From Trichoplax adhaerens (Eukaryota > Animalia > Placozoa): a stretch of DNA of 64,000 nucleotides. The stretch covers positions 3,076,152-3,140,151 of the forward strand of contig NW_002060944.1 in NCBI RefSeq assembly GCF_000150275.1. The letters run 5' to 3'. The position numbers and the translations under genes were made by a program. The notes under the pieces are model-generated. The model had not been told where the DNA came from and did no database searches. It saw only the letters and a program-made list of their open reading frames with translations. Of this stretch, positions 1-64,000 are shown piece by piece. The number at the start of each line of letters is the position of its first letter. Within the stretch, counting starts at the first letter, position 1.

Positions 1-720
1 TTAATGAATGGGTTTACTCATTTAGACCAAGATAAACCTTGGCAAGCTATAGAAAATGTACTAACATTGCTTTAACAGTACAAGATTTTCCTTATCGATC
101 GATTTAGCTGATACAACATAGTTCATACAGATCGCCCTGTTAAAATACAGTTTTAATAACCGAATTATACCTTGTATGCAAGCATTAAAACATTTCACAA
201 ACGATAAGAAGGCTTAAATTTTCGTCAATTCAAGTAAATTCAAAAGTAAGACTTCTTGGAATTTAGCCTATGTAGTCTAATTGGCTTTTACAAAGACCTA
301 GTTTTCATCATTTAAATTCTACGTGAAATGTCATTAATTCTTGGAAGAGAAAATAGTTTACCGCAATTTCAGGGCGTGTTGCTCTATATATTTATCGGAA
401 TTCGTAGTTATTAAGAACTTTATTGAGTCTACAGTCGATATAAGATAAAAAATCATTCTTCACTCATCGTAAGCGGAAGAACATTATCGTTATTTTAGCA
501 TGGTATCAGATCTTGCAAAGAAGTTACAAATTATCATAAAGTTAGAAATAGGTTTTACAATCGGTAATTACAATACGCTATTTGTACGAGATATTATAGC
601 AATCGCGTTATGGGCATGCATATTTTCCCTGTTGTAATGTGATCATCTCATCTAAGGTAGAATAACAAATCATGAACTCCCCTTTCAGGGCTAAGGTGAT
701 CGATTTATATATGTTTAGAA
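1..720 (+). repeat. Near-identical copy of 10928-~11650 (upstream regions of paralogs A and B)
   Basis: By eye, base 1 aligns to 10928 with no difference for ~536 bp, then scattered substitutions. Confidence 0.9.
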
Positions 721-1513
721 TACCTAAGTAGATGACTGGGAAAATTTTGATATATCAATCTCAGTCTGCATTACTGCATACTGGTACATGTTTTCTTTGC
801 GAATTAAAGAATGAATTTACCCCCTTTAGACTAATATAAAGCTTCATAAGTCATTGAAAATGAACTAATATAAAAAGCCAACGCTTTTACCATTTCAAAT
901 TTTGTTTCATCGATCCATTATAACTGATATAACACGCTTCACGTACATCAATATATAACATGGATTTAATTATAAGTTATACATTGTAGACAGGTTTTAA
1001 ATTTTACAAACCATAGAAAGGCTTGAGTGATTCAACAATCCACACAAGGTCAAAAGGTATGTCTTATTAAATTCTACACTTTTTAGACTTGTCGATTGTT
1101 ATAACGCCTTGTTTATTAACAATTAAATTTTACGCATAATATCTATTAATTTTTGTAAGAAAAAATATTCTATCGCATTTTTAGAGTATGTTGCTTATCT
1201 ACCTTTTATTGCTATTTAATTCGTGTATCTACTGTATATTCGAGTTAGCATCCCATTTCTTATACTTCATCTACCACAAATAGCCTTTTTTTATGAGTTA
1301 TTTCTTAATTGATCCTCATCAGCATGTACAATCTGAATAAGTTAAAAGTTACTTTTTGCCACCCTAACTATACATTTATGTTGTTATTTTCCCCAATAGC
1401 TGTAAATTATAGCAGAACTCGATTTATCTTAAATACATTATCACAATATAAGTGAAGTAGTTTAATCACATTAATCGATACGTGACTACAGAGAAGGAAA
1501 ATTTTTCACCGAG

Positions 1514-4500
1514 ATGCTTCTTCATTCTCCATACGTTTGCACGGAATTGACAATTTTAATATTTGCGTTTGGTTGGATTTCAATCAATGGTAAGTTTACT
1601 CTAGTTTAGGTAATAATATATCAACGATAGTCACATATGACTATGATATTGGCGTTAAAGATTAAAAATCAACTAAATTATTGCTCAAAGTAAAGTATTA
1701 GAAATATTTTCGCATCACATAACAAAATAAGCATACTATGTTCTATTTTGATTATTGCAAAGCAAATCAGAAAGATAGTGTATTTCAAGAAATTTACCTG
1801 TCCTTATTCTATACTTGCATAACTCATGACTATAACATTTTATTCACGCTATAATATCGTACTGGTATATCTAGGTAGAGCAGTACCTATGGAAGTCAAT
1901 TTAAATTGTAACTTTGAGACGAACTTTTGCCAATGGGAAAATAGCCGGCATTTAGATTCTAAATTTGCATGGGTGAGGAATAAGAGCGAAACTATCACGC
2001 CTAAAACTGGTCCGAGTTACGATCATACCTATCAAAATCCACGCTGTAAGAGAAACTATATATTATATTTTAATATCTCTTAAATAGTTTTCCTTATCAA
2101 TCTGATAACAGTTTGCTATTAACATTATATTGAAAGTGTTTTCTCTTGGAAATAATTTTGTTAAAGATGGCTATTATGCGTATCTTGAAACATCTAATCC
2201 ATTATACGATAACGCTACTTTGGAAAGTCCTATAATTCGTAGTAATGATAGCCATTGTCTGCGATTTTGGTATAATATGAATGGAGCAAATACTAATCGA
2301 CTACAAGTTGTATCATTCACTTCGGAAATATTATGGTCAAAAGAGGGTAATAAAGGCAACATTTGGCTATTAGCTGAAGTGGATATATCATTAAGAGCAC
2401 AAGAGTATAAAGTGAGTTAAGTTTGTTATCAGCTTATTGAGAATACTAATTATTGTTGAATTAAAGATCGTAGAGCTTTTCCCTAGATTTGCTTTATGCT
2501 TCACATTGGTTTTATTATATTCTTTAGATATTGATCACTGGGCACACTGGAGATAGCTATATAGCAGATATTGCTATCGACGATATTACGTGGGATAAAG
2601 GATTGTGCGAACATACAGGTATTCCAAGCAATTAATAATTATAATTTGCAAGATAATAGGGTATTCCAACATATTACGGTTTGCATGATATACTGTTGGC
2701 GTTACCATATATATAATAAAAAATCTAATTTCCTTAGATTGTATATCTCAAGCTGTTCTTTCTTTATTCTCTCGTATATTTTTGTAATTTAGATAAGTTT
2801 TCATAAGGTATCTCATACTAAAAATGTTAGCAACTTCAGAAATTTTGATCATTAAGCATATCGTAATTACCAACATAAAATCTAAACTTGGACATTACTA
2901 TAGCGAAAATTAAAAATTTAGTAATATTAGATAAATTTACGTTTTTAGCAGATGACATTCGTAACTTTCTCTAATAACTTGATTTTCTATTTGTTTGTTA
3001 AATGTGACAATATTTTACAATACGACTTTAGATCCAATAAAGATTTTTATGGTGATTGTATAATTTTTATGACATCATTTAAGCATTTATTGCGTAATTG
3101 TTTGCTACATTATTTTTAAGCCAATTTTCTTCGTTGCTGAAATGATTACGGAAGGTCTCAAATAAACATTGAGTCTAATGTAATTTTAATGTAATTAGAA
3201 TAGCATCATCGGCAGCATTATTAATATATATTCTAAATATTACAGAATATGACAGTTTAAAGTGCGATTTTGAATCGGGTTACTGCGGCTGGACTAATGT
3301 TGGCTTTGATAATTTTGATTGGACTCGAAAATCTGGTTCAACCTATAGTAGTAACACAGGACCTGATCATGATCATACCTTGCAAACACCATATGGTATG
3401 TATATATACAAACACGTAGTATGATGCGAAAAAAATGTTATATTTTCAGACTATTTCAAGATAAAATATCTGTATGAAATATAAAGAGCTTTAATGGATC
3501 GATATTTTATATATTAACTAATTAAACTTGTGGAAAATTCAAAATATAGGTCATTATGCATATATGGAAGCTTCTTACAGACAAATTGGAGAGAAAGTTG
3601 TACTAATCAGCAGAGTTCTGAATAGTGAACGACCTATATGCTTTTCAATTTGGTATCACATGTATGGCAAACAAATTGGTAAATTATTAATCAAAGTCGT
3701 AACCAAAAATTCAATGGAAGTATTATGGGCAAAAGAAGGTAGTCAAGGTCGAAAGTGGAAAGATGCAAAGATCAATATAACGAGTATTCCACGAGACTAT
3801 CAAGTAATGCATCATATAAATTTAAATATATCCATATATAAAAATATTATTATGCATGAGAGCTACTTTTTCTGCATAGTTAGTTGCATTAATATGGTGA
3901 AATTCTGCAAGTGCAAGTATATGTCGTTGTTTACTTGATGAATTATAACAGTATTATTCTCTATATTAGAAATTAGGTGTACTTCTACTTCAACATAAAC
4001 TAAACACAATATCGCTTATAGCCTTTTTGAATTGTTATGCATATTTACTTACATTCAGTGCTGCATTATAAAAATTTGATGATAATTACCTTATCTAAGC
4101 GTTTATTAGTTTGTAGGAAGAGCTGTCTATTTGATGTACTTTCGCCATACTACTGTTATGTCATTAAATATCATTAGTATGAAGTAGTAATTTTACAAAC
4201 TATCAAATATTAGATGAATATCAGTTCTATTGATCTTATATTAATAGTATTGTACAGTGTACATGTTAATACTCTCTATTACATACAATAGAAAAAGCGG
4301 AAAGGATCGGATACAGCTTTGCATTTATCACTACAAATTTACAATAAAATTACGACAGTTATTCTATCAAAAGAAAGATTTTGCTTTTGTTACAGAGAAT
4401 TCGTAATGAATTCTGGTTTATTTAGTAAACTTTGAAACAGTAGAAACTCAAATTATAATTATAATTCACATTCTAATTGTAGATTCATATCGTAGCCATT

Positions 4501-7500
4501 CGAGGCCTCGACTGGTCGAGTGATATTGCAATTGATGATATTAATATACATGAGGGAAGTTGTGGTTAGTATCTATAACACTTACAAATCGTGTAAAACT
4601 GAATGATTTAAATATAATTGATAGAATAATATACTGAATCATTCTCCAGGCGCCCATCCATGTGATCCAAATCCTTGCAAGAATGGTCGTTGTCAGACGC
4701 TTAGCTCTATTAACTATATATGTGATTGCTGGACAGGATATGAAGGGAAACACTGCGAAGCCGGTTAGTATTAAAATGTACGAGCGTCATTTAAAATTCG
4801 AGTATTTAGTAATACCATTTTTGGATGTTACAATTTCATAATCATTTCTCTTATCTCAGCAAAAAGATATAAAGCATGCGAAAGTAATCCTTGCATATCT
4901 GGTACTTGTGTAAATTTGGCTAATGGAAGGCAATATAAATGTCAATGCTCTACTGGCTTTACTGGAAATCAGTGCTCACAAAGTAATGCTCGTACATATA
5001 CAAAATCTTACTAATTTAGAACTCACAGTCAGATAAAGTACAAATTTATCTGCAAAGCTTTAGTTATAGAGGGCTAGTATTTAACAAATCGATACTAGAG
5101 TATGTTAAAAAATCTTCTGCGCTTATTGAAATTCACAAGAGCAACACTTGTCATCGAAATTAAGTTAGTAATTACATAGTATTTGTGAGTTTGTAATTAT
5201 CTATATTACTAATGCTTTAGAGTCTGGTATCATTTATTTGAATAGCTCTTACAAAAGTATGATATTAATCTTTAGGATTTTTTTCATTACGTGATATCTC
5301 TATAACATTGCTATAGAAACCAAAATAATAAGACAATGGATATGCAATCATGAAGATTTTATTTAAGTCGTAGTCAAGCTAGTATTACCGCTATAGTATC
5401 CAGTTAAGAGCAATAAAATAAGCGACATTAAATATTCAGTTACTGTACCGCAACTGCAGTAAAGCTATAGCAAGCGCTGTATGAATAATTTTTCTATCGT
5501 AAACGTTTCAATTACTGAATTATTAATAATCGTTATTTAGAATACATTGAAAGAACCTTGAAGTTAATGCTTATCGGCAACTACAGCTCAGTAAGAAAGG
5601 TTTTGACATTTCTTTTACAGTTTCTAACTGGACGTGCGATTTTAAAAGAGATCTCTGCTCATGGGAGCAAAGTCATTTAGACTCATTAGATTGGAAATTC
5701 GTTAACCATAAAAATCGAGGTGAGTTAAGTCAGATCGAAATTAGATTCTGTATAATACGAGATAATACGAGTAAGTCGCGGACGGGCTATAAAATGACTT
5801 TCAATCTAATACGACTGGCTTAGAATTTGAGGTCGAGATAGAGAAATATTTTTATAAGTATAAAATATATTATACCGATGCAGAAGGTATGATAATATTA
5901 ACTCCCTACCATTTAATAATGTTTAAGAATAGTGTATGGATATTTTACAGAAGAGTGAGATGGTCTTACTCCTGCTGCAGTCTGCGAGTATTATACTAAA
6001 AATGTGATTTTTCTGCTTTTAATGTGCTCTTTGCAGCAAATAGATACTTAAGTTTGCTAAATAGAGATGGCAATAATGGCTTTGGTACTATCAAGAGTCC
6101 ACTTTTGCAAGGCAATGATTATCTGTGCCTTAAAATTTCCTATCTTATTGTCGGTAATACGACATCATTGTCGATAACTACTTCCTTTAATGACAAAATC
6201 TGGTCTAAAGACGGTAGAAGGCTAACTACATGGCGTAAAGCAGCAATTACAATCGATAAATTAGATCGATATACTCCGTTTAGGGTATTACTGCTAACTG
6301 TTTTACATTTCTTAAGTATATTTAAGAATTATCGGAATCTTGAGCTCATTCAGAATTTAAATCGAAAATTTTTTCGCTATAGATTTATATTACCGCATCT
6401 CATCGAGGAGGAAGTGGAGAGATCGCACTTGATGATATTCAACTGGTTCCGGGCAAATGCCGTAAGTGAGACTAACGATATTTTCTCAAATTTCAAGCTC
6501 CGATTACTACCTAAAATCATGAATGACATTAGTTATTTAAGAGAAACACGAAAGTAAATTTAAACTCTGTTAAACCACTAAAGTATAAAAAGTGACCCAC
6601 AATTTTCTATTTTATTATGTTTATTTGGATAAATATAATGACATAGCGGCAATCTGGGATTATGAAGGTAAACTAAGAGCATCAGATTGATAAATAATCT
6701 AATAAATAATAATTACTATAGAAAATGGAATAAGAAGTTAGCTGATTTCCATTTATCGTATGATTGAAACCACTATTAATTTTGAAACTTTATGAATTAT
6801 AAAACTACTTATATATTTATTTCATTGCTAACTTGTCTAATAATAATATTATAATCGATTTCATATACGTACTACGGGAATTTGTAGCTAACTTAGATTG
6901 CAACTTTGAAGACGACTTCTGTACTTGGAATAATGCCTTCTTCGATGATTTTAATTGGAAAAGAAGGACTGGTTCTGTAATAAATACCTCCGCTGAAGAT
7001 ACAAAGAGTAATACATCGCATCCAGGTACCTTAGTTGTATCATCGAAAATTATTTAATTTGATATATGAGTATATTCAAATGTTTAATCTGTAAGTGTTG
7101 AATTCTGTTAAGCTACCCACAAAATTACACATATAAATATTGTTACTGATTATCGTAACCAAAATGAAACTGAAGTCCTTATTTTATTACCAGACTATTA
7201 CGCTTTCATCGATGGTATCACCAATATGGAAACTAAATGTGCAGTATTAGTCAGTCCAGACATGAAAAGTAGCGGTAATCGATTTGAACTTACTTTCTTC
7301 TATTATCTGTATGCCTATGTTGGTGGAACATTATCAATCTCGACGACATACAACGGTGTAATTTGGACTAAAAGTAGTTGTCAAAACTCTCGTTGGTTCA
7401 GTGAAAAAATACTTATTAATGTTCCCAAAGGACTAGAATTTCAAGTAAGCTTATTTCCTCACTGCATTATAAATATACAAGTACAGTGTTAGTATGCCGT

Positions 7501-8819
7501 ATCACAGCGAAAGGTAATGTTTATATCCAGAAGAGCAATTGGAAAATAATATCGTTATGGGATATATCGTTACTAGACTGTTTAAGTACTATACTTTATT
7601 ATTATTGTTATTTTATCGTTAATTATGTAATTTAAATATTATCATATTGCAATTAGTTTTATGATAGTGTTGGTGAGGGTACCTAGTTCATAAAATGTTG
7701 CTGAGAGATTAGTTAAGTATATCTGTACATTCTTATTCAGATCCATATTTCGGCCACTGCGGGCTATACAAACTTAGCTATTGATGATATCGTCTGGAGA
7801 AAAGATCAACGTAAGTACGGTAATGTCATTTATCGTATCCATTCAGTAATTCAACTTTAGATACAAGTAACTAATCTTGATTGATATTTTACTGTAAATC
7901 TGTTTTTCCAAGATCGATTCATTTCTTATGTGTCCATTATAATTAATTACAACCAATAATGTTAGATGCAGAAGAAATTCAACCAATTCAAGCGATACGC
8001 AATCATCCAAGATGTGGCATAACCAACTCTCGTATACCTCGTATTGTCGGCGGCAACACTACTTCTCCTCATAGTGTTCCATGGCAAGCATTATTGAATA
8101 TGTTTCATACATCAGGGGGTATTTTTCGTAAAACAACCTGCGGTGGCTCACTAATTAATGAAAATTGGGTTATTACAGCTAGTCATTGTGTATCAAATAA
8201 GCCGATTCTAGTTACGGTTGAACTTGGACGGCATAATATTACAGCAAAAGAAACCTATACTAAACAAATAAGAACAGCTAAGTCAATCTTTCGACATCCC
8301 ATATCTCAACATAAAGATTCCTATTCAGATATTAAAGATCTGGACGGTGATATTGCTTTAATTAAACTAAGTGCACCCGTAACTATTAATAATTTTGTGC
8401 GTCCAATATGTTTACCAGCAGCTAATGATACATTTAATAAATTTAACTTATGTAAAGTTTCTGGTTGGGGTAGAACAGCTGGCCAACAGAGTCACATCTT
8501 ACGTTATGCCAATCTACCTATCTTAAATCGGAAACTTTGTAATAGCACCTTTTCTTATGATGGTCAAATTACCTCTAACATGCTATGTGCTGGTTATATG
8601 CAAGGCTATACCGGTGCTTGCTTTGGGGATAGCGGCGGTCCAATGTCATGTCGCCATCGTCCAAATGCGGTCCTATCGGGATATTCAAACCGATGGTATT
8701 TAGCTGGTGTTGTTAGTGGTGGACGGAGTTGCGGCCGAAAACATTATCCTAGTGTTTATGCAAACGTGACTGCAGCACCCATTTATAGATGGCTATTAAA
8801 CATATTAGGAAATAATTAA
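1514..8819 (+). CDS. Secreted MAM-MAM-EGF-EGF-MAM-MAM-S1A serine protease (paralog A, intact, 16 exons)
   Basis: Hand-spliced GT-AG exons in continuous frame: 1514-1589 ([26 protein letters not shown], signal-peptide-like), 1875-2045, 2167-2411, 2528-2618 (MAM1: CNFE..CQW..GPSYDHT..IAIDDI..C), 3246-3395, 3550-3803, 4483-4564 (MAM2), 4650-4763 and 4860-4982 (EGF: [23 protein letters not shown]; [23 protein letters not shown]), 5621-5719, 6037-6284, 6383-6461 (MAM3), 6888-7025, 7194-7444, 7741-7810 (MAM4), 7966-8819 (RCG..PR/IVGG, TASHC, DIAL, GDSGGP catalytic triad). Confidence 0.9.
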
Positions 8820-10605
8820 TAAATTGTGATAATGTGTCCGAAAATAAATGTTGATATGTAGACATTTCATTTTCTAAATTTATATTACACATTGTGCTTC
8901 ATCTCTGTTTATTTCCATCCTATAATTGGTAAGAGATAAATGAAAATATTTGTTTCTAATTCATTAATACCAATCGTGACTGCTAGCAATGTCTGATTTC
9001 TTTTCTTGACTACAAATAAATGATAGAAATACCGTAGGAATTTTGTACTGTAAGAGCTAAAGGAACATAATAAAATAATTTCCTTCATCAATTTCACATC
9101 TATCGAAAAAATTTAAAAATTTTTTTAGCTTACATGAAATGCGTTTACGGATCAAGCTTGCGTAAGATTCTATTAGTATTGAAAAATGTTATAGTGCCCT
9201 TATATATTTGTGGCTGGCCAGTGTATAGTCCTTACAAAAATACAAGTACATAATCATAATGCAATAATACGAATAGAATGGAGTTCATTTTCAATCTTTG
9301 TGCTTTACCGTCTGTCTCATTCTATCGAGTTTTTCCTGGTGTAACTAGTAAGATTGCATTCAGCTTTCGTTCCAGAAATGGCATTTGGGGCAATTTTGGA
9401 TCGAATGTATTACTTATTTGTTAGGTGTATAATTGCACTAGAGATTAAAACAAATTCTCATGAACTTCCTTCTTAAATATGAACCGTTAAAATTAAAGTT
9501 GTAATCAAGTATCTATTCCCCTATTTTCGCATCTTTAAGAAAATAGTCAGAGCTGCACCAAATAGCAATGCTTAAATTAGATTGGTTAGTCGATTCCAAA
9601 CCCAAGTTCAGACCCGAGATTTTGCGCGTAATAATTGGATTAATTTTAAGTAATGGCTTTAGTCTGTTGTCACTATTAATACTTTGGTATTCTTAAGAGC
9701 TGTATTAAAATGATGTTAATAGGAGATGATATAGCGTTTGATGAATCTTAAATTAGATATCATTTGGTGTATTTGAGATATTTCAATTTCAATGTTAATT
9801 ACTACGATGTCGAGTAAGATATGAAAATTATATTTACTTCTACTCTATTTATTACAGAATTTCAGGAAGTGGACTGCATAAAATCGACAAATCATAGAAA
9901 TGGACTAGTTTCAATCATAGAATACTCTGAATAAATCATCTTATTTTAAAATTTAAAGAATTTTCTGTGATTATGTGTCTAGAAGTCTCATACTAATTGT
10001 TGGAAGACATATATAGAATTAATCCGCTCGCATATATAGTATTGCACATTACTTGTTTTGGTAGGGTATGCTACCATAGATAATTGTATTTTGTACACAT
10101 GTTAACATATTTACAAATTGTTACTATCAATCCCAGTCGTTTATTAGCCATTTCTTGTAAATAACTGGTCTACTTCATTTGTGCTGCTCATTGCAAGACA
10201 AAACAAACAGAAATAGCTTTAACAATTATGTAGCTATAGCCCTAGGATGCCTAAAATTGACTTAGACATTCTTTAAGATTATCTATTTCTAAGGATTGAT
10301 AGTAAAATTATGATTCACTTATCGTAATTAGTTTATTATCACAAAATATAACAAGTAAGATAAAATAAGGATAAGCTGAGAAAAACTACGTATAATCATA
10401 ATATTTGCAACCTTATACATTTACCGGAATATAATATCATAAAATCTATAGATAATTGAGCGGATACGAATTAGGGATATCCTCTAATTCTATGATATAT
10501 TTTAGTTACAGTAGATAATATCTTAGCATAACATTATTATACTAATAAACAGCACATTATTAATTATAGTACACACTATAGAATGAGCATTATCGTAATC
10601 TTAAC

Positions 10606-11700
10606 ATGGTGCCAGATCTTGCTGAGAAGTTGTATATTTTCATAAAGTTTGGAAATGAGCTTTACTATAAACGAATACAATGGGCTATTTGTATGAGATC
10701 TAGTAGTCTTCATCACTTTATAAGCATGAATATTTACCCTCTTGTAATGAGATCATTTCTTCTAGACAGAATAATAAATTATTAACCTCTAATATTAAAG
10801 CTAATATGATAGACTTGTGTGTTTAGAACACCCAGGTAGTAAGCTGATGACTGGGGGAAAATTGAATCTCGGTACGGTAAGCTTTATTTTATATAGATAG
10901 TGCGTGTTTTTCTTATCGTGAATTAAATTAATGAATGGGTTTACTCATTTAGACCAAGATAAACCTTGGCAAGCTATAGAAAATGTACTAACATTGCTTT
11001 AACAGTACAAGATTTTCCTTATCGATCGATTTAGCTGATACAACATAGTTCATACAGATCGCCCTGTTAAAATACAGTTTTAATAACCGAATTATACCTT
11101 GTATGCAAGCATTAAAACATTTCACAAACGATAAGAAGGCTTAAATTTTCGTCAATTCAAGTAAATTCAAAAGTAAGACTTCTTGGAATTTAGCCTATGT
11201 AGTCTAATTGGCTTTTACAAAGACCTAGTTTTCATCATTTAAATTCTACGTGAAATGTCATTAATTCTTGGAAGAGAAAATAGTTTACCGCAATTTCAGG
11301 GCGTGTTGCTCTATATATTTATCGGAATTCGTAGTTATTAAGAACTTTATTGAGTCTACAGTCGATATAAGATAAAAAATCATTCTTCACTCATCGTAAG
11401 CGGAAGAACATTATCGTTATTTTAGCATGGTATCAGATCTTGCAAAGAAGTTACAAATTATCAAAAAGTTAGAAATAGGTTTTACAATCGGTAATTATAA
11501 TGCGCTTTTTGTACGAGATATTATAGCAATCACGTTATGGGCATGCATATTTTCCCTGTTGTAATGTGATTATCTCATCTAAGATAGAATAACAAATCAT
11601 GAACTCCCCTTTCAGGGCTAAGGTGATCGATTTATATGTTTAGAACGCCTAAGTAGCGAGTAGATGACTGGGAAAATTTGATATATCAATCTCAGTCTGC
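10606..11700 (+). repeat. Two copies of a degenerate ~270-bp upstream module (further copies near 500, 22548, 23815, 24375, 25127, 33862, 34340, 38995)
   Basis: Recurring core ATGGT..CAGATCTTGC..AGAAGTT..CATAAAGTT..GCTATTTGTA..TGTAATGAGATCAT..AGATAGAATAATAAATCATGAACTC..TGTTTAGAACAC..TGA(C/T)TGG..CTCAGTCTGC. Confidence 0.8.
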
Positions 11701-14686
11701 TTTCTTCGTATCATACATAGATTACACATATTTTTCTTTTCGAAATTAATGAATGAATGACCTTTCTAGGCTAATTTGAACCTTCAATAGCCATTAAAAT
11801 TGTACTAATACGTATAAAAGCCAACACATTTCACCGTCGTAAGTTTCGTTTCATCGATCCATTTCAACTGATATTATGCAGTTCACCTACATCGATATAC
11901 GAGTAAAATATAGATTTAATTATCAAATTATACATTGTATATAGGCATCAAAAATTTTACAAACCGCACAAAGGCTTAAAAAAATTTATCAGTCCAAGTA
12001 AAAGTCAAAGATGAGTCTTATTAAAATCTACACTATCTAGACTTGTCGGTTATACAGAGCTATACTGGGACTAATCAAATTATGAGCATAGTGTCTGTTG
12101 ATTTTTAGAAGAAAGAGATAATCTATCATATTTTTAGAGTATTAATATTACTTATGTATTCTTGATTGCTATTCTATTCGTGTATTGATCGAATTATTAT
12201 CCCACTATTAATACTTTGTCTACAATAAATAGCTTTTAGGAATCATTTCTTAATTGGTTTTCATTACCATATGGAATCCAGAATAAATTAAATATTACTT
12301 TTGCTACTCTAACTATACATTTATTTTATTTTCCCCAATATTTATACCCCGTAGCGGAACTCGATTCATCTTAAGCATATTATCGTAATATATGTTAAGT
12401 AGCAAATCAGATCAATTGACACTTGACTACAAAGAGATAAAATTTTTCACCGAGATGCTTCGTCGTTCACCTTATTATTACATGGATTTTCACAATTTTA
12501 GTATTTGTATTTGGTTGGACTTCAATTAGGGGTCAGTTAATTCTAGTTTAAGTAATAATATGTCAACAATAGTCACATATGGCAGTAATATTCAAATTAA
12601 AGGTAAAAAAAAATCAGCCAAATTATTGCTCAAAATAAACTATTAGAGATATCTTTACATGACCAGAACAAAATCAGTACATTATGCTCTATTTCGATTA
12701 TTGCAATGCAGGTCAGAAAGATGGTATATTATAAGAAATTTACCTGTCTTCTATACTCGTATAGATCATGATTGTACATTTTGTTAGCACTATAATATCG
12801 TACTGATATATGTAGGTGGAGCAGTATCTACAGAAATCGATACAAGTTGCAATTTGAGAGGAATTTCTGCCAATGGGAAAATAGCCGCCCTTTAGGTTTT
12901 AAATTTGCATGGATTAGAAATAAGGGCGAAACTATCATGCCCAAAACTGGTCTAAGTTACTATCATACTTATCAAAATCCTCACTGTAAGAGAAATTATA
13001 TCTCTAAATATCTCTCAAACAGTTTCCATTTAGAACTTATAGAAAGTTTCACAGCACCAAAAATTTCTTTTAATGTTTACTGTTGACATTTCATTGAAAG
13101 TATTTTCTCTTGGAAATAATTTTAAAGATGGCCATTACGCGTATCTTGAGGCATCTAATCCATTGTACGATAACATTATTTTAAGAGCCCTGTAATTCGT
13201 AACAAAGATAGTCATTGTCTGCGATTTTGGTATAATATGAATGGAGCAGACGTCAGTCGACTACAAGTTGTATCATCCACATTGAAATATTATGGTCAAA
13301 AGAAGGTAATTATGGTAATATTTGGCTATTAGCTGAAGTGGATATATATTATTAAGGGTACAAGAATATAGAGCAAGTCAAACGTATTATTGGCAATGTG
13401 AAATTTATAAAATTCTAGTATACGTAAATACTTTTGTTCTTTTATAATCAGATAACTAATTGACAAATATAATTTATAATATTCCTTTTACGGTAGTATC
13501 TCCAGTACATAAAATTGCAGAATATATACGTTTGCATAATATTATATCATCTTATCAAGAATACTAGTTATTGTTGCATTGGTGATCGTATAGCTTTTCC
13601 TGTAGATATAAGTCATGTTTCATGTTAACTTTATTATGTTTTGTAGATATCAATTGCTGGATACGCCGGAGAAAGCTATGAAGCAGATATTGATATTGAC
13701 AACATTACGTAGAAAAAAGGATTGTGCAAAAATACAGGTAATTCAAATCATTAATAACAAGACAATAAGATATCTTAGCACACTGCATTGTATGCGATAT
13801 ACAGCACCTTCAATTCTAATATATATGAAATAAGAAGTTCAGCTTCCTAAGATTATATATCTCAATCTATTCTCTTTATTATCTCATAAATTTATATAAT
13901 CAAGACAGATTTTAGCTAGATATCTCATGCTAAGCTATCCAGGAAGTCTAAAAATTTAATTAAAATTTCGTAATTACCAATATGAAATCTAAAGTTAGAT
14001 TTTACCATAGTGAAAATTTAAAATTAGTAATAAACGTAAGTAAAACTGCATTTTTAGTATGTAACATTAGCAATTTTCTCTTATACTTAATTTACTATTT
14101 ATTGGGCAAATGTAGTAATCTTTCATGATACCACTTTAGACCCAATAAAGATTAGTGCAGTTGCCATTATGCAATTTTCATATTAATTCTTCGCTCATAA
14201 AATGATTCTGCAAGATCTTAACAATACTTTGAGTCTAACGTAATTTAATGTGAATAGAGAAGCGTCATCGGCTGTGTTATTAATAGATATGCTTTAAATA
14301 TTGCAAAGTTTGATACTTCAAAGTACGATTTTGAATCGGTTACTGCGGCTGGACTAACGTTGGTTTTGATAATTTTAATTGGATTCGAAAATCTGGTTCA
14401 ACTTATAGTACTAATACAGAACCTGATTATGATCATACTTTGCAAACGTCATAAGGTATGCATACTGACTCTTGCTGATGCAAAAATTTTTATAATTTCT
14501 GGGTATTTCAAAGTTAGTATATTTATGTAAAATATAAAGGGCTTTAATGAATTGACATTTTATACATTAATGAGCTAAATTTGTAAAAAATTCAAAATAT
14601 AGGGCTTCATGCGTATATGGAGGCTTCTTATACTGTAGACTAGCTGGAGAGAAAGCTGTGCTAGTCAGCAGAGTTCTGAATAATAA

Positions 14687-15237
14687 TTTCACAATTTCAC
14701 TTCTGCGACAAGGTAACGTACAGTAAAAGTCTATAAGTAGCTACTGACTTAAACGCCCTTTTACTTAATGTTAAACACACACAGCAAAAGACTGTAAAGA
14801 TGAAATTTTTATTAGCAAAGATACATCTACAACTTTTTACCACCCTCTCAACTCAAATGTTCCCGTTTATATAGGAACCGTCTAATTTGTAAACAACAAT
14901 AGTATTATTATTATACCTTACTAGGAGAATTATCTCGAACTAAGATGCTCCTTATATAGCTTTTATATCAGTAAATATTTTGAATCTCTTACTCATACTT
15001 AATCTTAACCTAAGCTCGTAGGTTGTCTAATTCAACTATTATCCACTAGAACTTGAATCATCCTACTGCTATCTATCACACAATAACAATCAATATCAAA
15101 TATGTAATGAACTATTACAAACAACATCCACGTTAAGGCATTACTTATCTTACCTAGTACTACAAATATGGATATTCTCCATACTAGCTAATACTGTACT
15201 TATTAAACTATCCTAATGACAAGGCAACACCGTAACA
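14687..15237 (-). mobile_element. Solo-LTR-like insertion (551 bp) in exon 6 of pseudogene B
   Basis: Termini T(T)TCAC...GTAACA are flanked by a 5-bp duplication AATAA (14682-14686, 15238-15242). Removing it restores VLNNKQPIC (paralog F has VLNNKRPIC). The - strand has TATA-like followed by AATAAA motifs. Confidence 0.8.
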
Positions 15238-16179
15238 AATAAGCAACCTATATGCTTAACGTTTTGGTATCATATGTATAACAGACGAGTTCTTAAATTA
15301 TTAATCGAAGTCGTAACCAAAAATTCAACGGAAGTATTATTGGTAAAGGAAGGTAGTCAACATCGAAAGTGGAACGATGAAAAATTTAATATAAAGTGTA
15401 TTCTACGAGACTATCAAGTACTGTATCATATATATTTAAAAATAGCTATATAAAAAAGTGTCCTTATAGCTACTTGCATCAATATGGAGCAATACTATAA
15501 GTATACACCGTCTTTTATCAAATAACTTATTAAGTTATCATTCTATATATCGGAAATCAGATGTCCTTCTACTTCAATATAAATTTAAGACAATATCTTG
15601 TTTAACATTTTTGAGTTATTATGCATATTTACTTGCATTCAGTACTACTTTATAAAATTTGGTGATAATTCAAGTGTTTATTGGTTGTAGGAAAAGCTGT
15701 GTATTTGATGTGATTATTACTATAGTGCTATTACGTTATTACGTATTATTAGTATAAAGTAGAAATTTTATAAATTATCGAGCGTCAGATGTATATCAGT
15801 TCTGTTAATTTTACACAATAATGTATTGCTACTATACAAAATTAATACTCTTCATTTACGTATGAAAAAAAAATAGAAAGAGCTGAATAAAGCTTTCCAT
15901 TTATCTTTGAATATTTATAATGACGTTATAACGGCTACTCTACCGGGAGGATTTTCCTTTTACTAAATAGAATTTAGGGTAAATTTTTCGTTTATCTAGT
16001 AAACTTTTATAGAAACTCGATCTATAATTTACATGATAATTATAGATTTATTTCGTAACTATTCGTTGCTTCAACTGGTCAAGCGATATCACAATTGACG
16101 ATATCGATATTAATGGAGGCAGTTGTGGTTGGTATTTACGATACAAATAATTCTTGTAAAACTGAATGATTCTTTTATA

Positions 16180-17307
16180 ATACATCATTTAGCATTCAAG
16201 TGAGCAGTTGTCACAAAGCAGTCTTGTGATTATCCTTTCATTTGACTACCAATTCTAATTGCATTCTAACTATTCTCTGAAGAGCTTCAGTAAGGGCTAG
16301 CTAGCTAACTTAATTCTGCTTCTTAATTCAAAATCAACGTTCCACAGTTACTGTATAAATCAAAGTACATTTATTTAATGGATCGTTTAGGTGAAACCGG
16401 AGTTAATAAAGTTCAGATCTTATATATTTTCTTCTCCATCACACAGTATACAGGCACCAAGTATTACACGATTGGGTTAGGATATTGTATACTATAAAAT
16501 ACTGTATGTGACTAGCTATTAAATAATAAATAACATCATTAGAGTCGCTAATTACTATCAATTATCACCGTAAATAATGAGCGCCTTATAAATTAATAGG
16601 CGTAAACAAAAAATTAATCATGCGTAAATGTTATAAATAATTATAATCAACTAACAATGAAGGATTCATCTAATAAATTTTATACAACAATCTTCTAAGC
16701 CATGGCACAGTTAGGAGTGAGCTCTGTAGCAATAGCAGTATTATTCTCTTAGATATTTGTAATGTAACTTAGTATTGTGATTGTAGACTGTTAGCCATGT
16801 GTAGTATAATGTACGGTAGATATTTATCCTAAGAGATATTTGGTAGCTGTAACTATAGACTGTAGTGGTAGAGACTCTATGCTAGAGTACATATGACTAT
16901 ATACAGTAAGCTGTTGAGTTACTAATATGGCTGTAGGTAAAAATAGAACTGTAAATCATATATTAGGATATGGTTAATTCATTGTACTTTGGCTGGTGTG
17001 AATAATGTCTACGTAAGTACTGTAGTCGTATCCATATTGGATTAATGATGGTCGCAGTAGAATAGTCTTACTAAGAATAATTTAACTATGTGTAAAATAA
17101 GGTAAAAGGTTGCCATGCGGATTGTAAGCTGCGAATGCTACGGAAAGTATAAAAGCATGCAACTTTAGATTATTCTGTTAGTTCGTTCTAGAAGTCTTTA
17201 GAAGTAGTATTCGGCTAGAGTAGAGCTGTGTAGTTAATCTTTGTATAAGATTCAATAAAGCCCTTATTTTTCTAAAATTTGGAATTTCGTGATTGGTATA
17301 TATCACA
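16180..17307. mobile_element. Composite LTR-like insertion replacing the EGF1 exon of pseudogene B
   Basis: Non-host DNA between intron-7-like and intron-8-like sequence. Segment 16209-~16731 (TGTCACAAAGCAG...GCTCTGTAGCA) resembles the ends of the 26847 element. The right part has TATAAAA (~17147), AATAAA (~17254) and ends ATCACA at 17307. No clean TSD was found. Confidence 0.55.
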
Positions 17308-17461
17308 ATATTACAACCTTATAATTGTATGTTTCTTTGATTTTGGTAAAAAGATATAAAGCATGCGAAGGTAATCCTTGCCTTTCTGGTACTTGTGTAA
17401 ATTTGGCTAATGGAAGGCAATAAGAATGTCACTGTCCTCCTGAATTTACTGGAAATCAGTG

Positions 17462-18730
17462 TGTAATGAAATGAAATATGTAGAAATCAAGCTACGAAAC
17501 TTCTAACAAACTTTGATTCTACTTTCTTGGCACTCTGGTCGAATTATTAAAACTTTGACACCAAATAAAATTGGGGAAATACCCGATCAACAATTTATTA
17601 AGAAAACGTGAGAAAGACGGATCAAATAACGTTCCAAATACTGAATTCTAAGCATTATAGGTATAAGAAATAAAAAAAAAACAGAACTGAAACTGTCAAC
17701 AACCTAATAAAAAGAAGAACGTTTTCACTTACAACAGTTCGACCCGAAGGTCTTTAAAATTTAACAAGTTCTTAAAAAGAATCTTCATTTACTCTCTACA
17801 CTAAATTTTCTGATTGAGCTATCATTTATAGGCTTTACAGAGTCCTTAGTGGTATTTAAAACTAAACATTTATTAACCAATCACTCTTAAGATCGATTTT
17901 AGAGAACTATGCACCACTTAAGAAAACAAAAATCATTCAAAGTTCAGATACAATTTACCTTATGATTCCCTTACAAAACACTATAAAACCAACAAACTAA
18001 CTAAAAAATATATCGAACTTCACTTCTAACATAATTCCTAATCATTAACACATTATAAAAGTCTAAAATTTAACCTTTAAACAACAAGATTTAGTCATAA
18101 AAATAACAGTTTAACTACTTAACAATCTACACAACCTCTACCATTTATTATCTTATTTTCCATTTTCTCCCTAGACTTTCCTAATGTAACTTTCATGTCA
18201 TGTCATAAAATTCCAAAGTTTCAAATTTCCAAAATCAACTCTTACAACTTTTTCAAAAATTATACAGAACAAAAATTTCGGATGACGTCGACCTCAACCA
18301 GGAGACTGAATCCGAAAATCCGAATTTTGAATAAAATCACATAGTCGCTTATCAAAAATTTTATTAGTATTGACAGTTGATGTTTTAGCATGAAGTTGTA
18401 CTGTAACTGTACGATTATAACCAACATTACAGTACTTTACTGTCATGTTATAATCCCCTTTCTCTATGGATAGGGCTTTGTTACTAAGTCAAATTCATTT
18501 ACAATCCCAATAGACTATCAAAATCCCCTTTCTTTGGATAAGGTGATTATTCTTAGGTTATTTCTATAGTAGTCTATACAATACCTTGTAGAATAGTGAA
18601 GAAGAATAGATGGCGATATCATGATTTGGCTGGGTAAAACTTTAAGATACTATCACTTTCTAGGTATTTTCTAATGTAAAGTAATAATAGTTACGTACTA
18701 AAAGCTATAAAGGACTCTACTTCTTGTCCT
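17462..18730 (-). mobile_element. Truncated LTR-retroelement-like insertion at the end of the EGF2 exon of pseudogene B
   Basis: Starts TGTAATG exactly where homology to A breaks, and host sequence resumes at ~18731 (TCTTACTAATTTAGAACT). A pyrimidine tract CCCCTTTCTCT (~18455-18465) could be a - strand polypurine tract next to an LTR end at ~18452. No TSD. Confidence 0.45.
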
Positions 18731-21700
18731 TTTCTTACTAATTTAGAACTCGCAGTCAAATAATGTGTAGATTTATCCACTGGGCTTTTGTTATGGAGAG
18801 CTACCATTCAATTAACCGATACCGGGGCATTTTTACGAATCTTCTTCACTTATTGAAATTCATAACAGTAAGATTTGCCATTTAAACTAAGTTAATAATT
18901 ACATAGTATTTGTGAGTTACTGATTACCTATATTGCTAAAGGTATGACCTAGTTTCATTTATATATATCGTAATCGTAAAAGTATGATATTAACCTTTAG
19001 GATACTGGTGTTTTATTGCATGACATCTCTATAACATTGCATTAAACACCAACCTAGTAATAAGATTGGATAGGCGATCATGGAGATCTTATTTAAGTCG
19101 TATTCAAGCTTGTATTACTGCTATACTGTAACATTCGATTGAAAGCATTAAAATAAGTTACATTAAGTTACTGTAAAGCAACTGACAGAAATACCATAGA
19201 AAACGCTACATAAACAATTTTGCCATCGTAAGGGTGTCGATTGCGAAATTGTTAATAATGGTTGTCTAGAATACGCTGAAAGAACCTTGAAGTTAATACT
19301 TTTCGTTACCTATAGCTTCATAAGATTTATTTTTGATGGTTTTTCATAGTTCCTAAATGGATGTGCGATTTTAAAAGAGATCTCTGTTCATGGGAGCAAA
19401 GTCATTTAGACTTATTAAATTGGGAATTCGTTAACCATGAAAATCGTAGTGAGTTCAGCTAGATCGAAAATAGATGTTATACGATAAGTTATGTACAGGC
19501 TATAGAATAGCCGTGAATCTGATGTGACTAGCTTAGAATTTGAGGGCGAGATAGAGAAATATTTTATACTCATATATTATACAGATGCAGATGGTATGAT
19601 AATATTAGCTCCATAATATTTAATAATACTTAAGAATAGTGTATGGATATTTTACTGAAGAGTGAGATGATCTTACTCCTGCTGGGCGATAATGGCTTTG
19701 GTACAATCAAGAGTCCACTTCTGCAAGGCAATGATTATCTGTGCCTTAAAATTTCCTATCTTATTGTCGGTAATACGACATCACTGGCGATAACTACTTC
19801 CTTTAATGGCAAAATCTGGTCTAAAGACGGTAGAAGGCTAACTACATGGCGTAAAGTAGCAATTACATCGATGAATTGGATCGCTATACTCCCTTTAGGG
19901 TATTACTGCTAACTATTCTACATTTCTTAAGTACATTTAAGAATTATCGGAATCTTGAGCTCATTCAGAATTAAAAGCGAAAAATTTTTCGATATAGATT
20001 TATATTACCGCATCTCATCGAGGAGGAAGTGGAGAGATCGCACTTGATGATATTCAACTGGTTCCGGGCAAATGCCGTAAGTGAGACGAACGATATTTTC
20101 TCAAATTTCTAGCTCCGATTACTACCTAAGATCATCCAGGATATTGGTTATTTAAGAGAATGCAAAAGTAAATTTAAGCTACATCAAAATGCTAATGTAT
20201 AAAAGAATGCTCCACAATTTTCTATTTCATTACATTTAATCGGGTAAATACCTCAATAAAGTGGCAATCTGGAATTATGAAGGTAAACTAAGAGTAAGAG
20301 ATTGATAAATAATCTAAAAAATAATAATTTCTATAAAAAATGGTATAAAAGTTAACTAATTCACTTATCGTATCATAGAAACTATTAATAGTTGTTACGA
20401 TTGCATTAGGAGGGTATGATTTTACAGGAAAAGAGACTTACACTAAAAAAATGAGGACTGCTAAGTTGATCTTTCGACATCTCATATTTTATCTCTGAAT
20501 GTAAAGAATCCATTTCAAGTATCAAAGATCGAGACGGTGGTATCGCTTTAATTAAACTAAATGCACCTATAACTATTACTAATTATGCGCGTCCAATTTG
20601 TTTACCAGAAGCTAATGATACATTTAATGGATTATCTTATGTAAAATGTCTGGTTAGGGTAAAGCAGATACTCAACCGAGCCGTATCTTACGTTGTGCCA
20701 ATGTACCTATCTTGAATCGGAGACTTTGTAGTAGCGCTTATTCTTATAATGGTCAAATTACTTCTAACATGATATGTGCTGGTTATATGCAAGGCTAAAC
20801 TGGTGCTTGCGATGGTGATAGTGGCGGTCCACTGTCATGTCGCCATCGTCCAGATACAATCCCATCGGGATATTCGAACCGATGGTGTTTAGCTGGTGTC
20901 ATTAGTGGTAGACGGGGTTGCGGACAAAGATATTATCCTACTATTCATGCAAGCGTGACTGTAACACCCATTAATAGATGGCTTCAAAGACATTAAAGTA
21001 TAATTAATTACTTATGATAATTTTTCCGAAAATGCATGTTAACATGTAGGCTTTACGATTTATAATTTTACATTATATATGTTATATATATATATTGTTT
21101 TATAGCTGTGTTTCCATCCTATATGTGAAAACAATTATTTTTAATATATTAATACAAACGTGATTACTAGCAAGATCTGATTTTATTTCTTGACTATAAT
21201 TATATATTAGAATTATCTTAGGAAAATTGTCCTGTAAGAGCTAAAGGGATACAATAAAATAATTTCCCCATTAATTTCACATCCATGGAAAAAATTTTAA
21301 ATCTTTTTTCAGCTTACGCGAAATGCGCTTACGGCATAAGCTTGCGTGAAGGTTATATTAGCGTCAAAAAATCTTATAGCCCATTTGTACGTTTGTGACT
21401 GGTCAGTGTATAATCCTAACAAGAGCACAAGTAGCTAATTTGAATGTAATAACATAAGTATAAAGGAGTTCATTTTCAATCCGTACATTCTATTATCTAG
21501 CTCATTCTGTCGAGTTTTTTTTCTGCAGTAGCTAATAAGATTGTATTCAGCCTTTGTTCCGGAAACAGTACTTGGACAATTTGCAGCGAATATATTCCTT
21601 GGCTGTTAGGTCTACAATTGCACTAGAGATAGAAGTAAATCCTGATAAATTACTCTCGTAAGCACTAGCCGTTATAACTTGATTCATAATCAAGTACCTA

Positions 21701-22547
21701 TTCATCTATTTCGGCATTGGTTAATAGCTGAGAATCCCATCAAGTATATTAAAATTTATTTAAATCAGACTAACAAGTTGCTTTCAAACCCTAACTCAAA
21801 TTAGGGACTTCAGTGCAGTAACTTACTGCACTCACTATGCTTGGTGTTAATTTGGTGGTACCGACAGGAGTTGAGTACTCTCTCAATAGAAGGTTGATTT
21901 AAAGACATTTTAGTTATTTGTTGTTTATACGCTTTTATTAGGTGCAATTTCGTCCTTTAGAGTGCCAATATATCTTTTGCAGATGCTATTTGCTTTTTAT
22001 CGCTATTTTTCTGCTTCAATAAGTTAAAAACTACTAATCTACGCTGATTAAGCTTCTTAAACTGTCAATCGAACGTCTGCATTTATTTTTATCGAGATTG
22101 TCGCTTTACTCGAGTAGAAATTCCGATTAAAAATTGTCAGAAATATGAGTTTCCGCAGCTCATTGGCTTTCTTTAACCAAGAAATTTTGAATATACCCAC
22201 TTTACTGTGTTATAGAGAAGGGTATGCATAATGAGAAACGTTATCAAGATAGAAATAATTGTTATAAGATATGTTTAACGCTTTATACAGTATAAACTCT
22301 AAATAAAGTCCCTTATTACCAGTCCCTTTTCAGATGATTGTAAATGACACCCTTGTCTCCATAATGGTAGTTCCTCTGCTAGCTTAGCCACTTCTAATAA
22401 TTGCATCATGCTTGAAATTAATGTTATCTACCATCAATAATGCTAGATTAGGATCCATGTAATCCAATATCAAGTAGTCGCAGTAGATAGCTATATCTCT
22501 TCAGGGAATAAATATCAATGTCAATGAAAGATTTGCTTTACACGATA

Positions 22548-25500
22548 ATGGCAGCAGATCTTGCTAAGTAGTTGTATATTTCCGTAAAGTTGCCAATGAG
22601 TTCTGCTATTGTGATGTTTCGGAAGATTGTGGATTCGTCATGATCACAGTAAATTACCAGAGTTAATTTAGTAGAGGAATAGAGTTTATTGGAATTAGTG
22701 CAAAGGAAAAACCATATGAGATTACAGCGTGTATAACGACGTGACTAGTCGAATAGCTATAGTAATGTAGCATAGGTAAAGCGTGCAAGCTTACCGTGTA
22801 ACTAGCAGAACTAACTAACGAGATAGGTGAAAGAAGATAGCTTTTATAATGTATGAAGCACAGCAGGAGGAAATCATAAATGACTAATAAGAATATGTTA
22901 CTTCTATGTTAAGACAGGGCTACGATATAATTCAGCTAGATTCAAAGCGATTTCCACAGAGTATTTTGTTAAATATAAATTATACATATTTAGAGTTATG
23001 CTACAATCTAGTGGAAATTGACTTTTACTAAAAATAGACTATACCGTATTTAGAAGTAAACACTACAGCTATTAGTGATTAAAATGGGCTATTTGTATAA
23101 GATTTGCAGTCGTCATCAGCTAATTAGCATAAATTTTTCCCTTTTGTAAATGAGATCATTCCATCTAAGATAGAATAATAAATCATGAACTCATATCAAA
23201 GCGAGCATGATAGATTTGTATGCTTAAAACATGCAGGTAGCAAGCCAATCTTTGAAGAAAATTGAACATGATAATCTCGGTACCGATAAGTTTTACTTTT
23301 TGCACATGTTTTCTTTTCGTAAATTAATGAATAAGCTTACTTATTTAGACCAATACGAACCTTCGTAGGCTATTGAAAATGGACCAGTATAAAAGTCGGC
23401 ATTATTGATCATTAATAGATACAACATTATTTACCAAGATCGCCATATTACTCATATAGATTCAATAGCCAAATTATACTTGGCATGTAAGTATTAAAGC
23501 ATCTCACAAATTATAGATAGGATTAATATAATTTTCAATCCACGTAAAAGTCAAAGTAAGGCTTATTGGAATTTTACCTTGTCTAGTCTAATCAATTTTT
23601 ATACAGACTCTTCTTTCATCACTTAATAAATTCTACGCGAAATGTCCATTAATTTTTGAAAGAAAAAATAATATCAAGCAACGTAGAGCGTATTGCTCTA
23701 TGTATTTATACAAATCCGTTGTTACTTATATATTTATTGAGTCTACAATTGATATGGGATGATATGTTATTATTCTTCAATTCACGTAGCGAAAAGATCA
23801 TCATTTTAACATATGAGTAATGTTGGATCTTGTTGATAAGTTACATATTTTAAACAAGTTGGAGACAAGTTTTACTATCGGTGATTGCGGTATTTTTAAG
23901 AGATCTCGTAATCTCATGCCATCATATCGGCACAAATGTTTTCCCTCTTATAAATAAGATTATTTCATCAAGATAGAATAATTAATCATTAACTTATCCT
24001 TCAATGCTAACGCCATAGAGTTCTATGTTTAGAAGACTTAGCCGCAAGTTTTTTGATTGGAAGAATTTGGTTCGTCAATTTCAGTCTGCTTTACTACATG
24101 TGATAAAATACATTTTCTTTTCGAAACTAATAAATAAGCATACTTATCAGGCTATCTATTCTTACTTTTATCTTCGAAATTAAAGAAGACGTTCACACTT
24201 TAGACTTGCATAAAACATCTTAAAGCACTGAAAATATATTGATACCAAAGCTAACAATTTTTACGTCACAAGCTTTGTCTTTTGGATCTTTATTGAATCT
24301 ACAGTCGATATGGGGTGATAAATTATCTTTCAATTCACGTAAATGCAAAGACGAGCATCATTACTTTAAGAAGTTATCAAACTCATGCTCAGAAGTCGTA
24401 TACTGTCATAAAGTTGATTATGAATTTCACTATCGGTGAATATACGCTATTTGTTTGATCGTCGTCATCTTGCCGGTATGCATATTTTTTCACTTAAAAT
24501 GAGATTATTTCATTTAGGATAGAATAGTAAATCATTATCTCCTCCTTCAAGATCACTATGGTAGATTTATATATTTAGAATACATATGAAACAAGTTGGT
24601 AATTGGGAAAAATAAATTTAACACGTCTATTTTAGTCTGCTATCCTAAATGTTGATAATTTATTTTACCATTTTGAAATTAATAAATGAGCATACTCATT
24701 AGACTATGTAATTAACATTTTTTTACAATTACGTGTTTTTTCTCAAGGATTAAATTCACTGATGTAACACAGTTTACCTACATTGCCATATAGTAGATTT
24801 AATACCGAATTATACCTTGTACGCAAAAAAATTAAAAAAACTAAAGGCTTGCGGAATTCATTAATTTATGTACAAGTTAAAAGTAAGCCTTATTCAAATT
24901 TAGTCCGTCTAATTTAATTGGTTTTACAAGAGCCTACTTTTTATCACTTAATAAATTCAAGACGAAATTTTCATTAGTTTTAGAAAGAAAATTTAACGAA
25001 CCGCAAATTTAGGGAGTATTGCTCTATATATTTATACGGATTAGTGGTTATTTAGATCTCCGTTTAGTCTAAACATGCTATTATTCTTCTATTTACGTAA
25101 GAAATGATGATGGCTATTATTTGAACATTGTATCAGGTGATGCTAAGAAGTTGCATATTTTCATCTAGTTGATAATGAGTATTAGTATCGGTGATTATAT
25201 TTCGCTTTTTGTGTGAGACTTGTATGATTATTGCAGTTCTCATCATCTTATTAGCTAGAATATTTTTCTTCTTAATAGCAAGTTGGCATTTGGAAAAAAT
25301 AGATCCGTCAACTTCACTTTACTTAATTGAGTGTTAATGCTGCATGCTTTCTTTTTCGAAAGTAATACATAGGTATACTCATTAAGACCGTAAGCATTTG
25401 TTTTCTTCCGATTCGAAATTAATAGATTTTCCCTTTAGACTGATATAAATATTTATAAGCCAGAGGAAAGGTATGGATTTTCCCCTTTAGACTAATATAA

Positions 25501-25600
25501 ACATTTGTAAGTTAGTGGAAATGTACATATAAAAGCCAACAATTTCTTATTATTGCAAGTTTTGTCTCATCGATCCACTTCAACTGATGTAACGCACTTC
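22548..25600 (+). repeat. Four-copy tandem array of the degenerate upstream module in front of paralog C
   Basis: Module cores at ~22548 (LTR-interrupted), ~23815, ~24375 and ~25127, with a period of ~570-800 bp. Confidence 0.75.
22610..23067 (-). mobile_element. Solo-LTR-like insertion (458 bp)
   Basis: TGTGATG...CACTACA termini with a perfect 5-bp TSD GCTAT (22605-22609, 23068-23072). It splits one copy of the upstream repeat module. The - strand has TATAAAA followed by AATAAA. Confidence 0.8.
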
Positions 25601-25680
25601 ACCTATATCGTTATATGCATATTATATAGATTTAAGTACCGAAAGATACATTGTTTGCAGGTATTAAAACTTCAACAACT

Positions 25681-25730
25681 NNNNNNNNNNNNNNNNNNNN
25701 NNNNNNNNNNNNNNNNNNNNNNNNNNNNNN
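25681..25730. other. Assembly gap (50 N)
   Basis: Run of N just upstream of paralog C exon 1. Confidence 1.
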
Positions 25731-25900
25731 TAGTTGACCTACGTTTTGCCCTCTACGATACATTTATTTCTTATTTTCCCTAATATTTAGACCTAATAGC
25801 AGAGCTTAATTTATCTTAAATATGTTATCACAATATAAGTGTTTCAGCTTAATCACATTAATTATCACATAACTACAGAGAGAGAAAACTTTTTACCAAG

Positions 25901-28900
25901 ATGCTTCGCCATTCTCCACATTTTTACACGGAATTAACAATTTTAATATTTGTATTTGGTTGGACATTAATCGACGGTAAGTTAACTTTAATTAATTAAA
26001 ATTTAAGTAATAATGGGTCATAGATAATTATATATGACAGTAAGAGTGACATTAAAGATCAAAGATTAGCTAAATTATTGCTCAACATAAACTTTTAGAA
26101 ATATCTTCGCATGCCACAACAAAATGAATACACTATATATTCTATAATAATTTTTTGTAAAGCAAGTCAGAAAGATAATATATTACAAGAAATTTATCAG
26201 TCTCTATTCTTTACTTGCATAACTCACAAATGTAAAATTTTCCGTTCACGCTATAACACCGTTCTGGTCTATCTAGGTCGAGTGGTATCAACAGAAGTCG
26301 ATTTAAGTTGCAATTTTGAGAGAAATTTCTGCCAATGGGAAAATGGCCGCTATTCAGATTCTAAATTTGCATGGATCAGAAACAAAGGTGAAACCATCGC
26401 CCCTAAAACTGGTCCAAGTTACGATCATACTTATCAAAATCCGTACTGTAAGAGAAATGATATACTCATACTTTAATATCTCTAATGCACTTTTTTACAT
26501 CAAGTACTTGTTTTAACTTTTACTGCTAACATTAAATAGAAAATATTTTCTGTACTGACAATTTAAAAGATGGCTATTACGCGTATCTAGAGACATCTAG
26601 TCAGTTACACGATAATGCTACTTTGAAAAGTCCAATAATTCGCAGTAGTGATAGTCATTGTCTGCGATTTTGGTATAACATGAATGGAGCAGACGCTAGT
26701 CGACTACAAGTCGTATCATCTACATCAGAAATATTATGGTCGAAAAAGGGCAATCATAGCAATATTTGGCTATTAGCTGAAGTGGACATATCTTCAAGAG
26801 CACAAGAATATAAAGTGAGTTAAGTTCGTTATCGATAATGTACAAGTGTCACAAAACAGCTTTCGTGATCGGGCCTAGTCTATTCTATCTACTCTATCCG
26901 ATCACCGACTAACTTCAGGCAATCCTCTATAAGGAAAACTAACTTATTCCAATAGTAAAGAGACTGAGTCAAACGATAGATCTAGGTTAATAACTTTATT
27001 AACTTCTAGCTACACTAAGGCCTTCTTCTTTACACTAGTCTCAGGAGAACTTAAATACCCTTTCTTATTTACAGTCACTATACTTGTCGCCAATAATATT
27101 AGTTACTCCAGTTAGCAAGTCTAATTATCACACACAACAACAGCGAACAATATTTATGTCCTATTTGTTAGACCATAATAATACACGATTAATAATCAGT
27201 AGCAATAATAATATTAAGCAACCAACAATTATTGATTGCTAAGTGCCTTAATACTGCGTATAGCAATTCCACACTAATAATACTTACTTCAATTACATGA
27301 CAGCTATTTTCTACTACTAGGTGCTAGTCAGCATGGTCATACACGATTGTAAACAATTATTAATCGTAAACACGGAGCTACTAGCTCAGTAACAACAAGT
27401 AATGAAATTGTGGCATATGCAAAACACTCTTGTCCTTTAATAATCAGATTTTTGATTGATAAATATACTCAAAGTTCCTTTTGCGCTATTATTTTCATTC
27501 CATACAGTTGTAGAATATAATCATCGCGCAATGTTATATCATCTTATTGAGCATACTAGTTATTGTTTGAAGATCATTGAGCTTTTATTGTTGACATACG
27601 CCGTGTTTCATATTAACGTTATGATATTCTGTAGATATCAATTACTGGGTTCACTGGCGATAGCTATGAGGCAAATATTGCTATCGACGACATGACGTGG
27701 GAAAAAGGAATGTGCAAAAATACAGGTTATCCAAGTCATTAGTTACCAGTCAACTGGAAAATTAACAATATTGTGAAGTGTATGATTTACAGTACTTTTA
27801 GTATTGTTGGATATGAAATAAGAAGTTTAATTTCATTTCTTGATATATCTCTGTTACAAGCCAGCTCCATGACAAGGATAACGTAAAAATATTTCGAATT
27901 TACTAAAGGAACTCAGTATCCCTTAACTATCTCATAAGAATTTAGACGCCTTTGCTTCTACGTTGAACTACTAGAGAATTTTGATCTTATTCAGCTATCT
28001 ACCAAACTTAAATACACTTCTGCAGCTGCTAGCATGAATGATTCATCGTAATGTTATGAAAGTTAATTCATACTGTAATTACCTCGTACTAGATTTCTTG
28101 TTTTAATTTGGCAAATATTGCAATCTATTACAATACCGCTTTAAGTTCAATAAAGATTGGTGTAGTCAATACATAATTTTATGAAATCATTTACGCTTAT
28201 ATGGTATCATTATTTGCCACGTAATTTTCATGCTAATCTTAACTCTTCGTCGATGAAATGATTCGGAAATATCTTGCAATGCATTAAGACTACCGTAGCT
28301 TAAAGCAAACAAAATAGCATCATCGGCAATATTACTAATGTGTACGCTCTAAAAAATTACAGAATTTAAAAATTTAAAGTGTGACTTTGAATCGGGTTAC
28401 TGTGGCTGGACAAATGTTGGTTTTGACAGTTTTGATTGGACTCGAAAATCTGGCTCAACCAGCAGTAAATATACTGGACCTAATTATGATCATACCATGC
28501 GAACGTCATATGGTAAGCATACAGCCAAATAGTATCATGAGAAAAAATGTTACAATTATCGGTTATTTCAAAAATAATATGTCGATATAAAATACGAAGG
28601 ACTTTATTGAATTGAAAGTTTAATAAGCGAAAGTTGTAAAAATTCGAAATATAGGAAATTATGCATATATGGAAGCTTCCAATAGACATATTGGAGAGAA
28701 AGTTGTACTAGTTAGCAGAGTTCTGAATAATGAACGACCGATGTGCTTTTCATTTTGGTATCATATGTGTGGCAGGAGCGTCGGTAATTTGATAGTCAAA
28801 ATCGTAACCAAAACCTCAACAGAAGTATTATGGGCAAAGAAAGGTAGTCAAGGTCAAAAGTGGAAAGAAGCAAAGATCAAAATAATGAGTATTCCACAAG

Positions 28901-30540
28901 ACTATCAAGTAATGTGTCAAATATATTTGAAATATATCTATATATGAACAACATAATGCATGAGGACTACTTTCCGTATATATTGCATTAATATGCTTCA
29001 ATCCTGCGCGTATAGTCGTCTTTTTACCTCGCCTCTATTCCAATACAAATTAAACAAAATATCATATATAACATTTTTGGAATTTTTTGCATACTGAATT
29101 ACGTTCATTGCTGCTTTATAAAATTTGGCGGTAATCTGAGTGTTTAGTAGCTCGTAGGAAATACTATCTATTTGACATGATTATTTCCATGGTGCTAATA
29201 AGCGATTAAATTTTCATTCCTATGGCGGAAAAATTTTACGAATTACCCAAGTGATAGATACGTCAGTTCTATTAATTCTATCATTACAAGTTTATAATGA
29301 AGATACAACAGTTATTTTATCGGAGGAAGGGTTTTACTTTTTCTAATGAGAATTTATGATAATATTTTGGTATATCTAGTAAACTTTTGTAGGTACTCAA
29401 TTTTTAATATATATATATATATATAACATAACATAACAATAACATATATATAATTATAACTGTCATTCTGATTGTAGATCTATATCGTGGCCATTCGTGG
29501 CAATACCTGGTCGAGTGATATTGCAATTGACGATATCGATATAAATGAGGGCACTTGTGGTTGGTATCTATAACAATTTGTGTAAAACTGTATGAGTTTA
29601 AAGATGTTTCACTGCATGTCTGATTTTTAAAATCGAATTATTTCCTGCTTACCCATTATAATTAATTATAAGTAATAATACATTAGGTGCAGAACAAATT
29701 CAATCAATTCGATCGATACGCAATTATCCTAGGTGTGGTATAACTAAATCTCGTATACCTCGGATTATCGGTGGTAACACTGCTTCTCCTCATAGTGTTC
29801 CTTGGCAAGCATTATTGAAAGTGTACTATGTATCAGGGGGTAAGGTGCATACAACGAGTTGTGGTGGTTCACTAATTAATGAGAATTGGGTTATTACAGC
29901 AAGTCATTGTATACCAAATAAGCCAATTCGAGTTAAGATTGATTTAGGACGGCATAATCTTCTGACAAAAGAGAGCTATACTAAGCAAATAAGGATTGCT
30001 AAGTCGATCTTTCGGCATCCCATGTATCAGTATAAAAACTCTATTTCAAGTATGAAAGATCTGGATGGTGACATTGCTTTAATTAAACTAAACGCATCCG
30101 TAAATATTAATAATTTTGTGCGTCCAATATGTTTACCGACAGCTAATGATACGTTTAATGAGCTTAACTCATGTAAAGTATCTGGTTGGGGTATGACAGC
30201 TGGCCAACCAAGACATATCTTACGGTATGCTCATGTACCTATCGTGAACCGAAATTTTTGTAATAGCACTTATTCTTATAATGGTCGACTTACTTTTAAC
30301 ATGCTATGTGCTGGTTATATGCAAGGCTATACCAGTACTTGCTATGGTGATAGTGGCAGTCCGCTGTCATGTCGTCATCGTCCAGGTGCAGTCCTATCAG
30401 GATATTCGGATCGATGGTATTTAGCTGGTGTCGTTAGTGGTGGAGTTGGTTGTGCACCAAAATATTATCCTACTGTTTATGCAAGCGTGACTGCAGCACC
30501 CATTTACAGATGGCTATCAAAGACATTAGAAAATAGTTAA
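25901..30540 (+). CDS. Secreted MAM-MAM-S1A serine protease (paralog C, intact short form, 8 exons)
   Basis: Exons 25901-25976, 26277-26447, 26570-26814, 27635-27725, 28363-28512, 28655-28908, 29478-29559 and 29687-30540 splice in frame. Motifs PR/IIGG, TASHC, DIAL and GDSGSP are present. There are no EGF or MAM3/4 exons. Confidence 0.88.
26847..27394 (-). mobile_element. Solo-LTR-like insertion (548 bp) in intron 3 of paralog C
   Basis: TGTCAC...GTAACA termini with a perfect 5-bp TSD ACAAG (26842-26846, 27395-27399). It is absent from the equivalent intron of paralogs B, E and F. Confidence 0.82.
27852..28085. mobile_element. LTR-like fragment in intron 4 of paralog C
   Basis: Begins TGTTACAAG...GACAAGGATAACGTA, similar to the start of the 14687 element (...GACAAGGTAACGTA), and replaces host intron sequence. 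The right boundary is approximate. Confidence 0.4.
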
Positions 30541-30890
30541 TAAATTGTAACAGCATTTCCGAAAATAGATATCAACATGTAGACGTTAAATTATCTAATT
30601 TACTTTCTATATCGTTGTATTGCTGTATGTTTCTATATTATTGCTTGAAAAACGTAGTTAAAAAGATTTACTTCTGATCTGATTATCAATACAAGCGTGA
30701 TAACTAATAATGTCTGATTTTATTTTCGGATTATAATTAATTGCTGCAAAAATCTGAGGAATATTATCCTGTAAGTACTAAAGGAAAACAATAAAATAAT
30801 TTCCTTTATCAATTTCGCATCCCCTGAAAAAAATTTTAAAGCTTTTGACTTACACGAATGCGTGCACAGCAAAAGCTTGTGAAAAGGATT

Positions 30891-31931
30891 CGATTTTGAA
30901 TCGGACGAGTGATACTGTAATTGATGATATTAATATAAATGAGAGTAGTTGTGGTTTGTATTTACAATTTATGTTAAGCTGTAACATAATTTAAAGATAT
31001 TCTACAGCATATCTGATTTCCATAATCGATTTAGGTCTTCTTTATTTATGATAATTAATCATAACTAATAATATATTAGATGCAAAAGAAATTCCATTCA
31101 TTCGGTCTTATGCTATCATCCAAGTTGTGGTATAATTAAGTCTCGTATATCTCGGATTGTCGGCGAGAACACTGCTTCTCCTCATAGTGTCCCATAGCAA
31201 GCATATTTGAAAGCGTATTATATATCAAATGATAAAGTGGATGCAATGACCTGCGGTGGCTCACTAATTAACGGGAATTGGGTTATTACAGCAAGTCACT
31301 GTGTGGCAAATAACCCAATTCTAGTTACGATTGAATTTGGACGACATAATCTTAGAGCATTAGAGGCCTATACTAAGCAAAAGAGGACTGCTAAGCCGAT
31401 CTTTCGACACCCTACATATCAGCATAAAGATTCTATTTCAAGTCTTAAAGATTTGGATGGTGATATTGCTTTAATTAAACTAAATGCACCCGTAGCTATT
31501 GATAGTTTTGTTCGTCCAACATGTTTAACAGCAGCTAATTATTCATTTAATGAACTTAATTTATGTACAATATCTGGTTGGGTAAAGCAGTTGGCCAGCG
31601 GAGATATATCTTACGTTATGCCTATGCACCTATTTTGAATCGGAGACTTTGTAATAGTACTTATTCTTATAATGGTCAAATTACTTCTAACATGCTATGT
31701 GCTGGTTATATGCAAGGCTATACCGATGCTTGCTATGATGATAGTGGTGGTCCATTATCATGTCACAGTCGTTCAGATTCAGTCCTATCGAGATATTCAA
31801 ATCGATGGCATTTAGCTGGTGTCGTTAGTGGTGGACGGGGTTGCGGACAAAGATATTATCCTAGTATTTATGCAAACATGACAGCAGCACCCATTTGCAG
31901 ATGGCTATCAACCATATTAGAAAATAATTAA
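30891..31931 (+). pseudogene. Paralog D: 5'-truncated short-form protease pseudogene
   Basis: Remnant of the MAM2 end plus the protease exon. It reads IVGE instead of IVGG, has a TAG replacing Trp at 31195-31197, a frameshift near 31585 (split ORFs 31207-31638 and 31563-31931), and DDSGGP instead of GDSGGP. Confidence 0.88.
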
Positions 31932-34900
31932 CCAATTGTGACAGTATTCCCGAAAATGAATGTCGATATCTAGATGCTACATTTTCTAATTTTTTAGATT
32001 CATATATATATATTGTTTTAACATTGTACATTTTTATCGCATAATTGGAAAGAGATAAATATAAAGATTTACTTCTAATTCAATGATGCAAACATAATTG
32101 TCAATAATGTCTGATTTATTTCTTGATTATGTTTGAATATCATAAATATTTTAGAAATATTGTCCTGCACGAATTAAAGGAATTCAATAAAACAAATTTC
32201 CTCTATCAAATTTCACACCTATCGAAAAATCTTAAATCTTTTCAGTTTAAACAGAATGCCTTTACGGCATAAGCTTGCGTAAATGATTAGATTAGCACAA
32301 AAAATCTTATAGTGCCATTTATACATTAACGCATAGTCAATGTATAATTATAAATAATCCTTACAAAAACGCGAGTGGATAATTTGAACGTAATAAGATA
32401 ACGAGTTCAATTTCAATCCACATATTTTACTATCTAGCTCATTTATCGGATTTTTCTGCTGTAGTTGGTAAGATTGCATTCAGCCTTCATTCCAAAAAAG
32501 GCACTTGGACAATTTTGCATCGCTTATATTCCTTAACTCTTAAATGTGCAATTTTCCTAGAGATTGAAATAAGTTCTCATAGATAACCTTCGTAAATGTT
32601 GGCTATTGCAGCTTAAATTGTCAAATATCTATTCATCTATTTTCGCATTTACTATAAAATAATCAAAAAACTTACGATTAGTACTAATGCTTAAATCAGG
32701 CTAACGAGTCGCTTTCAAACCCAAGCTCAGACGTGGTATTTTAGTACAATTACTTACTAACGCTTGACATTGATTCGATGATGTCAGTGGTAGTTGAGAG
32801 CTCTCAACGGAACGTTGATTAAAAGGCATTCTAATTATTGTTGTTAAAAGACCTTTTTTCAGGTGTAAGATAGTCCTTCAGAATGCCCAATGTAGCTTTT
32901 AAAGACGTTAATCGCCTTTTACCCTTGTTTTTCTGTTTCAATGACTGAATCAGTCCTAAATCCACAGTTATGAAGTCCTAAAACTGTCAATCGAATGGCT
33001 GCTTTATTTTTATCGAGATTGCCGCTTTAGTCCAATAGAAATTCAAATCCAAAATTGTGAAATACTGTATAGTATACAGTGCCCATGGCTCATTAGCTTC
33101 CTTCAAATAAGAAAGTTTTTAATGCACTCCCTTTACTGTATTATACATAGAGAATGACACATATAATAGAGAATACGTATTATCAGGCCAAAATAACTAT
33201 TAAAACTAGCTTTGCAATACTTGTTGTAAAATGGAAACAGTATAATTTACAGCTAATGCTTTGCTAGTTGATGATTGAGGGAAGTTGAATATGCTAATCT
33301 TGATACAGTACGTTTACATTATGTTGATGGTACATGTTTTCTTTACTTAAACTAATGAATGATTTGACTCATGTAGATTAAAATAAAACCTTCGTAAGTT
33401 ATTAAAATTGAACTAATAAAAAAGTCAACATTATTTTTACCATTGCAAGTTTTTCTCATCGACCGATTTCCACTGATAAAACACAGTCCACTCAGGTCAC
33501 TATATTAAATATTAATATAGGCTTAATAATCGAATTATACCTTGTAAATACTAAACATTTCACAAACTATAGACTGGTTTAAAAATTCCTCTATTCGCCT
33601 AAAAGCCAATAAAAAAAATTACCCTATCTAATCTAATCGCTTTTTACAGACGCCTACTTTATATCATTAAAATAAATCTTACAAGAATTGTCTATTAATA
33701 TTCAGAAGAAAAAGTGACGTACCGCAATTTCAGGGTAGTTTGCTCTATATAAGTATATAAGTTCGCAGTGATTTAGATCTCTATCGAGTCTACAGCGATA
33801 GAAATAAAATATTAATGTTCTTCAATTTATGTCAGTTGAATGAATAATCATCATCCTTTAATATGGTGTCAGATTATGCTGAGAAATTGCATAATTTCAT
33901 CAAGTTAGTATTGAGTTTTACCGTGGGTAATTATATTGCGCTATTTGTAGCAGATTTTACAGTTGCCATCATCTCATTGGCGTGAATATTTTCTCTCTTG
34001 TGATTAGATCATTTCATCTTAGATAGAATAATCAATCATGAACTCCTCTTTCAATTCAGCCTGCTTTACTACGTTGTGATGGTACATGTATTTTTTCCAA
34101 AATTAATAAAGGAGTACACTCATTTAGACCACATTAACTTATGATTTGTTTTGAAAGTATTGAATAAATTTACTCCTTTAGACTCATATCTTTGCTATCA
34201 AAACTGTATTCATATCTAGGCTAACATCTGTGATCATTGCAAACTTTACCTTTCAGATCTCTATTGACTCTACTGTCGATATGAAATAATAAATTATTCA
34301 TGAATTTACGTAGGTGGAAAGAAAAATTATCCGCATTCTAACGCGGTTGGATCACACTGAGAAGTTGCATATTTTCGTAAAGTTGGACTTTTACTATCGG
34401 TGGTTATAATGCGCTATTTGTATGAGAATTGTACGAGATCTTGCATTTGTTATGTTCTTATTGGCATGAATATTTTAAATCTTGTAATGGGGCCATTTTG
34501 TGGAATATAGAATAATAAATCATGTACTCCTCTTTCAAGGCTAGCATGATAGGTTTGTATGTTTAGAACACCTAGGTAGCAAGTTGATGATTGGAAAAGA
34601 ATTTGATTCGTCGATCTCAGTCTGCCTTGCTGTGCCTGATGGTAGATATTTTTTTTCCAAACTTGCAAATGAACATACTTGTTTAAATCGCACGTACTAG
34701 TTTTTCGTTTGGAAATTATTGAATTTACCTTTATAGACTAACATAAAGCTTCGTAAGCTATTCGAACTCTATCTAGAAACCAATAGTTTTTACCATTACA
34801 AGTTTCGTCTTACCGATCTATTTCAACTGATATAACGTAGTTCACGTACATCGCTGTATAATTTAGGCTTAATTACCAAATGATACATTTGTATGTCGGT

Positions 34901-35376
34901 ATTAAAATTTCATAAACTATAGAAAGGCTTAAAAATTTATCAATTCACGTCAAATTTAAACGGTAAGTTTTATCAAAATTGGAATTATTTAGGCTTGTCT
35001 GTTTTTATAGAGCCCTACTTCTTACCAGTTAAATTTTACGCAAAACGTCTATTGAATTTTATGAATTAAGATAATCTATCGTATTTTTAGAATATGTTGC
35101 TTATATACTCGTATTTTTATTGCTGTTTAACTGGCATATGCGTATTCATGAATAAATAGCCCATTTCTTAATTAATCTTCATGTGTATGCATAATCTAAA
35201 ATAAGATATGCACTACCTTCCGCCACTCTAACTATACATTTAGTTTGTTATTTTCTCCAATATTCATAGCATATAGCGGTGCTCGATTTGTCTCAAATGT
35301 ATTATCATAATAAAAGTAAAATAGTTTCATTATTTTTGTTGATAATTGACTACAGAGAGAGAAATTTTTCACCAAA

Positions 35377-36650
35377 ATGCTTCGTCGTTCTCTTCATTCT
35401 TACACGAAATTGGTAATTTTAATATGTGTATTTGGTTGGACTTCAACCAACGGTAAGTGAACTCTAATTAATTAAAATTTAAATAATAATACGTCAACCA
35501 TAATAACGTATGATGGTAATACTGACTTTAAAGATTAAAGATCAGATGAATCATTACTTAACGTAAACTATTAGAAATATTTTCGCATTACTACAGCAAA
35601 ATGTACACACTATAATCTACTTTAATTTGTTATAAAACAAGTCAGAAAGATAATATGTTACAAAAAGTTAACCTGTCTTTATTCTTTATTCGCATAACCC
35701 ATAATTGCAATATTTTTACGTTGTACTATCGTACCGATATATGTAGGCAGAGTTGTATCTACAGATATTGATTTAAGTTGCAGTTTTGAGAGTAAATTTT
35801 TGGAGTAGGAAAATGGCCGCCATCCAAATACGAAACTCGCATGAATAAGAAACAGAGTCAAAATTACTGCCCCTAAAACTAGTCCAAGTTACAATCATAC
35901 TTATCAAAATCCGTACTGTAAGAGAAATTATGTATTTTAATATTTCTAAAGTTGCCTTCCTTATCAAACTGATAGCAATTTTTACTACTTCAAATATTTC
36001 TGTTAATGTTTACTGTTAAAATTATATTGAAAATGTTTTCTTTTGGAAATAATTTTAAAGATGGCGATTATGCGTATCTAGTAACATCGAATTCACTATA
36101 CAACAACGCCATTTTGGAAAGTCCTATAATTCGTAGTAATGATAGTCATTGTCTATGATTTTGATATTATATGGATGGAATAAACGCTAGTCGACTACAA
36201 GTTGTATGATCTACGTCAGAAATATTATGGTCGAGAGAGGGTAATCGTAGCAATATTTAGCTATTAGCTGAAGCAGACATATCCTTAAGATTACAAGAAT
36301 ATAAAGTAAGTTAAGTTCATTATCGGTAATTTGAAATTAACAAAATTGCGGCATGTATAGAACAATCCTGTCTTTTTATAATCAGATTTTTTAATTGATG
36401 AATATAGTTTGAAACATATCCTTTAAACCACTATATTATTTTCATTATATAAGGGTTGTAGAATATAAGTGATTGCATGATGTTTTTTCATGTTAATAAG
36501 AATAATAGTTATTGTTGAATTGAATAACGTAGAGCTTTTTCTACAGCTTCACGTTATGTTTTATATTGACGTTATTATGTTCTGTAGATATCGATCACAG
36601 GGTACGCTGGGGAATGATATGAAGCAGATATTGCTATTGATTACATTACA
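35377..36650 (+). pseudogene. Paralog E: 3'-truncated pseudogene (signal peptide + MAM1 only)
   Basis: Exons 1-4 are homologous to A/C/F but carry multiple in-frame stops (TAG at 35806-35808; CTA TGA TTT TGA in exon 3). Homology ends abruptly inside exon 4 near 36650. Confidence 0.85.
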
Positions 36651-39600
36651 TATTGTTCATTTTATCTTTCTTCATTGCAAGTTAGCTTAAATGCATATAA
36701 CAATTTTCTATTTTCAGTTTTGATAGACATGTATTAATGTGTATAATAATTATAATGCGATATATCAAGAGATTTGCGTTTATTCGATGGAAAATTATTA
36801 CTGTCGTTGGGTGACTGGCAAAATCTTGATCTGATAGAATATTTTTTGCTAAGCTATAAACACGTACCCTAATTAACTATTTACCCCTAATTTACTTCAT
36901 TTTCTGAAACTGATGTGTTTCTAAACCAATTATCTTAAGCTATATATCAAGATTAACCTAGGAAAGTAAAGATGAATCTGAAATGGTATATGATCAATCT
37001 CAATAAAATAATTCGTAGTATCATTTCCATAGTGATGATAATAGCCAAATGAAGATCATTGATAGAGTTACTATGTTAAAATATAGAATCATTTCATCAG
37101 AAAGGCTAGTCAGACATCATCCGACAGGAGCTATAATGATAAAACGTATTCGATTTAAATTTAACAAAGATTTCATAATTACTGTCATACCTGATAGGTC
37201 AGTATGTGAACCTCTACTACAATCAGACTGAATTTGAGATTTGATACAGTATTGATTCTAGCAATGGATAAAGAAATATTGAACTTATTTTTCAATCATC
37301 GCAGATTGGTTTGTGTAATAAATAACGTTAATAAATTTACATATACGTACGGTAATTAATTTGGACATACATATATATCCATACATAAGCGTATATTTAT
37401 AAATAATTAATACGTAGTGCTAACGTCATATCAAGAGGTAACATGTTAGCCTAATATAGTAATATTCAAATTAAAGTGTAGATTAATATATAACTAGGGA
37501 TAACAAATATAAGATGTGTATTCTTTTACAGCATTGGGTTGGATACGATAAGTGGAATAATACTTGATGCTTCACTTGTTCAATAAAGTTGTATTCATCT
37601 ATACAATTTTTTACTCCCTAATCTAACTGGATAAGAAAACTTATCCCAACGCCTGAGTGGAATGCAAATACCTTATTGTGCTATCTAATCCCTCAATTTG
37701 ATGGTTGGTTTGGTACCGTATAAGATTAATCATCAAATAATATCATCGGTTCTTCTGCCATCACTTTCTATCATACATTGCTGCTGTAGACTATTTTAAT
37801 ATAGTATATGTTAAGTATGATGTATTTAGACTTATCGTTATACCTCCTAAATATCATCTGTTCTTACTCTATCGATAACGCTGGTTTATCTTTATATCTC
37901 AATTGCTGCGGTCATTAAGTAGCATTCACTTATTACTATTTGACCTCATTATAACTGATTCGCTGGTCTAGCACAACAACCTATCTATCTTGCACAATAC
38001 TTTCTTCCCAATAAAGAATTTCTATCTATTCCCATATGCAATGTTGCTTATGAATGTAATTGTGGCTAAGAAATCTTCTTTAGTTAGTACTTCGAACTCT
38101 TCATTTACTATTGCTATTTCTCGATCTCAATCATACAGTTCTTGTTAATTAAGCAGTGCTATTTATGATGACATTCATTCGACATCTTACCGTAAAATGC
38201 TAGAAAACGGTCAACTATTAAACTCTTCAAAGTAATGCCATCACGACCGTGAAAATATGTCATTTTATTAAGGTTACATAGGGTACAAATGATGATAATG
38301 ACTGTTAAGCAAGTAATATGCCTAAGTCTGACATTTAACACTAACATAATATTTTATATTTCACCTTCTTCTTACTCTAATTTTTTACATTAAAATAACT
38401 AGTGAACCCCCGCGCTCGTGATACTTCAGATGCTTGTTTACTAAGTAAGATATTTCTGGCTGAACTGCACTGTATTCAGTAAAAAATTATTCTTTCAATA
38501 AGTGTTTTTGTTGGTTACTTGCAGTTTATTGACGATATTGAAAATACCAGTAAATGGTGAGCCAGCACGATTTTCTTATAGTGACAACTGGTAATGTTAC
38601 ATCATGGGAATAACATTTATCGTAAATAATTTCTATAAGTAATAGATTTACTAGAATAAATAAAGATTAAATTTTAATATCATGATTTTTTCAATAGTGA
38701 GAACTGAGTCAGTAATAGTTTTAACAGTGAACTTCCTTATAATTTAATTCATATCATTTTAAGCATACACCGGAAAATTTACCTTTATATAGATCTATTA
38801 ATTTCGCAAAAAATGAACAACAGAAATTATTTATTATATTTATAGTATTCCGTTTCATGCTAAAAAGGAGGCTAATATCACGAACGTAGAATCAAAATTT
38901 GTGGCATTTTAGATTTTTATGAATTCCACCGTAGATATGGAGTCATAAATTATTTTTTAATTCACCCAGGTGGAAAAAAACATCATTTCTCAACGGGGTG
39001 CCTAGTATTGGTTAGAATTTGTATATTATTATAAAGCTGGTAATAAGTCTTGGTATTTGCGTACTAAATGGCTATTTGTAAGAGATTTGCAGTCGTCATC
39101 ATCATATTTACATAAATATTTTGCCTCTTGAAATGAGGTCATTTTATCGAAGATGGAATAACAAATTACTAACTGCCCCTTTCATGACAAATACTATAGA
39201 GAGATAGGCTTAGAACACCCAGGTAGCAAGCTCATGATTGGCAGAAATTTAACATGCCAATCTCAGTATGCTTTACATCATGCTGACGGAAGATGTTTTC
39301 TATATCATATATTAATAAATGAGTTTATATCAATATACGAGAGCCTCTGCAAGTCATTGAAAATATGTTAATATAAAAGTCAACACTATTTCATTATCAC
39401 AAGTTTTTTCTTCATCGATTGATATCAACTGATACAATAAACGGTTCTCCTAAATCTCCATATGATATAGATTTAATTACCTAATGCCTTATCTACCAGT
39501 AAATTAACTAACGAATTTCTTAATGACAGGAAAGCCTAAATATAATTCATCAACCTACGCAAGAGTCAGAAGGTAAGCTTTATTAAATTTTTTCTATATA

Positions 39601-40009
39601 GGCTAATCAGTCTTTTTTCAGAGCTTAATTTTTTATCACTGTAAATTCTACTCAAGAATTTAATTAATTTTTAGAGGAAAAAACTACTCTACTCTATTTC
39701 AATAGCATGCTTCTTTACATATTCATTAATTTTTATGTTCACGATGTAGTCATTATGACAATACTAAGAGTATATCTACTACAAATAGCTTTTTATGAGT
39801 CAATTTTAATTTGTCTTGATGATTATGTAGGATCTCAAAGAAGTTAAACACTATTTTTCACACTGACTATAAATTTATTTTTCTCTTTCTCCGAATTGTT
39901 TATGCAGAACTCGATTGATTTTCAAATCTATTATTAAGAAATAAGCAAGGCGGCAATTTTAACCAAATTAATTGATACTTGCCAATTAAGAGAGAAAAAT
40001 ATTACTAAG

Positions 40010-43000
40010 ATGCTTCGTCATTCTCCTTCTTTCTTCATGGAGTTGACAATATTAATATTTATATTTGCTTGGGCTTCAATCAGCGGTAAGTTAACTCTAA
40101 TTTGAGCAGTAATATTTCACGATATTCACATATGATAGCAATATTGATATAAAAGATCAAAAGTCAACTGAATCAATGCTTTATGAATAATTTTTCTCAA
40201 CGGATTCCAATCCATGCGTAGTTGTTATTTCAAACTTGCTAATTATTGCATTAAACTAGAACCAATGCTTTTGGAATCAAGTTGCGCAAGAATAATATGA
40301 TTATGCATTGACTTAAAATCTAAATCAATAATCTTTTTTCACCCAAACATGAGCTAGAAGTAGATAATGTAAATAGATATAATATTTATGGTTCATTCAA
40401 CCTACTCTCCATATTACATTATTAATGATAGAAACAAGTCAGTGACCTGATTTCAGATTGAGATCCATTAATGAAATAGAGGTTTATAAAAAAATAGATT
40501 ATGCTCGTACACTGATTGGCAATGCAAATTTATAATCTACCTTTTATCTACTATAATCACTTTAAGGAATGGAAATAAATTCGTAACTCAATTTTAGTCA
40601 AATTTACTAAATACCGGTACAACCGATAGCTCGGTTTTAGATTTACTGTCAATAATAAAATAGTGACAGTGTTCCAAACACGTATTAAATTATAATTATT
40701 AACATAAAATAACCACATTTTTATATAAATCAGCAACCTATTTTCCATCACAGTGAAGGTTTACTTCAGGACAAAGTAATATTCATAATTCGCTTCTTAC
40801 CCACTCTTCTACTTATAATTTTGAGTAGATACCGTAATCCCTTATAATATAATAACACAATGATGCGTATATTGACTTTAAATTTACATCATCTATCCTT
40901 TTCCATCCTCATAAACATTTGATACAGATGGAAATAAAAATTTACATTGCGCATCTGAAATCACTAATATATGATTATCAAGAACGTGTTTAAACCTGAA
41001 TATACGAGTTATTCGAGCATATACTAATTAATTGTTAATGGGTAACGTAATAAGAACTTTTAAGCTTCCATATTTAAATCATATCCATGACTATAGTAAT
41101 AAGAAAGGCATTATTGCAAATTAAGACAGGTCCAGATGCGCACTTTCGTATTTAATAGTGTAGATCACATATGCAGACAGTTTTTGAGAATGTGCTCGAA
41201 CTATACGTATTTAACCTCGCCGAAACTTAATTTATTACACCTACTCTAAGCTATCTGGTGCGCTATTTTATCGACTTGACCATAAATTTATAAGAGCAAA
41301 TTTATTATATACTTTATGGTTAGATAAAAATCAGCGTACGAAATTAAATAGAACAATAGCAATTAGTTATTAGCTAAAATAAGATTGCCGTAATAGGCCA
41401 AACAAACGGTATCGTGCAGTTTAAAGCCAATTGCTGATACATCCTAACATTAACATCAACAAAACATTTATTACATTCATATATTGATTTTTTTCCAGAA
41501 ATAAAGATCAAAAAGACCAAATAATTAAATAGATTTGCTTGTCTTTTTTCCTAACTGGAATAGCTCATGATTGTAATTTTTCATAACATATATTGTGCTG
41601 GCATATTTAGGTGCAGAAGCATTTACAGAGGTCGATTTAAGTTGTAATTTTGAGAGAAATTTTTGCCAATGGGAAAGTGGCCGTCGTACAGATTCTAAAT
41701 TTGCTTGGATCAGAAACAAGGGAGAAACTATCACCTCCAAAACTGGTCCAAGTTACGATCATACCTATCAAAATCCAAATCGTGAGAGAAACAGTATATT
41801 TTAATATTTCTAAAATAGGTTTCCTAATCAAACTGATAGCAAGCTTTACTGTATCATACATTTCTGCTAATGATTACTATTAAAGTTATACTGATAACAT
41901 TTTTCCCTCGAAACAATTTTGAAGGTGGCTATTACGCATACCTTGAAACATCCAATCCATTATACAATAGGGCTACCTTGGAGAGTCCTGTAATTCGCAG
42001 TAATCATAGTCATTGCCTACGATTTTGGTACAATATGAATGGAGCAGACGTTAGTCGACTTCAAGTTGTATCATCTACATTAGAAATATTATGGTCAAAA
42101 GAGCATAATCATGGCAATATTTGGCTATTAGCTGAAGTCGATATATTCTTAAGAGTGCAACAATATAAAGTGAGTTAAGTGGATTATTGATGATGTTGAA
42201 TTAATAAAATTCTCTCACATGTATAATACTTTTGTCCTTTTATAGTCAAATTTCTAATTGATAAGTATAGTTTGAAATGTATCTTTACAGTAGTATGCTG
42301 GTTTACTACATAAATTTTAGAATATAAATCATCGCACAATATAGTATCTTCTTAATGAGAATACTAACTAACTTATCATTGAGTTAAGGACTGAAAAGTT
42401 TTCTGTGAACTTACGTCATGCATGCATCAAGTTAACGTTATTATGTTCTCTAGATATCGATTACTGGGTACGCCGGAAATAGCTACGAAGCAGATATAGC
42501 TATCGATGATATTACATGGGAAAAAGGATTGTGTAAAAATACAGGTAATTTAAGTCATTATTAACAAATAATAAGATATCTTAATACTATGTGATATATA
42601 TGATACACTTTTAGTATTACTGTAGATGAGATAAGAAGTTGAATTTCCTTAGATTGTATAGCTCAGTCTGTTTTCCTTTACCATCTAATGACTTACTCGG
42701 AGAGCGTTCCAAACTATAAATAATTCTGATCGCTTGATAATTTGTAACTACCAATAACATGGAATCTAAAGTTAGATTTTATCATAGTGAAAATTTAAAA
42801 TTAAAGGATACTGTAAATGAACTTGCATATAGAGTACCGTATGTAACATTTGTAATATTCAAATTACTTAATTTCTTGTTGCTTGCTAAACACTGGCAAC
42901 AGTCTATTGCAAGGCTATTTTAGGTCTAGTAAATATTGGTCTAGTTACTGACGTAATTACATGAAATTATTTGTATCCTATGATTATTTGCGACATTATT

Positions 43001-46000
43001 TGATGCTAACCCTTTGTAAGTGAAATAATTCGAAAAAATGAAGTTTATCGACTGTATTATATTAATATAAGTGCCTTTAAAATATTACAGAATTTGATAA
43101 TTTAAAGTGCAATTTTGAATCGGGTTACTGCGGCTGGACTAATGTTGGCTTTGACAATTTTGATTGGACTCGAAGATCTGGCTCAACCTATAGTATTAAT
43201 ACTGGACCTGATTATGATCATACCTTGCAGACGCCAAACGGTAAGCATGTGAGCACATAGTATACTGTAATTCGAAAATATTATATTTCCCGACTATTTC
43301 AAAGATATTATATCTATGTGCAATATAGAGAACTTTAATGAATTTACCTTTTATGCATAAAGTGAACTAAACCTGAGAAAAAATTTAAAATACAGGTTAT
43401 TATGCATATATGGAAGCCTCTGATAGACACGCTGGAGAGAAAGTTATATTAGTTAGCAGAGTTCTGAATAATAAACGACCGATATGCTTTTCATTTTGGT
43501 ATCATATGCATGGTAAACGAGTCGGCAAATTATTAATTAAGGTTGTAACTAAAAATTCAACCGAAGTATTATGGGTAAAGGAAGGTAGTCAAGGTCAAGA
43601 TTGGAAAGAAGCAAAGATCAATATAACGACTATTCCACGAGAATATCAAGTAATACATCGTGTATTTTAAATATACCCATATATTAAAATCTTCTCCGGA
43701 ACTACTTTCTCTAAATAGTTAATTGCATTAATATAGTGCAATTCCAATTCCAATCGTTATCGAAATCCTAATAATCTAGTACGCTATTATTCTACACATT
43801 AGTAAAATAGCTGTACTCCTTCTCTAACATTAATTAAATGTCAATACTATCATATATAGCATTTTCTAATTGTTACACATATTTACTGACTTTTAATGTT
43901 GACTCTTAATTATGTGTGTACTACTTTATATATTGGGTAATAATATCAACTTATGTAGGTATTTATTATTTTAAGAGAAATCCATTCTATTTGACATGAC
44001 TGTAGTAACGATGCTATTAAGCTGATGTCCATAAGAGGGAGAAATTTTACAAATCACTAAAGTTTTAGATTTTTATCAGGTCGATCAATTTTACGTTTTG
44101 GTACATAATAATTTCTATTAATGCATAGTATAAAGATTCGGATTAAGCTTTACATTTGTCATGATACAGTTTATAATGAAAAATTTATAGTTAAGCAATC
44201 AAAATAAGGATTTTTGCTTTTGCTAAAAAATTCTGATTTTATTGATTTAGTAAGCATTTACGACATTAAAACTCATGGTTTATACGCAACATATAGATTC
44301 ATATCGTAGCAGTTTGTGGCCTTGACTGGTCAAGTGATATTGCAATTGACGATATCGAAATAAATGAAGGCAGTTGTGGTTGGTATTTATGATATTACCC
44401 CTATTAAAATACATGATTTTTTCATGGTGATAAAATTAGCATACTGAATAATTCTCTAGGCATACACCCATGTAACCAGAATCCTTGCAAGAATGGTCGA
44501 TGTAATATCATCAGCTCTGTTAGCTATACATGTGACTGTTGGATAGGATATGAAGGAAAACACTGCGAAATCTGTTAGTATTAATAAAATACACTAAAAA
44601 TTAAATATTTATTTTATATTGCTCTCTTAGATATCACAATCTCTTAGCCATTTTAATTGATCTTAGTTAAAGGATATAAAGCGTGCGAAAGTAATCCTTG
44701 CCTATCGGGCACTTGCGTAAGCTTGGCTAATGGAAGGCGATATAAATGTCAATGTCCTCCCGGATTTACAGGAGCTCAATGCTTACGAAGTAACTAATAC
44801 TCACATCATTACAAAATCTTACTAATTCAGAATTTGCTTTCCGACAATGTATAGTCTTACCTGGCTAAATTTTTTAGAGAGTGACAATATTTAATAAATC
44901 GACACCGGAGTATAAAACGAATCTTTTTCAGTTACTAAAATTTATAAGAACCACGTTAGCAATTTAAATTTAGCTAATAATAATATATGATTTACTCAGT
45001 AATTGTGATAGGCTATATTGCTAATAATTTATGGTATAGTACATTTACTAACAATATGATACTAACCTTTAAGGTTTTAATTTTATCTATATAACAGCCA
45101 TAAAACAATCTAGTCGTCAAATCAGACAGGCAATCATGAATTATCCACTTACAGTAATTGACAGAAATAGAATAGAAAGCGTTACTTTATTTTTCCAATA
45201 TAAGCATGACGATTTCTAAACTATTAAGTCATCACTGCGTGGAATACATCGTTAACAATCTCGATTTTAATGCTTGCGCATAGCTTAATAGAAAATTTTT
45301 CGTTTATATTTATAGTTTCGAACTGGACATGCGATTTTAAAAAAGATTTTTGTTCTTGGGAGCAAAGTGATTTAGATACATTAGACTGGGAATTCGCTGA
45401 GTTGGAAAATCGTGGTAAGTTAAGTCAGATCAAAATTAGATACTGTCTGATAAGTCACAGGCAGATATCAAATATGCCTGGCATAGAATTTCAGTGCAGA
45501 ATACAAATAAATTTTTATTTTTACATGAATTGTATCGATACAGAAAATATGATGATACTAGCTCAGTATCATTTATTAATGTTTAAGAATTAAGACTAGG
45601 CGTTTTACAGAAGAAGAGCACATCATTATTCGTACTGCAATTTATTTTACGAGATTAATATTTGTATTTTATTATGATCTTCATTGCAGATCGGTACTTA
45701 AGTTTATTCAATAGAGATGGGAGCAATGGCTTTGCTATTATCAAGAGTCCATTACTGCAAGGCAATGATAAACTGTGCTTCAAATTTTCCTATCTTATCG
45801 TCGGTAATACGACATCATTGGCTGTAACCACCTCCTTTAACGGCAAAATCTGGTCTAAAGATGGTGGAAGGATAAATACTTGGCGTAAAGCTGCAATTAC
45901 AATCGATAAAGTAGACCGTTATGTTCTCTTCAAGGTATCAATATTAATTATTCTTTGTCCGTAAATTATACCAATCATTATCCGAATCTTGAGTACATTT

Positions 46001-48397
46001 AGAATTAAAATGAAATCTTTCGACATAGATTTATATCACAGCATTACGTCGTCGAGGAGACGGAAGGATCGCACTTGATGATGTTCAGCTACTTCCCGGA
46101 AAATGCCGTAAGTGAGGCAAATTTCTTAAATTTTTAGCTTTACTAACCCGCAAGGATCATAACAGTTATAATAAGTACCAGAGTAAATTTAAACTATATC
46201 AAAACTTTAAGGCATAACGTAAAGATTTTATTATTTTCCATTTTACCATATTTCATCGGATAAATATCATGATACAGCGGCTATCTGGGATTATGAAGGT
46301 AAATTAAAAGTAGTAGATAGACAAAATGTTCTAATTAACGATTTCTATTAAAATGAAATGAACGTTAAATGATTTTTATTATCCTATCATAGAAACTATT
46401 TATAGTTTTATAGTTGTATGATTTACAGAATTTGATATTTGTCTCATCACAAATTCGTCTAACAATATACAAACTTCTTCAATTTTATAAATTATCGATA
46501 TCACAGCCAACTTAGATTGCAACTTTCAAGATGACTTCTGTGCTTGGAATAATGCGTTCTTCGATGATTTTGATTGGGGAAGAAGGTCTGGTCCTGTAAC
46601 AACTACATCTATTGGAGCTAAAACGAGTACTAAATTGCGTCCAGGTGCTTAAGTACATCATCAAAAATTAAAATTCGATAAGTATTTATACATTCTAGTT
46701 TATCTTTAAATGTAGAACTATCAAGCACAAGTGATCAATAAAATTCTATATTCAAACATAATTATTAACATAAGTTCCTTATTTCATTAATAGACTATTA
46801 CGCTTTCATCGATGGTATTACCAACATGGAAACTAATCGTGCGGTATTAGTTAGCCCAGACATGAAAAGCAGTGGTAACCGATTTGAACTTACTTTTTCC
46901 TATCATATGTATACCTATGTTGTTGGAACATTATCAATCTCTACAACATATAACGGTGTCATTTGGACTAAAAGTGGCAGTCAAAGCGTTAGTTGGTTGA
47001 GTGAAAAGATACCTATTAACGTTCCTAAAGGACAAGAATATCAAGTAAGCCTATTTCATCACTGCATTGCACATACATATATATCGTATTTCGGTAAATG
47101 TCAATATTTATATAAAATAATTCGAAAATTATATTGTGATGGATATATAGCTACTAGAATATTGGACATCTTCAATTTTTTATTATTGTTATAATTAGCG
47201 TTGATTATGTTATTTAAATGCTATCATATTGCCATCGGATTTGTGCCAGTATTGATGAGCATAGCCATTTCATAAACTATGATGGGGGTTAATTTAAGCC
47301 CATATTTACATCTTTCTATAGATTCATATTTCTGCCACAGCAGGTTATGCCAATTTAGCTATCGATGATATTATCTGGAGAAAAGATCAACGTAAGTACT
47401 TTCCTTTATCGTATCCTTTGAGTAACATATCATTTAGTACAATTCATTCAAACTCGATAAAGGTGTTTTAGTGCAAATCTGATTTTCTATTATCCATTGA
47501 TTTCCTATTTGTCCATTATAATTAATTATATCTAACAATACATTAGGTGCAGAAGAAATTCAATCGATTCGAGCGATACCCAATCATCCAAGATGTGGTA
47601 TAGCTAACTCTATACCTCGGATTGTTGGCGGTAGTGTTGCTTCTCCTCATAGCGTTCCATGGCAAGCGTTATTGACTGTGCATACTACGATAGGGAATCT
47701 TCGGCGTAGAAGTACTTGTGGTGGCTCATTAATTAATGAAAACTGGCTCATTACAGCAAGTCATTGTGTATCGAATAAACCATTTCTAGTTGATATTGAA
47801 TTTGGACGGCATAATCTTTTAGCAGAAGAGAACTATACTAAGCAAACAAGGATCGCTAAGTCTATCTTTCTACATCCCATATTTCAAGATAAATATTCCT
47901 ATTTGCATATTAAAGATATGGATGCTGATATTGCTTTAATTAAGCTTAATGCACCAGTAGCTATTAATAATTTCGTGCGGCCAATATGTTTTCCAGCAGC
48001 TAATGATACATTTAATGAATTTAACTCATGCAAAATCTCTGGTTGGGGTAGAACAGCTGGCCAGCCGAGTCATATCTTACGTTATGCCGATGTCCCTATC
48101 TTGAATCAGAAACTTTGTAATAGTACCCATTCTTATAATGGTCAAATAACTTCTAACATGTTATGTGCTGGTTATATGCAAGGCTACACAGATGCTTGCT
48201 ATGGTGATAGTGGTGGTCCACTATCATGTAAGCATCGTCCAGATGCAGTCCCATCTGCGTATTCAAATCGATGGTATTTAGCTGGTGTCATTAGTGGTGG
48301 ACAGGGTTGCGGACAAAAATATTACCCTGGTATTTATACAAGCGTAACAACAATACCCATTTACAAATGGTTATCAAAAATATTAGAAAATAACTAA
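40010..48397 (+). CDS. Secreted MAM-MAM-EGF-EGF-MAM-MAM-trypsin-like serine protease (paralog F, intact, 16 exons)
   Basis: Exons 40010-40085, 41611-41781, 41925-42169, 42454-42544, 43091-43240, 43396-43649, 44297-44378, 44460-44573, 44667-44789, 45316-45414, 45690-45934, 46029-46107, 46507-46644, 46794-47044, 47322-47391 and 47547-48397. Motifs PR/IVGG, TASHC, DIAL and DACYGDSGGP (Asp189) are present. Confidence 0.9.
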
Positions 48398-51300
48398 TAA
48401 ACTGTGTCAATGTTTCCAAAGTAAATGTTAGTATCTAGCTGTTAGATTTTTTAATTTTATTCTATATATATTGTTTTATCGCTGTATGTTTTCTACTATT
48501 TTTAGACATTTTACTTTCAGTTTAGCTATTATAAGTTCATTTATTCTAAACTTCAGTAAATTAGACGATATGGCTACTGTAACATATCGAACCGCTTAAA
48601 TGCTACATTAGAAAAAAACATAAATAGGAAACAATGGCCAACTGAAATATTAATTATCCGATAAAGCTGGCCTAAGTTAACATTTTGCAACAAAAATTTT
48701 TGTTGTAATTTTCAATAATTTTATATCTTGACTTCAATTCACAGGTATGTGATATCTTAATATGCGATAAAAATATATCAGTTTTTGGCGGCCGTTAGTT
48801 AATGATTCGATTGTACAACACCATAAATTGCCACTCAAACAAGATAAACGCCTATTCATGATAATGATACTTTTCCCGAAAGCGATATCATTACTTATAA
48901 AGATCGGTATCTCAATATTTTATAAAGTAGTATCAATGCTTGCATCCTATAGCTGGAGAGAGGTAAAATTAAAAAATTGATTCCTAATCCATAAATACAA
49001 AGGTGATGGCTAGTAGCGTCTGATTTTAATTCTAGGCTAAAATTAGAACCGAAAATATTTTATGAATAGTATCATGTAGGAGCTAAAGAAACGCAATAAA
49101 ATAATTTTCCCCTCAATTTCACATTGAGCGAAAAATTAAAGCCTTTAGCTTACATGGAATATACTTATGGCATAAACTTACATAATTGATCATCTTAATA
49201 CCATAAAAATATTAACACAACCCATTTGAATATACGTTCATATATATGACTACTTAGTGAACAAACTTGGATATGCTACTAAAATACGGTAAATTTTAAA
49301 TTTCTTGCAAGTTATGAAATTAATATCATTAGTAGACACATGAAAGGAAGTATATTATACCTTTAATGCTGCTCTACGAATCTGTCTTGATTGTATAATT
49401 TGTAGTTAGAAATTTCCAATTTGAGCTTATGTTGATGCATTTCTAGTATTATTCACGAACATTTAATAAAGATGAAGTATAGATATCATTATTATACCAA
49501 TTTTTTATGAACTCTTGATTCTGTAGTTACGAATCTTCATGTGGTAAAGTAACAATGAGTGCATGTAGTAAAATAGCTTTCCGCCATTTTGCTTCTATGT
49601 ATTTTAATCATGAGGCATAAATCCAGACTCATATGAATGCTAAAATAATAAATTATTATGGCGCAGCTAATGCTAAGAAAAATTATATAGTCTAGACGTA
49701 CTATACTATTGGCGTGCATACAGATGATCGATAATATTAATTCGATCAGTATTTGAAAATGCACAGTTCTAGAGTTTTAAGGCTTCTACTGAAATTATTG
49801 AGAATCATCTACATTATTAATCCTAAAGCTATTGTATTAATGAATCTACGAAAATCTGGAATGGACGAAGAAGCTTATTATATTTTGTTATTTCTATCGC
49901 TATCATGTGAACCCATTCTATCGCTAGAATATCTTAACAATCAATGTAATATCTTGCCACATGCAAATATTAAATGAGATCATGTTTGATTTAAATATAA
50001 TCCTCTAATGATACAGCACTTAATAAATTAATCATCGTTTATCCAACTTGTACTAATTCAAGTTTACGCCGGATGTAAATTATGCAGCATCTCGCAAACA
50101 GATATACTGTTTTTATCCTAACTCAAGATTTTATTGATTGTGTATCACAATTATCCTCTTATGAATAAGCCCACATATTAATTTTAATGAATACTGTAAT
50201 ATTTTCGCATCATTAAAACATTCTATAAAAAATATCCGGTATGTGCTAAAAATATGCTTTAGGAGATAAATTTTATTCGCCTACAATTAAGAATGCAAAA
50301 CAACATAATATTTGTTTTGGAATAATCAGTCACCTTCACAAGAGGACCATTCTGGTTAAATAACATAACCGCATATTGGCATTTCCTATTCTAATATTTT
50401 GATTATATAATTATTAGGCTTTGCTATATTTAGCTAACTATAGTTATAATTTTAAAAATATTCGATTGCTTTTGTTATTTCTACTTTTCTTTTATACTAT
50501 ATTTAATAATGAAAAAATGCGGAACAGTATAACATCACTTTGATCGTGAACTTTAGGATATACAAGTTGTGAATGCTTTATTATGGTAGATCATAAATCC
50601 ATGAGTATGAATAGGGCAATGAATAAGATTTACTGTATAATGTTTTCAAGTGTGGTAGCAAGAAGCGAACCGCAATTTATGAAAGCCAAGAACTTATTAA
50701 AAGCTCACCTTAGACAGTTCTTGTAATCTAATCAGCAGACAGGAAATTGAAGAACAGGGCAATTGTATACTGGTAATGCCTAAAAATATAGGGTGCTTTA
50801 CCCTATCTTATGTGCTAGTTTTTAAATGTAAGGTTCTGATCTGATTGTTGATGAACCAATCTAAAAATATCCGATATTTTACTATGATGAATGAAATACT
50901 CATGATTTATAAAGTTATGCATGGCTTAATACCAAAAGTAAGTAATATAAAAGTAACGTACCGGTACCATATGAACAGCTGTAATAGTTATTATATTTCG
51001 ACGAATAAAATATTTACAGTTGGTGGTTTAAACTATAGCATAGATATATTTATTCATTTATTTATTTGTAAAAGACTAGTTTATAATTACTTATTTAATA
51101 CGATATTAAGTTTTGGCTATAAATAGGTTAAATCGGATCTGTAAAATATCAATCAACTTTTTAGTCAAAAATAACGCTACCGGTATTGTCTAAACACCAA
51201 TACTTAATATTTGCAGCTGGCAGTTATATTGAAGAAAGGCCACTGCCCATAAAACTAGGAAAATTAGTACATAAGATCGACTTACCTATGTGCACAGAAT

Positions 51301-54300
51301 ATTCAATTTTCTTTACTAGTTTATTTCATCTATCAAGTTCTATTTGCGACCAGCCAAAGCACAATAACAATTTCATTTATTATGAGATCAAGTGAGGGCA
51401 AATGGTATACGCGTTATACTCGTATGATCATTTAAGAATTGATCCAACCGGAATTAAATATTTTAAAGAGTCCTTGAATCTATTTTATTGGCTTCAGTTC
51501 ATATTTATTCCTATTTCATAAACAGCTATTAAATTTTAGATAAACATTTTAAGATTCCTGATTAATACGATCTTCTATACGATATCAATTGATCAAAGTA
51601 TCATAATAAAAATCTTGTATTCTTGTACGTATCATAACATTTTCGTATCATGTGAGGATTATAATAGATTGGTGCTAACGAATTTCTCGAACTTTTAGGG
51701 CCATTTCAGTGAAAACAAGCTTAGCTATAACAAGATATATGGCATTAAAAAAAAATTTGTTAATGCAAGTCTGTAAGATAAAATTCATAGTTTCATTCAT
51801 CATATCCTGTGTCCAACAATTTCTTTTTGATTGGATAGCGATGCACTAGCCTCTAGGATTGTAATTATTTTTATTATTTGATATTCAATAGTAAATTTTA
51901 TAAAGAGCTAATCGTTTTTTTTTTAAATAAAAAACACTAATTTTATTTCCATATATTGGAGCATTCTTGTTCATTTTACGCTTTATTAGCATCGCGATTT
52001 ATTAGTATTAGCAAACAAATAACTAATTTAAGATTACAACCCAATAATAGCTGACGACGTTAATACCATACGCAACTGTAATTAGCTTTTGTACTTTATT
52101 ACAATAATCATTACTTATGACTAACTGATAGTTATTTTTAGATTAAATTTGTAAAAGAATATCTTAAAATTCATGTTCGTAATTCAACTACTTACTGAAA
52201 ATTCCTCTATTTCGTGGTCAACAATTGCATTTTTAAATAATTATGAATGCTTAGTTTTGTTAACTGATTGCGATAATGTTTACAGGTACTATACTCATTA
52301 GTAACAGTAGATTAATCATGGAAAATATGAACTTTGTTATCTCTGAATATAGAAATAGTTTAAATTTAAGTATTTGATTATAATTAAATTAGTTATAGCC
52401 TTTATGTGATTGACGACAAGTCAAAGGGTAATTTTAATTATAAAATAGATGCTACGTCATCATATTGCAACCATAATTTCATCACAGATTTCTCTTGGTT
52501 TATTTCCAAATTATGATATTCTAGCTACATTTAGTGCCGATAAAGTTGACTTCAAAGTCAGAATACTTGTAAAATAACAAATAATTAGAAGTTCATGTAC
52601 ATTATAGCCAAGCAAACCGTATAAATTTGTAAGTTTTATTTATATTCACCTTTTTTCGCAGCAGTCCCTAAAAGAAATACAACGTTATAATTTATTTAAC
52701 TATAGACTACTTTATTAAATTAAAATTTTTTTCATATAAAGTTCGACGTAGACCGGGTTTATAGATCTTATTACGTCATTAACTCTCAAATTCTGCATTA
52801 TTTGAAATACACGTATACATAATTCATGATAATAAGTCAACAAACAGATTAAAATAAACCCATGTGAAGTTGTAAACATACCATAAACAGTTTCAGCTTA
52901 ATCAATAATATAACTTGATTGATTAGATTAGAATAGCTTCGCATTATAACGTGCGGAAAATAATTTTGTATCAATTTTAACATATTTTCTTCATTCTCAT
53001 CACGAAAAGTTAACTCAATCTAATAGCATATTATAGACATAGTTTTAAAAAAATAAACCAATTAATCGCGAGCAATGGCATGAAATTCGACTAAAAAGAA
53101 ACTAAAGGATATATAATTGTGTTTATTAGAATACAAAATTTATTACTCGAAATTCTTATTAAATAAACGTAGATAGATCTGATCAATGCTAGACAATCGT
53201 ATAATTTTTTACGGCAAAATAATAACTGCACGGTATGCTAAGTCAAGCAGGTAATACAATAATAAAAATTAAATTCTTTATTTAGTTACGCCATTATTTC
53301 AGGTTTATTTATAATTTAAGATTTTATTATTAACAAAATAAGAAGTTTCTTGGGTATCAACATGCTGCAATCTATAGATTTCAGTAGTTTATAATCTATT
53401 ATTTCATAGAGTAACAGAATATTACATGATATTGACCTTGAATTAAGATGCTGCAAGTAATAGTCCGGTCACTGGAAAACGATAGATTGATATGATGATA
53501 TCGATAGTCACTGCAATTCTAAATAACCTCTTTCATATTTTATAGCACATATGTATTACTGTGACTTAAAAAACCTAGAAAAAGCTATTATTATTAACTT
53601 ACTGATTATATTTAAAATCTTTCGTTTAATAATTGAAGATCAATTTGGCTTAATATAATCTCGAAGATGATCTGAAAACACCTGTCAATAAGCTCTTGGA
53701 TATGGACGCTTGCAATAATGAAGAGAAGTGGGTGTTTAAAAGAATCTAAATTTTAGTATTTAACTATTTTTACAGATTGATGAATGAAAGAAAATTAAAA
53801 TTGCAGACGTCATAAGTACTCAAACTGCTCTATAACATTTATAATTAATAGGTATTATTACTCGTCATTATTGATTCTACAAAACAGAATTATGCTAATA
53901 ATTTATATTTAGACGTAAAAACTATCATCGTTAACATCACCAATAAGCAGGATTATTGTGAATGCGTAAAATTTATTTCATCACATTATCACCCACTCAA
54001 AATAATTTTGGATGATGTGGGTAGGTTTCAATTTTGTGAATACTGTGAGATATTGTGTAGATAATAATGAAATAGAGAAATAAAATATTCTATCGGCTAC
54101 TATCTTGAATCTTCTTATTAGTTGATATTTAATTTTGTTTATTTCAACCCACGGCTTCCGATGGACTGTTCTATTTCACTTGATATTAATTATAAGGCTG
54201 TTTTTTATCCTAGTTGTCAAAGCTTAAACATGATAAACGAATAAGAGATTGATTACTAGTTGATATTTGGAAATTAAGGTGTGTTAATGTTATTGACGAG

Positions 54301-54604
54301 AAAAAAAATGCCCGCATTGTCTATTTTGTATTCTAGTAACTAGCGATCGGTACTCTGGTGTCGAATTCTAACAATCACAATTAATCTACTCTGGTTAAAA
54401 CTTAGTAATATAATGTTAATCCGCCAATTGAGCTTTAGTTACTCACCTGATTAAATAAAGTTGGACAAATAATTAAGGTAAGACAATATCGATATTATTG
54501 GCTTCGATAATCGTTATATCAACATGTTTGTCTTTGTAAACTTGACATTATGGTAGTTTGAATAAAATTAAAAGAGGCATTTATTTATGATGCTCTAACA
54601 AGGC

Positions 54605-54612
54605 TATAAATA
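54605..54612 (+). promoter_or_regulatory. TATA box of the small secreted-peptide gene
   Basis: CTATAAATAG is followed by a plausible non-coding exon ending at donor G/GTAAG (intron 54719-55291, acceptor TTTTTTAG), 29 nt before the ATG at 55321. Confidence 0.6.
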
Positions 54613-55320
54613 GTCCTACCAGTCGTTCCTTTCTCTATTCACACACTTGCAGAACATCATTTGGTTAAGTCAAATTATCAGCTAACTTACTCTGGTCCAA
54701 ATTGAAATACATAACTGGGTAAGAAATGTAATTATTCAGCTAAACTATTGCTATATCTTTTAATCATCCTTTATAGAGTTAGCTTCATGAATTCACAGCA
54801 GTACCAACTCTGTTTCGCTTTCCTTCACCACTTTATCATAACTAGTATTTGCTTTACGTTAATTTGTATTTGTGAAGCCGTCAAATACTTTATACTTGAT
54901 TGAATTTTTCCCTCTTTCGACACATTAGGGTTGTACAATCTAGCGATATTTTGTGCGTAATTATTTTCTGTTCTGAAATCGTAGTAAGATATTGAAAAAG
55001 TTGTAAGTTACAATAATTGCAGCTGATAACTGACATTGGTAGATCTTTAGCCATTGTACGTTTGCGGTTAGATAAGAGAATATTATTGCGATATTAGCTA
55101 GAACTACAGTGCCAGTACTTGATTTCATGACATCGTTGAACGGTACGGCCTTAGTCGATACGCAATGATTATTTTTTCTGTCTAGATATTGATAATTTGA
55201 TCAATTCATACTTGTATATCGTATACGATTGTTCTAAAATATTGGTAAATCTTATCCTAATTATTCTTACTTATTATAAACTATTTTTTAGAATCGAATT
55301 ATCTAGCCTCACGCATAAAT

Positions 55321-55578
55321 ATGAATTCAAATTTTAGAATAACTTGGATGGCTTTATTTATTTTCGCCTTTATGGTAACCATGAACGCTGCTATACCATT
55401 ATCGTCTAACTCTCAAGCTCATCGACAGTTAATTAAAGATAATTTAATCCATCCCATGGATGAATCAAACCAACATCTTCATCATGAGATCATTCATAAA
55501 TTGCACAAAGTATTACATAACGAATTAGCTAAAACAAAAAAAGAAGATAGTAGCGATCCTGATATTTGGTTTGGTTAA
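55321..55578 (+). CDS. Small secreted precursor (85 aa), candidate amidated neuropeptide (..DIWF-amide)
   Basis: Hydrophobic signal peptide (MNSNFRITWMALFIFAFMVTMNA), His-rich spacer, dibasic KK, acidic EDSSDP and terminal WF-G-stop. There is an upstream TATA and 5'UTR intron, and AATAAA at 55654-55659. Confidence 0.75.
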   Translation: MNSNFRITWMALFIFAFMVTMNAAIPLSSNSQAHRQLIKDNLIHPMDESNQHLHHEIIHKLHKVLHNELAKTKKEDSSDPDIWFG

Positions 55579-57354
55579 ACTAATATGGAAGAATATACCG
55601 GTACTCAATACATTCCTTAATTGAGAAACTGAATTCTACGAGTCCTAAACTGCAATAAATTTATGAGCTCGTAAGGATATATGATAGCCGATTATTTTCA
55701 AATTTTTCACCTCTAGCTATCGAAAGTGAGCAACGTAGAGTATGATAAATAATTAATTAGTATGAATCTGCCTTTAAAATTGTAAATTTGGTTAACGTCT
55801 TGTATAACACACCTTATTAACCTTATTAGAGATAACTTAGCACTGTTATTATTTGTTCAGTTCAATCTTTCCGGTATTGATGAGAGACTTAAGACATGAA
55901 AAGTCTTTTAGAAATGTAATTAAAAATTCTGACATCATTAACTGGCATATCAACTCAGTATAAAGTTTTTGAATACTATACGCTGTACATGCTTTATATT
56001 GTATTACCAGGTGGCCAGTGCAAAAACCATAATGCGAGTGGAACAATCGATCATTCTTTAATATCGTAGAGAATTATGCTTGCAGATACTAATCTAAAAA
56101 CTATCATGGCATTTAGCAATTCTATTTGAGGTCAAACTATTCTATAATAAAATGAAAGTGTGGCATGAAAATATTTTATATAGCGATATTGATGGATTAT
56201 TGAACGATTACATTATTAGGAATTACATGATATATTTTATTTTAATGAAGCGAATGTTAAAATAAAAATAGCAGAAATCCTCATCCATATTACAATAAAA
56301 AGCAAATCTTCTAAAGTCATATTTATCATCTGTTCTATGTTAATGTGAAATTGATCACGGAAGCTCATGAAGTAATTCAACTCATTGCTTCTGTTAATTG
56401 CGATGAATTAGGCAATGAATTACATATAATAATAGGGCCATCATCAACGATAGTTCCATGATTTCAGATATGGTATTAAATTTACAGTTGATATATATTT
56501 AATTAAAATAAAGAAATAAGGAAACTATTGACATCATTAGTTCGTTTCTTCCTCTCTCCTTTCAAGAGAGAAAAAATCCTGTAGCAATAATCTATTGCCG
56601 TAATTTAATGCCTATAATGTCCCTGCTTCACGTACATCTACACCATCTCGAGGACTGTGTCTAGTATATTTTACTCAACTAAATGTAGTGAAAGTTAATT
56701 TTGCGATAGTGCTAGACAAGGAAAGACTTCCTTTTATCATCGGTACATAATTCTTTTTATTTTTCTGTACATATACAATATAGATAGATAGTCATAGATT
56801 ACGATAGGAGAAAAGAGATTTGCAAGATTAGAAATGACATTAGCTAACCAGCATTGCTAGTTGTATGTCAACATTTAGCCGTAATTTTCCTTTATTATGT
56901 CATTTATTTAGATATTAAAACATTTAAAAATGTCACCATTTAGAACCGATATGAACAATAGGATTGTTAAAAGACATTTCTTGTAAGAAGTTTGCACTTT
57001 TTAAAATAGAATATCAACTTGAAAGGCATATTACAATGATATTTTCCGAAGTGTTGATACGTTAAAATTAGCAGCAAATAATAATACTTTTAATTAAAAT
57101 CATGGTTAATAGTTGTCGACAATGGTGAGAAAAACAGACACTGATCATTGCAGTAGTACAGCAAAATAGAATATTTTTCCATGAATGAGAAGAATTTAAT
57201 GAGGGAAAGGACTTCATTTCCAAGTTATTGCATATAATTGTTAAGTTAATTGAACCTGATAGTAATCAATCAGTAGAATACCAGCAAAGCTGTAGATTAG
57301 ACGTTTTGTATATTTGTTTCTTACATGGACACGAGTATTTCACGGCATTGTTTA

Positions 57355-60300
57355 TTATACATCGAATAGGTTAACACCACAGTCTCCAGATGTCTCTTCA
57401 ATCAGTTGGTTAAACCAAGATGCAACATCAACATCTTTCGTTTCGTAAATTTGGATGAATTTATGTTGCTGAAATTTAAACATGTAACAATGTGTACATA
57501 GTCAGTACATTTATGTGATAAAAAAAAATCGTTACGAATAATGTCTTTAATAATAAAGCCTTTTCATAAGTTGGTTTAAAGTATACAAGGAAATAATGTC
57601 AACAATAAATGTTACGTAGTATTTAACTTTTACTAACTAGTAATTCGGCATATTTCGGCCTGCGATCGTGATCTTTTATTAAACTGTAAATAGCATAAAT
57701 ATTAATTAGCCATGGTTATCAGAAACAGATGGTAGCCATTAAAAATCGCCATATAGATACGAAAGATGCACTAGTATATTTAAGGTAATAAACAGTAATT
57801 ATTATGGTTGCTAAGTCAGCTAATGCCTACACTCCTATTCGAGTTGTTTCTAAACACTGCTGTTAAACTAACCATTTCTCTACAAATGAGCAAAATTCTT
57901 GTGAAAATTGACCATTGCTTGGTAGTTTAGGTGGATCATCTTGCAATATTCTCGTCAACACTTGAAATTCTCCTTCACATTCATCGTAAGGAAATTTTCC
58001 GGTCGCCAGTTCAACCTATTTGTATGAAAAATTAATAGTATGATATAATTGCGTTCTCAACTAAGCCAATGTCAAAGTTTACTACTATAGGGTTTACATA
58101 CCAGAGAAATTCCTAAACTCCAAACGTCTGCGCGAATATCATATGTTCCAGTAGGATTTGACGGATCAATTCTTTCAGGCTTATCGACAAAGTAAAACAG
58201 ATTTACGCACGCAACTGGTTAATTATAATCAAACACAATACTGGTTGTATTCATAATAAATAAAAAATTGTCTACAAGCAAATAATAATTTCCATGTCAT
58301 TGATAAGTACTGAGATTGATGTAACGCTTTACATACCGACATGTATGCTGCACATCCTTTGCCACGTGTACGAGCTTTAGAATCAACTAAACGCCCACTA
58401 ATACCAAAATCGCACAATTTAACATTACCATCAGCATCTAATAGAATATTTGATGGCTTGACATCTTCAATGTAACCAAATGAATGAAAGATTGAATTTA
58501 AAATTTTAAATTAGTGGGTACCTCATTTTAAAACGTTTCCGTAACGTAGTTACGAAATTCAAAAATTGAGTTAATAAAAGGGTAAAGCAAATATTTAGCA
58601 TTGGTTATAAATACCTCGATGAATTACTCCATGATTTTGTTTCAGGTAGTGTAGTGCCTTGACAACCTAAATTTTTGGTTCAAGCAATATACATGGATTG
58701 GTCTGATAGATTACTTGTCCTGTGATATTGCTCAATTTCTAAAATTACCGGACTCTAATACTCACCGCGACTGTGATCTTTCCTAAGATATCTTCAGGAA
58801 TAGGCTGACCGGTTCTAGTTAGCAGTTTGCATAAACATGTACTCATTTTCTCCATGCAGATCAAAATATCAGACTAGCAAAGGAAGGTGTATTATCAATA
58901 TATTAGAAAGCCAACTTGTAGGGTAATTTAATTGTTACATTTAAGTTAGTAACACGATATCTATTACATAGAATTACCGCAGTTAATCAACATCAATTAT
59001 GATTATCAAATAATTCATAAACTATTTGATAGGACACACTTATAAAGATCGTTCTAAACTACTTGCTCGCTGTTGCAAGTTCCTATAACTACACTAGTTT
59101 ATAAACACATCTTGGCACACTGTCGTACCTCTGCAATCAGTAAGCCGAAGCATTTAACTATGTATGGACAATCATGACTCTTCATAACTACTTGTAAATC
59201 CATTAATACTCGTTTTTTCTCTTCTTCATTTTGAATTCGAGGAATTTTCTATATGAAGATGACAAATAATCAATAACTTGAAATTTTTTTCTCTGTCGTC
59301 CATATAACGAGAGAAATAATTTTTCCTTTGGCATTTATTTTAAATATAGAGATCAATCTATTAGTTGAATTAGCCAATCGACTTTGTACGAGATAGCAGA
59401 TTGCTAACCTTAACTGCTATTACAGATCTAGTTGCTGCATGTTCCATGGCATAGACAGTCCCGCAAGTTCCACTGCCAATTTGACCCATAACTTGAAGAT
59501 CGTCAAGGCCTATTTTATATTTCTAGAATTTTACACATTTTCGATCAAGAGATTAATCATCATGTCATTCAAGACCGAAGCAGTAGAATGAGAATAGTCG
59601 GTTATGATATTTATTACAGTTCGTTTTTGCCTCATGCGGTAACATCGAGTAAAAACCACCGCAGATTACCTTTCCATCAATAGTTAGTAAACCAGTTTCC
59701 TTCTTAATCTCTTCTAGCTGCTGATCCAATCTATTGATAACGATATCAGATGAAAATAAGACACGAGTGTCACTAATTACTATGCATGTCGTTATTACGG
59801 CCGTTCCAAAGAATGTTTTTCAGTCTCTAAACTGGCCAAGGTCAATGTCAAGGCTTCTAACGTTGTTTAGCCTAGGGGTGAACTCACTTTTATAAACACC
59901 ATCGCGATCTACCTTGATAATAATTCTTGGCGTGTACAGTATAGTACTATATTAGCACAAATACCATATGAGGCATACTGGAAAGTGCAACTAATTTGAG
60001 TACGGTTTGGAATTGCAGTTTATTCATTCAATTAGGCTGCAATGAAATGGTACTGCTACTGTAATCGTGTCGCTTTACATAATCACTAAATATCGTCTCC
60101 AAATTGATGGTATCCATAAGTTAACATGTGCAGTATTGCTTCGTGTCTATCTCTATGAGATGATTTTAAAGCTATCACACTGTCTATATATACATACACA
60201 TTAATCTAACCTATCGAGTCGCACCTATTTTTATATATATACTGTACATATTAATCTAACCTATCGAGTCGTACCTATTTTTAGTTACGATGTTTTTATT

Positions 60301-62388
60301 CAAGATATGACGATTATGTAATTATGATACGATTCAACAATATTGTACTTACTGTTCATTTTCAGATGCACCAGTACGACGAGCTACTTCTCTACGAACT
60401 AAATATCCATCAAATGAACGTTATCCAGTTTAGTAAAGTTGCCCCAAAATTCAATGACAATAGAACGACAACACGTAGATGAAGCGATTAAAATGTTGTC
60501 TACTCTATTGTTTTTATATTACGAATGCTGTTACAAACAGTACTACTCTATTTACATGTAAAGTATCAATAATAAGATTAATAATTATATAATCGGAGAA
60601 TCCAATCTGTGGGTATTACTACTCTTGACTGTGGTGACATGTTCTATAAATATGCAATCGGTATTGAGTAGTTTGCTTGACAAATACTGCTGTTGGTTCT
60701 ATACCGTTGGATAGACATGTATCGTTATAATCGTATGCTGGAGGTCAGATGTAGGATATAAGAGAAATTTTTTCTACTTCATAAAAATATGATGATGAGA
60801 TAGATGTTGTACCGTTTCCAAGGAATAGTAAAATAAAATTATTGTGAACTAGTTGCTCAATACAGTTCATTGCATCAGTAGAATGATTCAAGGATGACGC
60901 ATTAAATGATTGATTTATAGAGGACCGTATGCATCATGATTTTTCTACACCGCATAATGTGCTTTATGCTATGATCACTGGCTATAGGCGACACGGATTC
61001 CATTCTATAACGCTATTTGGAAATGGCAATATTGTAAAATGATACCAATTGCAACTGCCTATCCTACATTCAATTCAATATTACTCAAATTGGATAACGA
61101 ACGCGTTCAGGCAATTAGTAGACATACAAGTAGTATTACGTTAAGTGAAGAGAATACGACCCTATGACAAAGGTCGACAAGACAGAATACGATGTGCAAC
61201 TGGATGTTGTGTTTTGATTACAGCACCTGGTCTCCTTTTAGGTTTGAAATTAGTTGATAAATTTAACGTCGGTTTTGATTGATTTAAGTTATGGCCTAGT
61301 AAATGATTGTAATTCTTCTTGGGTTCATTCTCTTGTTTTAAATTTAATCCTAATGCGCTCATTCCGTCACGTATATTGCCAGTTGGTGACGAAGACATAG
61401 CGCTTTTTCTCCTCTTGGGCCTTGATGTTGCGTGGACTTTGTTAGAAAAAGAGCGTCTGAATGGGATTTGTTCTGTCCGAGTGGTGAAAGGATGTTGGTC
61501 AACACTTTCCAATTGGTTTGCCAGCTAGGGTCCAGCTGGAGTAGTGTGTCACGACAGTGCAATACTGTACAGTGTACAGTACGGCCACGGTGGAGTACTA
61601 TCCGTACAGTACAGTACTGTACGTCAGCGCTTTCTCATACGGGCACCACTAACCATACAGTGTACAGTGTACAGTACGGCTTATTGGAGGTTTTCTTTGT
61701 ACTGTAGACGAGTACTGTACTGTACACTGTACAGTACACTCTGCAAGTGTGCTACAGCTACACCTGTCGAAGGTTTGGTAGATTGGCTACTGTACACTGT
61801 ACAGTACTGTACTGTACAAGTTTTGATCATATTATCTGTTTTTTTAAAATCTAGATTGAATTTCTACACCCTTGTACTGTAGACTCTGCAAGTGTGCTAC
61901 AGTGCGACAGTACCATGGTACTGTAGATTGGCTACTGTAGACTCTGAAAGTGTGCTACAGTACGACAGGACCATAGTACTGTAGATTGGCTAGTGTACTC
62001 TGTAAGTGTCCTACTGTACAGTACGACAGGACCATGGTACTGTAGATTGGCTACTGTAGATTCTGAAAGTGTGCTACAGCACGACAGGACAATGGTACTT
62101 CTACAGGACCATGGTACTGTAGGTTGGCTACTGTACTGTACTGTACTCCATGCTACAGTCACTACAGTGCATTGCGTACAGTACTGAGTACTGTACGCAA
62201 CTACCCAATTTACTGTAGACCATACGGGTAGAACAAAGCTTGTTGGAATCATTGCTTACCCAACTCTCAAAGGAGATGTTAACGATTGCACACTGATCAT
62301 ATTGAACAATTTTGTCAATTGACGCACTTTTAGTACTCGCGCAAGACGCATTGACGCAACGTCCAACACGTATTCTAAATTCGGCCAT
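57355..62388 (-). CDS. MAP2K7: Dual-specificity MAP kinase kinase 7 (MKK7/JNKK2 orthologue)
   Basis: Kinase exons (- strand): 59730-59670 (LDQQLEEIKKETGLLTIDGK), 59522-59409 (GSGTCGTV..IAVK), 59248-59129 (KRVLMDL..KSHDCPYIV), 58873-58766, 58666-58615 (HGVIHR), 58464-58337 (DVKPSNILL..CDFGISGRLVDSKARTRGKGCAAYM), 58179-58102, 58015-57873, 57683-57638 and 57468-57355 (DVASWF..stop). These closely match MKK7 motifs, including the SKAxT activation loop. The N-terminal exons 60398-60353, 61524-61227 and 62388-62260 are frame-compatible but less certain (alternative ATG at 61398). Confidence 0.9.
60200..60282. repeat. Short direct repeat (~33 bp, period 50) in a MAP2K7 intron
   Basis: ATTAATCTAACCTATCGAGTCG(C/T)ACCTATTTTT occurs twice. 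Confidence 0.85.
61560..62220. repeat. TACAGT/ACTGTA-rich low-complexity tract containing a ~58-61-bp minisatellite
   Basis: The unit GTACTGTAGATTGGCTACTGTAGACTCTGAAAGTGTGCTACAGTACGACAGGACCAT recurs at ~61918, 61976 and 62037, with partial copies either side. Confidence 0.9.
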
Positions 62389-63530
62389 TTTGTTTTTGAT
62401 GGACTGAAATACGCGCCACGCACTGCGACCTACAGTACTGTATACAGTAGAGTAGGCGGCATCTTTATGGTGGAAAAATGGTCAATTGCCATAGTCATGA
62501 ATGCCAGAACGAAATGATGTCACCCCTGCTACTAAGCAATTGCACAATCGATGACTTATTTTTTGTTTCATTTTGCGCAATATGGAAATGATATCCTATT
62601 CGTTACTGTATATTATCCAAACGGATCATTTGCCACGTCGTTTTAGTTCACTTCAAGCTATTTTACAGTCTTGTAGTCTCTGCAAAACCTCACTAACCTC
62701 TCTGTACTGTATGCTTGATATTTACCATGAGGTAGGATTAGCCCTGCAATGGTGTACTGTGTATAGTGCAGACCTCCATTGTAAAAGGTAAAATATTATG
62801 CTTTATATTTACAGAGTTTCACTTCCCAATCTGTAAGTGACTGCTACAGTTAAGCACGTTAGAAAAAGGTCAATGCCTAGTAAACAAATTATTGAATGTC
62901 GTTCGAGTATGCCTGTGTAATGAATGGAGATATACTGCACCATAATTGCACACTCGTAACTTATTGCAGTATAAATGGAGTAGCCAAAAAATCAGTGCAG
63001 ACTATTCATGTGGTACTGCAACTGTTAACCACTTGGCAGTCAACGCACTGTAGTATGCACTACAGTATTAACATAATTATAGATGAATATGTAATAACTA
63101 CTAACAGATCAATCATCTACTATACGCCGCAAAATAAACAAATAGATTAATATAGTATAAATCCCCGGATTTAGATTGTTACGTGCATTGCTGTTCAGAC
63201 CAGTAAAGTCACTATATATAGTATTTATTTAACTATTTTTAAAATACTCCTATGGAGAGTAAAATCGTAATCGAATTATCTACATTGATTGTATAGATTT
63301 CTCATCTAACGTACAACTGATATTATTATTAGTAAGTATTGTGCATATAAATGTATGTAATCATTGATACATTATTAATACTAGTAGATTACCCGTTCAA
63401 ATGAACAGAAAGCAATAAATTAAAAGAAATGATCAGCTAGACTACATTAGAGCTTTAGCACGTACGTTTGCATTACCATCCAAATTATGCTACATTATCT
63501 TTCAACGCATAGATTTTCTAACAAGTGCAA

Positions 63531-63957
63531 AAAAATGGTGATCCTAACAACAGACAGCGTATTCTTGTGCACGTCTTTATGTAATTATAGTAGATAACGG
63601 CAAGTAAGGGGATAGCGGTTAATGATAAGTCGGTTTATATCACTATATTACGTATATTGATATCGAGTAAAATAAATAATCCACTGAGATACAATTTTGA
63701 GGGTCAAGTTTGCTACAAGAACTTGCTATTAAATTTAAAGTCTCGGAATTTAACTGCAAGTTTTTGTAGGAAACTTAATCCTCGAGATTGTATCTCAGTG
63801 ATATATAATGCCCAATCTTATAAGAGAAAAAAATGGTAATCCTGACAACTGACAACGTAATCTAGCGCACGGCTGCATATAATTGTAGTAGATAATGGCA
63901 AGTAAAGTGACAGAGGTTAATGATGGAGTAGTTTAAATCACTATGCTACGTGTAGTT
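63531..63957. repeat. Degenerate direct repeat (~125 bp, period ~300)
   Basis: AAAATGGT.ATCCT.ACAAC.GACA.CGTA..TAGTAGATAA.GGCAAGTAA..GGTTAATGAT..ATCACTAT occurs at ~63531 and ~63830. Confidence 0.75.
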
Positions 63958-64000
63958 GCATTAGTAAAACAAATGAAGCACAAACTGCCAAAGACCACGT

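Follow-up and report, generated by a model that had tools for sequence, protein, structure and literature searches.

Divergent S1 pockets in a tandem array of MAM-linked S1 proteases of Trichoplax adhaerens

Genes and pseudogenes of the array

The window analysed here is a stretch of 64,000 nucleotides from the Trichoplax adhaerens genome (assembly GCF_000150275.1, contig NW_002060944.1). It contains a tandem array of six copies in which three intact genes (A, C and F) are interspersed with three decayed copies (B, D and E). Five copies have a protease exon, which is intact in A, C and F and broken in B and D (Table 1).

Table 1. Features of the protease array (positions are those of the window; pocket residues in chymotrypsin numbering)
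Feature	Position	Strand	Evidence or content
Gene A, intact	1514..8819	+	exon map, open frames, Pfam MAM/Trypsin, signal exon, phase-1 junction
Gene A signal-peptide exon	ATG 1514; donor G/GTAAGT at 1589/1590	+	
Gene A MAM1, MAM2, EGF1, EGF2, MAM3, MAM4 exons	about 1886-7830	+	
Gene A protease exon	7966-8819	+	phase-1 junction into exon
S1 pocket of A	8613..8753	+	Gly189 GGT 8613, Ala190, Phe192, Gly216, Ser226 AGT 8751
Unit B, pseudogene	10928..22267	+	stops/frameshifts in most MAM/EGF exons
Unit B protease remnant	20388-20984	+	about 10 stops
Assembly gap	25681..25730	.	non-coding, 171 bp upstream of C ATG
Gene C, intact but short	25901..30540	+	signal exon (ATG 25901), MAM1, MAM2, protease exon
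Gene C protease exon	29687-30540	+	directly after MAM2
S1 pocket of C	30334..30474	+	Ser189 AGT 30334, Thr190, Tyr192, Gly216, Thr226 ACT 30472
Unit D, partial tandem duplicate of C 3' end	30896..31931	+	MAM2c remnant and protease exon
Unit E, fragment	35377..36653	+	signal exon and MAM1 exons only, several stops
Gene F, intact	40010..48397	+	signal exon (ATG 40010), exon map, Pfam, phase-1 junction
Gene F MAM1, MAM2, EGF1, EGF2, MAM3, MAM4 exons	41628-47399	+	
Gene F protease exon	47547-48397	+	
S1 pocket of F	48191..48331	+	Asp189 GAT 48191, Ala190, Tyr192, Gly216, Gly226 GGT 48329

Genes A and F encode a signal peptide, a MAM-MAM-EGF-EGF-MAM-MAM series and an S1 protease, whereas C encodes a signal peptide, MAM-MAM and the protease, without the EGF-EGF-MAM-MAM block; its MAM2-protease junction is in frame and in phase 1 on both sides. 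A, C and F share the same exon order and join the protease exon through a junction in phase 1 on either side, and splice phases are conserved throughout (16 open exons in A, eight in C). Pfam MAM matches were scored on separate exon pieces, three lying above the gathering score and the others being weaker. Among the decayed copies, unit B has lost MAM4 and the first ~82 codons of its protease exon, and unit D is interrupted by one stop and one frameshift and has Gly19Glu and Gly193Asp. Unit D is publicly annotated as TRIADDRAFT_53233, with an annotated intron that skips the break.

The assembly gap touches no exon, is crossed by no reading frame and lies 4.6 kb upstream of the C pocket codons. 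On either side of it the sequence runs collinear with the A unit (25473-25668 with A 811-1001; 25740-26833 with A 1350-2430), and the assembly probably lacks about 300 bp of non-coding sequence there.

Protease identity, S1 pockets and predicted specificities

The protease exons match the Pfam Trypsin family (PF00089) with E values of 1e-57 to 1e-62. Ile16, His57, Asp102, Gly193, Asp194, Ser195, Ser214 and all ten cysteines are kept in A and C, and A, C, F and a placozoan orthologue from a metagenome (hereafter X) all have the features of a competent S1 enzyme (catalytic triad, Gly193 oxyanion hole and Asp194/Ile16 pair). The AlphaFold model of C (pLDDT 82.7, pTM 0.85) matches S1 proteases, with at least 500 S1 structures found by Foldseek at E < 0.001; elastases come first in this ranking, which is undiscriminating. 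By sequence, the best matches among solved structures belong to the enteropeptidase/type II transmembrane group (E 1e-45 to 1e-38).

The intact products would be secreted zymogens that consist of a signal peptide, a MAM/EGF stem and a chymotrypsin-fold protease encoded on a single last exon, activated by a cut after Arg15 and before Ile16. The pro-region cysteine (…PRCGI…) and Cys122 are conserved across all copies, and the activation site is Arg15-Ile16. A disulfide between these two cysteines probably keeps the catalytic domain attached to the stem, which agrees with the MAM-tethered scaffold proposed in the earlier note; like secretion, the tether is predicted from sequence.

The earlier note had also read pocket residues from motifs and described the copies as split between trypsin-like and other S1 pockets. 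All six pocket codons that it cited for A, C and F lie where it placed them and encode the residues it named, and the same is true for pseudogenes B (Gly189, GGT 20802; Thr226, ACT 20940) and D (Asp189, GAT 31725; Ser226, AGT 31863). Its chymotrypsin numbering holds as well: in HMMER alignments across residues 189-198 and 211-229, F aligns gap-free to solved trypsin-like proteases (matriptase-2, 9nrc; plasma kallikrein, 6i44). Ser197 of C lies within GDSGSP.

The 189/216/226 triplet is a relatively good predictor of P1 specificity (PMC8537139). Only F has the trypsin-type combination of Asp189, Gly216 and Gly226, which A and C lack, and F is predicted to cleave after Arg or Lys. With pockets of Gly189/Gly216/Ser226 in A and Ser189/Gly216/Thr226 in C, the Arg/Lys preference has very probably been lost, and both enzymes are predicted to take uncharged hydrophobic P1 residues, with a narrower pocket in C. 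We regard this shift off Arg/Lys in A and C as plausible on sequence grounds; the copies may also differ in their actual P1 preferences, as the complementary specificities of the earlier note would require, and may have divided their labour adaptively. Under the chymase rule (189 Ser/Ala/Gly, 216 Gly, 226 Gly/Ala/Ser), A has a chymotrypsin/chymase-type pocket (small uncharged 189, Gly216 and small 226) and C, with its larger Thr226, is borderline; Ser226 combined with Gly216 has been read as chymase-like (PMC8537139). This likeness to chymotrypsin concerns the triplet and not the chymotrypsin-type surface loops 1 and 2 or residue 172; A and C have the same loop 1 (185-188) as F.

An elastase-type assignment was also considered and rejected for A, C and F, all of which have Gly at 216, with Ala (A and F) or Thr (C) at 190. 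The small pockets of neutrophil elastase and proteinase 3 arise from bulky side chains at positions 190 and 216 together with Asp226 (their triplet is Gly189, Val216 and Asp226, with Val190 in neutrophil elastase), and pancreatic elastase has Val216 and Thr226. C has only Ser189 and Thr226 in common with pancreatic elastase, and A has only Gly189 and Phe192 in common with neutrophil elastase. The elastase reading of A in the earlier note is weak, as A has Ala190, Gly216 and Ser226 and no bulky occluding residues. Trypsin mutagenesis has established that exchanging only residue 189 yields an inefficient enzyme and not a chymotrypsin; because loop 1 is unchanged and residue 189 alone is insufficient, the activity of A and C might be weak.

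That the pocket substitutions are functionally silent, with extended subsites and the MAM stem setting substrate choice so that the three enzymes act alike, is very improbable in our view. In its favour, the triplet is not the sole determinant of specificity (PMC8537139), and all copies have Gly215, which is unusual, and about eight inserted residues after Cys201. However, Asp189 pairs with the charge of P1 Arg or Lys and occurs without exception in F, X and the seven other paralogues examined, and its removal is expected to be non-neutral in a trypsin-type enzyme.

Ancestral pocket and age of the duplications

Asp189 is present in all seven other Trichoplax S1 paralogues examined, and Gly226 in all six whose match reaches that position. 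Both residues occur in X, and the pair is found in about 80% of 330 related animal S1 domains. Judged by this distribution, Asp189/Gly226 is the ancestral state, which F retains and from which A and C are derived. Because the F pocket is ancestral and those of A and C are derived, the non-trypsin pockets arose locally and apart from those of vertebrate chymotrypsins and elastases, as the earlier note had suggested.

The nearest other S1 domains within the Trichoplax genome are at most 44% identical to the array, the best match in the JGI metagenomes is at most 46% identical, and among the 150 best-scoring representatives of a 1.84-billion-protein library only copy D and X (65% identical to C) exceed 43% identity. 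This gap to the next relatives bears out a local, lineage-restricted clade within the comparison made (the Trichoplax genome, the protein library and the JGI metagenomes). P0075, a MAM-S1 protein of Actinia, shares 37% identity with F and falls outside the array group in the tree.

Synonymous divergence (dS) between paralogues is 0.36 for A-C, 0.41 for A-F and 0.47 for C-F, and about 1.0 between each copy and X. The paralogue introns align at 70-78% identity, while the introns and flanks of X give no alignment at all with the array. Least-squares dS branches are clock-like only with X as the outgroup. Synonymous and intron divergence together indicate that the duplications postdate the split from X. 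The array, called young in the earlier note, is young relative to that split but not otherwise, given dS values of 0.36-0.47 and the decay of half its copies.

By contrast, the protein tree rooted on distant paralogues groups F with X (97/91), and duplication would then predate the species split. The A-, C- and F-types would be older than the split from X, gene conversion would have lowered dS, and the pocket differences would be ancient and kept by selection. At 17 sites where F equals X and A equals C, the outgroups carry the A/C state at six and the F/X state at two, and A and B share a conversion patch (89% identity at 6069-6780 versus 72-77% elsewhere). However, dS is fairly even across the protease exon, and the 9-kb units are about 70-78% identical over nearly their whole length, introns included, so that conversion would have to replace whole units, which equals fresh duplication. 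The alternative topology, with F, A, C and D as a clade, is not rejected (AU p = 0.076). In addition, long-branch attraction is a risk with the accelerated A/C/D stem and the long outgroup branches (0.7 or more), the differences at several shared sites are Ile/Val or Phe/Leu exchanges, and B and D keep Ile227, the F state. We consider so old an origin decidedly unlikely. Our preferred reading, which we hold to be probable though far from certain, is that the array is a placozoan-specific birth-and-death set of S1 proteases in which F is trypsin-type and the pockets of A and C have changed from that of an F-like ancestor.

The codons for residues 189 and 226, each substituted multiple times within the array, link the five protease exons in a chain of four single-nucleotide steps: F (GAT/GGT), D (GAT/AGT), A (GGT/AGT), B (GGT/ACT) and C (AGT/ACT), that is, Asp/Gly, Asp/Ser, Gly/Ser, Gly/Thr and Ser/Thr. 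An F-like gene would have duplicated, and the A/B/C/D lineage would first have changed Gly226 to Ser. Asp189 would have been lost next, replaced by Gly in A and B and by Ser in C, and Ser226 would have become Thr in B and C. F may be the only copy able to make the Arg15 activation cut in the other copies. A bolder proposal, which we put forward as doubtful, is that genes and pseudogene 'fossils' hold every intermediate, that this order, or parallel runs along it, was driven by selection and that F activates its derived paralogues. If true, the locus would be a natural, testable record of stepwise P1 change in an animal S1 protease.

Selection on the copies and relation to known systems

Branch dN/dS is 0.35 for A (bootstrap 0.18-0.88), 0.43 for C (0.22-0.99), 0.14 for F and 0.11 for X, compared with about 0.9-1.4 for pseudogenes D and B (by three-point arithmetic on pairwise distances); it is 0.22 for the MAM/EGF exons in all three pairs. 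A and C are under purifying selection, below neutrality. Private amino-acid changes number seven in F versus about 49 in the A lineage and about 57 in the C lineage, and dN/dS along the protease exon peaks in segments 16-85 and 189-end. None of the branches examined has a dN/dS confidently above 1. For the post-duplication stem the value is near 1 (confidence interval 0.25-5.5), which does not demonstrate positive selection, and relaxed constraint alone could account for the threefold higher dN/dS in A and C than in F and X.

Residues 189 and 226 belong to the 16 of 284 sites at which F equals X and A and C each differ. The probability that at least two of the three canonical determinants (189, 216 and 226) fall in this class is p = 0.009, a post hoc value because the finding was chosen on these very sites. 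Classical S1-wall positions are changed at 5 of 12 sites and other positions at 68 of 272; these are counts only, and the enrichment is unlikely to be significant.

A and C might instead be redundant duplicates drifting towards pseudogenes, with the loss of Asp189 being a loss of function. Half of the array is already dead, pseudogene B has lost Asp189 too, loop 1 has not been remodelled, and A and C have roughly threefold the dN/dS of F and X. Against this stand the open exons with conserved splice phases, terminal-branch dN/dS below 1 by bootstrap, the low MAM/EGF value and the retention in A and C of all catalytic, oxyanion-hole and disulfide residues, whereas the unconstrained B and D, at similar dS, have stops, frameshifts and Gly193Asp. 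Decay of A and C is therefore unlikely, and from their open exons, constraint and retained residues, next to broken copies of similar age, both appear to be functional genes.

Tandem S1 paralogues are also known from the vertebrate haematopoietic loci (the chymase locus, with granzymes, cathepsin G and chymases, and that of neutrophil elastase, proteinase 3 and NSP4), which diverged at 189/216/226 into tryptase, chymase, elastase and Asp-ase types through birth and death, with pseudogenes (PMC8537139, PMC7914634). Their products are granule proteases of one domain that become active when a dipeptide is removed, whereas the Trichoplax proteins have a long MAM/EGF stem and a classical Arg15-Ile16 site; the array arose independently in Placozoa, and its triplets GGS (A) and SGT (C) differ from the neutrophil elastase/proteinase 3 type. 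The cnidarian trypsin-MAM clade (the Nematostella 'tryptome'), a lineage-specific expansion (PMC6767649), likewise combines MAM with a C-terminal S1 domain in a non-bilaterian. However, P0075 has one MAM, no EGF and an Asp189/Gly226 pocket, and no pocket divergence within a tandem array has been reported for this clade.

Enteropeptidase, whose stem includes MAM, and other type II transmembrane proteases (matriptase-2/TMPRSS6, TMPRSS2 and hepsin) resemble the array in their modular stem, Arg-Ile site and disulfide tether. The Trichoplax proteins differ in having a short, cleavable-looking signal peptide instead of a signal anchor, no LDLa, SRCR or CUB domains, about 35-40% identity, Gly215 for Trp215 and two members without Asp189. 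Insect S1 clusters of trypsin-, chymotrypsin- and elastase-type also form large tandem arrays but are phylogenetically unrelated to this one, and their genes, mostly single-domain or clip-domain proteases, have no reported MAM/EGF stem. Specificity in these clusters has been predicted from the same triplet (PMC4676143, PMC10036332).

Pocket divergence in tandem S1 arrays is already well known, and the present case is ordinary family diversification, previously undescribed in Trichoplax, that reveals neither a new mechanism nor a new protein family. Placozoans digest prey externally with very few cell types, and the diversification of their protease repertoire is poorly known. The array shows the same route as vertebrate immune proteases and insect clusters, namely tandem duplication and then 189/226 remodelling, here taken independently, within an animal lineage that was among the earliest to branch and on a MAM/EGF multidomain scaffold. 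With three intact enzymes and two pseudogene pockets that are single-nucleotide steps apart on one background, it is a compact system suited to asking to what extent P1 preference depends on residues 189 and 226 alone.

Organization of the array and its genes

The window lies on a 9.7-Mb Trichoplax adhaerens scaffold (G000:C1413:3076152-3140151) and is AT-rich eukaryotic DNA with a G+C content of ~30%. A tblastn search with the A protease exon as query gives five protease exons, all on the same strand, and self-comparison of the window reveals a tandem array whose units are 66-89% identical in DNA, introns counted.

Features of the tandem array (pocket codons in chymotrypsin numbering, with window position)
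Feature	Position	Strand	State	Start codon	Codon 189	Codon 226
Protease exon A	7966-8819	+	intact	1514	GGT (8613), Gly	AGT (8751), Ser
Protease exon B	20388-20984	+	~10 stops		GGT (20802), Gly	ACT (20940), Thr
Assembly gap	25681-25730		run of N
Protease exon C	29687-30540	+	intact	25901	AGT (30334), Ser	ACT (30472), Thr
Protease exon D	31117-31931	+	1 stop and 1 frameshift		GAT (31725), Asp	AGT (31863), Ser
Fragment E	~35377-36653		signal exon and MAM1 only; has stops
Protease exon F	47547-48397	+	intact	40010	GAT (48191), Asp	GGT (48329), Gly

Reading of the open frames and mapping of the A exon peptides onto the window indicate one exon order conserved across the intact genes. Pfam confirms the MAM and Trypsin domains, with exons searched singly. 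Genes A and F consist of a signal exon, MAM1 and MAM2 (three exons each), EGF1, EGF2, MAM3 and MAM4 (again three exons each) and a single protease exon. In gene C the last MAM2 exon (MAM2c) leads directly to the protease exon and the EGF-EGF-MAM-MAM block is absent; the gene stays in frame because the MAM2c donor and the protease acceptor are both phase 1. Since every junction checked (i.e. signal exon, MAM2c, MAM4c and protease acceptor) is phase 1, this block could go or come without breaking the frame. The MAM2c-protease junction is common to C (29478-29686) and D (30896-31116), and the start of D inside a MAM2c remnant identifies D as a 1.39-kb tandem duplicate of the 3' end of C. Public annotation models this pseudogene as a gene (TRIADDRAFT_53233; P0003, 181 aa) by splicing out its frameshifted middle, which removes residues ~140-185.

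Copies A and B are 89% identical at 6069-6780 versus 19685-20389 and 72-77% identical over the remainder of the unit; the patch spans the MAM3b-MAM3c exons and is likely one of several traces of gene conversion in the array. A near-identical second pseudogene B with the same stops (dS 0.04) is present on a small unplaced contig (L006; G000:C1163, ~5757-6341, minus strand), either as a haplotig or through very recent duplication.

The assembly gap probably hides ~300 bp, because both of its flanks are collinear with the A unit in the self-comparison (25473-25668 corresponds to A 811-1001, and 25740-26833 to A 1350-2430). It can be ruled out as a source of the pocket differences: it lies 171 bp upstream of the gene C start codon in non-coding DNA, is crossed by no reading frame and is thus without effect on the pocket codons. 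Towards the end of the window, an 85-aa ORF (55321-55578) begins like a signal peptide and contains a His-rich spacer, and a minisatellite (61875-62118; 58-nt unit, ~3.8 copies) in a stretch of higher G+C (36-37%) yields long spurious ORFs on both strands.

The 25-codon first exon of A, C and F (M-L-(L/R)-H-S-P…, followed by a hydrophobic core and ending at G/GTAAGT) looks like a cleavable signal peptide; the products contain no C-terminal anchor and are probably secreted. Their catalytic domains retain Ile16, His57, Asp102, Gly193, Asp194, Ser195 and Ser214, together with ten cysteines including the pro-region Cys (…PRCGI…) and Cys122. In related proteases, the latter pair links the activated domain to the stem. 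The description of the scaffold as MAM-tethered in the earlier note is therefore reasonable wording for a tether that is itself inferred. A confident AlphaFold model of C (pLDDT 82.7, pTM 0.85) matches S1 proteases in Foldseek. Two further features are shared by all array members and by X, an F-type placozoan orthologue from metagenomes: Ser214-Gly215-Gly216 instead of the near-universal Ser-Trp-Gly (window 8700-8730, 30420-30450 and 48280-48310; L015 in X), and an insert of ~8 residues after Cys201. Other Trichoplax paralogues keep Trp215.

Divergence and ancestry of the specificity pockets

The chymotrypsin numbering is secure: the alignment of F with solved trypsin-like proteases is gap-free over residues 189-198 and 211-229, and the spacing Ser214-x-Gly216-x-x-Cys220-(5)-Pro225-226 is as long as in trypsin. 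The codons read for A, B, C, D and F agree exactly with every pocket coordinate and residue of the earlier note. Gly216 is present in every intact copy, A carries Phe192, and C carries Thr190 and the motif GDSGSP.

The other Trichoplax S1 paralogues compared, at 36-44% identity to F, have Asp189 in seven of seven cases and Gly226 in all six whose match extends to that position. Both residues are also found in ~80% of 330 related animal S1 domains and in X (P0001, L015/L016). The latter comprises an F-like exon and an upstream MAM4c exon, derives from two marine metagenomes in ENA and shares 81% identity with F. This distribution indicates that F holds the ancestral pocket and that the pockets of A, B, C and D are derived.

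When ordered as F (GAT/GGT), D (GAT/AGT), A (GGT/AGT), B (GGT/ACT) and C (AGT/ACT), the pockets differ from one copy to the next by a single nucleotide in codons 189/226, and two pseudogenes (D and B) hold the 'missing' intermediates. The A+B+C+D clade is well supported against F (98/98). Branching order within it is not settled by the tree, also after the 3' flanks were added, so any sequence of pocket changes is tentative. A change of Gly226 to Ser on the A/B/C/D stem is the most probable shared first step; the later steps may follow one path or include losses of Asp189 in parallel.

Age of the array and selection on its copies

Nei-Gojobori dS is 0.36 (A-C), 0.41 (A-F) and 0.47 (C-F) among the intact copies, and 0.96-1.00 between any copy and X. 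Introns and flanks of the paralogues are 70-78% identical (Jukes-Cantor distance ~0.26-0.35), and X aligns to F in its two exons only. With X as outgroup, the least-squares dS branches are clock-like (F 0.20, stem plus A 0.23, stem plus C 0.25). Judged by these neutral sites, the array copies coalesce after the split from the X lineage. In a protein tree whose root is placed by distant paralogues, X groups with F instead (97/91). We set this rooting aside, as it conflicts with the evidence from synonymous sites and the competing topology survives the AU test (p = 0.076); long-branch attraction may also draw the accelerated A/C/D stem towards the outgroups under this rooting. The array, called young in the earlier note, is so relative to X but not otherwise, with three of the six copies already decayed.

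Database searches support a lineage-specific clade. In an exhaustive HMMER search of 1.84 billion protein representatives, X and copy D alone among the 150 best-scoring hits lie above 43% identity to C, and the S1 genes recovered by scanning JGI metagenomes are all distant (≤46% identity). A word search for A- or C-type placozoan orthologues recovered only the F-type X (in two ENA metagenomes) and A and D of the window itself; the absence of such orthologues is uninformative because the X contigs are just 1.5-1.7 kb long.

Estimates of dN/dS (bootstrap 2.5-97.5% in brackets) are 0.11 (0.06-0.16) on the X branch, 0.14 (0.06-0.38) on F, 0.35 (0.18-0.88) on A, 0.43 (0.22-0.99) on C and 0.97 (0.25-5.5) on the stem to A and C. 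Pairs that include pseudogenes give 0.55-0.79, and three-point arithmetic on pairwise distances places the B and D lineages near 1. In the MAM/EGF exons, dN/dS is 0.22 for each of the three pairs formed by A, C and F. F has accumulated seven private amino-acid changes, compared with ~49 in the A lineage and ~57 in the C lineage. Between paralogues, dN/dS peaks in residues 16-~85 and in the segment from 189 onwards (0.40-0.52); between F and X it is flat along the exon at ~0.1. Residues 189 and 226 are two of the 16 sites at which A and C each depart from a state shared by F and X (for the canonical 189/216/226 triplet, p = 0.009, post hoc). The shared MAM2c-protease junction implies that C and D are sisters; if so, codons 189 and 226 of C would have gained three nucleotide changes on the terminal branch against ~0.34 expected (P = 0.005, post hoc). 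Together, this pattern shows A and C as maintained genes with a post-duplication burst of replacements, partly in the pocket. No branch among X, F, A, C and the stem has a dN/dS confidently above 1, and the data fall short of proving positive selection.

Predicted specificities and comparison with other S1 loci

With Asp189, Ala190, Gly216 and Gly226, F is predicted to act as a trypsin-like enzyme. The 189/216/226 triplets of A (GGS) and C (SGT), which the earlier note had regarded as non-trypsin pockets, offer no charge partner to Arg/Lys. Published triplet rules class Gly216 with Ser226 as chymase-like (PMC8537139). A had also been likened to neutrophil elastase and proteinase 3 from Gly189 and Phe192 only; this likeness fails at residues 190, 216 and 226, which make those pockets small and which differ in A. 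In C, Thr226 and Thr190 should make the pocket narrower and more polar. Pancreatic elastases rank first for C in Foldseek, but E-values across the top 50 hits vary by under two orders of magnitude, and we do not assign C as elastase-like on this basis. Residue 189 alone does not transplant specificity, and loop 1 is the same in A, C and F, so actual P1 preferences and catalytic efficiencies may depart from those predicted. All copies have an activation site after Arg15, and F or another tryptic enzyme could therefore activate A and C.

That tandem S1 paralogues diverge at 189/216/226 is textbook knowledge, both from the chymase, granzyme and neutrophil-protease loci of vertebrates (PMC8537139, PMC7914634) and from S1 protease clusters of insects (PMC4676143, PMC10036332). 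Cnidarians have been described as having trypsin-MAM fusions with lineage-specific expansion (PMC6767649). We found no paper mentioning the Trichoplax array locus or TRIADDRAFT_53233; Ta-63128 and Ta-63088, the trypsin and chymotrypsin published as digestive markers in Trichoplax, bear identifiers other than the latter, and no MAM domains are reported for them. The mechanism is thus already known, and the array is a clean, independent and experimentally tractable case of it in an early-branching animal.

Follow-up and report, generated by a model that had tools for sequence, protein, structure and literature searches.

An unannotated two-exon gene of Trichoplax adhaerens encoding a candidate precursor of a placozoan-specific WF-amide peptide

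Placozoans coordinate their behaviour without neurons, by means of secreted peptides alone, and the catalogue of these peptides amounts to the parts list of their entire signalling system. The question raised by the present locus is whether an 85-codon open reading frame (ORF) on the forward strand of Trichoplax adhaerens DNA, at positions 55321–55578 of the 64,000-nt stretch that was analysed (hereafter, the window), adds a part to that list. A first-pass annotation of the window had proposed an amidated neuropeptide precursor at this place, and the ORF is present as it was described, opening with an ATG and closing with the tail ...KTKK-EDSSDPDIWFG, directly followed by a stop codon. The locus is transcribed and spliced, its conservation is of the coding type, the end of its ORF is conserved, and it is absent from annotations and peptide catalogues; on balance, we consider it fairly probable that the ORF encodes the precursor of a secreted, placozoan-specific signalling peptide with a C-terminal WF-amide.

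The gene model draws on RNA contigs of four public runs (X1, X3, X6, and X7) that were aligned to positions 54000–56500 of the window. Transcription of the gene is documented by X3, X6, and X7, three runs each from a different study, whose spliced contigs contain the joint 54717>55291 and thereby delimit a 573-nt GT..AG intron (54718–55290, +) in the 5′ untranslated region (UTR), where an intron had been predicted from the DNA. Exon 1 (54630–54717, +) is non-coding 5′UTR devoid of ATG and is represented from 54630 in X3, from 54670 in X6, and from 54651 in X7. Exon 2 (55291–56249, +) carries a 30-nt leader, the whole coding sequence (CDS; 55321–55578, +; 85 residues and the stop), and a 3′UTR of about 670 nt, and it is covered colinearly by contigs of X3 and X6, in pieces by X7, and by an X1 contig extending over 54705–56249. 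The longest contig, which belongs to X3, measures 1047 nt and joins 54630–54717 to 55291–56249. The TATA box that had been claimed for the gene, TATAAATA, was found at 54605–54612 (+), 25 nt upstream of the first base of this contig, the start of the transcript being taken here from contig ends, which cannot fix it exactly. No ATG precedes 55321 in the exon model, and in the ORF listing for the two joined exons the 85-codon frame is the longest, followed by one of 32 codons; the CDS occurs as a single copy in the genome. Splicing around the stop codon was also looked for, and no joint of this kind occurs in the RNA contigs of the four runs. An AATAAA had been reported as part of the gene and does lie at 55654–55659 (+), but it is not the main 3′ end, because the contigs of all four runs read through it and continue to 56249; a further AATAAA is situated just beyond that position, past the contig ends.

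Some contigs depart from this model. The unspliced contig of X1 and the low-depth intron contigs of X3 and X6 are read here as pre-mRNA or DNA. An alternative upstream non-coding exon (54436–54475, +), joined to 54651, appears in one contig of depth 3 from X7, the run labelled as a second organism (organism B), and on the strength of this one low-depth contig it is graded as minor or strain-specific. Three variants were present in the contigs: 55394 T>A, which changes Ile25 to Lys and occurs under two organism labels (X3 and X7); a synonymous change at 55521; and one at 55602, in the UTR. A scan for sigma-70 promoters and terminators, a model that is not applicable to a eukaryote, stayed at shuffle level. 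T. adhaerens has at this locus a genuine gene of two exons, expressed and present in one copy, that is not contained in the public protein sets searched.

Its absence from those sets was examined at several levels, with ORF queries taken from exon 2, which holds the CDS in full. The exact 85-residue sequence had no match in a collection of about 15 billion proteins, and a word-indexed protein search with the ORF returned nothing, not even the ORF itself. The control, a trypsin exon at 7959–8816 of the same window, retrieved its own gene call on a 9.74-Mb contig together with TRIADDRAFT_53233, which is one example of the T. adhaerens proteins matched by neighbouring genes in the window; since the control found its own gene call, the collection holds the genes of this scaffold, and the ORF is therefore unannotated there. 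The assembly around the window comprises 105.6 Mb in 1,414 contigs. The novelty claimed for the precursor stood up in the placozoan peptide catalogues examined, namely Table S5 of Najle et al. 2023 (PMC10580291) and the prepropeptide list of Mayorova et al., among whose entries the precursor does not figure. The peptide sheets of Table S5, which report mass spectrometry of Trichoplax sp. H2 and Hoilungia H13, contain no fragment of the precursor, a weak negative because spectra can be assigned only to proteins that the searched database includes, and the ORF was probably not among them. In full-text literature searches, neither the tail motifs nor a placozoan WF-amide came up in any paper. Given the absence of the ORF from protein sets, the gene models on which the single-cell atlases and the mass-spectrometry searches were built probably lack the gene as well.

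A relative was found in environmental DNA. An exhaustive HMMER search of 1.84 billion representatives yielded one match, a protein of 100 residues (P0001; E 7e-12), and detected no cnidarian, ctenophore, or bilaterian relatives; BLASTP aligned the ORF to P0001 at 34% identity (E 2e-23). P0001 is encoded without interruption by one ORF of a 1,420-bp metagenomic contig (L002; ENA ERZ23499115 scaffold_56186), and as a query in the word-indexed search it retrieved only itself. Against the Trichoplax genome, P0001 matches this locus only and is a reciprocal best hit with the ORF, and from their sequences the two are treated here as orthologues. A DNA search with L002 against the same genome had no match, the divergence between the two being too great at the DNA level. 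The closest non-self relative of the trypsin exon at 7959–8816, at 68% identity, comes from the same metagenome assembly as P0001, and since the two share one assembly, the sample very probably contains an uncharacterised, divergent placozoan, from which P0001 is likely to stem; an identical trypsin protein is also present in a second ENA assembly, ERZ27263980. The protein identity of this presumed placozoan to Trichoplax is 68% in the trypsin and 34–40% in the peptide precursor.

Searches by pattern added no further members. A scan of JGI metagenomes with the conserved signal-peptide patterns produced 127 pattern matches and 0 relatives, and a scan with a degenerate DNA pattern of the conserved tail produced 12 matches that were all rejected as chance, their open frames measuring 8–83 codons, none having a signal-peptide-like start, and most lying in DNA of higher GC content than placozoan loci. 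In the 105.6-Mb Trichoplax genome, the DNA pattern for D-P-x-x-W-F-G occurs only twice, a rarity that, like the ORF end kept by P0001, speaks against a chance feature; the second occurrence (L018) is not at the end of an ORF and was discarded as a paralogue, its 30-codon open frame running on past the Gly.

The orthologue also bears on whether the transcript is translated at all. An untranslated RNA, with the ORF as a chance feature of AT-rich sequence, would accord with the absence of the ORF from all public protein sets searched, with a 3′UTR that is long relative to the CDS, and with a GC content of the CDS (0.31) that is the same as that of the window. We nevertheless hold this to be highly improbable: a genome whose copy of the neighbouring trypsin domain (one exon, 286 residues) is only 68% identical has preserved the frame of the orthologous ORF intact, at comparable length and with start context and end unchanged; dN/dS stays below 1, synonymous sites of the pro-region being saturated; and the ORF begins at the first ATG of the transcript.

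The conservation argument draws on two sequences, the ORF and P0001, and the way in which their identity is distributed fits a prohormone. The signal region is 50% identical, with I-T-W and I-F-A-F-M invariant; the pro-region is 32% identical, with a dN/dS of 0.31 at saturated synonymous sites; and the linker is 30% identical, contains indels, and is where the 15-residue difference in length is placed. Overall, dN/dS is about 0.54. The last seven residues, D-P-(D/E)-(I/L)-W-F-G (55555–55575, +), are 71% identical (five of seven, the Asp/Glu and Ile/Leu exchanges being conservative), are followed directly by the same stop, and are the best conserved stretch at the DNA level as well. Both proteins accordingly end in W-F-G-stop and keep the C-terminal Gly, and the first-pass expectation of a conserved WFG-stop behind a diverging spacer is matched exactly in the only homologue found (71% against 30–32%). 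With conservation starting at Asp79, the likeliest active core would be (D)P(D/E)(I/L)WF-amide.

The upstream boundary of the peptide fared differently. In Trichoplax, Lys73-Lys74 (55537–55542, +) is a candidate prohormone-convertase site, and loss of this pair in homologues had been named in advance as evidence against a precursor; P0001 has no dibasic pair and carries a single Lys there. In an ungapped, C-terminus-anchored comparison, each of the two proteins has a Lys exactly 12 residues before its end. The lone Lys of P0001 is not accompanied by the usual upstream basic residue, and a K-x4-R site lies 15 residues further upstream of it, use of which would give a 25-residue amidated peptide.

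At the other end of the protein, the layout suggests a signal peptide, predicted heuristically to span residues 1–24 (55321–55392, +): a basic residue at position 6 is followed by the most hydrophobic 13-residue stretch (7–19; mean Kyte-Doolittle 2.4) and then by Ala23 and Ala24, and cleavage would probably fall after Ala24. At this junction, Trichoplax has A-A followed by I/K-P and P0001 has ...TIA followed by K-P. Cleavage after residue 24, leaving an X-Pro N-terminus, is supported because the Ile25Lys variant, which alters the predicted junction, recreates the Ala then Lys-Pro arrangement of P0001; for the same reason, Lys being the residue in the divergent orthologue, the reference Ile25 may be the derived allele. 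The same segment could instead be an uncleaved signal anchor, in which case the ORF would encode a small type II membrane or non-processed protein with its acidic-aromatic tail serving as an interaction motif at the cell surface or in the lumen. The long hydrophobic core (13 residues, mean Kyte-Doolittle 2.4–2.7), its standing as the second-best conserved part of the protein (50%), and the Asn at −3, which in Trichoplax is not ideal for cleavage after Ala24, would suit such an anchor. Small residues before the conserved X-Pro junction in both orthologues are, however, typical of cleaved signal peptides, and an aromatic pair, a Gly, and the stop in direct succession make up the classic layout for amidation; we judge a membrane anchor improbable.

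Between the signal peptide and the Lys pair lies the pro-region (residues 25–72; 55393–55536, +), which AlphaFold2 and the hydrophobic moment predict to be an amphipathic helix with a histidine stripe. The AlphaFold2 model, used for secondary structure only and of low confidence (mean pLDDT 63), has a helix at residues 30–75 and a coil at 76–85, and in each orthologue the helical hydrophobic moment peaks in the segment that begins at residue 40. The stripe (55474–55518) comprises His 52, 55, 59, 62, and 66, spaced 3-4-3-4 on the predicted helix. These features raise the possibility that the pro-region of about 50 residues is itself the working part of a small secreted helical protein, in which the WFG tail would do no more than stabilise the C-terminus, possibly in amidated form, and the His-striped helix of Trichoplax could respond to pH or metals, act as an antimicrobial, or serve in granule packing. 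Purifying selection on the pro-region (dN/dS 0.31), the one long predicted helix, and the shared position of the hydrophobic-moment maximum are in keeping with this, as are the expression in Trichoplax of arminin-like antimicrobial pre-pro-peptides with a C-terminal Gly (PMC11452194) and the lack of any WF-amide peptide in the mass-spectrometry tables of PMC10580291. Yet it is the tail and not the helix that is best conserved (71% against 32% identity), and only His44 and His59, among eight His in the Trichoplax protein, have counterparts in P0001. At four of the five stripe positions, P0001 has Gln, Gly, Gln, and Gln, and since it keeps only His59, the stripe is lineage-specific and stands outside the conserved function. 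The near-neutral pro-region and the pI of 4.6 of the mature P0001 protein are, moreover, unlike cationic antimicrobial peptides, and the charge polarity is opposite to that of arminins. We regard a working helix as unlikely.

Membership of the arminin-like group itself was considered and rejected. The arminin-like pre-pro-peptides of Trichoplax and Hydra are, like the predicted product of the ORF, secreted, and they share with it a C-terminal Gly thought to be amidated and processing motifs at acidic residues (PMC11452194). They are described in the same source as proteins of 150–250 residues with an acidic N-terminal part and a basic aliphatic C-terminal part, whereas the ORF has 85 residues, a near-neutral N-terminal part and pro-region, and a strongly acidic C-terminal tail (pI ~4).

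If the ORF is the precursor of an amidated peptide, as we favour, its maturation can be outlined from the parts described above. The N-terminal 24 residues would target the product to the endoplasmic reticulum and be removed after Ala24, as layout and conservation indicate, and the helical pro-region of about 50 residues would carry the precursor into dense-core granules. A prohormone convertase would cut after Lys73-Lys74, releasing the predicted peptide unit of 11 residues (75–85; 55543–55575, +), which consists of the acidic spacer ED-SS, the core, and the C-terminal Gly and which falls in the coil of the AlphaFold2 model. By established enzymology, peptidylglycine alpha-amidating monooxygenase (PAM) would turn the terminal Gly into a Phe-amide, and no carboxypeptidase step would be needed because Gly is the last residue before the stop. 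The ED-SS spacer might then be trimmed, as in known placozoan and cnidarian peptides, to leave (D)P(D/E)(I/L)WF-amide, the boundary being suggested by where conservation begins, and by analogy the product would act in a paracrine manner on a G protein-coupled receptor (GPCR) or a DEG/ENaC-type channel. Placozoan peptidergic cells express the convertase, carboxypeptidases, PAM, and glutaminyl cyclase (PMC10580291), and N-terminal-side processing at acidic residues has been described for Cnidaria and Placozoa (PMC9545775; PMC11452194). Known placozoan peptides with N-terminal ED or DD before the core (mass-spectrometry forms of H2NP003, 012, 033, and 024; PMC10580291) show the same order of basic site, ED, and core as the tail of the ORF. 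The strong acidity of the predicted peptide (pI about 4) and the missing Lys pair of P0001 count against this reading.

Compared with the known amidated precursors of placozoans (SIFGamide, FFNPamide, and PRWamide/RWamide; Nikitin 2015, Varoqueaux 2018, Najle 2023), the ORF has in common a predicted signal peptide, the lack of a Pfam domain (none was found in either the ORF protein or P0001), a candidate basic cleavage site with an acidic (ED) spacer behind it, and a Gly that would donate the amide; like them, it is confined to Placozoa and evolves rapidly except in the predicted mature peptide. Word-indexed and HMMER searches detected no sequence similarity between the ORF and these precursors, and several differences set it apart. 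The known precursors hold many tandem copies of their peptide (e.g., 14 copies of PRWamide, PMC9545775), whereas the ORF holds one, at the C-terminus; their Gly is followed by basic residues, whereas that of the ORF is followed by the stop; the tail of the ORF, unlike theirs, has no N-terminal Gln for pyroglutamate formation; and its Trp-Phe core end is found in no placozoan peptide of the PMC10580291 listing. The ORF is best filed as a new placozoan-restricted amidated peptide precursor that is unusual in carrying a single copy at its very C-terminal end.

That architecture recalls the prohormones of other animals in which one peptide sits at the C-terminus, such as pigment-dispersing hormone (PDH), DH31, and gastrin/CCK, as well as precursors of sea anemones, with which the ORF shares a size of 80–120 residues and the predicted succession of signal peptide, spacer, and one peptide. 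The ORF has no HMMER or Pfam match to these bilaterian and cnidarian families, and the motifs that define them (e.g., the sulfated Tyr and W-M-D-F-amide of CCK) are absent from it. Among the language-model look-alikes of both proteins in the ESM Atlas, the named families include PDH, DH31, NPF, and urotensin 2B, and those of the Trichoplax protein also include gastrin/CCK, NPFF, and spexin. The top matches of both proteins are unnamed bacterial clusters, and the named ones all score below 0.9 (0.80–0.88) with low counts of shared features; these prohormone look-alikes are a lead only. Gastrin/CCK membership (PF00918) was rejected, the ORF having no Pfam match, an ESM Atlas score of only 0.84, and no Tyr in its tail.

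Another comparison is with the Trichoplax endomorphin-like precursor (TaELP), which contains QDYPFFGN/S repeats (Senatore 2017, PMC5612019). In both TaELP and the ORF, the Gly comes after a stretch with one acidic residue, one Pro, and two aromatic residues, and the pharmacologically active analogues are aromatic-Phe-amides that include YPWF-amide, the WF-amide end of which is also the predicted end of the ORF peptide. Asn or Ser comes after the Gly of TaELP and makes its amidation doubtful, whereas the Gly of the ORF, being terminal, could be used by PAM directly. Three repeats with Y-P-F-F in TaELP stand against one copy with P-D-I-W-F in the ORF, and no homology between them is detectable. 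Membership of the TaELP family, which is defined by Y-P-F-F-G repeats between dibasic sites and by precursor homology, was rejected on the single P-D-I-W-F-G core and on the finding that P0001, the only relative retrieved, is accompanied by no TaELP-like protein.

The resemblance to endomorphins touches on a gap in Trichoplax pharmacology. YPWF-amide and YPFF-amide arrest ciliary gliding at 100–200 nM (PMC5612019, PMC6737977, PMC11452194), and endomorphin-1 (YPWF-amide) at 100 nM stopped gliding in 3/3 animals (Senatore et al., PMC5612019). The native, non-amidated product of TaELP is weak (PMC5612019), and anti-YPFF-amide serum labels the granules of rim mucocytes, not the cells that express TaELP (PMC6737977, PMC11452194). 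A native WF-amide would fit this gap, because TaELP (QDYPFFGN), the only known candidate, is not obviously amidated, is weak, and is expressed elsewhere than the serum stains. We nonetheless consider it improbable that the endomorphin-like pharmacology and immunoreactivity go back to the predicted (D)PDIWF-amide as the native agonist still missing, the analogy consisting of a resemblance of two residues and the amide. Were it true, the gene would encode a peptide that triggers feeding pauses and that was missed for want of annotation, and the locus bears in any case on the question of which native peptide the gliding-stopping endomorphins mimic; if the link fails, the gene would still be a useful, ordinary addition to a known class. 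As a precursor, it would add to the placozoan catalogue a predicted C-terminal Trp-Phe-amide peptide, a type not listed for Placozoa, and would mean that this catalogue has a gap of technical origin, since repeat-based predictors overlook a small precursor with one gene copy and one peptide.

Other features of the window lie on both sides of the gene. Downstream, a tandem repeat at 61875–62118 has a 58/119-nt unit in 3.8 and 1.9 copies with 83–85% matches, and in the surrounding region (61.1–63.2 kb) ORFs of the two strands overlap and V-Q-Y/T-V-Q motifs recur; this sequence is probably repeat-derived and not coding. Upstream, three long exons encode trypsin-type serine protease domains (PF00089, E 1e-53 to 6e-62) at 7959–8816, 29815–30537, and 47672–48394, within regions 5900–8900, 29600–31700, and 46800–48400 of the window, and a weak match to a MAM domain is present at 6024–6554; together, these suggest that MAM/trypsin genes of one family are arranged in tandem upstream of the peptide gene.
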